Of a DNA stretch of 60,503 bases, positions 1-60,503 are shown one piece after another (position 1 is the stretch's first letter; the number at the start of each line of letters is the position of its first letter). A program made the translations under genes and the position numbers. Source of the stretch: a virus (Duplodnaviria; Caudoviricetes); the IMG/VR virus record IMGVR_UViG_3300012143_000004, positions 1 through 60,503 of that record; one strand, written 5' to 3'. The notes beneath the pieces were generated by a model that searched no databases, had not been told where the DNA came from, and saw only the letters and a list, made by a program, of their open reading frames with translations.

Positions 1-1
1 A

Positions 2-1834
2 CACATACAGCCCAGGGGCACTGATACCCTGGTTAACTGGGCTGATACCCTGGCCAATTTTGTGGAGGAAGAGATAACCACAGAACTGCATTTTAGAATA
101 AAGGGCACCCTTACAAAATTGAATGTGGTAAAAATTAGCGGTTTTGCATTTACCCTGGTAAGGTTGAATAAAACAGCCGCCCCGGATTACATTTATATTA
201 ACCACCTTTTTTTAGCCTGGGGCACCAGTGCCACCAGTATGCCCGGCACCAGTTTTGATTTTGATATAACGTTTGATGATGCAGCGTTTGTTTTAAACCC
301 TGATGATGAAATTTATGGGTTTTTTACAATACTGCACACAAAGAACGGGGCCCAGGCCAGCGACCCCGACCTAAAAGCCTTTCGCATACAGTATGACCAG
401 GAAAGTTTTTTTGATTTATCATGGTTGAGCCATAGCGCCCCAACACCGGCCAAAGTGTTTATGGTTAATGAAGCATTAAGCCGGATAACCGAAGCCATTA
501 CCGATGATAAAATAAAGGCCTACAGTGAATATTTTGGCAGGACTGATAGCCAGCCCTATAACCACGCCGGGGATGGATGCGGGGCCCTGGAAGTGATTAC
601 AAAGGGCCTTTTTATAAGACAGCAGGAAAACCGATTACCCCCAGCCCAAGCCGTACAAATGGCCATTAGCATGAAAGATATGTGGGAGGGTTTAGAACCC
701 CTGCACCATATTGGTTTTGGTTTTGAAGATGATACAAACAGGGCCCCAGGTTTTAAACGGTTACGGGTAGAGCACTGGAAATTTTTTTACCAGGATGAAA
801 TTTTAATGGAATGTAACCAGGTTAACCAGGTGGAACGGCAAACCATTGCAAACGAACATTATTCAAAGGCCAAAATAGGGTATGAAAAATGGGAGGCCGA
901 AGAGTTTAACGGCCTGGATGAATTATTAACCAATAGAGAATACAGAACCGATTTAGCCCAGGTTAAAAATGAACTATCCAAACTTTCAAAATTTATTGCC
1001 AGCGGTTATGCCTGGGAGGTTACCAGGCGAAAAAATACTGATTCCAAAGATTGGAGGTTAGATAATGATATTTTTTTAGTTTGCGTTACCCGGTTAATAA
1101 AAGAAATTTATACAGAAACATTAGAGGGCAATTTTGGAATTTCCGGGTTTGTTACCGAAACGGAACCAGTAAATATTACAGCCGGGGATTTAGTAGAAAT
1201 AACAGGTACCACCAGCAATAATGGCATTTACACCATTATAGAAGTGGGGGAAATTAGTGCGCCCATTGTTGGTTCAATTTGGGTGATAGCATTAAGCCCA
1301 GGCACCACCCCCGAAGCAGCCACCGCAACTTTTACACTAACAAACCCAGGGTTTATAGTTGAATTGGGGAACGTTTTAACCCCTGAAAACATTATAGACC
1401 CCGCCACCCTTTACAATTACAGATTAAGCCCGGCCAGGGTGGCCCTAAGATGGCTGGATAAAATTTTTGCCAGCTACAGGGTTTACAGCACCAGCCTGAA
1501 ATTGATTTTTGTGGATGGTACCGGCAATTATATTGCCAGGGGTGAAATGGAAAGTGATGTGTGCAAATGGGAGGTGGGTTTGATGGGTGAAAATGACTAT
1601 TTATATGGGGCCATAGTAGTTAACCAGGATAATGTTGCACCCATATTAAGGCCCGAAAGGGTAGATTTTGAATACCCCATGAGTATGGCAGATTTTAAAA
1701 AAATACTGGCTGCACCCTATGGTATAATTACCTGGTTTAACAGTTGCGAAAGTGGCCAGGGCTGGATTGATAAAGTAAGCTATAAGCCGGAAACAGGCCT
1801 GGCAAAATTTACATTAATTCCGAAGTATGAATAA
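2..1834 (+). CDS. Tail/baseplate structural protein, 5'-truncated (probably the continuation of the ORF starting at 59807)
   Basis: The frame is open from position 2 (HIQPRGTDTLVNW...), so the GTG at 62 is probably not the start. It follows the tape measure in circular order. Confidence 0.7.
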   Translation, partial: HIQPRGTDTLVNWADTLANFVEEEITTELHFRIKGTLTKLNVVKISGFAFTLVRLNKTAAPDYIYINHLFLAWGTSATSMPGTSFDFDITFDDAAFVLNPDDEIYGFFTILHTKNGAQASDPDLKAFRIQYDQESFFDLSWLSHSAPTPAKVFMVNEALSRITEAITDDKIKAYSEYFGRTDSQPYNHAGDGCGALEVITKGLFIRQQENRLPPAQAVQMAISMKDMWEGLEPLHHIGFGFEDDTNRAPGFKRLRVEHWKFFYQDEILMECNQVNQVERQTIANEHYSKAKIGYEKWEAEEFNGLDELLTNREYRTDLAQVKNELSKLSKFIASGYAWEVTRRKNTDSKDWRLDNDIFLVCVTRLIKEIYTETLEGNFGISGFVTETEPVNITAGDLVEITGTTSNNGIYTIIEVGEISAPIVGSIWVIALSPGTTPEAATATFTLTNPGFIVELGNVLTPENIIDPATLYNYRLSPARVALRWLDKIFASYRVYSTSLKLIFVDGTGNYIARGEMESDVCKWEVGLMGENDYLYGAIVVNQDNVAPILRPERVDFEYPMSMADFKKILAAPYGIITWFNSCESGQGWIDKVSYKPETGLAKFTLIPKYE

Positions 1835-2429
1835 AAAAATGTACCACCGGATTAACATAGAGCCCACGATAATTTTTAAATGTGGGGAATATGTAAGGGC
1901 CCACCCTATGGGGCAAAGGAGCCATTTTAATGGAACGTTTGAACAGCAAAGGGCTGGGTTAATTTGCCAGGTTGAAAACTACAGGTATTATAAAGGCAAT
2001 TACCCGATTTTATACCCTGGTAATGATGGGGGTATTGATTTTCCTTTAAATGGTTATGTGATAGACACAAAAGGAATGTTAAGCAAAGGATTTTACCAGC
2101 CTGGTTATAGGTGCAATATGTTAGCATGTCAAAAAGATTATAAAGCCGACACAATATTTTTTTGTGGGTACAACACAGATAAAAACATAGTTGAATTATT
2201 AGGCTGGGTACCTAAAAAAAAACTTTGCACCCCTGAAAATTTTAGGAAAAAAAACACAAAGTTGCCCATGATAAATGGCGATTTATTCACAGTGAAAGCA
2301 GATAGTTATTTTATAGAAACCAGGGAACTAAACACCCCTGAAAGTTTAATTGAACCAGTAAAAATAATAGAACCAGTGAAAATTATAAATAATGATTACC
2401 GCAACTACAGCCAGGGCAAACTTTTTTAA
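1827..2429 (+). CDS. Putative PD-(D/E)XK-type endonuclease
   Basis: Motif GNDGGIDF...VIDTKG resembles a PD-(D/E)XK core. Basic protein overlapping both neighbouring tail genes. Confidence 0.45.
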   Translation: MNKKMYHRINIEPTIIFKCGEYVRAHPMGQRSHFNGTFEQQRAGLICQVENYRYYKGNYPILYPGNDGGIDFPLNGYVIDTKGMLSKGFYQPGYRCNMLACQKDYKADTIFFCGYNTDKNIVELLGWVPKKKLCTPENFRKKNTKLPMINGDLFTVKADSYFIETRELNTPESLIEPVKIIEPVKIINNDYRNYSQGKLF

Positions 2430-4140
2430 TTTTTCATCTACAGAGCCCCCAAATAATACACCGTTACCAGTGGCCACCCCCACTGATATTGCATTTCAGA
2501 TTTTATTAACAGCGGAAAGCGAAGCGGAGGCCGACAGCATAGGCACCGGGGCCATTATACTTTATGTAATGAGCCAGGATGGCACCACCCAGCTGCATGA
2601 TTACCATTTGGATGGTTATTTATTCCAACAATACAGAACTGGCCCCCATACTGTTTTAATTTTTTGGCCACATGGTTTACCAAATATTGCCAGTTATGTG
2701 GACGCAAACACCTGTTTTAGATTGGCCATTGAAATTGTGCCCGATGTTGTTACACATTACATGGCAGCCGGCCCGGTTTTAAAACTGATTACTGAGCCAA
2801 AATATACCAGCGTTTTAGAGTATTCATGTGAGGAAAACAGTTATGGGTTTACCTATTGTTACGCATACACCCCCAACAGGGTAAGGTTACCCCTGTATTT
2901 GTACCGGCCCCAGTTTAATGATGAAGAAAGTATTTACACCAGGCATGATGGGAGTTTATTTATTACAAAATCAGTAACAAAAAAGGAATACCTGGGAACA
3001 GTTGATTATATTAATGAAGCATACCACGAAAAAATTAAAATAGCCCTTTCGCATGACACCGTTTTAATTTATAGTGATGTTTATAACGGGGGCCTGAGAA
3101 AAAACGGAGGGTATGAGATAGAATGGCAGGAATTACCAGGTTACAGTACGGAAGCCCCGGCAAAATTTAAAGGGTTTGCCACACCTTACCTGGTACGAAA
3201 TGACAATTGTGCAGTATGCAATAATTTTTGTTATCCACCAGTAGGGGTTACCAGTACCCCGGTTTTACCTGATGCAGTTATAGGGGTGGCCTATTCATTT
3301 TCATTTACCGTTAATGGTATGGCCCCATTTGTTTTAAATGTGGGGGCCCGGCCCAGCTGGATGGAAATAACAATGGTGGGGGATGAAATATTTTTTGCCG
3401 GCACCCCTGATGAGGAAATAGCTGAGGCCCCGGTTAGTTTAACCGTTTTTAATTGTGAACTGGTAAATTTTTATGATTTTTCAGATTCCATTGACGTTTT
3501 AGCAGAGGGCACATGCATAGGGGTGGCAGTTATAACCCCGCCCCCTATGCCTAACGCAGTAGTGGGTACCGGTTACTTTTTTATGTTTCCGTTTACTGGC
3601 ACCCCGCCAATGGCCCTGGGCAGCATAGTAAAACCAGCCTGGATGAACATAAACATTTCAGGTAGTACGGTTGAATTTACCGGAATACCTGATGTAGCCG
3701 GCACCGGGTTAAATGTGCAGGTACAGGTAACAAATTGTGATGATGATTTTTATGATTTTGCTGATACAATGGATGTGGCAGAGGCACCACCACCACCGGA
3801 GGATATTATTTTAACCATTACAGCCCTGTATTTTGATACCAGTTTTAGTGCCAGTTTAAATTTTGCAATTAGCGAAACGCTAACCATTGCCAATACTTTT
3901 TCAGATAGCTTTAATACATGCGGGGCCAGTGCAGTGGGTAGTATGCAACATGTACCAGGCGCGATTTTAACTGCAGGTATGACCGGCATAACATACGACA
4001 GCCTGAGCAATACCGGAACCCAAACCCCACACAATACAGTTTTAAACCCGGTAAACGTCAATGGTACCCCGTACAGTCATAATGATGTAATGACCATTGG
4101 GGCCTATTCAATCATTTTACATTTACAACAATGTTCGTAA
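2392..4140 (+). CDS. Minor tail protein with two putative Ig-like repeats
   Basis: Repeats LPDAVIGVAYSFSF..RPSWMEI..GTP and MPNAVVGTGYFFMF..KPAWMNI..GIP. Acidic, Cys-rich, located in the tail module. Confidence 0.65.
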   Translation: MITATTARANFFNFSSTEPPNNTPLPVATPTDIAFQILLTAESEAEADSIGTGAIILYVMSQDGTTQLHDYHLDGYLFQQYRTGPHTVLIFWPHGLPNIASYVDANTCFRLAIEIVPDVVTHYMAAGPVLKLITEPKYTSVLEYSCEENSYGFTYCYAYTPNRVRLPLYLYRPQFNDEESIYTRHDGSLFITKSVTKKEYLGTVDYINEAYHEKIKIALSHDTVLIYSDVYNGGLRKNGGYEIEWQELPGYSTEAPAKFKGFATPYLVRNDNCAVCNNFCYPPVGVTSTPVLPDAVIGVAYSFSFTVNGMAPFVLNVGARPSWMEITMVGDEIFFAGTPDEEIAEAPVSLTVFNCELVNFYDFSDSIDVLAEGTCIGVAVITPPPMPNAVVGTGYFFMFPFTGTPPMALGSIVKPAWMNINISGSTVEFTGIPDVAGTGLNVQVQVTNCDDDFYDFADTMDVAEAPPPPEDIILTITALYFDTSFSASLNFAISETLTIANTFSDSFNTCGASAVGSMQHVPGAILTAGMTGITYDSLSNTGTQTPHNTVLNPVNVNGTPYSHNDVMTIGAYSIILHLQQCS

Positions 4141-4877
4141 ACATGAAAGGTATTAAAAATAAATTTTGCACCTACATGCATATAAACCCAGTTAAAAATG
4201 AAGTTTTTTATATTGGTATTGGAACAATAAACAGGCCATACCAAATAATAAGACGTTCACTTTTTTGGAATAACACAGCTAAAAAATATGGTTTTAAAGT
4301 GCAGATTTTACATGAAGGGCAAACATGGGAACAGGCCAGCGAAAAAGAAAGGGAATATATTAAAAAGTATGGCAGGCAGGATAAAGGAACCGGCACCCTG
4401 GTTAACATGACTGATGGCGGGGATGGTACCAGGGGTTATGCAGGATTTTGGAAGGGGAAAAAGCGGGGGGCACCAACAGAGGAAACCAGGCAAAAAAATA
4501 TTTTAAATAGTTCAAAACATTTTACTGGTAAAACCCACACAGAGGAAACAAAACAAAAAATTAGGGAAAAAAGAAAATTGCAGATACACCCAATGTTAGG
4601 AAAAAAATTTACAGAGGAAAGAAAAAAACAAATGAGTGAAACGGCTAAAAAAATATGGCAGGATAAAATACACCCCAGGCCCATGCTGGGTAAAAAATTT
4701 ACAGAGGAACAAAAACAAAAACATTCAAATGCATTAAAAAAATGGCATAGTGAAAACCCAATGAGTGAAGAAACAAAACAAAAAATCGGTTTAGGAAATA
4801 AAGGCAAAATTATAACAGCCGAAATGAGGGAAAAAATAAGTAAAACTTTAACTGGTAAAAAATATAAAAATGGATAA
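4131..4877 (+). CDS. GIY-YIG homing endonuclease with NUMOD3 repeats
   Basis: YMH..EVFYIGIG..R N-terminus, LVNMTDGGDG, and repeated GK(T/K)(H/F)TEE(T/R)K.K motifs. Confidence 0.88.
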   Translation: MFVNMKGIKNKFCTYMHINPVKNEVFYIGIGTINRPYQIIRRSLFWNNTAKKYGFKVQILHEGQTWEQASEKEREYIKKYGRQDKGTGTLVNMTDGGDGTRGYAGFWKGKKRGAPTEETRQKNILNSSKHFTGKTHTEETKQKIREKRKLQIHPMLGKKFTEERKKQMSETAKKIWQDKIHPRPMLGKKFTEEQKQKHSNALKKWHSENPMSEETKQKIGLGNKGKIITAEMREKISKTLTGKKYKNG

Positions 4878-5718
4878 TAATAAACGCGGGGTTTTGTGTA
4901 TTGCAGCCGGCCACCCGTACTATGGTAAGATGGCAGCGGCCCTGGCAGCCACCATAAGGGCAGCGGATAAAGATTTAAATATTCACCTGGCCTGGGCAGA
5001 TATGGCACTGGCCCACATGGAGCCGGCAGAAAAAAAGCTATTCACCAGCATGGCAGAAATGCCCCCGGAATGTTACCAAAATAAGGAGGGGGAAAACGAA
5101 TGGATAAAAGCAAAAATGCACATTTACCAGTTAAGCCCTTACCAGGAAACCCTTTTTTTGGATTGTGATGTATTATGGCTGAGGGGCAGCCCGGCCCAGT
5201 ATATGGAAGAGGTAAAAGCCCATGATATAACTTTTCCTAATCATGGCACTGAGGAAACCATGTGGGCTAAACGGGATGAAATAATAAAAAATTATGGCCC
5301 TGGTAAGTATTACAGCATTCACAGCGAATTGATATATTTTAAGAAAGGGGAAAAGGCGAAATTATGGTTTACCACCGCCCTGGATATTTACGAAAATTTG
5401 AAAGTAAAACACACAGTATTCGCCGGGGCCATACCTGATGAATTACCTTTTAGTATTGCCGGGGCATTAACCCAAACTTACCCCCACCAGGAAAAGTACA
5501 GGCCCATATTTTGGGGCAAAGTTGATAAGGGTTTTAAACAGATTTATGAGATAGCCCAAAAATATTGGGCAGTAAGTATGGGAGGAAATAACAGCAGCAA
5601 TTTTGAAATTTTGATTTATAATATTTTGAGTAAAGCAGCATACTATAAATTAAACATTGACAAACCCTATTTATGGAAACAAAAAAGAACTTTTTTACCT
5701 GAGCGCAAAAAAATATAA
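4870..5718 (+). CDS. GT-A fold glycosyltransferase (GT8 / nucleotide-diphospho-sugar transferase-like)
   Basis: KMHIYQLSPYQETLFLDCDVLW carries a DxD motif; a later DE motif (PDELPFS) is also present. Confidence 0.75.
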   Translation: MDNNKRGVLCIAAGHPYYGKMAAALAATIRAADKDLNIHLAWADMALAHMEPAEKKLFTSMAEMPPECYQNKEGENEWIKAKMHIYQLSPYQETLFLDCDVLWLRGSPAQYMEEVKAHDITFPNHGTEETMWAKRDEIIKNYGPGKYYSIHSELIYFKKGEKAKLWFTTALDIYENLKVKHTVFAGAIPDELPFSIAGALTQTYPHQEKYRPIFWGKVDKGFKQIYEIAQKYWAVSMGGNNSSNFEILIYNILSKAAYYKLNIDKPYLWKQKRTFLPERKKI

Positions 5719-5721
5719 ATA

Positions 5722-7686
5722 ATGGCAACAGTATTTACCCCGGCAGAATTGAGGGCCCGTTTTATTGGACAAAAGAGGGGGTTAATTTATGACGAGGCCC
5801 TGGATATTTATAACAAATTACGCATACATGCTGATGGCGAAACACCGATTTTATTAATAAAAAAGGCCAGGCCAAATGAAAGCGAAGAGGTTAGAATATA
5901 CCGGAATGATATTTATGAGAGCGAAACACAAAACCCAGTTGAAAGGGTTTTGGGGGTATTGGAAAAGATACGCCGTTCACCTGATTGGATGATGAGGTTT
6001 GATGAAGAGATACCAGCCATTATTAATAAGGAGGAAACCCCCAAAAAATATTTGACTGAAAATTACCCGGTTTATGGGGATATTGAATATTGGATTTTTG
6101 AAGAGTTACTGAGGGCATTAAGCCTGGATGGTAACGCCATTATTTGTGTAATGCCTAAAACCTTTGCCCAGCCGGAGGGTAACGAATATTTAGAGCCCAT
6201 AGCAAAAATTTTTAACTGCAAAAATGTGGTGGATTTTGTACCCGATGATTATTGTATTTTAAAAAGTGATGAACTAAGCAGCCTATTAAACCCTGATGAA
6301 CAGCAGTTACGGTTAACCAATGGTAAAGCCACTATTTTTTTAACTGAGGGCAGGGAAATTTTTGTACCTGGCCAGGTTTATTATTTAATAACTAATAGCA
6401 GCTACCAAAAATGGGAGGAAACCCAGGATGGGAAATATAATTTAACCATGAATTTTCCCCACACATTAAAAGATTTACCAGCGTTTCAAATGCCTGGCAG
6501 GTTTGTTAAAAGGGTGGGGGATTATACACTGAAAAAAACCCCGTTGTTTCCAATGGTGCCACACCTTAACAAAGCAGCCCGAGAGTCAAACGATTTAGAT
6601 GCAGGGGTAATTATGCATTTGTATTTGGAAAAATGGCGAATAAATAACGTACCCTGCAGTACATGCAGCGGCACTGGTAAAACCCTGAATGATGGCATAG
6701 CAAACGAATGTAAAAGCTGCAAAGGCACTGGTTACGCCAATGGTAAAAGCCCGTTTAATGAAGTGGTGATAAGGCCAGCGGCCCTGGGTGAGCAGGCAAT
6801 ACCTACACCCCCCCTGGGTTATGTTGATAAGAACCCGGAAATATTAAAAATTCAGAATGAACGCATAGAGCAACACATTTACAGGGCCCTATGTAGTGTA
6901 AACATGGAGCATTTAAGTGATGCCCAACTAAACCAAAGTGGAACCGCAAAAGCGTATGATAGGGATGAAGTAAATAACACCATTTACACCTTTGCCACCA
7001 TGTTAACAGCCGTAACAAATGCAGTGGTAAAGCATATTATTGATTTGCGTTATGGGGGCATTATTGCCAGCCCGGAAGAAAGGGCCAAATTGTACCCAGT
7101 GGTACCAGTACCGGAAAAATATGATGTTATAAATTCCAGTTTTTTGATTAATGAATACCAGGTGGCAAAAACAGCCGGGTTAAACGGTATTATACTGGCT
7201 GAAATGCAAAAAGAAATTGGGCAAAAAAAGTTTTATGCAAACCCAAAAGTTTCTGAGTTTATACAATCGGTTATGGATTTAGACCCATTCCCCGATAAAA
7301 CCACAGAGGAAAAGGGAGCCATTGAAGCCCAAAAGCTGGCCACAAAAGAGGATGTTGTTTTATCGTTATACATAAGCGATTTTGTAAGGAGGGCCCAGGA
7401 AGAGGATGAAAATTTTAGCAGTAAAAGCGATATCGAAAAGCGGGAAAAGTTACTGGAATATGCAGCCGAAAAGGTGGAGGAACTGAGCGCAGCCGCCCAA
7501 ATACAGCAGGATTTGTTTTTTGAGGCCCAGGGAGCCCAACCAGGCCAGGAACAGCCACCAGGCAGCCAAACACCTGGGGAGCCGGCACCAGGGCAGGAAG
7601 GGGCCCCGGAAGCCAAAAACAAACCCACCAACGGCCAGCAGAAACCAAACACCCCAGCGAAAACACCAGCAAAGGCAGCAGCGTAA
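5722..7686 (+). CDS. Portal protein with CxxCxGxG zinc-finger insertion
   Basis: 654 aa, directly upstream of MuF. Contains QSGTAKAYDR motif and CSTCSGTG / CKSCKGTG; low-complexity C-terminal tail. Confidence 0.75.
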   Translation: MATVFTPAELRARFIGQKRGLIYDEALDIYNKLRIHADGETPILLIKKARPNESEEVRIYRNDIYESETQNPVERVLGVLEKIRRSPDWMMRFDEEIPAIINKEETPKKYLTENYPVYGDIEYWIFEELLRALSLDGNAIICVMPKTFAQPEGNEYLEPIAKIFNCKNVVDFVPDDYCILKSDELSSLLNPDEQQLRLTNGKATIFLTEGREIFVPGQVYYLITNSSYQKWEETQDGKYNLTMNFPHTLKDLPAFQMPGRFVKRVGDYTLKKTPLFPMVPHLNKAARESNDLDAGVIMHLYLEKWRINNVPCSTCSGTGKTLNDGIANECKSCKGTGYANGKSPFNEVVIRPAALGEQAIPTPPLGYVDKNPEILKIQNERIEQHIYRALCSVNMEHLSDAQLNQSGTAKAYDRDEVNNTIYTFATMLTAVTNAVVKHIIDLRYGGIIASPEERAKLYPVVPVPEKYDVINSSFLINEYQVAKTAGLNGIILAEMQKEIGQKKFYANPKVSEFIQSVMDLDPFPDKTTEEKGAIEAQKLATKEDVVLSLYISDFVRRAQEEDENFSSKSDIEKREKLLEYAAEKVEELSAAAQIQQDLFFEAQGAQPGQEQPPGSQTPGEPAPGQEGAPEAKNKPTNGQQKPNTPAKTPAKAAA

Positions 7687-7689
7687 AAA

Positions 7690-9387
7690 ATGAGCGACAT
7701 TAAAACGATAATGCAAACTATTGAACATGCAGTTAATAACCTGGATAATGCAGCCCTGAAAAAACAGGGGGTAATTTATAAGGAAGTAATGGCGAAGCTG
7801 AAAAAGTTAGAAACCAAAGGGGATAAGATTGCAAATAACATTACTAACCTGAGCCTGATAAATGAGATTACAATTTTGATCGAAAAATTGATGCTGGATA
7901 AAGGGTATAAAGACGAAATAAAAAAATTTACCCAGGCGTATAATGGGGTACAGGAACTAAGCAATAAATATTTTGCCAGTTTTGGAAAGGCCAGTGGTGA
8001 TGTAAAAAAGAAACTGGAAATTTTAAAAAATACCGCAGTTGAAAGCACCATAAACAATTTAGCGGAAACCGGGCTGCAAATAGGGGTTACCAACGGGTTA
8101 AGGAACATTTTAAAAACCAATATTACCGGGGGAGGTAGTTATGTCGATTTAACTAAGGAGCTGAAAGATTACATAACAGGCACCCCCGAACAAACCGGCA
8201 AAGTTTCGCAGTATGTAAGAACCTATGCAACTACCAGCATAAACCAGTTTAGTGCAGAATATAACAAAGCACTGGCCCAGGATTTAGGTTTGGAATGGTA
8301 CCAGTACGAGGGCAGTTTATTGGAAACCAGCCGGCCATTTTGTAAAATGGCAGTAGATAAACATTACATACACGTTAGCGAATTTCCAACCATTTTAAAG
8401 GGGGATTTTGGGCCCCTGGGAACTGTTAAGTTATACGACAAAACCGGATTACCGGAAGGGTTGATGGAGGGCACCGACCCGGATAACTTCCCGCGCAGGC
8501 GGGGAGGGTGGAATTGTGGCCACCAGCTGATAGCGGTTGATAGCCTACTGGTACCCACTGCAAAAAAATTGGCAGTATGGAATACCCCGGCATATAAGGA
8601 ATGGGAAAAAGAACAATTTAAAAAGGCCCAGCCGGCACCCCCAGCCCCACCACCGGTACCAGCCAAACCAGCTACAGTGGCAGAACTGGCAGTTAAGGCA
8701 ATACCACCGGTTAAAATGCCAGCCGGGGTGGTACGAACAGCTGCAGAGGAAAAACACCTGGAAACCATACAAACCAACAATAAAGAACATTTGGAAGCAA
8801 TGGAAAAAAAGGATATGGTTTTTTATCCCGAAATGGCAAAGTATTGGCCTGAAAATATTAAGATTGAATTTAACGAGGTAAAAGGTTCATTTTTCCAAAG
8901 CGGCCAGGGGTACATTGCGGATAAAATTGTTATCAGTGATAATGAAAGGGCAGAAAGGCCATATTTTAAAAAGAAAATTATGTTACATGAGGGAGCCCAC
9001 GCCATACACTACAACCAAAAAGTAATTACGCATACAGCAGTTGACCCGGTTTATGAAAAGTTTTTTAAGGGGTTAAAGAAGATCATTAAGGGCAAAGAGC
9101 TGGAAATTGAAAATGTTTTGCGGAAATGGCGCAACGATAATTTTGATGATAAAGACAAATTAGAGGAAGTAACCGTTATGACCGACACCCTGGGGGGATT
9201 AACAAAGGGGAAATACGGCTGGGGGCATGATGTAGCGTATTATAAGCGGCAAAATCATGGCCACATGGAAGTATTCGCCCACGCGGTTACTATTGCAAAG
9301 CTGGGTAACCAGCTGGGAAGCGAACATGAGGCCCTGAAAGCGTTAATAGACGAAATGAAAGTTTATGGTTTACAGTGGTTGAAATGA
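7690..9387 (+). CDS. MuF / SPP1 gp7-like minor head protein with C-terminal HExxH metallopeptidase-like domain
   Basis: MuF-like core (YEGSL..SRPFC ... GGWNCGH), Pro/Ala linker, then LHEGAHAIH and HMEVFAH. Confidence 0.75.
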   Translation: MSDIKTIMQTIEHAVNNLDNAALKKQGVIYKEVMAKLKKLETKGDKIANNITNLSLINEITILIEKLMLDKGYKDEIKKFTQAYNGVQELSNKYFASFGKASGDVKKKLEILKNTAVESTINNLAETGLQIGVTNGLRNILKTNITGGGSYVDLTKELKDYITGTPEQTGKVSQYVRTYATTSINQFSAEYNKALAQDLGLEWYQYEGSLLETSRPFCKMAVDKHYIHVSEFPTILKGDFGPLGTVKLYDKTGLPEGLMEGTDPDNFPRRRGGWNCGHQLIAVDSLLVPTAKKLAVWNTPAYKEWEKEQFKKAQPAPPAPPPVPAKPATVAELAVKAIPPVKMPAGVVRTAAEEKHLETIQTNNKEHLEAMEKKDMVFYPEMAKYWPENIKIEFNEVKGSFFQSGQGYIADKIVISDNERAERPYFKKKIMLHEGAHAIHYNQKVITHTAVDPVYEKFFKGLKKIIKGKELEIENVLRKWRNDNFDDKDKLEEVTVMTDTLGGLTKGKYGWGHDVAYYKRQNHGHMEVFAHAVTIAKLGNQLGSEHEALKALIDEMKVYGLQWLK

Positions 9388-9588
9388 GTAAGACATTGCC
9401 CCCAAACCCTGTTTTGGTTCATCCTTATAAACGATTTTTTTATTTTCCTTTAAAGCCTGGGGTACCAGTGTTTCCATAATAAAGGGGATGCCGAAAAATT
9501 CAGCCCCGGCAAACAATTCCTTATCCGTTTGCCCGGTTAAAGCCAAATATTTATCCAAATTTGCTTTGATTGTTTGCTTTGATGCCAT
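9370..9588 (-). CDS. Small protein convergent with MuF (candidate immunity protein)
   Basis: 72-aa ORF with ATG start. The + strand is locally TC-rich, as expected if the minus strand is coding in this TC-poor genome. Confidence 0.7.
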   Translation of the reverse strand: MASKQTIKANLDKYLALTGQTDKELFAGAEFFGIPFIMETLVPQALKENKKIVYKDEPKQGLGAMSYSFQPL

Positions 9589-9632
9589 AGCAGAAAAGTA
9601 AAAAAGTTTTTTTACTTTTTTTTATTTATTTA

Positions 9633-9665
9633 TTTGGTGTATGGTTTATTTTACACCTATCTTTG
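9633..9665 (+). promoter_or_regulatory. Bacteroidota-type promoter with GTGKA-N10-TACAC operator (copy 1)
   Basis: TTTG GTGTA tggtttattt TACAC c TATCTTTG. Confidence 0.85.
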
Positions 9666-9686
9666 ATTTATAAAACACCCCCAGTT

Positions 9687-9884
9687 ATGAATTACATTAA
9701 AAAGTTAGAAGCCCAGGTTACAGATTTAAAGGAAAACCAGGTGCAGGTTGAAACCATGTTAACTGAATTACTGGCCTACCTAACCCTGGATAAATTTACC
9801 AGCAGCATGGAAAATAATTATGTAAACGCCCAGGAAATGAAGGGCAGAATTTACGAAATAAGAAACGCAATAAACGCCGGTTAA
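9687..9884 (+). CDS. Hypothetical early protein
   Basis: ATG after promoter copy 1 and an AAAACACCCCCAGTT leader; the ORF-track start lies inside the promoter. Confidence 0.75.
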   Translation: MNYIKKLEAQVTDLKENQVQVETMLTELLAYLTLDKFTSSMENNYVNAQEMKGRIYEIRNAINAG

Positions 9885-9903
9885 AATAACCGGTTTTTTT
9901 TTT
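9877..9903 (+). terminator. Rho-independent terminator
   Basis: CCGGTTA-aaa-TAACCGG followed by a T tract. Confidence 0.75.
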
Positions 9904-9911
9904 GAAATAAA

Positions 9912-9945
9912 TTTGGAGTGTATGCGAAAGTGTACACTATCTTTG
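9912..9945 (+). promoter_or_regulatory. Promoter/operator copy 2
   Basis: TTTG ga GTGTA tgcgaaagtg TACAC TATCTTTG. Confidence 0.85.
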
Positions 9946-9975
9946 TATAACAAAACCAATAAAAACACCACCGTT

Positions 9976-10593
9976 ATGATTACTGAAATTAAAAATGAAG
10001 CCGGAAACGTAATTGCAGTTGTTACCCCAGGTGCAGCCTGGCTGATAGCTGAATTTAAAAAATTAGGGTATGAGTTAAAAATTTATACTAACCTAAGAGG
10101 CCAATTGTGTGCAAACTGCACTAAGCAAAGTGCAAAAATGAAATGGCCAAAAAATGTATTTTCCTTTTTTTATGGCAGCAATTTAAACAGGGCAAAAAGC
10201 CTGGTGGAAACCCTGGCTAAATGGAATGCATGGGAGCAAAGAAAACAGGATAATAAAGCAGAGAAAAAACAGGCCAGGGAAAATTTTACAAACCCTTACC
10301 AGGTGGGCCAGGTTTTCTATGATTCCTGGGGTTATGACCAAACCAATGTTGATTTTTATCAAATTGTGGAGGTAAAACCTAAAAGTGTGGTATTACGCGA
10401 AATAGCCAGTTTTTATTTGGATGGCAGCCGGGTAAAACCAATGCCAGGAACCTTTACAGGGGAGGCCAAAATTAAGCCCATACAGCTGAGGGTTTATGAT
10501 GGCAAAGCAAACCATTACATAAACGGGGAAAGGGGCAGTATTAGCCTATATGATGCAGGTGATAAGGGTTTATATTATTCTACTTACCATTAA
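9976..10593 (+). CDS. Hypothetical early protein (SWGYDQTNVDFYQ motif)
   Basis: ATG after AAAAACACCACCGTT leader; motif recalled from phage hypothetical proteins. Confidence 0.8.
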   Translation: MITEIKNEAGNVIAVVTPGAAWLIAEFKKLGYELKIYTNLRGQLCANCTKQSAKMKWPKNVFSFFYGSNLNRAKSLVETLAKWNAWEQRKQDNKAEKKQARENFTNPYQVGQVFYDSWGYDQTNVDFYQIVEVKPKSVVLREIASFYLDGSRVKPMPGTFTGEAKIKPIQLRVYDGKANHYINGERGSISLYDAGDKGLYYSTYH

Positions 10594-10639
10594 CAAACCA
10601 GGCCTGGGGGTAACAACCCAGGCCTTAAATAAAAAACAC

Positions 10640-10828
10640 ATGAAAAAATATAATGTTTACTACACAATTGACAAAGCAAAACGCCAACACTATTTTTTAA
10701 TAGATGCCACCAGTGAAACCGGGGCCCGGTTAGAGGCACAAAAAAGAATTAAAAAACTGCAGGATGCAGGCAAACCCGGCCCATATACAATTATTAAAGT
10801 AGAACTTTCACAGGGGTTTTACATTTAA
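10640..10828 (+). CDS. Hypothetical early protein
   Basis: ATG after an A-rich leader. Confidence 0.7.
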   Translation: MKKYNVYYTIDKAKRQHYFLIDATSETGARLEAQKRIKKLQDAGKPGPYTIIKVELSQGFYI

Positions 10829-10836
10829 CCACCAGG

Positions 10837-10861
10837 CCTGGCAAATAAGCCAGGTTTTTTT
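10837..10861 (+). terminator. Rho-independent terminator (near-identical to 11695-11720)
   Basis: CCTGGC-aaataa-GCCAGG followed by T7. Confidence 0.8.
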
Positions 10862-10901
10862 ATGCCCCCTGGTACCAGGTAAAAATATTTTTAAAATAAA
10901 A

Positions 10902-10933
10902 TTTGTGTATGTTATTTCTTACACATACCTTTG
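10902..10933 (+). promoter_or_regulatory. Promoter/operator copy 3
   Basis: TTT GTGTA tgttatttct TACAC a TACCTTTG. Confidence 0.85.
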
Positions 10934-10953
10934 ATGTATCAAAATAAAAAAAC

Positions 10954-11115
10954 ATGACAAACGAAACACTAACAGCGACAATGGTAAGGATGGTAATTTT
11001 AGATGCTATTTCTAAAGGCCACATAAACGCCACACAAATGATGGAATACATGAAAACCCAGGCTTTTTTTGATGCAGTAGCATTATACAAACAGTTATAC
11101 CACGAAACTTTTTAA
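10954..11115 (+). CDS. Hypothetical 53-aa early protein (absent from ORF track)
   Basis: MTNETLTATMVRMVILDAISKGH...HETF, directly after promoter copy 3. Confidence 0.7.
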   Translation: MTNETLTATMVRMVILDAISKGHINATQMMEYMKTQAFFDAVALYKQLYHETF

Positions 11116-11157
11116 CCACCAGGCCTGGGGATAACCCAGGCCACAAATTTTTAAAAC

Positions 11158-11682
11158 ATGACCAAAGAAATGAGCAACGAACAAAGAGCAGCCTGGAAAG
11201 CAGAAATGGAAAAACGCAATGGGATTAAAACCACCCACCTGGTAATATTTGAGGGCAGGCAATTTGAAATAAGGGGGTACCATGAGTTAAGATATTTGCA
11301 TAATTCAAAATTTACATACCAGGTATGGACAAAGCAGGATGAAAATAATTCGCATGGCCTAACCATTACACCTGGTAAAAAACTGGGGCAGATTTTCCGG
11401 GAATTAATAACCAGGGTGGAAAAATCAGAGGCAAACGGAAAAAAATACAGGGCCTTTGAAAATGCATACACCGCCCTGGATAATGCAGGAAAAATCAGTG
11501 ATAGCCGTTTTGCGTATGCCAGGTTTGTGATAGGCTACAATTTAGGCGACTATTATAATTTGTATTGGAGGTTTGATGATAGCCCCACCGGGGTTTTGTG
11601 TGTGGGGGCCTGCAGTGCAGTGGAATGGGAGGAAATAAGCCAGCTGGTAGGGCAGAGCCACAACTATTTAGAGCCCCGTTAA
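11158..11682 (+). CDS. Hypothetical early protein
   Basis: 174-aa ORF inside the cassette. Confidence 0.8.
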   Translation: MTKEMSNEQRAAWKAEMEKRNGIKTTHLVIFEGRQFEIRGYHELRYLHNSKFTYQVWTKQDENNSHGLTITPGKKLGQIFRELITRVEKSEANGKKYRAFENAYTALDNAGKISDSRFAYARFVIGYNLGDYYNLYWRFDDSPTGVLCVGACSAVEWEEISQLVGQSHNYLEPR

Positions 11683-11694
11683 ATGACCTGGGAG

Positions 11695-11720
11695 CCTGGC
11701 AAATAAAGCCAGGTTTTTTT
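11695..11720 (+). terminator. Rho-independent terminator
   Basis: CCTGGC-aaataaa-GCCAGG followed by T7. Confidence 0.8.
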
Positions 11721-11746
11721 ATGCCTAAAATTTATTTTAAAAAAGT

Positions 11747-11783
11747 TTTGGTGGAATGATTTACTTACACTTACTTTGTGTAA
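11747..11783 (+). promoter_or_regulatory. Promoter/operator copy 4
   Basis: TTTG GTGGA atgatttact TACAC TTACTTTG TGTAA. Confidence 0.8.
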
Positions 11784-11799
11784 CAAAACCAAAAAAAAC

Positions 11800-12135
11800 A
11801 TGACAACTTATTTTTCAGTAAACGAGGCATTTGCAAAAGGAACAGGCGATAATTTTTTTGAGAATAACGGCAAATACATTGCTATTAGCCGCCATGCTGA
11901 TGTTAGCGAAATGGAGGCCCAGGGGTTTAGGTTAATGCAATATGAGGAAGTTATAAAGGCCACCAGCGTATTAATAGCCACTGCAGAAAATAACGGCAAT
12001 GTGCAGCTGAGGCAAAATAAAAATATTTGGTGGATGATAAGCCCCAGCACCGGAATGCATTGTGTAAAAAGTGATACCTACAGCGAAAGGGTGAAAGCCC
12101 ACTGGGAGGGGTTTAAAACCAACCAAACGAAATAA
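11800..12135 (+). CDS. Hypothetical early protein
   Basis: ATG after promoter copy 4. Confidence 0.75.
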   Translation: MTTYFSVNEAFAKGTGDNFFENNGKYIAISRHADVSEMEAQGFRLMQYEEVIKATSVLIATAENNGNVQLRQNKNIWWMISPSTGMHCVKSDTYSERVKAHWEGFKTNQTK

Positions 12136-12143
12136 AAAAAATT

Positions 12144-12170
12144 AACCCTGGTAAAACACCAGGGTTTTTT
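12144..12170 (+). terminator. Rho-independent terminator
   Basis: AACCCTGGT-aaaac-ACCAGGGTT followed by a T tract. Confidence 0.8.
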
Positions 12171-12197
12171 ATTTAAAAAATTATTTTTCCTTTTTGA

Positions 12198-12233
12198 TTG
12201 TGGAATAAATAAGTTACACTATATTTGTGTAAC
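12198..12233 (+). promoter_or_regulatory. Promoter/operator copy 5
   Basis: tt GTGGA ataaataagt TACAC TATATTTG TGTAAC. Confidence 0.8.
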
Positions 12234-12254
12234 AAAACAATAAAAACAAAACAC

Positions 12255-12509
12255 ATGAAAGCAACAGATTTAAAAATAGGCCAAAAGTTAACCCTGGTTT
12301 TCCGCGCAACAGTTACAACAGCCAGTTTAAAAAATGATGATAGGAAAGCAGTTGTAAGGGAAATTGAAAACATAGTGTATAATTCTAACGGCAATATTTG
12401 CCACCTGTTTTTTAAGGGTATGAAAAGCGAATTTAGGCCGTCAAATGGCGAAGATTTTTATTTATATGCAATTACAGGCCCGACCAGGGAATATATAATA
12501 GTTGATTAA
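12255..12509 (+). CDS. Hypothetical early protein
   Basis: ATG after promoter copy 5. Confidence 0.75.
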   Translation: MKATDLKIGQKLTLVFRATVTTASLKNDDRKAVVREIENIVYNSNGNICHLFFKGMKSEFRPSNGEDFYLYAITGPTREYIIVD

Positions 12510-12516
12510 AATGAAG

Positions 12517-12540
12517 CCCCGCAAACCAGCGGGGTTTTTT
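12517..12540 (+). terminator. Rho-independent terminator
   Basis: CCCCGC-aaacca-GCGGGG followed by T6. Confidence 0.8.
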
Positions 12541-12550
12541 ATTTTATTTA

Positions 12551-12588
12551 TTTGTGTATGTAAAACCGTACACCTATCTTTGTGTAAC
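12551..12588 (+). promoter_or_regulatory. Promoter/operator copy 6
   Basis: TTT GTGTA tgtaaaaccg TACAC c TATCTTTG TGTAAC. Confidence 0.85.
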
Positions 12589-12601
12589 AAAAATAAAAAA
12601 C

Positions 12602-12901
12602 ATGGCAAATTTAGAAGTAGCGACAGAGATTTTAAACCAGCTGGGAGGCAAAAGGTTTTTAGTAATGACAGGCACCAAAAATTTAATGGGTGATACCAAC
12701 AGCCTTTCAATGCATTTGACCAGGAACAAAATGAAAGCAAAGTATTTGAAAATTGAGTTGATGGGTAATGATACCTACACCATGACATTTTCCACCATGC
12801 TGGGTTTTGAGCACATTATTATCGAAACCATTACAGGGGTTTACAATGATATGCTGCAGAATATTTTTACCAGCAAAACAGGCCTTTACACTAAATTTTA
12901 A
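12602..12901 (+). CDS. Conserved phage hypothetical protein (ILNQLGG.RF..MTG motif)
   Basis: ATG after promoter copy 6; motif recalled from phage early proteins. Confidence 0.8.
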   Translation: MANLEVATEILNQLGGKRFLVMTGTKNLMGDTNSLSMHLTRNKMKAKYLKIELMGNDTYTMTFSTMLGFEHIIIETITGVYNDMLQNIFTSKTGLYTKF

Positions 12902-12944
12902 AAACGGGGGCCCCCGACCAAAGGGGGCCCAAAAAATACCAGCC

Positions 12945-13163
12945 ATGAAAACGAATATAAAAACAATTAAAATTACAATCCCAAATGAAGGGGTATTAAA
13001 AACGCTAACCACCACACCCACCCTGGCAGGAATTACCAGGTTAAAATTAAAGGTGGGTGAAAATATCGAAAGGGTTAACCATTACCAGTACAGCCAGCTG
13101 GTTAGATTGTACCCCATAGCGGGGGCCCAGGTGGCAGAAATTTTACCAGTTAAACCGGATTAA
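12945..13163 (+). CDS. Hypothetical early protein
   Basis: ATG after a GC hairpin and an AAAAAATACCAGCC leader. Confidence 0.65.
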   Translation: MKTNIKTIKITIPNEGVLKTLTTTPTLAGITRLKLKVGENIERVNHYQYSQLVRLYPIAGAQVAEILPVKPD

Positions 13164-13176
13164 AAACCCGGTTTTT

Positions 13177-13362
13177 TTATGCCCCTGGTACAATTTTACT
13201 TTTATTCCATTCCCTTATTAACCTATAGTAAACCTGTTCACGTTTTAATATTAGGTTCTCTTCGCATTCCAGCCGGGTTTGTTCAGTTTTAATAATGTGC
13301 TCAATATCCACCGGTAAATTTTTTAATGGAAAGGTTTTTTTATGTGTTTCGTTTTTTGCCAT
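13177..13362 (-). CDS. Putative ribbon-helix-helix DNA-binding protein
   Basis: Beta-strand-like KTFPLKNLP followed by two amphipathic helices. Divergent from the head operon; local + strand TC richness supports minus-strand coding. Confidence 0.55.
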   Translation of the reverse strand: MAKNETHKKTFPLKNLPVDIEHIIKTEQTRLECEENLILKREQVYYRLIREWNKSKIVPGA

Positions 13363-13445
13363 GCTGGCAAAGGTAACCCCAGGTTACCTGCATTTTCCAC
13401 CCTGGCAGGTGGAAAATATACCTTAGACCCCCTAAAGCCGGATTT

Positions 13446-13898
13446 ATGGCCATTGAAAAAAACTGGTTATTACTTACTAATTACACCGGGGTTTTACAAA
13501 TTGTACCCCTGGGAAACAGGCCTTTTTTTGAGGCCCAAAATAAAACGGTTAAGAAATACCAATATAAATTCAGGGAAATGACGTACCAGGATGCAGTTGA
13601 TTTTGTTGAAAAACACAATGGACGCGACCCCGATTTTATGACACCGGCCCGGACAGCCAGTATTTTAAGTGATAAGGATAGGCAAATTGAGGATTTAAAG
13701 GCCCAGCTGGCAGCCCTGCAGGGCCCACATGATGGAATGATTACAGCCAGCCCCATGAAAGTACCGGAGGGCCTAAAAGGAGCCCCACAGGCCCCGGAAA
13801 ACACCCCGGTTATGAATATACCGGAAAGCAACCAGGTAACAGCCAGGGGGCCAGGGAGGCCACGACAAACCCCGGCAATGGAACCGGCAAACAGTTAA
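13446..13898 (+). CDS. Hypothetical protein at the start of the head operon
   Basis: 150 aa with a short coiled coil and a disordered tail containing GPGRPR. Confidence 0.7.
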   Translation: MAIEKNWLLLTNYTGVLQIVPLGNRPFFEAQNKTVKKYQYKFREMTYQDAVDFVEKHNGRDPDFMTPARTASILSDKDRQIEDLKAQLAALQGPHDGMITASPMKVPEGLKGAPQAPENTPVMNIPESNQVTARGPGRPRQTPAMEPANS

Positions 13899-13936
13899 CC
13901 ACGATATTTTTTTAATAAAAAATAGCCCCAGTAATT

Positions 13937-14863
13937 ATGGCACAATTCGGAAACCTTTTAAAAAGCCTGGCAGCAAAAGCCGGTATTAAAGTGGATGATG
14001 AAACACTAAAAAAAATTTTAGGTTTTGCCGATGTGAGCCAGTTAGAAATACCCGATGAATTTAATACAGCCCTGGAAGGGAACCTATTAACGGTTGATTC
14101 AGCCAGCGCAAATACTGAGGTTAGGAGGAAATTAATTGCTGAGGCCCTAAACGGGGCAGATAGCGAACTGGATAGAAGTGTTGATGAAATTGGTTTTGAT
14201 GATGCTTTTAAAGGTGAGTGGAAGCAAATAACCAGAAACACTAATGAAAAAATCAGAAAGCTATCTAAAGCAATAAAGGAAAGGGAGGCAAAAATTAAAG
14301 CCGATGCAGAGGCAGGCAATAAAAAAGACCCTAACGCAGAGGCCCAATTAAACGCCCTGAAAGCCCAAATAATTGACCTTAATAAAAACCTGGCAGATGC
14401 CAAAACCACCCACCAGGTGGAAGTTGATAATTTGAAAGCCCAAAACCTACAGGACAAAAAAGATTTTCATTTAACGAACCTTTTAGCCAGCAAACCCCTA
14501 CCAAAAAACGGGATTCCTGCAGAGGTTAACATTTTAACGGCCAAAACCCTGATACAACAGGAAGCGGCAAAAAACGGCCTGGTAATTAACTTTGATGCTA
14601 ATGGCCAGCCGCAATTAAAACAACGCAAAGACGGGGCAGAGATTGACTATTTTATAGACAATAAACCCGTTAACTATTCCAGTTTTGTGGATGGTGTACT
14701 GGCACAAAATAAGTTTTTACAGGTAAACGACCCAAACCCCGATAATGGTGGCCAGGGTAACAACCCGCAGCCAGGAACCCCACCCCCAGCAGGGGCCAAA
14801 ACTAACCAGGGAGCCGTCAATAGTATTGATGCCCAGCTGGCCATGTTAAACGGCCAGGTTTAG
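13937..14863 (+). CDS. Capsid scaffolding protein
   Basis: Coiled-coil, charged, G/N/P-rich linker near the C-terminus, immediately upstream of the MCP. Confidence 0.7.
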   Translation: MAQFGNLLKSLAAKAGIKVDDETLKKILGFADVSQLEIPDEFNTALEGNLLTVDSASANTEVRRKLIAEALNGADSELDRSVDEIGFDDAFKGEWKQITRNTNEKIRKLSKAIKEREAKIKADAEAGNKKDPNAEAQLNALKAQIIDLNKNLADAKTTHQVEVDNLKAQNLQDKKDFHLTNLLASKPLPKNGIPAEVNILTAKTLIQQEAAKNGLVINFDANGQPQLKQRKDGAEIDYFIDNKPVNYSSFVDGVLAQNKFLQVNDPNPDNGGQGNNPQPGTPPPAGAKTNQGAVNSIDAQLAMLNGQV

Positions 14864-14896
14864 GCTGCACCCAGTTTTCCAAACCTTTTATTTTTT

Positions 14897-16027
14897 ATGG
14901 CAAACGGTTTTTTGTGTGCCCTGATGTTAACCAGTAAACAGGTTTTTCAGGGTGCCAACCCCAGCGAAAAAATAACCCCCCCAGGTTATTTAGAAATGTT
15001 ACTGGCCAATACCCAGCCTAACATTATTTCCAGCAGTATGGCAGATGGTAGCGGCCACATTCGTGATGTAGTTATAAAGTACAGGCCCAGGGTACCAACC
15101 GGTAAAAGCCACACAGCTGATGATTGTAGCATACAGGCCAGCCCGGTTTATAAGGAGGCCACAATTCCAGCCCTTTTATTCAGAAAATACGGGGTTTTTA
15201 TTGATTATACCACCATTGCGAAATATGAAAAGGAGGCCAGCCAAACAGTTAACCTGGGCAGGCCAGCGCCCCCCCAGGGCATACTAATGGAAATTTATAA
15301 CGCCATTGTGGAAAGTGCAAACGGCCTTTTCGGGGATATAAACAACGATTTATTAACCCTGGCAGCCGCCAATTTTGGAACCAATGTTACTACAGGCAAC
15401 AGCACCGCCAAACCAATAAATTTCCCATTATCAACAGCTACAAACCCATTAAACCAGGGAGTAACTATGTTAATGAGTGATGTTATGGAAAACGAAATAC
15501 AGCCCAATGAAACCACGATAGTGGGCAGCGGGTTAATTAACAACGTTTACCTGCAGGCTAATTTTAATACAGCCAACACCACCCAGCAGAACTACCCAAA
15601 TAATTTTCCCCCGTTTTTTTACGACCCATACGCCGGGGCCAAATTTGGTGCAAACCAGTTTGGAGTATTTGAAAGGAATGCAGTGCAGCTGGTGAACGTT
15701 AACAAATTTGCCGGGTTTATTGGAGGGGATAAAATGAGTACATTTTTGTTCACCCTGGAATTACCAGTTAAAGACAGCCTGGGCAGAACAGAATTGCAAA
15801 AATTCACCTTTGACGCCCAGCTGAGGCATATTGATTGCCCCACAGAGGTGGAAATAGGCAGCGCCGGCCCTTACGGGTACCCAGGCCTGCAAACAGTTGA
15901 CAGGGGATGGGTTTTGGATATCATGGCAAATTACAACCAGGTAAACATTGCTGATGATGCCTATGATGCCACCGACCGGTTAACCGGCAATAATGGAACG
16001 TTACGTTATGAAGCCACAAATACATAA
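14897..16027 (+). CDS. Major capsid protein
   Basis: 376 aa; position after the scaffold and before neck genes. Confidence 0.75.
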   Translation: MANGFLCALMLTSKQVFQGANPSEKITPPGYLEMLLANTQPNIISSSMADGSGHIRDVVIKYRPRVPTGKSHTADDCSIQASPVYKEATIPALLFRKYGVFIDYTTIAKYEKEASQTVNLGRPAPPQGILMEIYNAIVESANGLFGDINNDLLTLAAANFGTNVTTGNSTAKPINFPLSTATNPLNQGVTMLMSDVMENEIQPNETTIVGSGLINNVYLQANFNTANTTQQNYPNNFPPFFYDPYAGAKFGANQFGVFERNAVQLVNVNKFAGFIGGDKMSTFLFTLELPVKDSLGRTELQKFTFDAQLRHIDCPTEVEIGSAGPYGYPGLQTVDRGWVLDIMANYNQVNIADDAYDATDRLTGNNGTLRYEATNT

Positions 16028-16075
16028 TTAACGGGGCACCCATTGACATTGGGGCCCTGTTTAATTTTCTATCCA

Positions 16076-16600
16076 ATGGAATGCCTGAAAAATTACATAC
16101 AGATTGAAGGGTGCAGCGCCCCGCCATACATAGTGGAGGGGGTGGAAATGGAGGCCAGCGGCCTGTTTATAAATGTTGATTTACCCATTAGTTTACAGGA
16201 AATTGATTCGTTTGCAGACGGGGAGCAATTAACGTTTTTACAGGTTTGGGATGAAGTGCAAAACCGGGGCATAAAGAAATTTATTAACCGGGTAAGGGCT
16301 GGTTATATGGAATTATTCAGGGTTTGTTTTATTGAGGAAGCCTGGTTTTGTGAAAACAAAGAACAGCTAAAATATGCCCTACTTTATTTTTTGGGGGTTG
16401 AATTGATGTTGGAAAAAATTTATACCATTCGCATTAATCGGTTTACCAGGGGATTTGATAAAGTAAGGGCCCAGGAAATGAGGGATGATTTTCAGGCAGA
16501 GTTTATAACATATTTAAAAAGCGGCCTGGAAGCCATTGGCCATGATACCAACAGCCAGCAGGGTGGAAATATTTATTCAATGGTGGAGGTTTTGCCATGA
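16076..16600 (+). CDS. Head-tail adaptor (putative)
   Basis: Position after the MCP; ATG start MECLKNYI. Confidence 0.55.
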   Translation: MECLKNYIQIEGCSAPPYIVEGVEMEASGLFINVDLPISLQEIDSFADGEQLTFLQVWDEVQNRGIKKFINRVRAGYMELFRVCFIEEAWFCENKEQLKYALLYFLGVELMLEKIYTIRINRFTRGFDKVRAQEMRDDFQAEFITYLKSGLEAIGHDTNSQQGGNIYSMVEVLP

Positions 16601-17181
16601 TACTGGTGAAAACGACTATAGGGGATTTTATGACCAACTTTAAAAAGAAGTTGTTAAGCCCTGAGCAAACGGATAAAATGGTTAGAACAGCGGCCACCAG
16701 TGTACTGGGATTGATGAAACAACGCATACACAAAAACGGCCTGGATGCAACATTAAAACCCATTGGTTTTTATTCCAAAGGGTATATGGTTTTACGAACC
16801 GGGGCATTTAAAAACGCCAAACGTACAAAAACAGGAAAAAACGCCGGTAAACTAAAAGATGCTGGCATGTTTACGAAAGGGCAGAACGCCACCAGCAGTG
16901 TAAAAACCAGGAAATTAAACAGCCCCCGGCCCAGGTACAACAGGACAAACGACCCCAAAATAATTGCCAGTTTGACCAGGCAAATGGAAAACGATTTTAA
17001 AGTGATTGCAACCGGCCCCAATAGTTATGGCCTGGGATTTAGCAACAGCCACAATTATGACAAAAGCCAGTGGGTGGAGGCCACCTATAATAAGAAAGGC
17101 GAAATATTTTCACTGAGCCCGGATGAAATAAAAATTGTAGAAAACACAGTGCAAAAATTTACAGCTGATGCCATTACTTAA
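16597..17181 (+). CDS. Neck / tail-completion protein (putative)
   Basis: Very basic; position in the neck module. Confidence 0.5.
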   Translation: MILVKTTIGDFMTNFKKKLLSPEQTDKMVRTAATSVLGLMKQRIHKNGLDATLKPIGFYSKGYMVLRTGAFKNAKRTKTGKNAGKLKDAGMFTKGQNATSSVKTRKLNSPRPRYNRTNDPKIIASLTRQMENDFKVIATGPNSYGLGFSNSHNYDKSQWVEATYNKKGEIFSLSPDEIKIVENTVQKFTADAIT

Positions 17182-17773
17182 TAAAATAGTAAATGATATA
17201 AATGAAGCCTGGAAAAATACAGCGTTAACGTGTGGCCCGTTATGTGATTGCACTAATATTTTGCACCCCCTGGCAGAAACAATGATTGATAGCAGCCAGG
17301 CGGCCCAAAACATTTTAACCACATACCCTGGCATTGCTGATTTTAAGGGGGAGGTTTTAATGATTGATGTAAATGATAGTTATGATTTAACGCTATTTCA
17401 TAAACTGGAAACAATTGTTAACACCCTGGTTTTAAATAAAGGGTACGGGGATAACCCAGGCGAACTGCAGGAAGCGGCCAGCATGGCAGTTATAGTAATT
17501 GCATGGAAAAGCAAAATAAAAATGGAGGCCCATGAACTGGAAGCCAGGTTAAAAAATAGCCTGCCATTGATGCCACTGAAATACAAAAATGAAGATGGGC
17601 ACACAGTGCAAACCAGCCGGTTAACAGCTGGGGCCAGTACGTTTGATAAAACGGCCCTTTTACAAAGGGAATATACCAGGGTTGAATTGAATTTTCCCGA
17701 CCTGATTTTATTTGAAATGAAATATTTGGTTAACAGCACTTACAAAAAAGAGTGTTTAGAAATATGTAAATAA
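17168..17773 (+). CDS. Tail terminator-like protein (putative)
   Basis: Directly upstream of the tail tube gene. Confidence 0.45.
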   Translation: MPLLNKIVNDINEAWKNTALTCGPLCDCTNILHPLAETMIDSSQAAQNILTTYPGIADFKGEVLMIDVNDSYDLTLFHKLETIVNTLVLNKGYGDNPGELQEAASMAVIVIAWKSKIKMEAHELEARLKNSLPLMPLKYKNEDGHTVQTSRLTAGASTFDKTALLQREYTRVELNFPDLILFEMKYLVNSTYKKECLEICK

Positions 17774-17799
17774 TTTTTTAAAAAACAAAACTTTTTATC

Positions 17800-18690
17800 A
17801 TGGCATATTCTGATTATTACACCGCATGTAGTGATGATATTGACCCCCATTTTTGCGCCGATTGCGACAGCCCGACAGAGAAAGGCAGAATACGCCGGGG
17901 GGGATGGTTACGCCATGCAGCATACCCAGCCGTAATGGTTGACCCAACCAGCGCAGCTGTTTGGAATACTGCAATAGCTGCAGGGGATTTTATTGTATTG
18001 CCTGAATTATCGGGAACCTTTGACGGAGGGGCCCCAAAATACGGCCCAGGGTTTGGCGACACCAAAGAAAAATTTTTAGGGGCAGATTACGCAGCCGTTA
18101 TTAAAGACCCGTCATATAAAGAAAACTGGCCACATTACCGTTCTTTAGTGGGTAAAAGCAGCTGGCACCTGGTTTATGTAACAGAAACCCAGTTACATAT
18201 TAGCGGGGTACCCGTTACAGTGGCACCAAAAAACCCGATTACGGAAAACGTTGATGATGATGTAATATGGGAAAGTGAGGTTAAATGGTTTGAAACCTTT
18301 ACACCAGCGCCACATGATGCACCTATGGAAATTTTCACCTGCACACCAGGCGAAGGGGGAGCCGTTACCACCTTTGAATTTATGACAGGCAGTAAAGCCA
18401 CTGAGGGCATAGATAACGATGATGTAAACGCCGGCAGTACCAACACTGGCACCAGTGGCCAGGATATTGTTGCACCGGATGGAGCATTTGCAACCGCCGG
18501 CCCGGAATTTTGTTTTATGGCAGAACCATTAACGGAACCGGCAAAAACGACCTGGTATAATACCGCTATTAATAACGGGGATATAGGCCCAGGCGAAACA
18601 TTCGAGGTAGCAGATAGCGCCCCCTGGAGGATTTATTACACCACAGCGGCCACAGAGTTTACCGGCCCAGTGGAGTTTAGATTACCATAA
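17800..18690 (+). CDS. Major tail (tube) protein with C-terminal accessory domain
   Basis: Acidic 296-aa protein after the neck genes, followed by a terminator. Confidence 0.6.
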   Translation: MAYSDYYTACSDDIDPHFCADCDSPTEKGRIRRGGWLRHAAYPAVMVDPTSAAVWNTAIAAGDFIVLPELSGTFDGGAPKYGPGFGDTKEKFLGADYAAVIKDPSYKENWPHYRSLVGKSSWHLVYVTETQLHISGVPVTVAPKNPITENVDDDVIWESEVKWFETFTPAPHDAPMEIFTCTPGEGGAVTTFEFMTGSKATEGIDNDDVNAGSTNTGTSGQDIVAPDGAFATAGPEFCFMAEPLTEPAKTTWYNTAINNGDIGPGETFEVADSAPWRIYYTTAATEFTGPVEFRLP

Positions 18691-18700
18691 AAAAACGTTT

Positions 18701-18731
18701 AAAAGGGCTGGTTAAAACCCGGCCCTTTTTT
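18701..18731 (+). terminator. Rho-independent terminator
   Basis: AAAAGGGCTGG...CCGGCCCTTTTTT. Confidence 0.75.
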
Positions 18732-18772
18732 GTAAAACGTTTCACATGAAACCTTATTAAAATATTTTAATA

Positions 18773-19369
18773 ATGGGAATAACTATAAACGGCACATTTG
18801 ATGTAAAATGGCCCACCCTGATTGATGCCCGAAGCGGCCAGCAGGATGGCAGTGCAACAGTGCCCTGGGATAGTACCGCCCAGGCATTAGCGGGTTTACC
18901 AATACCATACAGGGCAGAGGGCCTGGTAATATTTGTAAGGAACAGCCCAGCCCTGGAATGGTGGCAATTTGTGGAGGGGGTGGAAGATGAAAACCTGGAA
19001 AAAATAAATTTTGGGGGGGCCAGTACACCAGCGACCTATAAAGTTTATTCGGCCTGGTTAACCCAAAGTGGAACAGCGGCCCCAGTGGCAGTGGCCCAGG
19101 AAAATACCCTGGGGGCAACGGTAACCTGGTTTAGAAATGGGGAGGGGGAATATTATTGTGAATGCACCGACAAATTTACCCTGGGTAAAACTTTCATTTT
19201 ACATGGGGATAATAAATTTAGTTTATGGGGCACCAGTGCCAGGTACCCAACATTTAAAACCGTTTCCGATGGCACCACCATAAACCTATTTATTTATAAA
19301 AGTGATGGTGATACAACCGGGGGGGATGGCTATTTACAAATTTTTGTAGAAATACGGGTTTACACATAA
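18773..19369 (+). CDS. Virion fibre/decoration protein A
   Basis: Shares its N-terminal ~82 aa with the next gene. Confidence 0.65.
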   Translation: MGITINGTFDVKWPTLIDARSGQQDGSATVPWDSTAQALAGLPIPYRAEGLVIFVRNSPALEWWQFVEGVEDENLEKINFGGASTPATYKVYSAWLTQSGTAAPVAVAQENTLGATVTWFRNGEGEYYCECTDKFTLGKTFILHGDNKFSLWGTSARYPTFKTVSDGTTINLFIYKSDGDTTGGDGYLQIFVEIRVYT

Positions 19370-19380
19370 AATTTTTTATT

Positions 19381-20400
19381 ATGCCCATAGTAATAAACGG
19401 AACTTTTGATGTAAGATGGCCCACCTTAATTGATAAACGCATGGGCCAGCAGGATGGGAGCCATACAGTGCCCTATAATGACACCGCCCAGGCATTAGCA
19501 GCCTTACCAGCGGCCTATAGGGCAGAGGGCCTGGTTATTTACGTTAGGGCCTTAACGGGGCTGGAATGGTGGCAATTTGTGGGGGGTATTGAAGATATTA
19601 ATTTAAAGAAAGTTGATTTTTTGGGAGGTACCACCGGGGGAGGGGGTACCCCCAGCAAATTTGGTAAAGCGGGTGAAGATGCAACAGCTACAGAAAACAG
19701 GGCTTTTAGTTTTGGAAGTGCCTATAATATGCAGTTAAGTGGGGCAAAACCAAACTTTGCACTTTTTACAGTTAACAGCACCGGCCAGGGAAGTACCGCC
19801 ATTGCTGGCATGGCCATTGGTGATGTGGCCAGGGGGGTTTATGGTTATGTTAACGGGGGAGGTACCGCCATTGAAGGTTATGCAAATTCCAGTGAAATTG
19901 CCGGCACCTTTAGAACCGGCAGCGGTAACGCATTATCATTAACCCAGGCAAACCATAGCGGCGAGCCTTTGATTTTTGCCACCATTTCGGGGGGTGGAGC
20001 CGTACCAATACCGGCCATAATAATTAGGCGGCCAATTGACCTGGTAGAAAATGGCATGGGCCTTTCCATAAATTTTAAATTACCAGTTATGTGGAATGAA
20101 GATGAGGTTAACCAATTCAGGGAATTTGAAATAGTAAAGATTATTGCCAGCAATTTGGATAGGGAAATGTTTACAGGCCAGGGGCAATTTATTTTACAGG
20201 TTAGAGATGGCGGGGATGATTCGACAGGTGATTGGACGGCCTTCATGCGTGATGTTTTAAAAATAGACGGAAAGGGGCATTTTGATTTAAGGGCAGGCAG
20301 CCTGGTAAATGCGGCCAGTGATGCAGCAGCAGCCGGGGCAGGGGTACCGGTTAACCGATTATACAGAAATGGAAGTGTGGTAATGTATCGTGTTTCCTAA
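19381..20400 (+). CDS. Virion fibre/decoration protein B
   Basis: Paralogous N-terminus, Gly-rich middle, and C-terminal A.DAAAA.AGV...LYR motif. Confidence 0.65.
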   Translation: MPIVINGTFDVRWPTLIDKRMGQQDGSHTVPYNDTAQALAALPAAYRAEGLVIYVRALTGLEWWQFVGGIEDINLKKVDFLGGTTGGGGTPSKFGKAGEDATATENRAFSFGSAYNMQLSGAKPNFALFTVNSTGQGSTAIAGMAIGDVARGVYGYVNGGGTAIEGYANSSEIAGTFRTGSGNALSLTQANHSGEPLIFATISGGGAVPIPAIIIRRPIDLVENGMGLSINFKLPVMWNEDEVNQFREFEIVKIIASNLDREMFTGQGQFILQVRDGGDDSTGDWTAFMRDVLKIDGKGHFDLRAGSLVNAASDAAAAGAGVPVNRLYRNGSVVMYRVS

Positions 20401-20420
20401 CCTATAAAAAAAAAATTATC

Positions 20421-20594
20421 ATGGCACTAATAACGTTTATCTGTTTTGCAATGGTTTTTGTATTTAACGTAATGCAGAAACTTTATGAATGGGCACAAAA
20501 CCCCGCTATAAAAACCCTGATGATTTTTGAAATTTTTAAGGCCCTGGCGGGAATAATCGGGTTTGGTTTACTGATTTTTAAAATACTGGCATGA
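20421..20594 (+). CDS. 57-aa two-TM membrane protein (holin candidate; absent from ORF track)
   Basis: MALITFICFAMVFVFNVMQK...IFKALAGIIGFGLLIFKILA; ATGA overlap with the next gene. Confidence 0.6.
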   Translation: MALITFICFAMVFVFNVMQKLYEWAQNPAIKTLMIFEIFKALAGIIGFGLLIFKILA

Positions 20595-23500
20595 AGAAAA
20601 TAAAACTTTCTTACCAGGTGCCCGAAGATTGCCAGGCCAGTGCTGATTTGCTGGCCCCTGATGGTGGCATAGTTAGAAACCTATGGAATTTTAAACCATT
20701 AAAAAAAGATACCCCATACACAGAAATTTTAAATGATTTAAACGATTTACCCACCGGCACCAATTACAAAATAAGATTAACCAGGAACCGGATAAAAACC
20801 ACATGGCTGGGGGTATTTGGTAACACCGGCACAAAGGAAACCGGCCCCACTGTTTTAAACAGTTTACAACAGGCCCAGGATTTTGCAGCGGGTAAAGATT
20901 TTTATTATTACCCCACCGGGTACAATGAGCAAAAAACCAGCTGTTTTAAAATGCTTAAAACAAACACCGGGGAAGCATTTAAAATATTTGATAAAGGGGG
21001 CCTGAATGGTTTACACGTTGTAACAAAAAATGGCCTGGTTTATTGGGCTGGGGTGGACACCTACAAACAAAAAAGTTATGCAATGGAGTTTGTTGAAAGG
21101 TGGGTGGATAAGATGCAACCATTAAAAACCGCCCTGGTGGATTTTCCCGAAGATATGGAGGCGAAAATTAGGGCACATGGTAGTTATGCGTTTGTTGCTG
21201 CAGGTGATTTATTCGGGGGGTATAAAAAGCCAACTTATAACAAAGCCGGTTTTACTGCCTGGGTAAGTACCTATTGCATAAAAGATACCTGGTGCCAGTG
21301 TTTGGCAGGGATTTGGGCCACTAACGAAAGTGATGATAAGGAGGTAAATTTTTTATTTGGAAAACCCTACAGCCCATACGCCGGCAGAACCTTTGCCAGC
21401 CTGATAATTAATGAGGGGGATTATTCAGATATAACAGGCCTGGCAGTTAGTGAAAATTTTATTTATGCTTCATTTGGTGGGAGGGTTTGGGGCCTTAATA
21501 GCGCCGATTTAATACGGGTTTACACGTTAGAGGGAAAGTTAGTAAATGAGTTTAAATGTGATACCCCCAGGAAATTAATTGTGGTGGAAAATCATTTGTA
21601 TTACTGCAGCCGTAAAAGTATTTTAAGGGCAGAAATTGACAGCGCCGGGAATATAACCCCTGATGGAAAAATGTTCAGCATGGAGGATGAATGGGCCATG
21701 ATGGATGTGGAATATAATAAATTAACCGATACCATTTTAACTGCCAGCAGTGATGGTTTAATACGGTATTATGACCGGGATTTAAACGTAAAAGATAACA
21801 AAGGAAACCCGGTACCCTATTGGGATAACCCCAGGGTTTATAATGACAAATTTTACTGGGAGGATTGGCGGCTACAGTGCGAATGTTTTTTATGTATTGA
21901 TGATGGGTTAATGTTTATAGGGGATGGGGGAAACAATAGGATTCAGGTTTTTAACCTGGCCTTTGAATATCAAAAAACAATTTCCTGGTTAAGTACCAGT
22001 TACCATGTAAGTGCAGTGGATAACAGGGCATTTAATGAGTACCTGGAATTTATTTTGGATATAACCGACACAAAAAAATTAAAGTGGGAACTGGTTAATA
22101 ATTGGGGGTACCATGCCCAGGGGGAATGGGATAATATGTATTACAAATTGGATATGCCATTTGTGATGGAGGGCAAAACATACGCCACCATGCAAAGTTT
22201 AGGGGGCAGCCAAAAAAAGGCCCTGGTACAATTAGACCCTGATTATGGTATTAGATACCTAAACGAAATAACCACCCCGAGCAAAGAAAGAACGCAGATT
22301 TACCCTGATGGCTGCATTTATTATGACCAAAGTGGGGCAAATATAAAAGTTACAAAGCAGCAACTTTTACAGATTAACCAGGATGGAACATTTAAATGGG
22401 CAGCCCCAGTGGTACGGGTAAACAGCGAAGCCAAAAAGCCGGAAAATGCACAAAACAACATGAGCAAACGAATATTTGAAACCGGGAAAAATGAAGCCGG
22501 GGAGGATATCATGTTTGTTTATAACGCCAATAAAACGGAAACCGGCCCCCATTTAACCAGCCTGAATATTAACACCGGTAAATTTTTAGCAAATGGTTTT
22601 CCCAGCACCCATGCAGGCTACAGCGGGGATTATAAAAATGATGCGTTTGATATTGGTAATGGGGTAGTGTACCCAGGGGGGCAATATATAGCAATTGAGG
22701 GGTTAATTTTTTGCAATTATCATGGGGAATTTTGGGCAGCTGGCCAGGTGAACAAATGGCACATTTTCGACACCAATTTAGTAGCCCTGCACACCTATGG
22801 CACCGATATAAAAACCATTCGTAAACAGGGTTTACCCCAGCCGGCACACATGACAGCTGGAAACAGTTTTAGTGGTAACGTTATAAGGATGGGCCCGTAT
22901 TTGTTACTGGTGCACAATGATGAGGGCCAGCATGGGGGAGGGCATGGGGTTTTAATTGAAAATTGGGATAGTGTGCAAAGGGCTGAATTTTCGGCCACCG
23001 TTTACAATGCAATAGAAAACCCATACATTATTTGGCCCCTGGCATTGTTGCCCAAATGGGGCCCCCTGGTTAATGGCCAGGCAGGGTGGACAATGTACCC
23101 CGAGGGGGGTTATAATATAGCCGCAAACAACAGATATTCAGTTGATGCAGGGGAAAAATATTTGAGCCTAACCATACCCAGTGATATACACGTTTATTTT
23201 AGGACACTGCAGGCCCGTTGTATTGTTAGTTACCCATTGAACCCGGTAACAGCGGCCCGTTATGAAATGCATGGATGGACAAATTATGAGGGCAATTACC
23301 ACAGCCGGGATGGCGGCAAAACAATGGCCAATAAAGTGCAGATTTTAGATGATACCGGCCAGGTGATTTTTGAAATGTGGCCAGCTATAGATTATGCAAA
23401 AAGAATAGTTACCCTGCACATGAACCAAAGCATAATTTTTACTTTGCCGGAAGGTGAAGCCGGAAAAATACTAAATTATTTCAGGGCCTTTTATGTGTGG

Positions 23501-23665
23501 GTAAGGAATGGAGTTTTAACCGCGAAATTCCATAATTACCCCATAGTTAACCTGGGCAGGGTAACCACGAAAGCGGCAATTTTTAGGGTATTAATGTATA
23601 ATACAACAGCCACAACATTTGACCAACATTTAAGCCTGGCAAACCTAAGATTTACCAGGCGATAA
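20591..23665 (+). CDS. Large beta-rich protein (FlgD-Ig-like N-terminus, NHL/beta-propeller-like repeats)
   Basis: DGGIVRNLW..DLPTGTNYKIRL and FIGDGGNNRIQVFN motifs; 1024 aa. Confidence 0.55.
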   Translation: MKKIKLSYQVPEDCQASADLLAPDGGIVRNLWNFKPLKKDTPYTEILNDLNDLPTGTNYKIRLTRNRIKTTWLGVFGNTGTKETGPTVLNSLQQAQDFAAGKDFYYYPTGYNEQKTSCFKMLKTNTGEAFKIFDKGGLNGLHVVTKNGLVYWAGVDTYKQKSYAMEFVERWVDKMQPLKTALVDFPEDMEAKIRAHGSYAFVAAGDLFGGYKKPTYNKAGFTAWVSTYCIKDTWCQCLAGIWATNESDDKEVNFLFGKPYSPYAGRTFASLIINEGDYSDITGLAVSENFIYASFGGRVWGLNSADLIRVYTLEGKLVNEFKCDTPRKLIVVENHLYYCSRKSILRAEIDSAGNITPDGKMFSMEDEWAMMDVEYNKLTDTILTASSDGLIRYYDRDLNVKDNKGNPVPYWDNPRVYNDKFYWEDWRLQCECFLCIDDGLMFIGDGGNNRIQVFNLAFEYQKTISWLSTSYHVSAVDNRAFNEYLEFILDITDTKKLKWELVNNWGYHAQGEWDNMYYKLDMPFVMEGKTYATMQSLGGSQKKALVQLDPDYGIRYLNEITTPSKERTQIYPDGCIYYDQSGANIKVTKQQLLQINQDGTFKWAAPVVRVNSEAKKPENAQNNMSKRIFETGKNEAGEDIMFVYNANKTETGPHLTSLNINTGKFLANGFPSTHAGYSGDYKNDAFDIGNGVVYPGGQYIAIEGLIFCNYHGEFWAAGQVNKWHIFDTNLVALHTYGTDIKTIRKQGLPQPAHMTAGNSFSGNVIRMGPYLLLVHNDEGQHGGGHGVLIENWDSVQRAEFSATVYNAIENPYIIWPLALLPKWGPLVNGQAGWTMYPEGGYNIAANNRYSVDAGEKYLSLTIPSDIHVYFRTLQARCIVSYPLNPVTAARYEMHGWTNYEGNYHSRDGGKTMANKVQILDDTGQVIFEMWPAIDYAKRIVTLHMNQSIIFTLPEGEAGKILNYFRAFYVWVRNGVLTAKFHNYPIVNLGRVTTKAAIFRVLMYNTTATTFDQHLSLANLRFTRR

Positions 23666-23667
23666 GG

Positions 23668-23850
23668 ATGGGCCATTTTATTTACTTTTTTGCAAAAAAG
23701 GAATTGAGTGAAAATGAGATTCACATTTTAATTGAAGTAGTTAAGGCCCTGGTTACATTATTAGTTTTTTTAATTATATGGAAGAGGAAAAAGAAGCGGG
23801 AAAAGAAAATTGATAAACATATTGAGGACGCAGAAAAAAAGGAACTTTGA
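23668..23850 (+). CDS. Small single-TM protein with basic tail (holin-like candidate)
   Basis: Hydrophobic LIEVVKALVTLLVFLIIW followed by KRKKKREKK. Confidence 0.55.
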   Translation: MGHFIYFFAKKELSENEIHILIEVVKALVTLLVFLIIWKRKKKREKKIDKHIEDAEKKEL

Positions 23851-23880
23851 TTTTTATAAACATTTAAAACAAAAATTTGT

Positions 23881-24297
23881 ATGGAACCGTTCAAAGCATT
23901 AATTATTCCATTGATGGCCCCCACAGAGCCACCACCGGACGGAGGCGAACACCCCAGCCATGATTTACCTTTATTCCCATTTGTGCCCATTGTTATACCC
24001 CCAGGGGGCCAGTGGCCAGGCGAACCACCAACAGGGGGAGGGGGTGAAAGGCCCAGCATTGATTTGCCATTATTCCCATTTAACCCCATTGCAGGTTTTG
24101 ACCCAATACATGGAACATGGCCCGAAGCACCAACACCCCCCGACCCCAACGCCCCAACACCCAGCCACCCCATTAATTTACCGCCCAGTGAGAATGGCTG
24201 GTGGGTTGAAGTTTATGTGCCTGGTATTGGGTGGAGCTGGGTGGCATTTAGCCCAGGCGGCAAACCACCTGAAAACACTATGCCCCAACCTAAATAA
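23881..24297 (+). CDS. Proline-rich repeat protein
   Basis: Repeats HPSHDLPLFPFVPI, RPSIDLPLFPFNPI and PSHPINLP. Confidence 0.7.
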   Translation: MEPFKALIIPLMAPTEPPPDGGEHPSHDLPLFPFVPIVIPPGGQWPGEPPTGGGGERPSIDLPLFPFNPIAGFDPIHGTWPEAPTPPDPNAPTPSHPINLPPSENGWWVEVYVPGIGWSWVAFSPGGKPPENTMPQPK

Positions 24298-24335
24298 TTT
24301 TTTCAACCACAAAACAAATTTTAAAATACCCATAT

Positions 24336-25688
24336 ATGAAACGAGCAGCGGTAAGAGTAATAAAAGGAGCCGGTTTAATATTTGAGGAAACGTTTGAAGG
24401 TTTGCAATATTTTCCGGTTAACCAGGATGAAAAGCCCACCAGTAATACAGTACACGCCATTGAAAATAATGGTTCAGCTGATGCATTAAGTTTTCCGGTT
24501 TACGCCGGCACCAAAACAGCCAGGTTTAGATTGAGTAAAGATGAACCTTTATTTCAGGGGGAAACATACAGAACAGAGGTTACAATAGTAAAAGCCGAAG
24601 ATGATAGCCGGGTAACTGCAAACAGCTGGTACGGATTTAAAATTTTATTCCCCAAAGCAGGGGGGGAACCCGATACACGAAAAAGCAGTATAAACCAATG
24701 GTTTGAAGATGGCGGCAATGAGTTAACACTAAGAACCATGAACGGGGCAGCATTTATGGAACTGGAAACAGGAACCAGCGTTTACCAGTGGGATTTATAC
24801 AGCGATAAAGCAGGCATGGAAGCCGATAACGTAGCGGCCACATTTGCAAAACACCCCCTGGAAGAGTGGGCCCAGTTTACGTTTAATATTAACCATAAAT
24901 TGGATGCCAGCGGATTTATAAAGATTTACCGCAATGGGGTTTTAATACATGAGTACAGCGGCCCCACCATTCACCTGAAAATACCAAAATGGAAAATGGG
25001 TATTTACAGCAGTTTTACAAAAAGTATATTACCATTTAAGATAGTATATTTTGATGATGTAAGAGTTGGAAACGACCAAAGTAATTTACAGGAAATGTTA
25101 GGAGCCGCCCCAATTTCCGAAGCCCTTACCGTTTTAGCTGATAATGATTTTGTAGTGGAGGCACCCATTAAAACTGCAGTATTTCAAACCATAATTGGTG
25201 GCATGGCAAAGGCAGGTATTTATAATGTGAAAGTAACCGCCACTGGCCCCGACAGCGCCACCGCCACTGATGAAATGAAAATAGCAGTTAAGCCAGTGGA
25301 AGTGATACCACCGGAACCCCCCGAGCCAACAGGCGACCCCATACAGGAATTTATTTTAATTGATGCTGGTTTAGATAGCGAAATAGGCCCAATGGCTGAG
25401 GGTGGAAGCTATAAAATACCAGCCAGCAAAAAATTAAACATAAAGGTTAATGTTACAGCTGAGGTGGCAAAAGTGGGTTTTGTTTGCACCGGCCCCACTG
25501 GCAAAAGCAGCACTGATAAAGGGGCCCCATTCAGTTTGCATGGCGATACAGGTACCAGCCCGGTAAATTATTATTATGGAAACTGGGGCCCACCGGGGGC
25601 AGGGGCATACAAACTGGTGGCAACGCCATACAATGCAGCCGGCACAGCACTGGCCAGTAAAACCATTAATTTTTCCTTTACAGCATGA
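24336..25688 (+). CDS. Polysaccharide lyase-like (jelly-roll) depolymerase with PKD/Ig-like C-terminal domains
   Basis: RTEV..WYGFKILFP..INQW..GFIKIYRNG..WKMGIY..VYFDDVRVG pattern of Polysacc_lyase / heparinase I-like folds. Confidence 0.65.
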   Translation: MKRAAVRVIKGAGLIFEETFEGLQYFPVNQDEKPTSNTVHAIENNGSADALSFPVYAGTKTARFRLSKDEPLFQGETYRTEVTIVKAEDDSRVTANSWYGFKILFPKAGGEPDTRKSSINQWFEDGGNELTLRTMNGAAFMELETGTSVYQWDLYSDKAGMEADNVAATFAKHPLEEWAQFTFNINHKLDASGFIKIYRNGVLIHEYSGPTIHLKIPKWKMGIYSSFTKSILPFKIVYFDDVRVGNDQSNLQEMLGAAPISEALTVLADNDFVVEAPIKTAVFQTIIGGMAKAGIYNVKVTATGPDSATATDEMKIAVKPVEVIPPEPPEPTGDPIQEFILIDAGLDSEIGPMAEGGSYKIPASKKLNIKVNVTAEVAKVGFVCTGPTGKSSTDKGAPFSLHGDTGTSPVNYYYGNWGPPGAGAYKLVATPYNAAGTALASKTINFSFTA

Positions 25689-25767
25689 TTTTGGGGATTA
25701 CCATTTTATTACTAATAATTGCCGGCCTGATAACCCAGGCTGGCAATTATAAAAATGATAAGTAAAA

Positions 25768-26136
25768 ATGGAAGATGAAATTTTAGTATATGACCAGGCA
25801 GTAAAATGGGATATAAAAGAAAGGGAATATAACACCAGTAAAAGTATTGGGTTTACCCTTTTTGACCCCAATATACCGGAGGGCCTGGATGGTGCCATAA
25901 TAAAAATGTGGATTAAAAAACCAGGTACCAAAACCCCTGCAATGGAACTAACCACCACTGATGGCCAAATATTAATTACTGATGTGATAGCCTGCAAATT
26001 TTTGATTACACCAGTTTTTTTGGATATACCGGCAGGGGGTTACGTTTACGACATTAAAATTTTTTATGCAGGGGGCCAGCAGCATACCAGGTTTGAGGGT
26101 AAATATGAAATTTGTAATACAGCTACAAAATGTTAA
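25768..26136 (+). CDS. BppU-N-like fibre attachment protein
   Basis: Beta-sandwich pattern ([24 protein letters not shown]) directly before the long fibre. Confidence 0.5.
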
Positions 26137-29057
26137 TGCTAATTGATGCCACAATAGAGCCGGTAATTAATAAAATTACTGCAGCCATTGAAACGGATGG
26201 CCAAACTATTAACGCCATTATTCAGCCTATTAATGAAACCGTACATGCCCAAATAATTAACACCGGCCCCCCAGGCCCAACAGGGGCCCCAGGGCCAGCC
26301 GGCCCCCCAGGCGAACCAGGCGAACCAGGCGAACCAGGCGAACCAGGCGAACCAGGGCCAGCGGGGGAACCAGGCCCAGCAGGCGAACCAGGGCCACCTG
26401 GGGCCACTGGCAATACTGGTGGAAGTACCACATTATTTGAATACGTTTATGCAACAGCAACCACCCCGCCACCAGTAGCGGGTACATTTAGGAGTGATGG
26501 CGCAACAGCGGCCAGCAGTACAGTAGCCTGGATTAACCGGTTAGATATTGGCAATGCAGATAGGAAAATATTTTTATTGACAGCTAAAGCAGGGAGCATT
26601 TTTTACATACAGGATATTGATGATAGTTCAATTTATGCAAAATACCAGTTAACATTTGATGCATTTGATGAAGGTGATTACATAACATTGAATTTACTTT
26701 TTTTAGAAGGTTCAGGGGCACTGGTAGGAAATAACCGTTGTTTATTGGGGATTATGGTGCAACCCAGTACCCCAGGCTGGCAGGCCGTTTTAGATGCAAA
26801 CAGCATTTTAGATAAGAATAACACAATAACACTGGCAGGGCATAGCCTAACATTTAATGAGGGCAGGGTTTTGGTAAATGGGCCTGCAGCTATTGACCAT
26901 GTAATGCACATTACAGGCCATACCAGTAAAACATTTTTGGTGCAATCTGATGACCCGTTAGGGTGTAATATTCGTTTTAAAAGTACCAGCGCAAATAAAA
27001 CCTGGGAGTTATGTGCAATAGGAGCCGGCAGTACTTACGCAGCCGGCACCCTTTTATTTTATACGAATGAATTAAATGTGGGAGCCCTGGCAATTACCCA
27101 GGCGGGTAATGTTTGCATAGGCCACATGGCATGGCACGTTGACAGTGCCAGCCGTTTAACCGTTAGGGGTAACGTTAGCATAGGCATAAATTACCGGAAC
27201 ACTGCAGCCCCCACCAACGGGTTATTAGTGGAAGGTATGACAGCCCTAACCACCACAGCGGCCACCCACACATTAACCCTGGGGAGTGCAGCCACCGGTA
27301 TTGTATATTATAACACCACCGACCAAACCACCAATTTTGAAAGGGCCCGTTTTAGATGGGCCAGCAATGTTTACATATTAGACACTGAAAAGGGGGGCAC
27401 AGGTACCGTTAGGGAAATACAATTGGGTGCAGCATTGAGGTTAAAATCTGATGGCAGCCTGGGGGTTAATACCGCCACTATTGATGGCAGCGCCATTGCC
27501 GATTTTGTAAGCACCACAAAGGGGGTTTTATTACCCAGGTTAGATAATACCCAACAGGCCGCAATAGTAACACCGGCCACCGGGTTAATACATATTAATA
27601 CCAGTACCAACCGCCCAACGTATTACGATGGGGCAACGTACCAGGGATTGGCTTTTTTAACTGATGTGGCAGCGGCAGGCGGCCAAACGGAAGTGTTTAC
27701 ATGGAAGTACAGCACAAATACAGCTGCAGCCGACCCAGGAAACGGAAACTTTCGCATGAATAACGCCACAGCCAGCCTGGTAACGGAATTATATTTAAAT
27801 GACCTTACCAATGATGTAATAATGGATATTTCAGCCATGTTTGCCCAGGTGCAGGGTAAATGGTTAATACATATTCAGCAGTATAATGACGCCACCAAAT
27901 TTGTGCAGTTTAAAAGCCTAACAGCGTACACCGATAATTCGGGATGGTGGACATTACCAGTAACCTATGTGCAAAGCGGGGCAGGGGGCCCATTAACGAA
28001 TTTATTGAAATGTACCTTTGTTTTTGTTAACCAAAATGCTGCAACCGGGGGAGGGGGAACCACCTACACCACCAGCGCCCAGCTGGCCACAGATTTAACG
28101 GACGAAACCGGCACCGGGTTTGTAGTGTTTAATGATTCACCAACGTTTACAGGTAATGTGGGCATAGGTGCAGCGGCAACCGTTAGCCCGTTAGAAATAA
28201 CTAACAATGGCCTGGGAGCAACAGCGATTAAAACCACCGGTATAAGTTTAGTAAATACAACACCGGCCACAGCTAGTGTTATACAATTTTCACCTGCAAT
28301 TCGCCTATCTGGGAGGGGATGGAAAACAACGGCAACGGCTAGTTCAGGTATTAGCGAATTTATTATTAGTGTGCAACCTTCCTTAGTAGGTACCACAGCG
28401 GTATTAGGTAATTTATTAATACAATATGAAGGGCTGGGAAGTGCAATAAATACCGTTTTAAATTTATCTAGCCTGGGAACCATGACCATTGATGGGGGAT
28501 TAACAGCGGGGGGAAGTATTACCCCAGGAACAACAAATTATTTTGGCCCTGGTGGGTATCGGCAGCAAACAAATTTAGAGAACAGCAATTTTTTTGTATC
28601 GGCAAACCAGGCAGGCAGTAGTTTTACAACGGCCCAGTTAATGTTAGGTGGTGCAGGCACCACCTGGATAAAAGCAGGAAGCAGAGGTTCAAACGCATTA
28701 ACACCAGTGGCAAACAGCAGCGGGGCCCATTTGGTTTTTGGGCAGGCAACTATTTTAATGGCAGCTGGTACCCACCCGGTATTTGCCAATTTAGCATTAA
28801 AGCCCATTTTACTATCAACAGTGGCCAGCAGTACGGTAACAGCCAGCGCCACCCTTTATATTGAGGGAGCAGCGGCAAACGTAACTGGTGCCACTAATAA
28901 TTTTGCTTTATGGGTTGATGCAGGCACCACCAGGCTGGATGGTAAATTGAATTTAGGAACCGCAACCAATTACGCGGATAATGCAGCCGCCCTGGCTGGG
29001 GGTTTGGTGGTAGGTGATTTTTACAGAACGGGGGGAGCCGTACAAATAGTTATTTAA
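26130..29057 (+). CDS. Collagen-like long tail fibre
   Basis: G-X-Y run, Thr/Gly-rich modules, [10 protein letters not shown] motif, C-terminal [14 protein letters not shown]. Confidence 0.8.
26307..26356 (+). repeat. Tandem 9-bp repeat (CCAGGCGAA)x5.5 encoding collagen PGE triplets
   Basis: Read directly from the sequence. Confidence 0.9.
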
Positions 29058-29069
29058 ATATTTTAATAT

Positions 29070-29435
29070 ATGGCAAACACAAACACAAAAGCAAATTTTG
29101 ATTTTACTATTCAGGATTTGGAGGGTAACGAAATTATAAATATTGATGGCCCGGCAAACGCCGGTAAAATGCTGGCTAAGATATTTGCAGGCATGAGCAA
29201 AGGGGATATCTATAAAATTATGGAATGGGCCAGGGCATGTTACAGGGGGGAAACCATAGAGTTTAACCCCAAAGAAAAAAAAGATTTTCAGGAATACATT
29301 GAAAGCAACGAACAGTTAACCGTACTAAGTAAGGAGCAGATTTTAAACGTATTAAACGGGGTGGGGATGGCCCCAGGGTTAACAGCTGCAAAGGAACCCA
29401 CCAACGGGGTGCAGGAAGTAAAAAAGGTAAAATAA
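29070..29435 (+). CDS. Hypothetical protein, possible fibre chaperone
   Basis: Follows the fibre and is the last gene before a terminator. Confidence 0.6.
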   Translation: MANTNTKANFDFTIQDLEGNEIINIDGPANAGKMLAKIFAGMSKGDIYKIMEWARACYRGETIEFNPKEKKDFQEYIESNEQLTVLSKEQILNVLNGVGMAPGLTAAKEPTNGVQEVKKVK

Positions 29436-29464
29436 AGTTTTGTTTTTATATGGGTTAATAGTAG

Positions 29465-29495
29465 GGGCCAGGGTTTTTTACCCGGCCCTTTTTTT
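29465..29495 (+). terminator. Rho-independent terminator ending the structural operon
   Basis: GGGCCAGGGT...ACCCGGCCC followed by T7. Confidence 0.8.
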
Positions 29496-29496
29496 A

Positions 29497-29527
29497 TTTG
29501 GTTAGTAACCGGAATGCAGTACATTTG
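29497..29527 (+). promoter_or_regulatory. Bacteroidota-type promoter without the GTGKA/TACAC operator
   Basis: TTTG-N19-TACATTTG upstream of the HTH/recombination operon. Confidence 0.7.
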
Positions 29528-29572
29528 TGCAGTAGTTAAACTACCAATTGTAAACTTTTAAAAACCAAAAAA

Positions 29573-29779
29573 ATGAAACTAAAAAAAGAAATTGTACAGA
29601 AAATTAATAATGTAGCGGCCAGGCGAAATATTGGCACCAGGTTAAACCTGAGCGACCAAACAGTACAAAAAACCTTAAAATTGAATGCTACAAATAACCG
29701 GCTAACCAGGGCTGATGCATTGCTGGCCATTAGCCAGGAAGTGAAAGTTAAAAACCTGCAGGATTTAATTGAGGCATAA
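29573..29779 (+). CDS. Small Cro-like HTH regulator
   Basis: RRNIGTRLNLSDQTVQKTLK helix-turn-helix-like pattern; first gene of the replication operon. Confidence 0.6.
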   Translation: MKLKKEIVQKINNVAARRNIGTRLNLSDQTVQKTLKLNATNNRLTRADALLAISQEVKVKNLQDLIEA

Positions 29780-29982
29780 AAAAAGGAGCCATTTGCGCGA
29801 CCAAATGACCCCTAAAAGAAATAAAAAACACGACCAATAAGGAGCAAATATATGAAAAAACTAACTAGGGTATTTTTTCACCCGAAACCCAAAGCAACCC
29901 AAAAAATTAAACTGCAGGATGCAGTTGCAATTATTAAATTAACCTGGCATATTAAAAACAAAACAAAAAAATAAAAAACACC

Positions 29983-32154
29983 ATGAAAAAAATTAGTTTG
30001 TTAGCACTGCACATGAGAAATTTTAAGGGCCTGGAAAACTTAGAGGTAATATTTGATGGCCATGATTTAGACATTTACGGGGAAAACGAAAGCGGAAAAT
30101 CTACAATAGTAACCGGGTTTATTTGGTTACTTACTGGCAAAGATGAATTTAACCGGCAGGATTATGGAATTAAAAACACAGTTAAAAAAGAACTTAATTC
30201 ACAGGCCCATGAAGTGGAAGCCGTTTTTGATGTAACAGGTAAGGGCCCGGTAAGATTGAAAAGGGTTTACCTGGAAGTTTGGACAAAACCAAAAGGGCAA
30301 AGTACCAAAGTATTTTCAGGCCATACCACCACATTTTATTTTAATGATGTGCCATGTAATGCCACAGAATACCAGGCTAAAATTGATGAAATTATACCAG
30401 CTGATTTAATTAGGCTACTTAGTAACCCCACCCATTTTACAGGCCTGGCCTGGCAACAGCAAAGGGCAGAACTTTTGAAAGTTGCTGGTGATATAACTAA
30501 CGACCAGGTGATAAATGAACTTACCAAAGGAACCCAGGAAAGGAAAACGGATTTTACCACATTAAATTTTGTTTTATCCACTGGTAAAACATTGGATGAT
30601 TACAAAAAAGAACTGGGAGCAAAGAAAGCATTATTGAAAAAGGCAGCCCTGGAATTTAGCCCCCGTATAGCAGAGGTAAAACGCAGTTTGCAAACTATTC
30701 CTGCAGCTGATTGGGAGCATTTACAGCGGCAAATTGATGATATTAATATTTTAATAGGTGATATTGATACACAGCTGGAAGATGCCAGCAAAGCAGCTGC
30801 AGCGGCAAATAAAGCCATAGTGGATAAACAGTTATTTATGTATAAAAGGCAGGGGGTTTATAATGACCTGAAAAATAAAACCCTGGTGGATTTACAGGCC
30901 AAACAGAATGCAAAAAATGGTGAATTATATAAACTGCACCATGATATAAAAACGGAAACCACCACATTAAACCAAAAAAGGCAACAGCAACAGGGCCAGC
31001 AAAAAAATATTGAAGCGTATAAATTAACCATTGAAACTTTAAATAACAGGATTGAAGGGTACCGGGGGGAGTGGAGGAAAATAAACGCCGAAACTTTTAT
31101 TTTCGATGATGCAAAATGCCAGTGCCCAACGTGTGGCCAGCAGCTACAGCCGGAAACCATTGCGGAAAAAATGGAAACCCTGAAAGCCAATTTTTTGAAA
31201 GACCAAACCAGCCGCAAAAATTACCTGGTGGAACGTAGCAACCAGGTAAAAGCTGAAATTAACCAGCACCAAACCACCATTGACCTGATAAACGAAACCG
31301 ATTTAACAGAGGATATAAAAGAACATGAAAACCAGCTGGAAGCCCTGCAGCATAAATTAAAAGAAGTGCCAGCGGCCATTACTGTAATGGATATTGAAGC
31401 CAGCGCCGAGGCCCTGTTAAAAGTTAATGAAGATGCATTATATCTACAGGACGAAATAAAGGCCCTGGGGGTGGAAATAACGGGAATGCAGGCAAAGGCC
31501 AGCCAGCCGGCTAATGAGGGCCTGAAAGCCACCAAACTGGCCCTGTATGAGCAATTAAAACCATTATTAAACCAGCTGGCACAAAAGGAAACTATTGAGT
31601 ACAGCAAAAAGCGAATTACACAGCTGATGGAAGAGGAAAAAGCAAACGCCCAGGCCATTGCAGATGTGGAAAATTTGGAGTATGACATAGAAACATTTAC
31701 CAGGGCTAAGATGGATATTTTAGAACACCGGGTTAACGCCATGTTTACCTATGTAAGTTTTCGGTTATTTGAAACCCAGGTTAATGGGGGTATTGCAGAA
31801 ACCTGCACAGCTGAATACAAAGGGGTGCCATTCGCCATTTTAAATACAGCGGCAAAAATGTTATGCGGGGTAGATATTATTTACACCTTATCCAAATTTT
31901 ATAAAATAGAAATGCCCATATTTGTGGACAACAGAGAAAGCGTTACAATGTTACCAAACAGAACCGGCCAGTTAATTAGTTTGTTTGTAAGTGAAAAAGA
32001 TAAAACATTAAGGTTTGAAAAACCCACCAGTAAAAGCAGGAAAACTGCAGCGGCAAAGGAGGCGAAATTAATTATACATGAAGAGCCGGAAACATTCAGG
32101 GTAACATTAAACAGCGAACAAATAAAACAGCAACGCGATAACACAGCATATTAA
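29983..32154 (+). CDS. SbcC/Rad50-like ATPase
   Basis: Walker A GENESGKST, long coiled coil, CPTCGQ zinc hook, IFVDNRES Walker B/D-loop. Confidence 0.85.
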   Translation: MKKISLLALHMRNFKGLENLEVIFDGHDLDIYGENESGKSTIVTGFIWLLTGKDEFNRQDYGIKNTVKKELNSQAHEVEAVFDVTGKGPVRLKRVYLEVWTKPKGQSTKVFSGHTTTFYFNDVPCNATEYQAKIDEIIPADLIRLLSNPTHFTGLAWQQQRAELLKVAGDITNDQVINELTKGTQERKTDFTTLNFVLSTGKTLDDYKKELGAKKALLKKAALEFSPRIAEVKRSLQTIPAADWEHLQRQIDDINILIGDIDTQLEDASKAAAAANKAIVDKQLFMYKRQGVYNDLKNKTLVDLQAKQNAKNGELYKLHHDIKTETTTLNQKRQQQQGQQKNIEAYKLTIETLNNRIEGYRGEWRKINAETFIFDDAKCQCPTCGQQLQPETIAEKMETLKANFLKDQTSRKNYLVERSNQVKAEINQHQTTIDLINETDLTEDIKEHENQLEALQHKLKEVPAAITVMDIEASAEALLKVNEDALYLQDEIKALGVEITGMQAKASQPANEGLKATKLALYEQLKPLLNQLAQKETIEYSKKRITQLMEEEKANAQAIADVENLEYDIETFTRAKMDILEHRVNAMFTYVSFRLFETQVNGGIAETCTAEYKGVPFAILNTAAKMLCGVDIIYTLSKFYKIEMPIFVDNRESVTMLPNRTGQLISLFVSEKDKTLRFEKPTSKSRKTAAAKEAKLIIHEEPETFRVTLNSEQIKQQRDNTAY

Positions 32155-32181
32155 TTTTTTAACCAGTTTAATTTTTATTTT

Positions 32182-33027
32182 ATGACAGGAAACACGACAG
32201 ATTTAACACAGGCAAAGAAAGTACCCACTAAGGTGGATATTTTAAAAAACGTTATTAACGCCCCGAGCATTCAGGAAGAGTTTAGAAAGGTATGGGCAGA
32301 AAATGCAGGGGCCTTTATGGCCAGCATTTTAGAATTGTTTATGAGTGATGGCAGTTTGCAAAATTGCGACCCTGGCAAAGTGGTAGGGGAGGCATTAAAG
32401 GCAGCCAGTTTAAAGTTGCCCATAAACAAAAGCCTGGGTTTTGCTTACATTATACCCTATAATGAAAGCTACCAGGAAAATGGGGCCTGGAAAAAAAGGT
32501 TAATCCCACAGTTTCAATTAGGCTATAAAGGCCTAATACAGCTGGCAATGAGAACCGGCCAATATAAAATAATAAATGCTGATAAAGTTTATGCTGGTGA
32601 ACTGCAAAAGGTGGATAAGCTAACCGGCACCTTTGACATTAACGGCACTAAAACCAGTGATGAAATAGTGGGGTATTTTGCCTATATCGAAATGTTAAAC
32701 GGGTTTTCCAAAACTTTGTACATGACAAAGGAGCAGGTTATAACCCATGCAAAAAAATACAGTAAAAGTTATACCACCAAAGGGGGCACCTGGGAAAAAG
32801 AACCGGACGCCATGAGCATTAAAACGGTATTGAGGAATTTAATTGCACGTTATGGTATTTTGTCAATTGATATGCAGAAAGCCATTGCAAAAGATATTGA
32901 GGCCGACAGTGTGGAAGATATTACAGCGGATATTATTAACACCAACGCCAATAAAACAGAAATGGGGTTTGAAGATGCCCAGGTAATAAATGATAATGAC
33001 AAAGCAAAAGATGATTGCCCTATTTAA
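32182..33027 (+). CDS. recT: RecT-family single-strand annealing protein
   Basis: LGFAYIIPY..QFQLGYKGLIQLAMRTGQY..M..KTVLR motifs. Confidence 0.9.
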   Translation: MTGNTTDLTQAKKVPTKVDILKNVINAPSIQEEFRKVWAENAGAFMASILELFMSDGSLQNCDPGKVVGEALKAASLKLPINKSLGFAYIIPYNESYQENGAWKKRLIPQFQLGYKGLIQLAMRTGQYKIINADKVYAGELQKVDKLTGTFDINGTKTSDEIVGYFAYIEMLNGFSKTLYMTKEQVITHAKKYSKSYTTKGGTWEKEPDAMSIKTVLRNLIARYGILSIDMQKAIAKDIEADSVEDITADIINTNANKTEMGFEDAQVINDNDKAKDDCPI

Positions 33028-33070
33028 ATAACGGGGGCCAGTATTGATACTGGCCCTTTAAATTTAACCC

Positions 33071-33796
33071 ATGAAATTAAAAGTGATACACAGCAACAGC
33101 GCCGGGAATTGTTATATTTTGGAGGCCACCAACGGGGAAAAATTAATGATTGATTGCGGGGTACACATAGACAAAATAAAAAAGGCCCTGGGGTTTGATT
33201 ACAGGCATGTAAATGTAATTGTAACACATAGCCACAACGACCATGCAAAGAGCCTGGAAGCCCTATTAAAAGCCGGGATAAGTGTTTATGCCAGTTTTGC
33301 TACCCATGAAGCCACCGGAACAGATACCCACCACAGAGCCCATTATTTTTTACCTGGGGTAAGTGTACAAATAGGGGATTTTAAAGTAAAGCCATTTAGT
33401 GTTAATCATGATGTACCCACCCTGGGATTTTTAATTTTCCACCCTGAAAGCGGCCTAACATTATTTTTAACTGATACCTTTTTTTGTGATTATACATTCC
33501 CCAGGTTAAATAATATAATTGTGGAATGTAACCACGAAATGGGCCTGGTGAAAAATAATGGTACCCCTACTTTTTTAAGTGATAGAATTATACAAAGCCA
33601 CATGAATTTAGACACCTGCAAAAAATTATTGATGGCTAACAATTTAACCCAGGTTAACAATATTGTTTTAATTCACCTGAGCGACAGAAATTCAGACGCG
33701 AAATATTTTAAACAAACCATTACAGAGTTAACCGGAAAAAATGTATCAGTAGCGGAACCCGGTTTAGTAATTGATTTTAATAAAACAGCCATTTAA
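33071..33796 (+). CDS. Metallo-beta-lactamase-fold hydrolase (exonuclease partner of RecT)
   Basis: SNSAGNCY, IDCG, THSHNDH, HD, ECNH and HLS motifs. Confidence 0.88.
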   Translation: MKLKVIHSNSAGNCYILEATNGEKLMIDCGVHIDKIKKALGFDYRHVNVIVTHSHNDHAKSLEALLKAGISVYASFATHEATGTDTHHRAHYFLPGVSVQIGDFKVKPFSVNHDVPTLGFLIFHPESGLTLFLTDTFFCDYTFPRLNNIIVECNHEMGLVKNNGTPTFLSDRIIQSHMNLDTCKKLLMANNLTQVNNIVLIHLSDRNSDAKYFKQTITELTGKNVSVAEPGLVIDFNKTAI

Positions 33797-33797
33797 A

Positions 33798-34010
33798 ATG
33801 AACATTAAAAGAATAAAACAAAACAACCCCAAAGAATTTATTAATGATTTAAAAAGTGTTAGGGAGGTAATGATTAAAGCAACGCAAACAGGGATTTTTT
33901 TACAGGTTAGAAAAATTGATTTAGTAAGCGAAGCGGAAAACAGAAAAATTAATTATTACATGACCGATGAAATTTTTGTTAGAAAAAGAAATGTAATGAT
34001 AGTAATTTAA
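33798..34010 (+). CDS. Hypothetical protein
   Basis: ATG directly after the MBL gene. Confidence 0.6.
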   Translation: MNIKRIKQNNPKEFINDLKSVREVMIKATQTGIFLQVRKIDLVSEAENRKINYYMTDEIFVRKRNVMIVI

Positions 34011-34036
34011 AACACAAACAAATAAAAAACACCACC

Positions 34037-34246
34037 ATGAAAAAGTTAGTATTAAGCGCCCTGGTATTGATAGCGACCAGCTGCAGTAAAGATGATTTAA
34101 AAAGTTGCTGGGTATGTACCCAGGGGGATAAACAAACAACCGTTTGCGGAACGGAAGCCCAGGCCCAGGCGAAGTTTTTAACCACCCCCACTGGGGATAG
34201 TGCAACAGATAGCAACACCTTTAATTTTCACTGCAAAAAGAAATAA
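34037..34246 (+). CDS. Small Cys-rich lipoprotein
   Basis: Signal peptide II MKKLVLSALVLIATS-C. Confidence 0.75.
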   Translation: MKKLVLSALVLIATSCSKDDLKSCWVCTQGDKQTTVCGTEAQAQAKFLTTPTGDSATDSNTFNFHCKKK

Positions 34247-34250
34247 AAAC

Positions 34251-34583
34251 ATGACCTTAGAACAGTTAGTAAGCGGCGAATTTTGCCCCATTACCGGGGT
34301 GGGGGTAACAGTATTAGGTTTAATTAGTAATTCAAAGCTGGGGAATAAACCACCTGGTTATTATTACTGCAAAGATGATAGGAATAACGAAACACCAGCC
34401 TATAAACCCCCACCAGTACCACCGCCCCCGGCCCCGGAAAAAAAGAAGTACAGCGCAAAAAGGAAAGGGTTAACCGATGAACAAAAAAAATATTATAAGG
34501 AGTTATATTGGAAAAAAAGGCGGCAAAAATTGACAATGTATGAAAGCTATAAATTGCAATTAACCCAGGCCCAGCAGCAATAA
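34251..34583 (+). CDS. Hypothetical protein, paralog of 34929-35249
   Basis: MTL.QL.SG.FCP.TG...SNS.L..KPPGY..C shared N-terminus. Confidence 0.7.
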   Translation: MTLEQLVSGEFCPITGVGVTVLGLISNSKLGNKPPGYYYCKDDRNNETPAYKPPPVPPPPAPEKKKYSAKRKGLTDEQKKYYKELYWKKRRQKLTMYESYKLQLTQAQQQ

Positions 34584-34626
34584 AAGATTTACCCCAGGCA
34601 TAAAACCTGGGGTTTATTTTTACGGG

Positions 34627-34848
34627 GTGAATGAAACCAAACCAGGCCCAGGATGGGTTAAAGTAGTGGAGGCAGGGGATTGTATTTACCAGGCCTGGGA
34701 TATTGACCATGAGTGCCCCACATGCCCCCAGTGTGGCCAGGATTATGCAGAATGCAGTTGCCCTGGGCCCCACCAGGATGATATCTTTGATTACAAAGAA
34801 ATAAATGGGGATTTATACGCCAAACCAAAAAAAAATACCCCCAAATAA
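34627..34848 (+). CDS. Cys-rich putative zinc-binding protein
   Basis: CPTCPQCGQDYAECSCPGP. Confidence 0.6.
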   Translation: MNETKPGPGWVKVVEAGDCIYQAWDIDHECPTCPQCGQDYAECSCPGPHQDDIFDYKEINGDLYAKPKKNTPK

Positions 34849-34928
34849 TTAACAGTAGGAAAAATGCAGTACAGTTTTATTTTTGCCGCCGGTACCGCGA
34901 TTTATTAAACCTGGCAATTTTTAATAGC

Positions 34929-35249
34929 ATGACCTTACGCCAATTACTAAGCGGGAAATTTTGCCCGTTTACCGGAATTGAAGCAAAAATTTTAAATACT
35001 GTAAGTAATTCACGTTTAGCCGATAAGCCCCCCGGTTATTTTTTTTGCCTGGAAGAGCCGGAAAGTGTGGAAAATAAAACCGACCCTGCAGAGCCCCCAC
35101 AGCCGTACATTGCAAACCCCAAAAAACCCACCAGCCGGGGGGATAGGAGCGCCTATTTTAAAGAATGGTACCAGGCCCATAAACAGCGAAAACATGATTT
35201 ATATGTAAAAAGAAAAATAAAAAACAGCCAAAATGGAAACGTCAATTGA
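34929..35249 (+). CDS. Hypothetical protein, paralog of 34251-34583
   Basis: Shared N-terminal domain and basic C-terminus. Confidence 0.7.
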   Translation: MTLRQLLSGKFCPFTGIEAKILNTVSNSRLADKPPGYFFCLEEPESVENKTDPAEPPQPYIANPKKPTSRGDRSAYFKEWYQAHKQRKHDLYVKRKIKNSQNGNVN

Positions 35250-36213
35250 ATGGTGCAGTACAACGGGGCCAAACGGGGAAACTTACCCAGGTTATACATT
35301 TTCGCCCTGGTGGGGATGCATGAAAGTAAGCCCAGCATGTAAACATTGTTATGCGGAAACATTCGCGGAAAGGTTTAGCCCTGGATTGTGGGGCCCTGCA
35401 GCCACCACCCAGCGCAAAACAGCCAGCGCCGGGTATTGGAAACAGCCATTGTACTGGAATTTAAAAGCCAGCAGATTAGAAACCCGGTTAAAGGTTTTTT
35501 GTGCCAGCATGGCTGATGTATTCGAGCAACATAAACAGCTACCAGTTTTAAGGGAAAGGTTATGGAATTTAATAACCATTACCCCAAACCTGGATTGGCT
35601 ATTATTGACAAAGAGGCCTGAAAATGTACTGGAAATGATACCCGAAACATGGCGGGGAGCATTACCGGCTAATGTATGGGTGGGTACCAGTGTGGAAAGC
35701 CAGGGTTATGCAAATGAGCGAATACCACACCTTTTAAAAGTGCCAGCCAGGGTACTTTTTTTAAGTTGCGAACCCCTGCAGGGGCACGTTGATTTAACCA
35801 GGCTGATTAGGGAGGAAAGGGGGATTGCGTATGTAGATGATTGTTTAACCGGGTTTAAAGCACATGGCCAGGGGGGCTGGTATGGGCCAAAAATTAACTG
35901 GGTAATTGCTGGGGGGGAAAGTGGCAGGGATGCCAGCCCGAGCCACCCCCAATGGTTTAGAAGTTTACGCGACCAATGCAAAACTGCAGGGGTGCCATTT
36001 TTTTTTAAACAATGGGGTGAATACCTGGTTTATACCCCCGATAAAGAAAATAAAGAAAACCGCACAGCCCAGTTAACCCTAAGCAAACCCGAAAATTATT
36101 TTGATGGCCGTATATGGTTTGAAAACGAACCGGAAGCCCATGCAGTAAGAATGGGTAAACATGGAGCCGGTAATTTATTGGACGGAAAAAAATATTTAGA
36201 AATGCCAGTTTAG
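35233..36213 (+). CDS. Phage Gp37/Gp68 (DUF5131) family, radical-SAM-like protein
   Basis: TSIEW, PWWGCMKVSPACKHCYAE, VFCASMADVF, LLTKRP, FLSCEPL, WVIAGGESG and FFFKQWG motifs. Confidence 0.9.
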   Translation: METSIEWCSTTGPNGETYPGYTFSPWWGCMKVSPACKHCYAETFAERFSPGLWGPAATTQRKTASAGYWKQPLYWNLKASRLETRLKVFCASMADVFEQHKQLPVLRERLWNLITITPNLDWLLLTKRPENVLEMIPETWRGALPANVWVGTSVESQGYANERIPHLLKVPARVLFLSCEPLQGHVDLTRLIREERGIAYVDDCLTGFKAHGQGGWYGPKINWVIAGGESGRDASPSHPQWFRSLRDQCKTAGVPFFFKQWGEYLVYTPDKENKENRTAQLTLSKPENYFDGRIWFENEPEAHAVRMGKHGAGNLLDGKKYLEMPV

Positions 36214-36377
36214 TATAAATTATGACGTATATTAGCCCCCATAATTCCATTCACATTAGGCCAGGGGTGAGAATGGAATTTAGTTTTAATTTCTAATTAA
36301 AGTCATTTACAGCAGGGCTGGCCCCCTAAAGTAAATGGCTTTTTTTATTGACCTAACCGATTGAAAATTAATATATA

Positions 36378-37445
36378 ATGGCCAGTTATATAAAATTAGA
36401 CCGTAAAATATTAAAGTGGGAATGGTACAAAGACAGTAAAGTAAAAAGCCTGTTTGCCCACTTACTTTTAATTGCCAGTTTTGAAGATTGCCAATGGCAG
36501 AGCCATGACATAAAGCGGGGCCAGGTTTTAACCGGCAGAAAAGAACTAGCAGAGGAAACCGGATTAACTGAAAAAGAAATAAGAACCGCCCTAAAAAAAT
36601 TAATGTCAACAGGGGAAATTTTAAAGGAAGTTTTTAATAAATTTTCCATAATAACTGTTTGTAATTACGAAAAATACCAGGCAACGTTTAACGGTATTGA
36701 TAGGGCCAGCAAAAATGATGATTTAAATGGTTCAGATTTAGGAACTTATAAAGGTGAAGATATAGGGCAGGGGCCAGCAAAGGGCCAGCAAATGGGCCAG
36801 CAAATGGGCCAGCAAAAAGACGAAAAAAGGGCCAGCAAAAATGATACTGCAAATGATTTATTTTCAGGTAGTTACGAAATCGAAAATTTAGATAGGGGCC
36901 AGCTGGATTTTGAAAAAGGGCCAGCGAAAGGGCCAGCGAATGGGCCACTATTAAAGAATATAAGAAGTAAAGAAGAATACAGTAAAACCAATTCTAATAA
37001 ATTAGAATTGGTAAAAGCGCCGGCAGAGCCAGCGCCACCACCCACAGTTTTAAAAACTGAAAACCCAAATACAACCACCCCCCCAGCCCCCCCGCCGGCC
37101 CGGCCACCAAAACCCCCGCCAAAAAATACCCTGGAAGAAAAACAAACCCAATGTTTGGAACGGGAAAAAATTTTTAAAGCCAGCCTGAAACCGTTTATTG
37201 AATTATACACAATCGAAACCCTAAAGGAATTTTTTGATTATTGGAGCGAACCCGATATTAAAAGCCAAACCCAAATGAGATTTGAAAAGGAAAAAACATG
37301 GGATTTAAAACGCAGGTTGAGAAGATGGACAAAAGACGATAAAAAAAGCAATAATTTACCCAACAATAAAAACACCACCGAAAATGAAACGTACCTACGC
37401 GAAAGGCAGAAACTCATTGAACGCAGCAGAGCAAACAGCGATTGA
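36378..37445 (+). CDS. Phage replication initiator (lambda O-like organisation)
   Basis: YIKLDRKILKWEWY N-terminus, wHTH, internal DNA repeats, C-terminal FFDYWSE..MRFE.EKTW; upstream of DnaB. Confidence 0.8.
   Translation: MASYIKLDRKILKWEWYKDSKVKSLFAHLLLIASFEDCQWQSHDIKRGQVLTGRKELAEETGLTEKEIRTALKKLMSTGEILKEVFNKFSIITVCNYEKYQATFNGIDRASKNDDLNGSDLGTYKGEDIGQGPAKGQQMGQQMGQQKDEKRASKNDTANDLFSGSYEIENLDRGQLDFEKGPAKGPANGPLLKNIRSKEEYSKTNSNKLELVKAPAEPAPPPTVLKTENPNTTTPPAPPPARPPKPPPKNTLEEKQTQCLEREKIFKASLKPFIELYTIETLKEFFDYWSEPDIKSQTQMRFEKEKTWDLKRRLRRWTKDDKKSNNLPNNKNTTENETYLRERQKLIERSRANSD
36703..36948 (+). repeat. Iteron-like repeats (GGGCCAGC x9 plus GGGCCAC), probable replication origin
   Basis: Copies at 36703, 36771, 36782, 36794, 36806, 36829, 36896, 36918 and 36930; partial copy at 36942. 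Confidence 0.75.
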
Positions 37446-38940
37446 TTTAACCACCCTGATTTATGGCAAAGTACCACCCCAGGCCCGCGACCTGGAAGAG
37501 AGCACCCTGGGGGCCATAATGCTGCAGAAAGACGCATTTTTTACAGCAGTGGAATATTTAAAGCCCCAGGCTTTTTATGTGGATAGCCACCAGCGAATAT
37601 TTGAAGCCATGCAGAACATGGCGAACCAGGGCCAGCCCATTGATATTTTAACCGTTACTGAGGAAATGAGAAAACGTGATGAACTGGAAGTGATTGGAGG
37701 CCCGTATTTCATAACCAAACTAACCAACAGCGTAGTAAGTGCAGCCCATTTGGATGCCCATTGTAAAATCATAGTTCAAAAATTTATACAGAGGGAGTTA
37801 ATTAGGCTGGGAGTGGAAATATTAAACCAGGGTTATGAAGATAGTACCGATGCATTTGAGTTACTGGAAAAAGCAGAAACGGAACTTTTTAAAATTGGAG
37901 CCGGTAACAGCAAAAAGCCCATTATAAGCCTGGAAAATTTAGCATACCCGGCCCTGCAGAAAATCGAAAATTTGATGCAGAACAAAAACACCGTTACTGG
38001 TGTACCCACCGGGTTTTTGGTTTTGGATAACCCTACAGGTGGCTGGCAGCCCACTGATTTAATTATTTTGGCGGCCAGGCCCAGTGTAGGAAAAACAGCC
38101 TTTGCATTGAACCTGGCCAGGAATGCAGCCACCCACCCGGTAAAGCCCACCCCAGTGGGAATGTTTAGCCTGGAAATGAGCAACGAGCAATTAATGCAGC
38201 GTTTGATATCCACCACCAGCCAGGTGCCATTACAGAACATAAGCCGGGGCAGGCTGGAAGAGTGGCAACATGCTAAGGTTTACCAGGCCGTAAAGGGCCT
38301 GGCAGAATTACCCATTTACCTGGATGATAGCGCAGCCCTGAATATTTTTGAACTGAGGGCAAAGGCCAGGCGAATGGTAAGCGTTTACAAAGTGGGTTTG
38401 ATAATTGTGGATTACCTGCAGCTGATGGCAGGAACAGTGGAGGGGAAAGGGAACAGGGAGCAGGTGATTAGTGAAATAACCAGGGGTTTAAAAGGCATTG
38501 CAAAGGATTTGGAGGTGCCCATTATAGCCCTGAGCCAATTAAACCGGGAACCGGAAAAAAGGCAGGGAGGGGTACCAGTATTGGCAGATTTACGGGAAAG
38601 CGGGGCAATAGAACAGGATGCAGATTTGGTAGCTTTTTTATACCGGCCCGATTACCAAACGGAAGCCGAGAAAATCGACCCTACATGGCGTAACGATGCA
38701 TTTATGAAAATTGCTAAACACCGCAACGGGGCCCTGGAAACTTTGCCCTTTAAAACAGATTTAAAAATTCAAACCTGGTTTGATGAAACAGCATGGCGGG
38801 ATTATACAGGCGAAGGTTTTACCATTTACCAGCCGGCCCAGTTACCACCCATTAAGCCGGTTAACGGTTTACCCAGGATAACAAAGCCGGCCCCGGATAA
38901 CTGGTTTGAGAGCCGGAATAAAGAGGATGATTTGATTTAA
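37384..38940 (+). CDS. dnaB: Replicative DNA helicase
   Basis: GKVPPQA, AARPSVGKT, FSLEMS, IVDYLQL, LSQLNR, DLRESGAIEQDAD and IAKHRNG motifs. Confidence 0.97.
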   Translation: MKRTYAKGRNSLNAAEQTAIDLTTLIYGKVPPQARDLEESTLGAIMLQKDAFFTAVEYLKPQAFYVDSHQRIFEAMQNMANQGQPIDILTVTEEMRKRDELEVIGGPYFITKLTNSVVSAAHLDAHCKIIVQKFIQRELIRLGVEILNQGYEDSTDAFELLEKAETELFKIGAGNSKKPIISLENLAYPALQKIENLMQNKNTVTGVPTGFLVLDNPTGGWQPTDLIILAARPSVGKTAFALNLARNAATHPVKPTPVGMFSLEMSNEQLMQRLISTTSQVPLQNISRGRLEEWQHAKVYQAVKGLAELPIYLDDSAALNIFELRAKARRMVSVYKVGLIIVDYLQLMAGTVEGKGNREQVISEITRGLKGIAKDLEVPIIALSQLNREPEKRQGGVPVLADLRESGAIEQDADLVAFLYRPDYQTEAEKIDPTWRNDAFMKIAKHRNGALETLPFKTDLKIQTWFDETAWRDYTGEGFTIYQPAQLPPIKPVNGLPRITKPAPDNWFESRNKEDDLI

Positions 38941-39081
38941 CCAAAATAAGGCGATTTAAGCCCCTGTTTTTTTTGGTTGATAGGATTACACCACCCCGAC
39001 CCCATAAAGCGATTTTTAAAGGCATAACCCCCCCCTAAAAACACAGGTTTGGAAAATTGATTGATAGCCAAAATTTAAAAA

Positions 39082-39486
39082 ATGGAAGGTTTTACCCTGG
39101 AATTACTACAGAAAAAGGTTTTAGCCGGCAAAATACGGGGGTATAATTTGGCGGGTACCTGCACCCAGGGCCCAGCCAAAAAAGCTAAATACAGGAATGA
39201 AAAAATAATAATTGATGGCATAAAATTCCAAAGCAAAAAAGAGGGGGCCCGATACCTGGTTTTGAAGATGATGGAAACAGCCGGATTAATAGCAGGCCTG
39301 CAGCTGCAGGTACCTTTTGAGTTAAACAAAGGGGGTACCCATTCCCTAAAATACATTGCAGATTTTACATATTATGAAAATAATTTACAAATAGTTGAAG
39401 ATGCAAAGGGTTATAAAACCAAATTATTTAAAAAGAAAATGAAACTAATGGAAAAAATTTATGATATAAAAATAAAACTTACCTAA
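39082..39486 (+). CDS. DUF1064-family endonuclease
   Basis: KYRN..IDGIKFQSKKE..Y..L..QVPF..YIADF.Y..VEDAKG. Confidence 0.85.
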   Translation: MEGFTLELLQKKVLAGKIRGYNLAGTCTQGPAKKAKYRNEKIIIDGIKFQSKKEGARYLVLKMMETAGLIAGLQLQVPFELNKGGTHSLKYIADFTYYENNLQIVEDAKGYKTKLFKKKMKLMEKIYDIKIKLT

Positions 39487-39489
39487 AAC

Positions 39490-39750
39490 ATGCTGAGAAT
39501 TTTTGCCAAACATGGAACGAATGAAAAGGTATTAATGATGGTGCCCCCAGGGGAGGCCATAAACTTTGTAATGAGCCGTTTAAATAACCAGTTTGGGGGT
39601 GATTGGGTTTATGTGGATGCATTGAAAGTAAATGAATTTATACGGTTTACTGATAATATGGTTTATTTAGGGTACCACCCAAAATTTACCAGGTACAGCA
39701 ACGCCATTTTTGAACTGAAAACACCGGAAATTTTACCCGATTTAATTTAA
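39490..39750 (+). CDS. Hypothetical protein
   Basis: Closely packed ORF in the operon. Confidence 0.65.
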   Translation: MLRIFAKHGTNEKVLMMVPPGEAINFVMSRLNNQFGGDWVYVDALKVNEFIRFTDNMVYLGYHPKFTRYSNAIFELKTPEILPDLI

Positions 39751-39754
39751 AAAT

Positions 39755-40039
39755 ATGTTACCAACTAAAGAAGATAACCCCACCGGGTTACATGCAAAAT
39801 ATTTTATACAAAAAATAAAAGGGTATAAATATAAAGGGAACGGAATATTAGGCCCAAAATATGAACCGATTTTGGAACCGGTAAAAGATAATGCAGAATA
39901 TTTTATTTTACGATTAGATGAAAACGGGGAACCTAACCATGTAAAAGCCAGTAAAAAAGCCATTTTAATTTATGCTGATGAAATAGAAAAATACGCCCCT
40001 GATTTAGCGGCAAATTTGCGTGAACGTTATAAAATTTAA
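39755..40039 (+). CDS. Hypothetical protein (GLHAKY...YFILRLD motif)
   Basis: Closely packed ORF in the operon. Confidence 0.7.
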   Translation: MLPTKEDNPTGLHAKYFIQKIKGYKYKGNGILGPKYEPILEPVKDNAEYFILRLDENGEPNHVKASKKAILIYADEIEKYAPDLAANLRERYKI

Positions 40040-40060
40040 AACACATAAAAAAACACGACA

Positions 40061-40471
40061 ATGAAAAAAGGATTTTGGAACTACACCCAGCCGATTAATT
40101 ACACCGTTTGCCTGGTGAAAATTTTACCAGTGGAAAACCCAGTGGGCCATTGGCAGAATGCTTTTATAGGGGAGGAAAGGCAGGCCGTTTTAATTTACCA
40201 CCAGGATTATGAATTTTTAATTGATAATTCCGATGGGTACGGATTAAAAAAAATTTATGCTGGTGGGGGCCCCGATAGTTACAGCGCCCACCTGAGTAAT
40301 TATGAAATACTGGGGCCAATACCGGAAAGCGAATGGAACCAGCCCGATGAAAAACGCCACCGGGAAAACCAAAAAAAAGTTGATGCCTGGTTAGAGCAAC
40401 AGAACGGTGAAGAGTTTAAAAAAATAAAGGCATTAAGGGAGGCCGCAAAACATTTAAAATTTGATATATGA
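40061..40471 (+). CDS. Hypothetical protein
   Basis: AAAAACACGACA leader followed by ATG. Confidence 0.7.
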   Translation: MKKGFWNYTQPINYTVCLVKILPVENPVGHWQNAFIGEERQAVLIYHQDYEFLIDNSDGYGLKKIYAGGGPDSYSAHLSNYEILGPIPESEWNQPDEKRHRENQKKVDAWLEQQNGEEFKKIKALREAAKHLKFDI

Positions 40472-40659
40472 AACCACATAAAAGCTGGGATGATGCATGG
40501 CAACTATATAAACAAACCAACGAATTTAAAAACGGTACCCCATTCGGTTTTTACGTTTGGGTACAAAAAAAATATTCCCTAACGCCATTAATTAAGCCAG
40601 CCCCAGGAAGCCCGGAAGCAATGGAAGAGGCAGTTAATACATTAAACATTGATTTATGA
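40468..40659 (+). CDS. Hypothetical protein
   Basis: ATGA overlaps on both sides. Confidence 0.6.
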   Translation: MKPHKSWDDAWQLYKQTNEFKNGTPFGFYVWVQKKYSLTPLIKPAPGSPEAMEEAVNTLNIDL

Positions 40660-40985
40660 TAACCAGCCCGTTTAAATTGACACCATTAAGCCCCTGGGAA
40701 CTATTACAGCGGCAATTAATGGCACTGAGGTTAGAAGTACCAGGGGTAATTGTGGATGAAATACAGGCCACAATAGGAATAGTATTATTTCATGAAAGAA
40801 GAAACGCATTTGAGGCAGCCAGGGAAACACACGAAAAGGCCACCGGGTACCTGGAATATTTTAACGGGGATAATGGATATTTTAACCCCCCTAAATTTAA
40901 AACATACGATGATTATTTAAACCATATAAAAACAAAACAAAATGAAAGCAGCACCGGAAAAACACAGATTGACCCAGGCCCATAA
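40656..40985 (+). CDS. Hypothetical protein
   Basis: ATGA overlap with the previous ORF. Confidence 0.6.
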   Translation: MITSPFKLTPLSPWELLQRQLMALRLEVPGVIVDEIQATIGIVLFHERRNAFEAARETHEKATGYLEYFNGDNGYFNPPKFKTYDDYLNHIKTKQNESSTGKTQIDPGP

Positions 40986-41382
40986 AATGGCCAGGAAAGT
41001 AAGCCCCAGTTTATTAACCACCAGGGCTGATGGAAACAATGGATTTTTTTTAATCCCACATTACAAAATTGATGATTACATTTTGGCCTGCATGTGCAGT
41101 GATGGCAAAGGCATGGATGAAGTTTGGGAGCATGTGAGTGTAACCCTACAGGATGGAAAAAAGATGGTTAAAAGGTGCCCCACCTGGGAGGAAATGGTAT
41201 TTGTAAAAAACCAGTTTTGGAACGAAAACGAAACCGTTATGCAGCTGCACCCGGCCCAGGCTGATTATGTAAATAACCATGATTACTGTTTGCATTTATG
41301 GCGGCCAGTTTTCCGGGAAATACCCACCCCCCCAGCTGAATATGTAGGGATAAAAAAAATGGTGCCCAAAGATTTTGCATAA
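40942..41382 (+). CDS. Conserved phage protein (WEHVSV..RCPTWEEM..HP..YVN.H..CLHLW)
   Basis: Motif recalled as widespread in phages; function unknown. Confidence 0.8.
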   Translation: MKAAPEKHRLTQAHKMARKVSPSLLTTRADGNNGFFLIPHYKIDDYILACMCSDGKGMDEVWEHVSVTLQDGKKMVKRCPTWEEMVFVKNQFWNENETVMQLHPAQADYVNNHDYCLHLWRPVFREIPTPPAEYVGIKKMVPKDFA

Positions 41383-41580
41383 ATGGGCAGGCCCCCGAAA
41401 ATTGAAAATTTGAACCAGGGAAAAATTGCCCTGGTGTACCAGGATGAAATTTTTGAATACTGGGAACAGTACCAAACAAAGGAACAGCGCCGGCAAATTA
41501 TGGTTAACTGGATTATGAAGTACCACCTTTTTTGCCGGCATGACCTTTGCCATTTTTATTTTTTGGTAAAGCCCGGATAA
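41383..41580 (+). CDS. Hypothetical protein
   Basis: Start abuts the previous stop. Confidence 0.55.
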   Translation: MGRPPKIENLNQGKIALVYQDEIFEYWEQYQTKEQRRQIMVNWIMKYHLFCRHDLCHFYFLVKPG

Positions 41581-41591
41581 AAAACGCGAAC

Positions 41592-42701
41592 ATGCAAACA
41601 ATAAACAATTTTACCAATACCATTGGAATAAATAAAAGTATTGTTATCAATTATGATGATGTAAGCAGGATGATTGATTTTTGTAATGATGAAAACAAAG
41701 CCACCAGTAAAGATTTTTATGATTGGTATTTAAAAGAAAAACCTGATTTATTTACAAAAACAGGCCTGTTAATAGTTGATAATATTTTAGGCAAAGAGCA
41801 GCGCAGTGTAATAACGTTTGATTTAACCGACCCTGATAAGGCAATATTTACCACATTTGTTTATGACGACCAAAGTGTAATTTGTAACTGGATATTTAAA
41901 AGAATGGATAATTTAACCCTGGAAAGCCCAACCTATGAAATAAAATATTTGTCATTAAATAACCTAAAAAAAAACGACATACTATGCCCACCGGATATAA
42001 AAGATTTAATAAAGGAAGCCGTTAATTTAGAGCATACTTTTTATAACAGGCCTGGATTTAGAAGAGAAAGCGCAAAAGGCATGTTGCAACACAGTTTAAA
42101 CAAAGCCCTAAAAGATGTTAATAAAATTAATTGCAAAGCCTTTATTTATACTGTTTACGCATTGTTGTATTATGTAAGTAAACAGGAACCGGAAGAAATA
42201 ACAACAGCATTTAATAAAGAAATTGAAACCCAGCTGGGTAAGTTTAAAACGATTTATAGATATACTGGGTACGTTGATTTACGGCAATGTAAAACATATA
42301 AACCAATTATTAAAAAGGAACCTGGGGAGCCCGTTAGAGAATACCAGCGACACATACAAAAATGGATAGTAAGGGGCCATTATAGAAAAAGCAAAACCGG
42401 GTTAATTTGGATTGATGAACATACAAAAGGAAAGGGGGAAATTGAAAACCGGGTTTATTCCACCGAAGATGAAAAAGCCCTGGATTTAACGCCAAAAATT
42501 TTTGAAGTTGAAAGGAATATAAAAAATGAAAGTGATATAAAAGAGGTAATAAAACAAAATGAAGTTTACCAGCCAGCACCACCGCCCCAGCCCCAGCCCC
42601 AGCCAATACCCACACAGCCACCCCCACAGATTATAAAACAAAACAAACCTGGGATAATAAAAAAAATAATTGCATTGTTTTTAAAATGGTTTAAAGTGTA
42701 A
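41592..42701 (+). CDS. Hypothetical protein with WIVRGHYR..IWI motif
   Basis: Long AT-rich ORF with a Pro/Gln-rich segment near the C-terminus. Confidence 0.75.
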   Translation: MQTINNFTNTIGINKSIVINYDDVSRMIDFCNDENKATSKDFYDWYLKEKPDLFTKTGLLIVDNILGKEQRSVITFDLTDPDKAIFTTFVYDDQSVICNWIFKRMDNLTLESPTYEIKYLSLNNLKKNDILCPPDIKDLIKEAVNLEHTFYNRPGFRRESAKGMLQHSLNKALKDVNKINCKAFIYTVYALLYYVSKQEPEEITTAFNKEIETQLGKFKTIYRYTGYVDLRQCKTYKPIIKKEPGEPVREYQRHIQKWIVRGHYRKSKTGLIWIDEHTKGKGEIENRVYSTEDEKALDLTPKIFEVERNIKNESDIKEVIKQNEVYQPAPPPQPQPQPIPTQPPPQIIKQNKPGIIKKIIALFLKWFKV

Positions 42702-42797
42702 TTATTTTTTTACATTTAGTTTCCTTTTACTGTATTTTTTTATTGGTTAACGGGGCAGGGTTTTAACCCAGCCCCCATTTTTTAAACTATTAACCCC

Positions 42798-43160
42798 ATG
42801 AGTGTACTGTATTTAACCCTGGATAAAAAATGGTTTGACCTGGTGGCCAGTGGCCATAAGGTGGAAGAGTACCGGGTATTAAAACCCCACTGGATAAGCC
42901 GGTTAGTGTGGCCTGAATACCGACACCTGGAAAAAGAACAGTTAAAGGAACTGATTGAAAAAGGGGTGGAAGTTTTAAAATACCCATATTACAACGCTAT
43001 TTTATTTATTAACGGTTATGATGCCAACAGGCCCAGGGTAATGGTGGAACTGAAAAAAATAACCATAGGCCCGGCAAAGGAAACCTGGCACCCTGATTAT
43101 TTAGATGATGTTTTTATTTTACACCTGGGAAAAATTTTAAAACCTAAATACTACATTTAA
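42798..43160 (+). CDS. ASCH/PUA-like domain protein
   Basis: LYLTLDKKWFDLVASGHKVEEYR..YNAILFINGY. Confidence 0.7.
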   Translation: MSVLYLTLDKKWFDLVASGHKVEEYRVLKPHWISRLVWPEYRHLEKEQLKELIEKGVEVLKYPYYNAILFINGYDANRPRVMVELKKITIGPAKETWHPDYLDDVFILHLGKILKPKYYI

Positions 43161-43165
43161 CAGCT

Positions 43166-43423
43166 ATGAAAAGCAGAGCCGATTTTTTAGAACATGACGA
43201 GGCAGAATGGGAAAACTATTTACTGTTTTACTACAGCCCCCAAATACTGGCAGGAATACTGGCAAACCCATTGTACGCCCAAATAATGGGCAATAGTGTT
43301 AATGCTGATGAAATAGCCAGGGTTACCAGCGTAGTGGCCACACAGCAGGCCCAGGCCCTAATTGATGTGATAAAAGAAACCATGCAGGCCAATTACCAAA
43401 CACGATTAAAAAAAGCAGAATGA
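43166..43423 (+). CDS. Hypothetical protein
   Basis: ORF in the operon. Confidence 0.65.
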   Translation: MKSRADFLEHDEAEWENYLLFYYSPQILAGILANPLYAQIMGNSVNADEIARVTSVVATQQAQALIDVIKETMQANYQTRLKKAE

Positions 43424-43746
43424 AACCAGGAAATTTTACCATTAACCTAATGCCCCATGATAATTTAGTATGCCCCCACTGCAGGGAAAAAGCCGATGGC
43501 GCAGCCAGCGGGGCAGGGGGGCCCCCCAGGCCTGGTGATTTAAGTTTGTGCGGTTTTTGCCTAAACGTTAGCTTATTTGAGCCCAACGGGAACAGGTTAA
43601 CACTAAGGGCACCCACCACAGCAGAAATGGAAGATATTGAAGCCAATGAGCCGGAAATGATGGCAGAAATTAAAAGTATGAAAGCAGATAATTTTCCACT
43701 ATGGAAATATTATTGTATCAACATTGACACCGGCCCGACTAATTAA
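43420..43746 (+). CDS. Zinc-ribbon-like protein
   Basis: CPHC...PRPGDLSLCGFC. Confidence 0.65.
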   Translation: MKPGNFTINLMPHDNLVCPHCREKADGAASGAGGPPRPGDLSLCGFCLNVSLFEPNGNRLTLRAPTTAEMEDIEANEPEMMAEIKSMKADNFPLWKYYCINIDTGPTN

Positions 43747-43756
43747 AAAAAAATAA

Positions 43757-43790
43757 TTTGGGTGGAATAAAAAGGTTACACATATATTTG
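43757..43790 (+). promoter_or_regulatory. Promoter/operator copy 7
   Basis: TTTG g GTGGA ataaaaaggt TACAC a TATATTTG. Confidence 0.85.
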
Positions 43791-43810
43791 TAACACAAAA
43801 CAAAAAAGAA

Positions 43811-44011
43811 ATGAAAACAGTAACCGACATTAAAAATTTTATCAACTCATTTAATAACGCATGTTTCAAACGTTATGAGTACAACGAAATAGACGGCCAG
43901 GAATATGTATTTTTTCAGGCCAGCACCTTTGCAAAAAATGGCATAGAGAAAGCATTAAACAGAACTGCAGAAAATAAGGGGGGAAATAACTACAAAGTTT
44001 GCCTAAGCTAA
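43811..44011 (+). CDS. Hypothetical early protein
   Basis: Follows promoter copy 7. Confidence 0.7.
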   Translation: MKTVTDIKNFINSFNNACFKRYEYNEIDGQEYVFFQASTFAKNGIEKALNRTAENKGGNNYKVCLS

Positions 44012-44088
44012 AAAATGACCCGGATAACACCGGGTTTTTGCAGTAAAAAACAAATGTGGAGGCACCACATAAAAAACTGGCCCTGGTT

Positions 44089-44310
44089 ATGCATACTAAC
44101 CTAACAGCAGAGGATAAAATTTTTTTAGCAATTGAAAGATTGCTTTGCACCAGTGGCCACCAGGCCTGGCATTTAACCAGTGTGGTGGATGAAGCCAGTA
44201 ACTATTGTTATAAAACCATTACTGGTACCATTGGCACCGTAAACAAAAAGTTTATTCAGGAACGAATAAGCGCCGGGTTATACTGGCCCCACCCTGGATA
44301 TGTAAAATAG
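44089..44310 (+). CDS. Hypothetical early protein
   Basis: ATG after the repeated leader hairpin; start uncertain. Confidence 0.6.
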   Translation: MHTNLTAEDKIFLAIERLLCTSGHQAWHLTSVVDEASNYCYKTITGTIGTVNKKFIQERISAGLYWPHPGYVK

Positions 44311-44364
44311 CACCCGGTTAACCACCGGGTTTTTTTATGCCTGGAAAAATAAATTAAAAATATA

Positions 44365-44397
44365 TTTGTGTGTAATAAATAAATTACACTATGTTTG
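44365..44397 (+). promoter_or_regulatory. Promoter/operator copy 8
   Basis: TTTG t GTGTA ataaataaat TACAC TATGTTTG. Confidence 0.85.
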
Positions 44398-44483
44398 TGA
44401 AACAAATGTGGAGGCACCACATTAAAAACTGGCCCTTTTTTATGGTTTTATTACCTGTAGTTATTACCCGCAGCATTATGGTT

Positions 44484-44672
44484 ATGGAAACCAAAAAAAC
44501 CAGGGAAAATGTTTCCTGCAGTTTTATTGCCAGGTTTGCCGATGGTAGCGAAAAGGTAATAAATACCAAAGCCTGGCAGCCCATTGGATTACTGAAAAAA
44601 TCCGACATTGGCGAAATGGTTTTAAGTAACCAGGTTTGTTGCCTTTATTATAAAGATTGGGCCCAGGTTTAA
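44484..44672 (+). CDS. Hypothetical early protein
   Basis: Start uncertain (44406, 44478 or 44484). Confidence 0.55.
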   Translation: METKKTRENVSCSFIARFADGSEKVINTKAWQPIGLLKKSDIGEMVLSNQVCCLYYKDWAQV

Positions 44673-44722
44673 CCTGGGTTTTTTTATGCCCTAAAAAATA
44701 TTTTTAGAAATTAAAAAATAAA

Positions 44723-44760
44723 TTTGGTGGATAATATTAGTTACACCTATCTTTGTGGAA
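44723..44760 (+). promoter_or_regulatory. Promoter/operator copy 9
   Basis: TTTG GTGGA taatattagt TACAC c TATCTTTG TGGAA. Confidence 0.85.
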
Positions 44761-44785
44761 ACAAAACAGAAAAACACCCCCGATT

Positions 44786-44974
44786 ATGAAAAACGTTAAA
44801 GATTTTTACAGCACAGAAACTAAGTTAGTAACCGTTTTATTTGAGGTTAAAACGACCGAAAATTTTACAAACATTGCCTGGGTAACGGTACCAGCCTTTG
44901 CCGAAAGGCAGGCAGCAAACCAGGCAGGAATGAAATTAAACGGCCCTGGAAAAATAAAAGCCTTTTTTGCCTAA
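44786..44974 (+). CDS. Hypothetical early protein
   Basis: AAAAACACCCCCGATT leader followed by ATG. Confidence 0.7.
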   Translation: MKNVKDFYSTETKLVTVLFEVKTTENFTNIAWVTVPAFAERQAANQAGMKLNGPGKIKAFFA

Positions 44975-45021
44975 GCAAATAACCCGGATAAAACCGGGAT
45001 TTTGCAGTAAAAAACATTACC

Positions 45022-45330
45022 ATGAAACTGATTATTACCACCTGCACAGGTACCAAAGAATTTACAGAGATAGAAAGTTTTTTGACCTGGGATGAAACAA
45101 ACCCCAATTTAATAACGGCCTACAGGTTAACCCTGGATAATGGCAACCAGGCAGGAAATACCGGCCTGAATGCTGGGGCCTATTTGTACACGATTTTGGA
45201 GGAAATAGAAGAGGAAAGGGAGGCAGCCGAAAAAGCCGAAATGGAAGCCCAGTTTAAAATTTATAAAAACTACCCTGGTATAAATAACACCAGCCAGGAA
45301 GAGCGCAAACAACAGCAAAAATTAAAATAA
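45022..45330 (+). CDS. Hypothetical early protein
   Basis: ORF inside the cassette. Confidence 0.7.
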   Translation: MKLIITTCTGTKEFTEIESFLTWDETNPNLITAYRLTLDNGNQAGNTGLNAGAYLYTILEEIEEEREAAEKAEMEAQFKIYKNYPGINNTSQEERKQQQKLK

Positions 45331-45345
45331 AAAAACACCCCAGTT

Positions 45346-45624
45346 ATGAAAACATTTGCAGCCGTTCACCCATGTTTAGATTTAGGATTTTTAAAAGAAG
45401 ATTTTAAACCCATTTTCCCTGATTTGTACCAGCCAGGGGTAGTGGGAGTGGTATTTGAAAACAACACCGTTAAGTTTAGCCCACTAACCAGGCAAACGGT
45501 AATTATTACTGGCCCCAAACCACATGCATTTTTGTGTGAAATTTGCGACCAAAAAGGCATTGACCCGGAAACCCTGGAAACCCGGAAAAATACTGATGGC
45601 AGTATTAGCACCTGGTTTAAATAA
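45346..45624 (+). CDS. Hypothetical early protein
   Basis: AAAAACACCCCAGTT leader followed by ATG. Confidence 0.7.
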   Translation: MKTFAAVHPCLDLGFLKEDFKPIFPDLYQPGVVGVVFENNTVKFSPLTRQTVIITGPKPHAFLCEICDQKGIDPETLETRKNTDGSISTWFK

Positions 45625-45702
45625 CCCAGCCCCAGCACCAGCAACACCCCCCCCAGTTGAAAAATTGGGGGTTTTTTTTTGCCCCATACCTTTACACCCA
45701 CT

Positions 45703-46272
45703 ATGGTTAAACTATCCACCTATTTCATTAACGGGGAAAACCCCCGACAGATAAAAGATGAAAAATTCAGGCAATTAATGGGCAGCCTGCACAATTTTCC
45801 CCAAATGATGGAACTTAGGCCCATTGTAGTGGATGAAAATAATATGGTACTGGGGGGAAATATGAGGTACAGGGCCCTGGTGGAAATGGGAGTGGTGGAA
45901 GTACCCGACAGCTGGATAAAACGAACCAGTGAACTAACAGCCGACCAAAAAAGGGAGTTTATTATAAAAGATAACGCCACATTTGGGGCCTGGGATTGGG
46001 ATATATTGGCAGATACCTGGGAGGCAGAGCAGCTGGAAGCCTGGGGCCTGGATATACCCGATTTAACCGGCAAAAAGAAAGTAGAATTTAATGCCAGCAC
46101 CACCCCGGATTTTACCATTAACCTGGTGTACAATAGTGAGGAAAATTATAACCTGGTAAAAAACAAACTGGCCAAAATAGCCGCCACCCCGGAAGAGGCA
46201 ATATGGAAACTATTAACCCACTGGGATAACTTAAAACTGATTGATAACGGTAAAGCCATTTTAAAACAATAA
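45703..46272 (+). CDS. ParB/sulfiredoxin-like N-terminal domain protein
   Basis: NPRQI..SL..FP..LRPIVVDENNMVLGGNMRYRAL..IIKDN..G.WD. Confidence 0.85.
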   Translation: MVKLSTYFINGENPRQIKDEKFRQLMGSLHNFPQMMELRPIVVDENNMVLGGNMRYRALVEMGVVEVPDSWIKRTSELTADQKREFIIKDNATFGAWDWDILADTWEAEQLEAWGLDIPDLTGKKKVEFNASTTPDFTINLVYNSEENYNLVKNKLAKIAATPEEAIWKLLTHWDNLKLIDNGKAILKQ

Positions 46273-46282
46273 ACCTTTTTTT

Positions 46283-46636
46283 ATGCCTGGGGGTTACCAA
46301 AAAATAAGGCCTGCAGATGGCAGAGCCCCATTTACAAAAGAAAACCAGCCACCAAACAGGGGGAGGAAGAGCACAAAAATTTTAACCGATTTACTAACAA
46401 AACAATTGAAGAGTAAAAAGGATATTATGGTAACTGGTATTGACCCCCTAACAGATAAACAAATTACCATACGGGTACCCATGCCCACCAGGGAGGTTAT
46501 TATAGGGGCCCTATTGAGGCAGGCCGCAAAGGGTAACCTGATGGCCATAAAGGAAATTTTTGATAGGACAGAGGGCAAAGCCATGCAACCAGTGGAAATT
46601 GAGGATGGGTTACACATTCATGTAACCAGGATATAA
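46283..46636 (+). CDS. terS: Terminase small subunit (putative)
   Basis: FTKENQP..GRK and A.KGN..AIKEIFDRTEGKA.Q; directly upstream of TerL. Confidence 0.7.
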   Translation: MPGGYQKIRPADGRAPFTKENQPPNRGRKSTKILTDLLTKQLKSKKDIMVTGIDPLTDKQITIRVPMPTREVIIGALLRQAAKGNLMAIKEIFDRTEGKAMQPVEIEDGLHIHVTRI

Positions 46637-46649
46637 AAGCCCCCCAGGG

Positions 46650-48329
46650 ATGAAAGAAAAAAGCGTTTATGTAACAATTGATAGGGATGTTTATTTACCC
46701 TGTTTTCAGCACCTTTTAGATGAAAATGATATTGATATTGAGTTAATATGGGGAGGACGCGACAGTGGCAAAAGTAAATTTTTGGCCCAGCTGATGGTTG
46801 AAAGGGCCATGAAACCAAATTACTTTAGATGCCTATTGATTAAGGAAACCCACGAAAGTATTAGGGATGCCCAATGGCAAATGATTAAAGACACTGCAGA
46901 GCAGTGGAACGTTGAAAGGTTTTTTAAATTCACCACCGGCCTGTTAGGGATAACCTGTATTGCTGGGGGAACATTCCACCCCAGGGGGATGGATAACCCG
47001 GCCAAAATTCGTTCATTTACAAACCCCAGTGATGCCTGGGTGGAAGAGGGCAGCCAAATAAGTGAAGAGGCATTTATTACCCTTATTACCGGGTTACGTT
47101 CAGATTATGGCCCAGTTAAACTATGGATAACATTTAACCCGGAAGCCACCACCCCGGATTATAAAGATTTTTGGATTTATAAAATGTTTTTTGCCAAATA
47201 CCCTGGCCAGGTAAATTTTACCGGAACCATTGAGTTAAAAATACCCACCCCAAATGGTGAAAAACTGATAAGGTTAAAATATAGGAGTACCCATGTAACA
47301 TACCATGATAACCCCTATGTGAGCCCCCAGCGTGTGGCATTTCACGAAAGTTTAAAAGATACAAACTTTTACTGGTACCAGGTTTTTACCCTGGGTAAAT
47401 GGGGTAACATTGAAAATGGGAGCCCCTGGGCATACTCATTTAACAGGGCCCGGCACGTTAGCAATGGCGTAACAATACCCCACCCTATTTTAAACAAAAA
47501 CGAGCCTGTTTATTTATCATGGGATTTTAACCGAAACCCAATGACCTGCACAGTAATACAACATTACCGGCAAAAGATTAGAGTATTAAGAACCATACGC
47601 ATACCTAAAAGCGGGGTTGATGGCATGTGCAAACACATACTGGAATTATACCCAGGGGCCCTGTTTATTGTAACCGGGGATTATAACGGGAATGCAGAAA
47701 GCAGCCTATTTGCAGAACAGGTTACCCACTACCTTTTAATAAAACAATACCTGGGCCTATCAGATAACCAGCTACAAACAAAACCAAACCCCAGGCAGGC
47801 CAAAAATTCCACCCACGTTAATACATGCCTGGCCTATTATGACATTGTAATACATGGCATTGATGCTGCAGCCCTGGTTTTTGACCTGGTGAATGTAAAA
47901 AGGAGGGCTGATGGTACCATTTTAAAACTGGATAGGGATGACCCCGCCCAGCAGGCTGATGCATTAGATACGTTAAGGTATTTTTTAAATACGTTTTTAG
48001 CCTGGTTTAAACCCGATGCAGGCAATTTAAAGGGAGTGCAGGTAAATGTATTGCCAGGGCCCGATTGGGAGCCCCTACAGCCCCAATGGCCTGCAGCTGG
48101 CAGTATGCAGCACTATGTACCCGACCCGGAGGGGGCCAATGTTATACATGATGCCATTTATGCCATTAAAAATGGCCACCAGGTATTTTGCAGCAAATAC
48201 GAATATTACGAAATGGTAAGGCCTGCACTTTTAAGCCATGCAGGGGAGTGGGCAGAGGATGGCCTATTAACCCAGGCCAGCCAGGCAGTAACAGAGGTTA
48301 AAAGATTAGACAACCATTTTACCAGCTGA
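46650..48329 (+). CDS. terL: Terminase large subunit (PBSX-like)
   Basis: Walker A GGRDSGKS, WVEE Walker B, TFNP, SWDFN and DALD nuclease motifs. Confidence 0.92.
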   Translation: MKEKSVYVTIDRDVYLPCFQHLLDENDIDIELIWGGRDSGKSKFLAQLMVERAMKPNYFRCLLIKETHESIRDAQWQMIKDTAEQWNVERFFKFTTGLLGITCIAGGTFHPRGMDNPAKIRSFTNPSDAWVEEGSQISEEAFITLITGLRSDYGPVKLWITFNPEATTPDYKDFWIYKMFFAKYPGQVNFTGTIELKIPTPNGEKLIRLKYRSTHVTYHDNPYVSPQRVAFHESLKDTNFYWYQVFTLGKWGNIENGSPWAYSFNRARHVSNGVTIPHPILNKNEPVYLSWDFNRNPMTCTVIQHYRQKIRVLRTIRIPKSGVDGMCKHILELYPGALFIVTGDYNGNAESSLFAEQVTHYLLIKQYLGLSDNQLQTKPNPRQAKNSTHVNTCLAYYDIVIHGIDAAALVFDLVNVKRRADGTILKLDRDDPAQQADALDTLRYFLNTFLAWFKPDAGNLKGVQVNVLPGPDWEPLQPQWPAAGSMQHYVPDPEGANVIHDAIYAIKNGHQVFCSKYEYYEMVRPALLSHAGEWAEDGLLTQASQAVTEVKRLDNHFTS

Positions 48330-48349
48330 AAAAAATAATTTATATTTTA

Positions 48350-48386
48350 TTTGGTGTAATGATTTGTTTACACTTACTTTGTGGAA
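48350..48386 (+). promoter_or_regulatory. Promoter/operator copy 10
   Basis: TTTG GTGTA atgatttgtt TACAC TTACTTTG TGGAA. Confidence 0.85.
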
Positions 48387-48408
48387 ACAAATAAAAAAAC
48401 CACCAGTT

Positions 48409-48651
48409 ATGAATTACAAATTAATCGTAAAAGAAACCGGAAACAAAGCAGCCAAATTTAGTTACACCGTTATAGATGAAACCGGCAAAGTAATCAGCAC
48501 CAGGAACAGCAACCGCGAATATGTGGCCTGCACTATTGGAGGCAGTTATTATTTTGGCAGGTTAGATTTAATCGGTAAAGGCGACCATGCCAGGCACGTT
48601 AAACACTGCATTGCAGCTGGAAAAGAACCGGCCCCGATAGCCTACAAATAA
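48409..48651 (+). CDS. Hypothetical early protein
   Basis: Follows promoter copy 10. Confidence 0.75.
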   Translation: MNYKLIVKETGNKAAKFSYTVIDETGKVISTRNSNREYVACTIGGSYYFGRLDLIGKGDHARHVKHCIAAGKEPAPIAYK

Positions 48652-48709
48652 ACAAACACCACCTGGGGCCCCGGCCCTGGGTTTTTTAAAACCAATAAAA
48701 AACAGCACC

Positions 48710-48934
48710 ATGCCAAAGACAATTAATGTAAAAGTGAAAACAACAGAAATTTTTTTGATTGAAAAAAAAGATGATGAAGGGAAAAAAACCTATCAGATAA
48801 CCGTAAATGGTGAAAATGCCTATTATGCCCCGTTTACTGATGAAACAAAGGCAAAGGCCGCCACGTTAGATGAAATATTATTGGCCCAAAAAGATAGCCG
48901 GGTTTATGTGGCCTGGCATTCAATAAAAGTTTAA
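48710..48934 (+). CDS. Hypothetical early protein
   Basis: AAAAACAGCACC leader. Confidence 0.7.
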   Translation: MPKTINVKVKTTEIFLIEKKDDEGKKTYQITVNGENAYYAPFTDETKAKAATLDEILLAQKDSRVYVAWHSIKV

Positions 48935-48983
48935 CCACAGGGCCCCAGGCCCTTTTTTTTATTACACCTATAAAAACACCACC

Positions 48984-49232
48984 ATGAAAAAACCAACATT
49001 TAGAAACTGGCACCGGCCAGCCTATTGGTACAGAGCAAAGCCACAGGATTTAAATTTTGTTATGCCCCGTAAAGATGGCAATTGCCTGGAAATTAAAGCC
49101 ACCAGCAAAGATGGCCAGGAAATAATTTTTAACCTGGATGAAGAGTTAACCAAATTGTTTTTATTACACCTGGATAAAAGTTATTTTGGTAAGAAAGTAA
49201 CCAGGGAAATGTACGGATTACCTAAAGTTTAA
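48984..49232 (+). CDS. Hypothetical early protein
   Basis: AAAAACACCACC leader. Confidence 0.7.
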   Translation: MKKPTFRNWHRPAYWYRAKPQDLNFVMPRKDGNCLEIKATSKDGQEIIFNLDEELTKLFLLHLDKSYFGKKVTREMYGLPKV

Positions 49233-49242
49233 AAACACCATT

Positions 49243-49482
49243 ATGAAAACACTGATTTTTGAATTTCCCAAAATTTATGGCCTGGAATACCTGGAAAAAA
49301 AAGCCTACCAGGAAAAGGTTGAAAAAATTATACGCATAGAGGCCCCCAAATGTGGCCTGGAATGGAAAGCAGCATTTATTAATATTACCTGCAGCCAGGA
49401 TGAAGGGAACGCCATACAGGCCACCCTATTTATGTTTTACCGGGTAAAGCCCTGGCATGATTTAATAGGAGCCGAAAAATAA
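49243..49482 (+). CDS. Hypothetical early protein
   Basis: AAAAACACCATT leader. Confidence 0.7.
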   Translation: MKTLIFEFPKIYGLEYLEKKAYQEKVEKIIRIEAPKCGLEWKAAFINITCSQDEGNAIQATLFMFYRVKPWHDLIGAEK

Positions 49483-49493
49483 AATAAAATTTA

Positions 49494-49532
49494 TTTGGTG
49501 TAATGAATTGTTTACACTTAAATTTGTGTAAC
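49494..49532 (+). promoter_or_regulatory. Promoter/operator copy 11
   Basis: TTTG GTGTA atgaattgtt TACAC t TAAATTTG TGTAAC. Confidence 0.85.
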
Positions 49533-49545
49533 AAAAGCAAAAAAC

Positions 49546-49809
49546 ATGATACAGGAAATTAAAAAAGGGGATAGCGTTAGGTTTTCAGAACACCCTTTTA
49601 ATTTAGAAATTAAAGGAGTAAGTGAAAAAGCCTTTTTAGTTGTTATTACTAATAACAGCTGGTTACACGAAAGTGCTAAAAGCGTTTGGGTGCCAAAAAG
49701 TTTATGTACTGTTTATGAAGTAAAAGCAGCTGGCACCGGGTTTACCCAATTTGGCAGCCTGTTTATGGTTAAAGATTTACCCACCTGGTTTGCAAAAAAA
49801 ACTTTTTAA
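49546..49809 (+). CDS. Hypothetical early protein (SEKAFLV..WVPKS motif)
   Basis: Follows promoter copy 11. Confidence 0.7.
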   Translation: MIQEIKKGDSVRFSEHPFNLEIKGVSEKAFLVVITNNSWLHESAKSVWVPKSLCTVYEVKAAGTGFTQFGSLFMVKDLPTWFAKKTF

Positions 49810-49853
49810 TAAAACACCGGGGGCCTACCAGCCCCCATTTAAAACACCCCGTT

Positions 49854-50144
49854 ATGGAACAAAAAACCGACCGCGAAAAAATTGCAGACATTTACAATGA
49901 GTTTCCATTTGAAAAAGTGCTGGCCTATATGGTATTAACAGGCTGGAAATGGAGGGATAAAACCCCCGACCTGGAAGAGATTAAAACAACGGCCTACAGT
50001 TGCCTGGATAGGGCATTAACTGAGGGAAAGCCGGAGGAAAGTTATAGTGGTGGCACTGGTGGGTTTTATGCCTATAGATTTAAATGGAGTGGTAAACTAT
50101 TTTTTAAATTGGCCTTTGAACCCTGGCACAAAAGCAGTTATTAA
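49854..50144 (+). CDS. Hypothetical early protein
   Basis: AAAACACCCCGTT leader. Confidence 0.7.
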   Translation: MEQKTDREKIADIYNEFPFEKVLAYMVLTGWKWRDKTPDLEEIKTTAYSCLDRALTEGKPEESYSGGTGGFYAYRFKWSGKLFFKLAFEPWHKSSY

Positions 50145-50209
50145 TTGCGTATTACAGGCCCCCCACCAGGGGCCTTTTTTTATGCGTAAAAAAATATTTT
50201 TAAAATTTA

Positions 50210-50248
50210 TTTGGTGTAATTAAATTATTACACCTATATTTGTGTAAC
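50210..50248 (+). promoter_or_regulatory. Promoter/operator copy 12
   Basis: TTTG GTGTA attaaattat TACAC c TATATTTG TGTAAC. Confidence 0.85.
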
Positions 50249-50261
50249 AAAACAAAAAGAT

Positions 50262-50486
50262 ATGAAAAACACGAAAAACACCCCAGCAGAAAACGCAGCA
50301 ATTGAAATTTTAAAAAGTGAAAAAGAAACTTTGCCTAACAGGTTACGGCAATCATATAGAAATTTAATTGAAAAGGGAATAATTGAGCCAGTTTATAGAG
50401 ATTTTGAATTTAAAGGAACGATTTTAAAAAATTTCCTGGTAGCCTACAAAATAGATGGCAAAGAATATAAAAACGCGAATTTATAA
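50262..50486 (+). CDS. Hypothetical early protein
   Basis: Follows promoter copy 12. Confidence 0.7.
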   Translation: MKNTKNTPAENAAIEILKSEKETLPNRLRQSYRNLIEKGIIEPVYRDFEFKGTILKNFLVAYKIDGKEYKNANL

Positions 50487-50527
50487 AAAACACCGGGGGC
50501 CTAACCAGCCCCCACAAATTACACCCC

Positions 50528-51316
50528 ATGAATTTACACGAATACACTTTGATTATTATTAACAGCAGCGCCGGTAAAGATAGCCTGGCCAGTATGTGGG
50601 AAATTAACAGGATGGCCCAGGAACAAAATTTTCCTGCAGATAAAATTTTTGTGAGCCACCAATGTTTAGGTAAAATGGAATGGCCAGGCACCAGGGAACT
50701 GGCAGAAAGGCAGGCCAGGAAATTTGGATGGGGTTTTGAAGTTTCTAAATACAGGGATGCAGCCGGCCAGGAAATTAGTTTACTGGAATATGCAGAGAAA
50801 AGGGGCAAATGGCCAGCTAAAAAACAAAGGTGGTGTACCAGTGAATTTAAAAGGGGTGCAGGGGCCAGGGTAGTAACCAAATTAACCAAAGGCCTGGGGG
50901 ATTGTAAAGTATTGCACGTTTTCGGTTTTAGGGCCCAGGAAAGTGCAGATAGGGCCAAAAAGCAAACCCTGGTTTTAAATACCAGGATAAGCAGCAAAAA
51001 AAGAAAGGTTTATGATTATTTGCCGATACACAATTGGAGCAGTTTTGAAGTTTGGGCCACCATTAAAGGGGCAGGCCTGGAATACCACCCGGCCTATGAT
51101 TTAGGTATGCCCCGGCTAAGTTGCGTATTTTGCATTTTTAGCCCATTTCAGGCCCTGGTAATTGCCGGCAAACATAACCCCCAGCTGTTAGATGAATATG
51201 TAAAGGTGGAGGCCAAAATTGGCCATACGTTTACAGCTGCACACAGCCTGGCAGAAGTAAAAGCAGTGGTGGAAGCCGGGGCCATTGTTGAAAGTGTGGA
51301 AGATTGGGTTATGTAA
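50528..51316 (+). CDS. PAPS reductase / DndC-like PP-loop family protein
   Basis: SSAGKDS, RWCTSEFK, GFRAQES..R, PI..W and HPAY..G..RLSCVFC motifs. Confidence 0.85.
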   Translation: MNLHEYTLIIINSSAGKDSLASMWEINRMAQEQNFPADKIFVSHQCLGKMEWPGTRELAERQARKFGWGFEVSKYRDAAGQEISLLEYAEKRGKWPAKKQRWCTSEFKRGAGARVVTKLTKGLGDCKVLHVFGFRAQESADRAKKQTLVLNTRISSKKRKVYDYLPIHNWSSFEVWATIKGAGLEYHPAYDLGMPRLSCVFCIFSPFQALVIAGKHNPQLLDEYVKVEAKIGHTFTAAHSLAEVKAVVEAGAIVESVEDWVM

Positions 51317-51335
51317 AAAATATTTTAAAAAAAGT

Positions 51336-51366
51336 AAGTGTATAAAATATGATACACTTACTTTTG
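51336..51366 (+). promoter_or_regulatory. Promoter/operator copy 13
   Basis: AA GTGTA taaaatatga TACAC t TACTTTTG. Confidence 0.75.
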
Positions 51367-51393
51367 CATTCAATAAAAAACAAAACAAACACT

Positions 51394-51591
51394 ATGGATT
51401 TATTTGAGCAGCCGGAATTATTGCCAGCGGAAGTGCAGGCCATTTTAAATGGGTATGATTGCGACAGCGACCCATACCACGAATGTAACCGGGTTAATAA
51501 TGCCCTGGCCCCCCTGGGGTATTCGTTCAGCTGGGGCCTGGATGGCCAGCCCTATGATTTAACCTTTAACCCAGCCACATGCAGGAACTAA
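51394..51591 (+). CDS. Hypothetical acidic early protein
   Basis: MDLFEQPELLP..., follows promoter copy 13. Confidence 0.7.
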   Translation: MDLFEQPELLPAEVQAILNGYDCDSDPYHECNRVNNALAPLGYSFSWGLDGQPYDLTFNPATCRN

Positions 51592-51845
51592 AATTTAAAC
51601 TGGAAACCATAAATTTTTATTTTAAACTAAACGGGGTAAGTGTTTTTATAAACTGGCAACCCCTGGGGCCAGGTTTGATAAATAACCATTTTCACGAAAA
51701 CGTTTACAGGGTAAGGGTAGGTTATAAAGGAAAGGAAATGTATTTTGATACAGGTTTTACCCCCAAAGTTGCCACCAGCCAGCATTTAATTAAAACAGCT
51801 ATAAAAACAAATGATTTAACAACAACTAAAAAACAAACAACATGA
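51579..51845 (+). CDS. Hypothetical protein
   Basis: Overlapping ORF in the cassette. Confidence 0.6.
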   Translation: MQELKFKLETINFYFKLNGVSVFINWQPLGPGLINNHFHENVYRVRVGYKGKEMYFDTGFTPKVATSQHLIKTAIKTNDLTTTKKQTT

Positions 51846-52036
51846 ACGATGTTTTTAAATTTATAAAAGCAGATAAATTTTTTCCAATTTACTGCCCTGA
51901 TATTAGGAGTTACAACCATAAAATGAGGGGGAAAAATGGAAGGGGTAACCCCGTTACCTTTACACTGGAAGAGGAAAGAGCCATTAAAAAAGGCATTAGG
52001 GAAATGCTGAAAGAGTTAACAGCAAAACAACAATAA
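51842..52036 (+). CDS. Small DNA-binding-like protein (DUF5053-like), paralog of 55165-55452
   Basis: FFP.YCP.I....KM.GKNGRGNP..FT..E...I..G. Confidence 0.55.
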   Translation: MNDVFKFIKADKFFPIYCPDIRSYNHKMRGKNGRGNPVTFTLEEERAIKKGIREMLKELTAKQQ

Positions 52037-52037
52037 T

Positions 52038-52184
52038 ATGTACCAGGTATTGTATTATTTAAAGGGCCAGCCATGCGATATAAAAAAAGGGTTTTTAACC
52101 AGGCAGCTGGCATGGGCATGGGTAGAAAGCCAGCTGGAAAATATTGATTGGTACCGGATAGAAAAGCAGCAATGCAATAATTAA
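52038..52184 (+). CDS. 48-aa hypothetical protein (absent from ORF track)
   Basis: MYQVLYYLKGQPCDIKKGF..., fills the gap between cassette ORFs. Confidence 0.5.
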   Translation: MYQVLYYLKGQPCDIKKGFLTRQLAWAWVESQLENIDWYRIEKQQCNN

Positions 52185-52209
52185 CCTATAAAAAACACCA
52201 CCACCGCGA

Positions 52210-52434
52210 ATGGAACAAACATTTTTTAGTTTTCCCAAAGTTGCCCCTGGTACCTGTATTTTCACCTTTACAAAGAACGTAGAAAACGCCCTTTACAGCC
52301 GTACCCAGGGCACCTACACAGGATGGCGTTATGTAGCCGGCCAATTGAGTGCAACCATTCACCATTTGCCTGGGGATAGCACCAAAATACAGCACCTTTT
52401 AGCGCAAAAATTCGGGGCAATACCTGGGGAATAA
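52210..52434 (+). CDS. Hypothetical protein
   Basis: AAAAAACACCACCACC leader. Confidence 0.65.
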   Translation: MEQTFFSFPKVAPGTCIFTFTKNVENALYSRTQGTYTGWRYVAGQLSATIHHLPGDSTKIQHLLAQKFGAIPGE

Positions 52435-52494
52435 TACCCCCAGGTATTTTATTTATTAACCAGCCTGCAGGCCTGCAGGTTTAACACCACTTAC

Positions 52495-52692
52495 ATGGAC
52501 ATTTTAAAATGCACTTTTAATGAGTTTAGGGAGTTACGACAGTTATATAATTATGCAGCAAAGCAGGGTAAAACCAGTTTTGTTTTTAAGGGTAATACTT
52601 TTGTAACTGGTTATGCAAAATATGTTATAGAATACCTGGATAGCCGTTTTAAGGGGCCAGGAAAAATAAGCCAGCCACATGAACGAAAATAA
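52495..52692 (+). CDS. Conserved phage hypothetical protein (F.FKG....YAKYVIEYL)
   Basis: ORF with a recognisable small motif. Confidence 0.7.
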   Translation: MDILKCTFNEFRELRQLYNYAAKQGKTSFVFKGNTFVTGYAKYVIEYLDSRFKGPGKISQPHERK

Positions 52693-52891
52693 AATTGAAT
52701 GGAGCCCATTAAAAGCCATTGATTGTGTGGAAAATTTTGATGGGTTTAATTACAGCGGTGATGAAATAATACAGGCCTGGGCCTATTTGATTAAAACAAA
52801 ACTTTGCTGGCAATTACAGGGCTGGTATGGCAGACAGGCATACGATTTAATAAACAATAATGTTATTTCATTAGAGGGGGAAATACTTTAA
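52679..52891 (+). CDS. Conserved phage hypothetical protein (W.LQGWYGR.A..LI)
   Basis: Motif recalled from phage early proteins. Confidence 0.7.
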   Translation: MNENKIEWSPLKAIDCVENFDGFNYSGDEIIQAWAYLIKTKLCWQLQGWYGRQAYDLINNNVISLEGEIL

Positions 52892-52918
52892 TAACAAACC
52901 AATAAAAACAAAGTAAAC

Positions 52919-53353
52919 ATGGAACCACAAAAGAGCCCGGAAGCCCAGGCAAAAAGAAAATTATTACATGATATTTTAGGCGAATTTAAAACCAGGATGA
53001 ACAAAGCCGGGTTTATTGGATTAATGGTTTTAGCTGATGCCCTGGAAGTTGCCCAGGATGATGCAGGAACCATGAAAGGGGTTTTGCAGATAGTAACAGC
53101 GAAAACATTAGTGGCAGATTACACCATTTTTAATAATGATGTGCCAGGCAAAAGCATGGTGGAAAAAGAAAACTACACAGAATACCAGCTGGCCACCACC
53201 ATTAAATTATTAGAAACCTTTATTGAATTATTGCAGCATGAAATTGCAGCCCATAAAAACCTTTTATCGGGGGTGCAATTACTGGATATGATTGATAACC
53301 CAAACGGTATTATTTATGAACTAATGAACCGCGACAAAGGTTTTAAAAACTAA
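52919..53353 (+). CDS. Hypothetical protein
   Basis: 144-aa ORF followed by a terminator at 53383-53410. Confidence 0.7.
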   Translation: MEPQKSPEAQAKRKLLHDILGEFKTRMNKAGFIGLMVLADALEVAQDDAGTMKGVLQIVTAKTLVADYTIFNNDVPGKSMVEKENYTEYQLATTIKLLETFIELLQHEIAAHKNLLSGVQLLDMIDNPNGIIYELMNRDKGFKN

Positions 53354-53419
53354 TTAAAGTTTGTTTTCTATTCAATTGTTACAGCCGGGGTTTTTACCCT
53401 GGCTTTTTTTATTTTTTTA

Positions 53420-53450
53420 TTTGTGTGAAATAAAACGTACACTATATTTG
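53420..53450 (+). promoter_or_regulatory. Promoter/operator copy 14 (degenerate)
   Basis: TTT GTGTG aaataaaacg TACAC TATATTTG. Confidence 0.75.
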
Positions 53451-53471
53451 TATAAATAAAAAATTACACCA

Positions 53472-53645
53472 ATGGAAAAAAAGTATTTGCATTTAACCGT
53501 TTTAACGCATGGGGGCACAACGTTTACAAACCCACTGCAGCTGGGTGAGGCCTACATTATAAGCCAAATAGCCCAGGAACATAAACAAATAATAGTTAAG
53601 CTGGAAAAGTGCAGCAAAGCCCAGTACAAAGCAATTTTTGGTTAA
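53472..53645 (+). CDS. 57-aa hypothetical early protein (absent from ORF track)
   Basis: MEKKYLHLTVLTHGG...KAIFG, directly after promoter copy 14. Confidence 0.65.
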   Translation: MEKKYLHLTVLTHGGTTFTNPLQLGEAYIISQIAQEHKQIIVKLEKCSKAQYKAIFG

Positions 53646-53664
53646 CCTTTAAAACAAAACACCA

Positions 53665-53895
53665 ATGGATTTACAGAAATTAGATTTTATTGAACTTACC
53701 CGGATTACCGCGAAAACAAACCTTTACAACCGGGGCAAATGTTTTACTAAAGGCAAAACCTATATAGTGGAAAAAAAGATTGATACCCCTGCAGGCCTGA
53801 GCAGTTGCCAAACAGTTAACGACCTGGGGCAGCCCCACATAATTGGCATTTGGTGGAGGCATTTTTTTATATTACCACCAAATTTTATTTATTAA
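53665..53895 (+). CDS. Hypothetical protein
   Basis: AAAACACCA leader. Confidence 0.65.
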   Translation: MDLQKLDFIELTRITAKTNLYNRGKCFTKGKTYIVEKKIDTPAGLSSCQTVNDLGQPHIIGIWWRHFFILPPNFIY

Positions 53896-53915
53896 CGATT
53901 AAAACCCCATTACCA

Positions 53916-54197
53916 ATGGAAAACAACGAACATTTAATTAAAGCATTAAACAGCCTGAGAAACGGCCTATCAACAGCAGGGTACCACATACCCAGCCCAA
54001 CGGATAAAGAAAGCGTTATGAACAGCCTGGATGATTTTGACGTACACATGGTAAAGTTTAGACAGGAAACCCCAGCATTATTGGGTTTAACCAGGCGGGG
54101 AAAACTGGCCCTGGTGATTGCTAAGTTTATCGAAACGGAAAAGCCGGGATGGAGCCCAAACCAGCTGGCTGATGCTATTTTAAAAGCAGGATTTTAA
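53916..54197 (+). CDS. Hypothetical protein
   Basis: ATG start MENNEHL. Confidence 0.65.
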   Translation: MENNEHLIKALNSLRNGLSTAGYHIPSPTDKESVMNSLDDFDVHMVKFRQETPALLGLTRRGKLALVIAKFIETEKPGWSPNQLADAILKAGF

Positions 54198-54216
54198 ACC
54201 ATTTAAAACACTACCA

Positions 54217-54312
54217 ATGGCGCGAAGAGCAAACAGCACTAACCCTGAATTAGTGATAGTATTAGCAGTAATAATTTTATTTATTAAAGGTTGTTTAGAA
54301 CTAACCAAATAA
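54217..54312 (+). CDS. 31-aa single-TM micropeptide (absent from ORF track)
   Basis: MARRANSTNPELVIVLAVIILFIKGCLELTK with an AAAACACTACCA leader. Confidence 0.5.
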   Translation: MARRANSTNPELVIVLAVIILFIKGCLELTK

Positions 54313-54323
54313 AAAACACCACT

Positions 54324-54608
54324 ATGAAAAAAACCGCGACAGTGCAAAAAGGTTACAGCTGGAAAAAAGAATGGTTTGCCCACCCAACGTGTGGGGCCCA
54401 GTATTTTTTATTATTAGATGGAAAAGATTTACCTGGGTGGGGGGTGCAGCATTGTGGCCACCCTACAGCAAACTGGCCATATTCAATTTTTTACGGGGAT
54501 TACATAAAACATGGGTTAACAGATTTACGCGAACTAAAAGCCCAGGTGATTGAACTACACAAACAATTTTTAGAAACCGGAAAGCAACCCAATTTAAACA
54601 CCAATTAA
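54324..54608 (+). CDS. Hypothetical protein (HCGHPTANWPY motif)
   Basis: AAAAAACACCACT leader. Confidence 0.7.
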   Translation: MKKTATVQKGYSWKKEWFAHPTCGAQYFLLLDGKDLPGWGVQHCGHPTANWPYSIFYGDYIKHGLTDLRELKAQVIELHKQFLETGKQPNLNTN

Positions 54609-54618
54609 AAACACGATT

Positions 54619-54936
54619 ATGGAAATTGAAGGAACGTTAATTAAAGACAGCGAAATAATAGGGGTGGGGCCATTAATGGCCACCAGCGGCACCGGCCAAA
54701 TTGATGCCACTATTTACAACAGCAAAAAATTTTCTTACCTGGTACATTTAAAACAGCATTCCATAAACATTGAAACCAACTTTTTAAAAATCGGTTTTAA
54801 AGGGGATGAAATAAGGGATGAAGTAAAGGAGGCCAGGGAAACCTATAAAAAATTTGTTGAGAATTACCAGGAAGTAAAAAAGCAAATTGCCGCCATGATT
54901 GATGAAACTACAAACCCCATTTATAAAGATTTTTAA
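54619..54936 (+). CDS. Hypothetical protein
   Basis: AAAAACACGATT leader. Confidence 0.7.
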   Translation: MEIEGTLIKDSEIIGVGPLMATSGTGQIDATIYNSKKFSYLVHLKQHSINIETNFLKIGFKGDEIRDEVKEARETYKKFVENYQEVKKQIAAMIDETTNPIYKDF

Positions 54937-54953
54937 AAACACCACCACCAATT

Positions 54954-55154
54954 ATGGAAAACCACCACAGAGAAAGCAGCCGGGTATTTATTGAAATGAG
55001 CCATGATGTATTATTACCTGGTACCGTAACAGGCACCAGCCCGGCAAAAGATAGGCCCTACAGGGTAAGCGTAAAATTTGACAATGGCATGGAACTGGAA
55101 GCAATGGCCCCGGAATGTATAACCCCCCAGGAACCCGTATTTATTAACCTGTAA
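54954..55154 (+). CDS. Hypothetical protein (SH3-like beta pattern)
   Basis: AAAAACACCACCACCAATT leader. Confidence 0.6.
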   Translation: MENHHRESSRVFIEMSHDVLLPGTVTGTSPAKDRPYRVSVKFDNGMELEAMAPECITPQEPVFINL

Positions 55155-55164
55155 AAGTACCTTT

Positions 55165-55452
55165 ATGGTTTACCAAACTGATAGGGTTTTAAAGGCCTTT
55201 GAATATGTAAAGGCCTATTTATTTTTCCCGAAATATTGCCCAGGTATAACAAACTGGAAAAATAAAATGGCTGGTAAGAATGGAAGAGGTAACCCCCTGG
55301 GGTTTACTGATGCTGAAAAGGGAAAAATAAGGAGGGGATTAAAACAGCTGGCAAAAGATACCCAAACAAAGCCCCGGTTAACTTATTACCGGGGCAGATT
55401 AGACGCCACCAGGGGCATAAATGCTGGGGTTATAGTTATGAAATTTAAATAG
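55165..55452 (+). CDS. Small DNA-binding-like protein (DUF5053-like), paralog of 51842-52036
   Basis: Shared GKNGRGNP..FT..E motif. Confidence 0.55.
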   Translation: MVYQTDRVLKAFEYVKAYLFFPKYCPGITNWKNKMAGKNGRGNPLGFTDAEKGKIRRGLKQLAKDTQTKPRLTYYRGRLDATRGINAGVIVMKFK

Positions 55453-55498
55453 CTTTTCTGAGAGGCCACCCATTTTAATGGGGGCAACTATCGTTAAC

Positions 55499-55526
55499 AC
55501 CAGCCCTTTTTAGGGCTGGTTTTTTT
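55499..55526 (+). terminator. Rho-independent terminator closing the third early island
   Basis: ACCAGCCCT-tttt-AGGGCTGGT followed by T6. Confidence 0.8.
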
Positions 55527-55544
55527 GTGCCCCACAGGGGGTTA

Positions 55545-55684
55545 TTTTGCGACCCCACCCCGCGACCCCCGGAAACCTTACCAGGAAGCATTTATAGCGG
55601 TTTTGCGACCCCCCCCGCGACCCCACCAGGGAGCGCAATTTTTATTTTGATACTTACCCCCACCTTACCCCTAACTTACCCCCC
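55545..55684. repeat. C-rich direct repeats (GCGACCCC x4; CTTACCCC x3)
   Basis: TTTTGCGACCCC..GCGACCCC at 55545 and 55601; three CTTACCCC copies between 55653 and 55682. Confidence 0.75.
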
Positions 55685-55735
55685 AGGGGGTGGAAAATGG
55701 CCCAGGGGCCAATAGTTTGTACATTTAACCCCAGC

Positions 55736-56110
55736 ATGGAATTTAGTTTGGAACTTACGTTATTAACCAGCCTGAAAATTATTTTCATGTACGGGGCCAT
55801 GAAACCTGGGATGGTATTCGATTTTTTGCCCAGGGTATTTGATTGGGTTTTGCACTGGTTACCAATGGAAGCCCAACTATATTTAAAAAAGCCCCTGTAT
55901 GATTGTGTATTTTGTATGGCCAGTGTTTGGGGTTTACTGTTCACCTACCAGTATTTTGAAATTACAGTGGATTATGTTTTTTTGATTTTGCAGGTGGGTG
56001 GGGTTAATTACCTGGTAGCAACTATTATAGGCTGGTACCACGACCAGGAAGAAAAAAACGAAAGGTTACATGAGCAGGCACTATTTAAAGAAAAAGAAGC
56101 AACGAAATGA
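55736..56110 (+). CDS. Multi-TM membrane protein with CxxC..W motif (DUF1360-like)
   Basis: KPLYDCVFCMASVWG plus three hydrophobic segments. Confidence 0.6.
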   Translation: MEFSLELTLLTSLKIIFMYGAMKPGMVFDFLPRVFDWVLHWLPMEAQLYLKKPLYDCVFCMASVWGLLFTYQYFEITVDYVFLILQVGGVNYLVATIIGWYHDQEEKNERLHEQALFKEKEATK

Positions 56111-56322
56111 ACGAACAGGCAAACAGGCTGAGGGCAGCGGGATGGGTTTGCAGCGTTTGTGGGTGCCCAGGTAAAAAAGGTTTTGATTGTTACACTACAA
56201 AAAACAGGTGGGTAAGGATAAGAATAAACCCGGCCAATTTTAGGATAATAAAATTTAATCAGATTATTGAAGCCGGCCATTTATACCAGCTGGAAGAAAA
56301 AATGAAACTGCATGATATTTAA
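56107..56322 (+). CDS. Small Cys-containing hypothetical protein
   Basis: ATGA overlap with the previous ORF. Confidence 0.6.
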   Translation: MNEQANRLRAAGWVCSVCGCPGKKGFDCYTTKNRWVRIRINPANFRIIKFNQIIEAGHLYQLEEKMKLHDI

Positions 56323-56920
56323 AAAACTGATTAACTGGATATTTAAAAAAAACGTTTTCCCCGTTACCAGCTACGAAACAAAACTGGCCTTTACATGCGG
56401 GGGTATTGATTATTACCAGCTGATTGATTTTAATAACACCCCTGCACTGAGGGGATTAAAAACAATGGTTTTCTATGAGGAAATGAAAATGAAATGCAGC
56501 GTAGAATATTTGAAATTGCATGTGGATGCAGTGGATAACATTTTACTGAAACGAAACATAAACATTTTTGAAATTAAAAAGCTAAACGACCAATTAAAGC
56601 AGCGGTTAAACATTGCCCTGGAAATGGAACTGGTTTATAAAATTGCCAGTGTAGTTTTTTTTCCTGCAAATGAAAAAATTGATGATTACGATTATGGTTT
56701 TAATGCCAGGAAGGTGGCCCACTGGAAAAAACATGGCGGGGCAGATTTTTTTTTGCAACGGCCCTTAATAGAGTTACTACCAGTTTTAAGCAATTTGAAA
56801 GGGAATTTAGAGAATTATATTCAGGTACAGGAAAAGCTAAACAAAATACATTTGGAAAATTTATTACGAATGTTGCCGGCCACACAGATACAGAAATTGA
56901 GAGGCAAATTTACTTTTTAG
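56312..56920 (+). CDS. Tail assembly chaperone (gpG-like)
   Basis: Upstream of the tape measure; contains a T9 slippery run at 56746-56754 (D-F-F-L). Confidence 0.7.
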   Translation: MIFKKLINWIFKKNVFPVTSYETKLAFTCGGIDYYQLIDFNNTPALRGLKTMVFYEEMKMKCSVEYLKLHVDAVDNILLKRNINIFEIKKLNDQLKQRLNIALEMELVYKIASVVFFPANEKIDDYDYGFNARKVAHWKKHGGADFFLQRPLIELLPVLSNLKGNLENYIQVQEKLNKIHLENLLRMLPATQIQKLRGKFTF

Positions 56921-57075
56921 CAGGTAACGACCCTGCAAAATTAGAGGCCATACGAGGCCTAACAATTTGGAGGTATTTATTTTTTTTAAACGAAAAAATG
57001 AGAACCCCCGCCCCCCGCCAGTTAAAACCCGTTACGGGAAATGATACAAAACATTTTAGTGCAGATGGGCATTGA
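56746..57075 (+). CDS. gpT-like -1 frameshift extension of the tail chaperone
   Basis: The -1 frame is open from 56704 to 57075 with no ATG until near its 3' end: FFATALNRVTTSFKQFEREFRELY...LAGNDPAKLEAIRGLTIWRYLFFLNEK. Confidence 0.7.
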   Translation, partial: FFFATALNRVTTSFKQFEREFRELYSGTGKAKQNTFGKFITNVAGHTDTEIERQIYFLAGNDPAKLEAIRGLTIWRYLFFLNEKMRTPAPRQLKPVTGNDTKHFSADGH

Positions 57076-59779
57076 TGGCGCCCAGGAAGTTGCAAAAGGT
57101 ATTGACCAGGTAACAGCAGCCGACAAAGCCAGCGAAGAGCAGGCCAAAAAAACTAATGAGGAAATGAAAGCCAGGGAAAAATTACTGGCTGATGCCAGTA
57201 CCGGCCTGGGGCAATACATTGAGAAATTAAACCAAACCAAAAAAGCTGCAGCCGGGGCATTTGGCGGCAAAGCATTAAAGGATTTTGAAACCCAGGCCCT
57301 AAAATCATTTAAAAGCCTGATAGCAGGGGCAAAGGATGGGAGCAAAAGCATTCAGGGTTTTAACGCCCAGGTGAAGTTATTAACCACCGGGGCCCTGGCT
57401 GATGCTGGAATTAGTATGAATGAATTTGCCACCGCCCTGCAGGAAGCCGGCACCAGTTACGATGAGTTTACAAATAGCCTGGCAGCCGGGGTTATGGATG
57501 AACTACCGGAAAAATTTGAACAGGTAGAGAATAAAACAGTAAGCCTGAAAACCCAGCTAAAACTTTTAAAGGATGAACTGGCAGCAATGGAGCAGCAGGG
57601 TTTAGATGGTACGGAAAAATTTGACCAAATGGCCATTGCTGCAGGCAAATTGGAGGACCAAATAGGCGACACAGCCGAAAGGGTAAGGGTTTTAAGTAGC
57701 GATACAGCTAACCTGGATGCAGCGGTGGAAGGGGTGCAACTATTGGCAACAGGTTTTCAGATTGCCAGCGGGGCAGCTGCATTATTAGGAGTGGAGGAAG
57801 AGGAACTACAGGAAGTTTTAGTTAAACTAAATGCAGTGATGGCCATTACCCAGGGATTACAACAGGTGGGTAATTTTTTAACCGGGCAATCAGCATTTAA
57901 ACTAAAGGCTGCAGCCATAGCCCATGAAATTTACACAGTAGCAGTGGGCACCAGTACGGGGGCATTAAGGGCCCTAAGAGTGGCACTATTAGCCACTGGT
58001 ATTGGGGCATTTATAGCCATTGTTTACCTGGCCATTGAAGCATTTAATATGTGGGGGAAATCTATAAACGAAACTGCAGAAAGTGCAGAACAGTTTACAG
58101 CTAAACTGGATAATCAGAAAAAAGCCCTACAGGATTATAATGATGAATTAGACCGGGGGGCAAAATTGGAGGCCGCTATTTTAAGTGCCCGGAAAGCCAG
58201 CAACAAAGAAATTTTAGAGGCCCAGCAGCGGGTAGTAAAATTGAAAGGTGAAAAAGCCAGGGAACTGAGTGCAAAGCTAAAAGATGATTTTGCTGAGATT
58301 CAGTCAATTGATGGGGTTAAAACGTCATACAAAGATTTAGCCGCCACCATTGAAACCGGGGCAGACCTAAGCGACACATTTAAACCTGAAACAATAGAAA
58401 AGGCAAAGGCCCTGGCAGCTGCAGTGGATGAAACAGATACAGCGGTTAAAAACCTGCAAACAGATTACGAGGTTTTGACCTTTCAAATAGTAGAAACGGA
58501 AAGGGATGCAGCCGACAAAATTTTAAATGATACAGCTGAGAATAATAAAAAAAGGTTAGATGAATTGAATAAATTAATGGCCAGGGAAAGGGCTGCAGTG
58601 GAGGGCCTGGAAACATTTAAAAGTCAACAAAGAATTAAAGAGAATTTAGAGGTAGCCGATAACGCCACCCTAAATGAAGAGGTAAGAACCAATGCAGCAA
58701 AAGACGCCACCAGCGAACAATTAGCCCTGGCAAAGTATGAAGCCGAAACCATTTTATTAAATGATGAATTAACAGCCACAGAAAGGGTTTTAATTGAAAC
58801 ACAATTACACCAAAAAATTATAGACATTAATGCAGAGGCCGCCAAACGTTTGTACAAAATATGGCGGGATAATAACCAGCAAATAGTTGATTTAAAAAAG
58901 GCCCCTGATGTACCCGATGCCACCGAAGAGCAGGCCAATGAACTTTTAAAAATAACGGTGGATAAATTAGCCCCGGAAGTAAAAGCAGTAGAGGAAACCG
59001 AAAAGAAAAAGGAGGAAATAAGAAAGCAGGCCACAGCTGCAGCATTTCAGGCAGCCCAGCAAACCACAGATATGTTTTTTGAGATGGCCAATGCCAGCCG
59101 ACAGGCTGATTTAGATAAGCAGCTGGAAGCTATAAACATTGCCAAAGATTCAGAACTGGAAAATAAAAATCTAACAGAACAGCAAAAGGATGATATCAAT
59201 AAAAAATATGCTGCAAAGGAACGGCAGGCCAAATTAAAGGGGTTTGAAGAGGAAAAGAAAATGAAAAGGAGCCAGGCCCTAATTAATGGCCTATTGGGAG
59301 TAACCCAGGCATTTGCAACAGCCCCCTGGCCAGCGTCAATAATATTTGCAGCTGCAGTGGCAGCCACCACCGCCCTGGCAGTGGCCAAAATAAGTGCCCA
59401 GCAGCCTGGATTTAAAAAGGGTGGGTACACAGGAAATAAAAGGCAGGATGAAATTGCGGGGTTTGTACATGGCCAGGAATATGTTGCTACAGCTGAGGCC
59501 ACCAGGAAATATAAACCAGCCCTGGAAGCCATGAACGCATTAAAATTTGATGAATACCTGGCAAAGATTGCATACACCCCGCGAAGTATGACACCAGTGC
59601 CAGGATGGGCCAGCGGCCATGCAGGTGGAGCCATTGATTATGACAGGCTGGGGCAAAGTGTGGCCCAGCATTCCAAAAGCCCCAGCATGATAATGAATTT
59701 TGACGAAGATGGAGCCAGCGCCTATTTAATGGAAAAAAACAGGCAGGTTAAAATAAAAAATACCCGATACAAATTGTAA
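57041..59779 (+). CDS. Tail tape measure protein
   Basis: 912 aa, Ala-rich helical with hydrophobic patches; C-terminal GFKKGGYTG..AGFVHGQEYV motif. Confidence 0.9.
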   Translation: MIQNILVQMGIDGAQEVAKGIDQVTAADKASEEQAKKTNEEMKAREKLLADASTGLGQYIEKLNQTKKAAAGAFGGKALKDFETQALKSFKSLIAGAKDGSKSIQGFNAQVKLLTTGALADAGISMNEFATALQEAGTSYDEFTNSLAAGVMDELPEKFEQVENKTVSLKTQLKLLKDELAAMEQQGLDGTEKFDQMAIAAGKLEDQIGDTAERVRVLSSDTANLDAAVEGVQLLATGFQIASGAAALLGVEEEELQEVLVKLNAVMAITQGLQQVGNFLTGQSAFKLKAAAIAHEIYTVAVGTSTGALRALRVALLATGIGAFIAIVYLAIEAFNMWGKSINETAESAEQFTAKLDNQKKALQDYNDELDRGAKLEAAILSARKASNKEILEAQQRVVKLKGEKARELSAKLKDDFAEIQSIDGVKTSYKDLAATIETGADLSDTFKPETIEKAKALAAAVDETDTAVKNLQTDYEVLTFQIVETERDAADKILNDTAENNKKRLDELNKLMARERAAVEGLETFKSQQRIKENLEVADNATLNEEVRTNAAKDATSEQLALAKYEAETILLNDELTATERVLIETQLHQKIIDINAEAAKRLYKIWRDNNQQIVDLKKAPDVPDATEEQANELLKITVDKLAPEVKAVEETEKKKEEIRKQATAAAFQAAQQTTDMFFEMANASRQADLDKQLEAINIAKDSELENKNLTEQQKDDINKKYAAKERQAKLKGFEEEKKMKRSQALINGLLGVTQAFATAPWPASIIFAAAVAATTALAVAKISAQQPGFKKGGYTGNKRQDEIAGFVHGQEYVATAEATRKYKPALEAMNALKFDEYLAKIAYTPRSMTPVPGWASGHAGGAIDYDRLGQSVAQHSKSPSMIMNFDEDGASAYLMEKNRQVKIKNTRYKL

Positions 59780-59806
59780 TTTATTGCCCCCAAAAAAATA
59801 CCAGGT

Positions 59807-60503
59807 ATGGAATGGGAATTTAAATTGATTGACCGGGATAATGTAGAAACCGACATTGACGAGCCGATAGGTTTTGATGCCTGCACCATAGTGATTAACC
59901 GGGATAATGATAAACATGGAATAATTTTTGACTACCAGGGAAACGATTTTAGTTTTTATGGCAAAGCCCTGGAAATGATACAAACGGAATATGAAACCTA
60001 TGGGGTGGAGGGGGTAATGTCAATGGTTATTTTACAGGCATGTGATGGCGGCCCGGCTGAATTGTACCGGGGCCAGCTGGTATTTACCCAATACAAATTT
60101 TTTTGCGGGGATGAGTGTTATGCAAAAATTCCCCTGGAAATGACCGGGGATATAATGACCTTTTCTAATAGGTTTGACCAAAAGGTGAATTTACAAACCC
60201 TGCAGGCCTTTGATGAAATAACCCCCCTGGTACCCTACGATTTTTTGCCCCTAACAATAAGTTTACCCAGCAAAGGCATTTTATTAAAAGATAAAAGCCT
60301 GAATGAAACACTAATAAAGGAGGAAATTTTAGGGGCAACGGTATTCAGTACCACCCCCGATGAGTACGGGGAAATTGGCATGATAGAAATGGCAAATAGT
60401 AAAATAATTGCCAGTGAGGTGGGAGGGTTTGGGATGAAAACCAGCCCGGAATACCGAATGATAAAAGATGGCCCTGGATTTAATAACCCACCATTTGGGG
60501 CCA
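59807..60503 (+). CDS. Tail protein, 3'-truncated (absent from ORF track)
   Basis: MEWEFKLIDRDNVETDIDEPIGFD... is open for 232 codons to the window end. Confidence 0.75.
   Translation, partial: MEWEFKLIDRDNVETDIDEPIGFDACTIVINRDNDKHGIIFDYQGNDFSFYGKALEMIQTEYETYGVEGVMSMVILQACDGGPAELYRGQLVFTQYKFFCGDECYAKIPLEMTGDIMTFSNRFDQKVNLQTLQAFDEITPLVPYDFLPLTISLPSKGILLKDKSLNETLIKEEILGATVFSTTPDEYGEIGMIEMANSKIIASEVGGFGMKTSPEYRMIKDGPGFNNPPFGA

Follow-up and report, generated by a model that had tools for sequence, protein, structure and literature searches.

Deep loss of the TC dinucleotide from one strand of an uncultured sediment phage genome, and a weaker TC/GA bias in part of the Chitinophagales

IMGVR_UViG_3300012143_000004, an uncultured sediment phage of 60,503 nt, hardly uses the dinucleotide TC on its + strand. 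An initial annotation, made from the letters alone, ascribed this to a strong sequence-specific pressure on TC and GA, and named cytosine deamination, DarT-type ADP-ribosylation, restriction, and a repair bias as possible causes. What removes two adjacent letters from one strand of an entire phage genome, and does the pressure fall on codons, on messages, or on DNA? We addressed these questions over the whole stretch of 60,503 nt (hereafter, the window) and in bacteria of the likely host order.

TC depletion at the nucleotide level

The genome-wide feature under study is:

1..60503, + (sense) strand: TC purge, weaker GA depletion, and CC/TT/GG excess, by dinucleotide rho and synonymous shuffle

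The + strand of the window holds 385 copies of TC (rho 0.14) and 3393 of GA (rho 0.72); CC (rho 1.95) and TT (rho 1.67) are in excess, and GG likewise. The hand count first given for nt 1-600, 2 TC and 37 GA, is reproduced exactly on recounting. The depletion extends throughout: rho for TC ranges from 0.06 to 0.24 across 31 of 31 windows of at most 2 kb, the TC ratio is 0.51 or less in all 93 + strand genes, and rho is 0.11-0.12 in intergenic DNA and 0.11 over 4447 nt of non-coding DNA. Contigs from four independent public runs match positions 30001-50000 with few differences, and the TC depletion is therefore not an assembly artefact. In the three runs with the most pieces, 121 of the 129 aligned pieces are at least 99% identical, and the differences listed come to only 6 letters, all close to the ends of two low-depth contigs.

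The codon usage is much as the initial annotation described it. In 74 + strand ORFs from a crude ORF call, AGY accounts for 601 of the 734 Ser codons, codons ending in TC are scarce (TTC 58, ATC 27, GTC 4, CTC 0), and AGG exceeds AGA (288 vs 104) as GGG exceeds GGA (382 vs 199). By codon phase, rho for TC is 0.22 (positions 1-2), 0.09 (2-3), and 0.13 (3-1); GA is, as suspected, avoided where it is free to vary (0.38 at 2-3, 0.45-0.52 at 3-1). As a control for amino acids and codon usage, we counted codon junctions in 300 synonymous shuffles. Junction TC occurs 95 times against 683±18 expected (z -32), so that the amino-acid-controlled value is 0.14 and not near 1; junction GA occurs 725 times against 1330±20, and CC at codon junctions stands at 2.08-2.17. 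Because the depletion affects every codon phase as well as non-coding DNA, and survives shuffling, it is not codon usage: the pressure, strong on TC and weaker on GA, operates on nucleotides.

Several routes lead away from TC, namely T>C at codon junctions, C>T, C>A, or C>G within codons, and TCN>AGY. In four-fold codon boxes preceding C, the share of T at the third position is 0.00 of 1045 and that of C is 0.61. ATC codons of five relatives, pooled, correspond in the phage to ATA 22 times and to ATT 22 times. Coding TC totals 343; the same proteins could be encoded with as few as 54 or as many as 7680. Protein sequence is also affected, with 54 Phe-Pro/His/Gln dipeptides vs 88 expected; for comparison, Tyr-Pro/His/Gln dipeptides number 91 vs 80 expected. 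From the several routes of removal, the near-minimum of coding TC, and the thinned dipeptides, we infer that the purge is kept by selection and not by one-way mutation.

These replacements tell against pure TC>TT deamination, one of the causes first put forward. T3|C1 has become C3|C1, ATC has given ATA as often as ATT, and Ser TCN has become AGY; an APOBEC- or DddA-like footprint is missing in that TT is not the main replacement of lost TC.

With a G or C among the two bases that precede TC, the purge is nearly total: 5 of 356 such sites remain. Among surviving TC, T at position -2 is enriched 1.99-fold, and the least depleted contexts are TTTC (0.76) and ATTC (0.49). DarT of the TNTC type ADP-ribosylates thymidine in ssDNA, and the form that it should cause to be avoided is the one enriched among the survivors, which leaves this candidate unsupported. 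Avoidance of Rho, which reads YC dimers in C-rich, G-poor RNA, is unsupported as well; CC is not depleted along with TC, and its doubling while TC was lost argues against a reading of YC.

Some longer words are rare beyond the dinucleotide effect. An exhaustive count yields the same two GATC sites that had been noticed by eye, and no others:

7878..7881, no strand assigned: GATC, site 1 of 2
9081..9084, no strand assigned: GATC, site 2 of 2

Against second-order Markov expectations, GATC occurs 2 times vs 21, CTAG 5 vs 45, CTTG 0 vs 39, and CAAG 1 vs 147, all losses in excess of what dinucleotides account for. CTGG occurs 456 times vs 289 expected.

Strand asymmetry in non-coding DNA and codon junctions

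The strongest clue is that the loss is one-sided, as the initial annotation had noticed. The genome is transcribed almost wholly one way, and TC had been reported to reappear on the + strand exactly over the two minus-strand genes:

9370..9588, - strand: 72-aa ORF, convergent with a MuF-like gene; own sense strand not purged
13177..13362, - strand: 61-aa ORF; own sense strand with 1 TC

TC does reappear above both (8 and 11 copies), but 8 of 8 over the first ORF and 9 of 11 over the second are forced by Asp/Glu codons, whose complements they are, so that the reappearance alone shows no flip. On its own sense strand the first ORF has 8 TC vs 10.3 expected, and the second has 1 where local composition predicts 5.9-9.4 (P only 0.016-0.1, taking 0.65 as the baseline). 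One of the two inverted genes appears purged on its own sense strand, and the other retains 8 TC.

It is non-coding DNA and codon junctions, rather than these two genes, that carry the asymmetry. Non-coding DNA holds 28 TC vs 155 GA (binomial p 2e-21), and in the G/C-upstream context 3 sense sites vs 58 antisense. At codon junctions in the same context, the sense value is 0.014 vs 0.35-0.46 antisense. The context trend recurs in weaker form on the opposite strand, where GA followed by G/C stands at 0.35-0.46 and GA followed by A/T at 0.67; a separate CT/AG depletion partly explains the 3' context order common to both strands.

A weaker bias, symmetric in intergenic DNA, in part of the likely host order

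Relatives of the phage and its host clade were sought with the portal gene:

5722..7686, + strand: portal gene, query for relatives and host clade

Portal relatives are present in 17 of 401 genomes of the Chitinophagales (the order of Segetibacter), and on this sequence match a subset of the order is the likely host clade. The bacteria sampled are proxies from that order, and the phage's own host may differ. Sense TC spans 0.29-1.39 among 97 sampled Chitinophagales genomes, 11 of which fall below 0.6; with a sense value of 0.14-0.17 vs at least 0.29 in these 97 proxies, the phage is more depleted and beyond their range. In intergenic DNA, TC and GA are about equally low (0.50/0.57 and 0.64/0.70; genomes G318 and G178). 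The depletion in the host clade is thus weaker than that of the phage and strand-symmetric in intergenic DNA. Symmetrised over strands, the phage value is 0.52, and the most depleted genomes lie at 0.49-0.53. GATC, CTAG, and CAAG/CTTG are low in host-order genomes too, and prophages resemble their own chromosomes in TC value (Spearman 0.81, n=15).

Loci for ribosomal proteins and EF-Tu, assumed here to be highly expressed, have TC23 of 0.57-0.75 vs a background of 0.25-0.40 in 3 of 5 genomes. In 2 of 5 they are not clearly less depleted; G234 is relaxed at the codon junction only, and the G394 sample comprises 2 kb only. TTC makes up 8% of Phe codons in the phage vs 52% in the ribosomal/EF-Tu loci of G318. 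It had been suggested that the same bias in host genomes would indicate ordinary codon usage. Part of the Chitinophagales does show TC/GA depletion, but ordinary codon usage does not explain it, because intergenic DNA is biased and ribosomal-protein/EF-Tu loci are the weakest.

Among phage relatives, L009/L010 have no TC depletion, and a related phage clade shows another bias, a CG of 0.11-0.19 reminiscent of CpG decay.

A repair bias that converts TC to CC, another early suggestion, is consistent with the surplus of CC, yet the bias does not go along with canonical Vsr. The very-short-patch footprint of E. coli, described in 1992 by Merkl and by Bhagwat and McClelland, reportedly consists of low CTAG and CAAG/CTTG with high CCWGG. 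Words of the Vsr footprint are present, with CTWG rare and the CCWG(G) side frequent (CTAG, CTTG, CAAG low; CTGG high), and 67 of the 401 genomes carry a Vsr gene. In the 97 genomes for which TC was measured, however, the median is 0.88 in 17 genomes with Vsr vs 0.89 in 80 without it (p 0.52). Vsr presence does not track the TC value in these genomes, which leaves canonical Vsr unsupported as the cause and sets the bias apart from very-short-patch repair.

Possible causes and their implications

We tentatively prefer, at somewhat less than even confidence, a reading in which two layers are superposed, a signature of the host lineage and a phage-specific purge of one strand under selection by an attack on TC. 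In the first layer the phage would write its DNA as some Chitinophagales do, with TC and GA low on both strands (rho about 0.5-0.7), GpC in excess, and GATC, CTAG, and CAAG/CTTG rare; this layer would account for the GA level of the phage. In the bacteria it would be a weak force, apparent in intergenic DNA and ordinary genes and overridden in ribosomal-protein/EF-Tu regions, and hence would resemble weak selection, or a bias of mutation or repair that depends on context. As in Karlin-type genome signatures and their amelioration, host clade and prophages share the TC/GA bias and the rare 4-mers, and the phage, once symmetrised, falls inside the range of the hosts; unlike such a signature, which is strand-symmetric, the phage bias is not.

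The second layer would be a further four- to five-fold or larger TC purge on the + strand alone, maintained by selection one site at a time. It would override TTC (Phe) and ATC (Ile), codons much used in ribosomal-protein/EF-Tu loci of the proxy genomes, and would also have driven Ser to AGY and lowered the number of Phe-Pro/His/Gln dipeptides, in which TC cannot be avoided. Any one (S)TC on the + strand would bring much the same small chance that the genome is damaged during infection, and genomes with fewer (S)TC sites would survive more often. The + strand might be cleaved, deaminated, or otherwise covalently altered, presumably by an agent of the host, during a single-stranded phase; transcription might expose it as the non-template strand, or replication as the displaced strand or lagging template. 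The strand bias in non-coding DNA agrees with single-stranded exposure of the kind expected of APOBEC/DddA-like deamination. A very high context-specific mutation rate would likewise select against TC, and a mutation hazard and a direct attack look alike here.

We favour an attack on + strand DNA over one on mRNA because the purge is uniform over 93 genes, tiny accessory ORFs included, and over spacers, and because the context trend recurs more weakly on the opposite strand. An RNA-level cause, which we think unlikely, would be a host ribonuclease or RNA-modifying enzyme that hits UC in single-stranded transcripts, so that the phage dropped UC from all its messages. The purge does lie on the sense strand of a nearly unidirectionally transcribed genome, spacers too, which is explained equally well if transcripts are polycistronic; the well-purged minus ORF (13177..13362) is purged on its own sense strand, and unpurged ribosomal/EF-Tu genes in the host would fit an agent switched on only by infection. 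Action on particular dinucleotides of RNA also has precedents, and the agent might be a HEPN nuclease such as a UC-preferring Cas13b, or a CmdT-like mRNA ADP-ribosyltransferase with another dinucleotide. Capnocytophaga and Prevotella are both Bacteroidota. The review PMC10196884, in excerpt, cites measurements of Capnocytophaga Cas13b on a UC reporter and of Prevotella Cas13b on a GA reporter, and CmdT modifies GA in ssRNA according to the excerpted PMC11618068. Two-letter specificity, a single-stranded target, and activity in infected cells would be common to these systems and the agent postulated here, and the Cas13b examples share Bacteroidota hosts. Unlike what action on messages explains, however, the phage purge touches the other strand weakly, and the sense-strand GA depletion, with the same context trend, would need a second cause. 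Moreover, tiny accessory ORFs and spacers are purged as deeply as essential genes, which is less expected if harm comes from the loss of single messages, and the minus ORF at 9370..9588 is not purged.

Drift alone has a somewhat smaller chance of being the answer. Here the phage would have reached the equilibrium of context-dependent mutation and repair in its host, with asymmetry from one-directional replication or transcription-linked mutation and with no attack. The gene content of the phage bears on this possibility:

36378..38940, + strand: replication module, DnaD-like initiator/loader (phrog_2514, E 9e-22) and DnaB-like helicase (phrog_19, E 4e-111)

A scan of 32 of the 95 ORFs, which left aside 63 mostly small ones, turned up no DNA polymerase, and the phage therefore probably relies on the host replisome. 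Host chromosomes and prophages carry the bias and track each other, the bias is weakest in ribosomal-protein/EF-Tu loci of hosts as a mutational bias would be, and the related phage clade shows that CpG-decay-style bias of another kind exists. Nevertheless, host intergenic DNA, the best neutral proxy, is symmetric at 0.50-0.70, and the phage + strand stands at 0.11. No one mutation direction clears TC from all three codon phases, the equal frequency of ATC to ATA and ATC to ATT is unaccounted for, and Ser recoding and dipeptide thinning require selection.

We regard it as improbable that the phage marks its own DNA at TC/GA, on base or backbone, and has cleared the marked step from the template strand of its genes. 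Three proteins could be involved:

35233..36213, + strand: DUF5131 (Gp37/Gp68) protein (PF07505, E 6e-74; below the TIGR04471 cut-off)
45679..46272, + strand: ParB-like nuclease-domain protein, adjoining the terminase (phrog_620, E 9e-19; phrog_498, E 5e-20, N-terminal part only)
50528..51316, + strand: PAPS-reductase-like (PP-loop) protein, weakly DndC-like (PF01507, E 7e-14; TIGR03183, E 6e-8, far below cut-off)

In DNA phosphorothioation, DndB is ParB-like and DndC is PAPS-reductase-like, a pair that the phage proteins resemble even though the DndC match is weak. The DUF5131 protein was weighed as a candidate DNA-modifying enzyme; a superfamily resource, in its excerpted entry, groups DUF5131 with the radical-SAM superfamily. 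Neither the DUF5131 gene nor the PAPS-reductase-like gene was found in the available sequence of any relative, a comparison that involves one depleted phage. The ParB-like gene was not found in L004-L008; L003, which is the same phage, has it at 100% identity, and L009/L010, without TC depletion, have it at 53%. The matches of all three proteins are generic or under curated cut-offs, no DpdA/TGT-like protein (7-deazaguanine) and no protein of the 5-hmdU pathway or of thymidine hypermodification was found among the 32 of 95 ORFs scanned, and the bias is shared by host chromosomes and by prophages whose available sequence contains none of these genes.

It is very improbable that the bias is the sum of many ordinary restriction sites that contain TC/GA by chance. 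Such sites do contribute, as first suspected (GATC 2 vs 21, with CTAG and CAAG/CTTG also purged beyond the dinucleotide effect and low in host genomes), but they cannot account for a tenfold loss of a dinucleotide from one strand; palindromic sites cannot produce a one-strand bias, TC is lost in every G/C-upstream context (5/356) rather than in a few words, and TCGA is at its Markov expectation (17 vs 17.4).

The two-layer reading has partial parallels in known systems. Phages avoid restriction sites and other short motifs, including GATC, palindromes, and PAMs, according to excerpts of PMC12174588 and PMC4246573. As in those cases, the word falls below what composition and coding would permit, has been lost by synonymous changes, and is scarcer in the phage than in its host, here represented by proxy genomes; in this phage, however, TC is only two letters in a loose upstream G/C context on one strand, with no cognate enzyme known. 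Phage T7 escapes the type III enzyme EcoP15I by strand bias. The one-strand logic is similar, T7 escaping through the orientation of its sites on one strand, but with 385 TC remaining an all-or-none orientation rule cannot apply here. CpG suppression is exerted on viruses by ZAP. TC depletion in papillomaviruses is attributed to APOBEC3 (PMC4999249, in excerpt), CpT/ApG is depleted in large DNA viruses of invertebrates (excerpt of PMC4219779), and the bacterial toxin DddA prefers TC (excerpt of PMC10442228). The phage resembles the APOBEC3 and ZAP cases in that a single dinucleotide is depleted virus-wide and tied to a host group, and TC is the preferred step of both APOBEC3 and DddA. Unlike in those cases, the depletion is far deeper (0.14; 0.014 in context) and the host is bacterial, and unlike with APOBEC3 the replacements are not the C>T products of deamination alone.

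Phage genomes record what hosts do to foreign nucleic acid, and this record is unusually sharp, with TC removed from one strand close to the limit set by the proteins and with a readable rule of upstream G/C. Part of a bacterial order also shows marked TC/GA under-representation, and for TC/GA rho of 0.5 in bacteria we found no earlier description in full-text searches. More speculatively than the two-layer reading itself, some Chitinophagales may carry an undescribed bacterial enzyme, for defence or housekeeping, that acts on single-stranded nucleic acid at TC with a nearby upstream G/C, harshly enough to force the recoding of a 60-kb phage genome, Ser codons and some dipeptides included. If so, it would be a bacterial counterpart of the pressure of APOBEC on TC or of ZAP on CpG, with its sequence rule readable from the phage. 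Should a mutation spectrum be responsible, the phage would illustrate strongly how context-dependent mutation can mould entire genomes and the proteins they encode; a single-strand enzyme with two- to four-letter specificity would be of interest for phage-host biology and as a tool.

Depth and strandedness of the TC depletion

The initial annotation had described an extreme depletion of TC, with 2 TC and 37 GA counted by hand in the first 600 nt. The same numbers are recovered by computation, and the plus strand as a whole contains 385 TC (observed/expected ratio, rho, 0.14) and 3393 GA (rho 0.72). TC rho lies between 0.06 and 0.24 across every 2-kb interval. Other plus-strand values are 0.52 for CT, 0.58 for CG, 1.95 for CC, 1.67 for TT and 1.51 for GG, and GATC is confined to 7878 and 9081 in the whole window, the two places where it had been noticed.

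Our gene set derives from our own crude ORF calls, the refined call comprising 93 plus-strand ORFs, with two minus-strand ORFs reserved. TC rho is 0.22 at codon positions 1-2, 0.09 at 2-3, 0.13 at the 3-1 junction, and 0.11 in the 4447 nt of non-coding DNA. We generated 300 synonymous-codon shuffles that preserve every protein and its codon usage; junction TC number 95 against 683±18 in the shuffles, junction GA 725 against 1330±20, and the TC ratio is 0.51 or less in all 93 of 93 plus-strand genes. Amino-acid-controlled rho near 1 had been named as the mark of ordinary codon usage; the junction counts are clearly far from it, and the bias is therefore not codon usage. Codon usage or translation as the cause is further rejected by the equal strength of the bias at codon junctions and in spacers.

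Coding sequence contains 343 TC, where the same proteins allow a minimum of 54 and a maximum of 7680. The 54 sites that cannot be avoided fall at Phe-Pro, Phe-His, and Phe-Gln dipeptides, which are themselves thinned (54 vs 88 expected; the corresponding Tyr dipeptides, 91 vs 80). As the initial annotation had it, serine codons are AGY (601 of 734), and CTC (0) and GTC (4) are scarce. Of 1045 codons in four-fold boxes before C, a fraction of 0.00 end in T and 0.61 in C. The serine change is mostly synonymous: of 12 portal alignment columns with serine in 7 or more of 11 relatives, 11 have serine in the window too.

Wherever the protein leaves a choice, GA is depleted too (0.38 at 2-3; 0.45 at junctions without Met or Trp codons), though three- to fourfold more weakly than TC. 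Non-coding DNA contains 28 TC and 155 GA (p = 2e-21), and with G or C nearby the counts there are 3 sense sites vs 58 antisense sites. This strand asymmetry is robust, and of the two minus-strand ORFs one is purged on its own sense strand and the other is not:

13177-13362, minus strand, ORF with 1 TC on its own sense strand vs 5.9-9.4 expected from local composition
9370-9588, minus strand, ORF with 8 TC on its own sense strand vs 10.3 expected

The count in the first has a P of 0.016-0.1 against a baseline of 0.65. The second is the sole stretch without a purge on its own sense strand, and its 8 TC include three serine codons of the TCN type; perhaps the ORF was acquired recently, or it is no genuine or expressed gene. 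TC does return on the plus strand over these two ORFs, as had been claimed, but the returned sites are complements of Asp and Glu codons (8 of 8 and 9 of 11); the sense strand of each gene is where the TC count is informative. Since the rarity of TC does not vary along the contig, a replication cause would need one-directional replication. Related phage loci have too few minus-strand genes to read a flip of the bias.

Sequence context and the nature of the purge

TC survival is near-exclusive to sites preceded by two A/T bases (relative to base composition, TTTC 0.76, ATTC 0.49, TATC 0.24, AATC 0.11); a G or C in the first or second upstream position holds the ratio to 0.06 or less, GTTC (0.17) excepted. 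Junction counts set against the shuffles give the same rule, with 5 vs 356 TC when G or C lies upstream (0.014) and 47 vs 245 after two A/T bases (0.19). With a slash for the codon boundary, GAT/C occurs 0 times vs 80, CAT/C 0 vs 34, AAT/C 8 vs 83, TAT/C 10 vs 74, and the unavoidable TTT/C 43 vs 83. A weak parallel trend exists for GA, which has a ratio of 0.35-0.46 when followed by G or C and 0.67 when followed by two A/T bases.

ATC codons of relatives at conserved portal positions are ATA (22 times) or ATT (22 times) in the window (five relatives pooled). More generally, T is replaced by C at codon junctions, C is replaced inside codons, and TCN becomes AGY. Because C-to-T change at a T3/C1 junction and T-to-C change at a T2C3 step alter the protein, no single mutation direction clears all three phases. 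Such a pattern is what selection acting on TC as such produces; mutation at a very high rate locally would amount to selection of this kind, and direct damage and mutational hazard are not separable here.

Several specific agents can be set aside. ADP-ribosylation of the DarT type, one of the candidates first proposed, is rejected as the source of the bias, since surviving TC are enriched for T at position -2, contrary to a TNTC rule. A type I-C style TTC PAM is rejected because TTC is the least depleted NTC and PAM loss would hit both strands, and UV dipyrimidine damage because TT and CC are enriched and the runs containing the phage come from sediment and groundwater. Avoidance of the YC dimers read by Rho is rejected as well, CC rho being 1.95.

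Other words are also avoided. CAAG and CTTG are near-absent on both strands (1 vs 147 and 0 vs 39 under a second-order Markov model), CTAG occurs 5 times vs 45 under the same model, and all 251 CTN codons that precede G are CTG. The loss of CAAG/CTTG and CTAG resembles a distinct footprint, of restriction or VSP type; these words are also mildly low in TC-depleted host genomes (in G318, a genome from the order of Segetibacter, CAAG 302/533 and CTTG 257/443). GGAC/GTCC is strongly avoided on both strands as well (GGAC 27 vs 87 under a Markov model, GTCC 0), and GGA makes up 0.01 of Gly codons before C vs 0.26 before A.

The phage, its relatives and its likely host order

The window, a single contig of 60,503 nt that makes up the entire record, is a tailed phage, with the following genes:

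portal, MuF-like protein, tape-measure protein, large terminase
RecT, SbcC-like ATPase, DnaD-like initiator, DnaB-like helicase

The window contains no tRNA gene. The family-library scan covered 32 of 95 predicted ORFs, among which no DNA polymerase was found, and all NCBIfam matches of the scanned ORFs lie under the curated cut-offs. An MBL-fold protein at 33071-33796 bears a weak likeness to the anti-Pycsar protein Apyc1 (18.5 bits vs a cut-off of 50) and to a cyclic-nucleotide-degrading phosphodiesterase (38 bits vs a cut-off of 400); by this resemblance it is possibly a counter-defence gene. Small plus-strand ORFs starting at 9913, 11776, 12225, and 12554 have highly similar translated leaders, which points to a repeated element upstream of each cassette at 9900-12600.

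A near-identical record is absent from the phage collection searched. At least 60% of sampled words from 30001-40000 are present in 24 public runs, with 24 study codes and no RNA run among them, from freshwater sediment, sediment, and groundwater. Contigs from four of these runs align to 30001-50000 with few differences: in the three runs that contribute most pieces, 121 of 129 aligned pieces reach 99% identity or more, and the differing letters listed across the four runs number six, all lying close to the ends of two contigs of low depth. The phage is thus nearly clonal across the four runs, so no substitution spectrum is obtainable. This agreement, together with intact ORFs, rejects a sequencing or assembly artefact. 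One contig in each of the four runs joins position 34034 back to 30001, where the aligned stretch begins, with the same 17 letters between, which may be a repeated junction sequence or an alternative gene order in the population.

A cyanophage origin was dropped: the best cultured match to the large terminase, Pseudanabaena phage Pan5, is 42.8% identical over 49% of the query and is not TC-depleted like the window (TC 0.95). The portal instead indicates Chitinophagales, which we take to be the order of Segetibacter; a portal relative is present in Segetibacter aerophilus, and 17 of 401 genomes of the order have a portal match. Among related phage pieces, L023 (4.8 kb) is the closest, with a portal identity of 78-81% and a TC rho of 0.49, and three further related loci (L018, L022, L019) have 0.66-0.73. 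In a sister clade (L004-L006, L016, L020, L024-L027; terminase or portal 57-65% identical) TC is normal, and CG is 0.11-0.19, TA 0.43-0.46, and CA/TG 1.6-1.7. One phage family has members with different extreme dinucleotide biases; CG is 0.52-0.69 in some sampled host genomes. The helicase search returned a single distant relative locus. None of the window's DUF5131, PAPS-reductase-like, and ParB-like genes turned up in L004-L008, which are close relatives, and the family matches of all three are generic; the ParB-like gene recurs in loci L009 and L010, both without TC depletion.

Sense TC ranges from 0.29 to 1.39 across 97 genomes of the order, which serve as host proxies and were mostly sampled as 20 kb of chromosome each; 11 of the 97 fall below 0.6. 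A genome-wide, strand-symmetric TC/GA deficit (symmetrised rho 0.49-0.7) is found in G318, G178, G394, G234, G058, and six more genomes (loci L063-L201). Intergenic TC and GA are equal in the two depleted genomes studied further (0.50/0.57 in G318, 0.64/0.70 in G178); in both, genes behave alike on either DNA strand and the rarest NTC are GTC and CTC, and G394 resembles them. Within the order the deficit is accompanied by an excess of GpC (Spearman -0.73) and by loss of GATC (0.56). Canonical Vsr does not track the bias and is rejected as its cause.

Prophage loci correlate with their own chromosomes (Spearman 0.81, n = 15), and CTAG, GATC, and CAAG/CTTG are rare in phage and hosts alike. Symmetrised TC/GA is 0.52 in the phage vs 0.49-0.53 in the most depleted genomes. 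The same bias in host genomes had been expected to signal ordinary codon usage; it is indeed present in the likely hosts, but as a property of DNA rather than of codon choice.

As a proxy for high expression we took the loci surrounding the genes for EF-Tu and the ribosomal proteins L14 and L2. There, TC rho at 2-3 and 3-1 is 0.66/0.75 vs 0.25/0.34 in background DNA for G318, 0.57/0.71 vs 0.32/0.47 for G178, and 0.75/0.79 vs 0.40/0.44 for G058; G234 is relaxed at junctions only (0.33/0.75 vs 0.28/0.48), and G394 does not differ from background (2-kb sample). TTC accounts for 52% of Phe codons in these G318 loci, 19% in G318 background, and 8% in the phage.

A proposed two-layer reading of the bias

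We see two superposed layers of bias. The first would be a symmetric signature of the host lineage, of about 0.5-0.7, that accounts for the GA level of the phage. The second would be a phage-specific purge limited to the plus strand, arising from a per-site hazard in the infected cell at plus-strand TC with G or C within two bases upstream.

Full-text literature searches turned up neither a TC-purged phage nor a description of Chitinophagales as poor in TC/GA. Searches on strand-asymmetric dinucleotides, a Chitinophaga signature, and TpC/GpA gave nothing on the phenomenon, a search for anti-phage ssDNA deaminases found none among the papers listed, and the words TpC, GpA, and Bacteroidetes are absent from the text of a bacterial dinucleotide survey (PMC11282364).

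We favour a hazard at the DNA level, because essential genes, very small accessory ORFs, and spacers are all purged alike, and because the other strand shares the context trend at GA. An agent acting at the RNA level is a serious rival. Capnocytophaga and Prevotella are Bacteroidota. Their Cas13b orthologues prefer UC or GA, according to the review PMC10196884, and CmdT modifies GA in ssRNA, according to PMC11618068.

The ribosomal and EF-Tu genes, which the host presumably transcribes at some of its highest rates, retain ample TC, an indication that the strong agent does not act on host nucleic acid while cells grow normally. Translational selection overrides the force in the bacteria, which is how a mutation bias or weak selection would behave; the phage shows it prevailing over all else.
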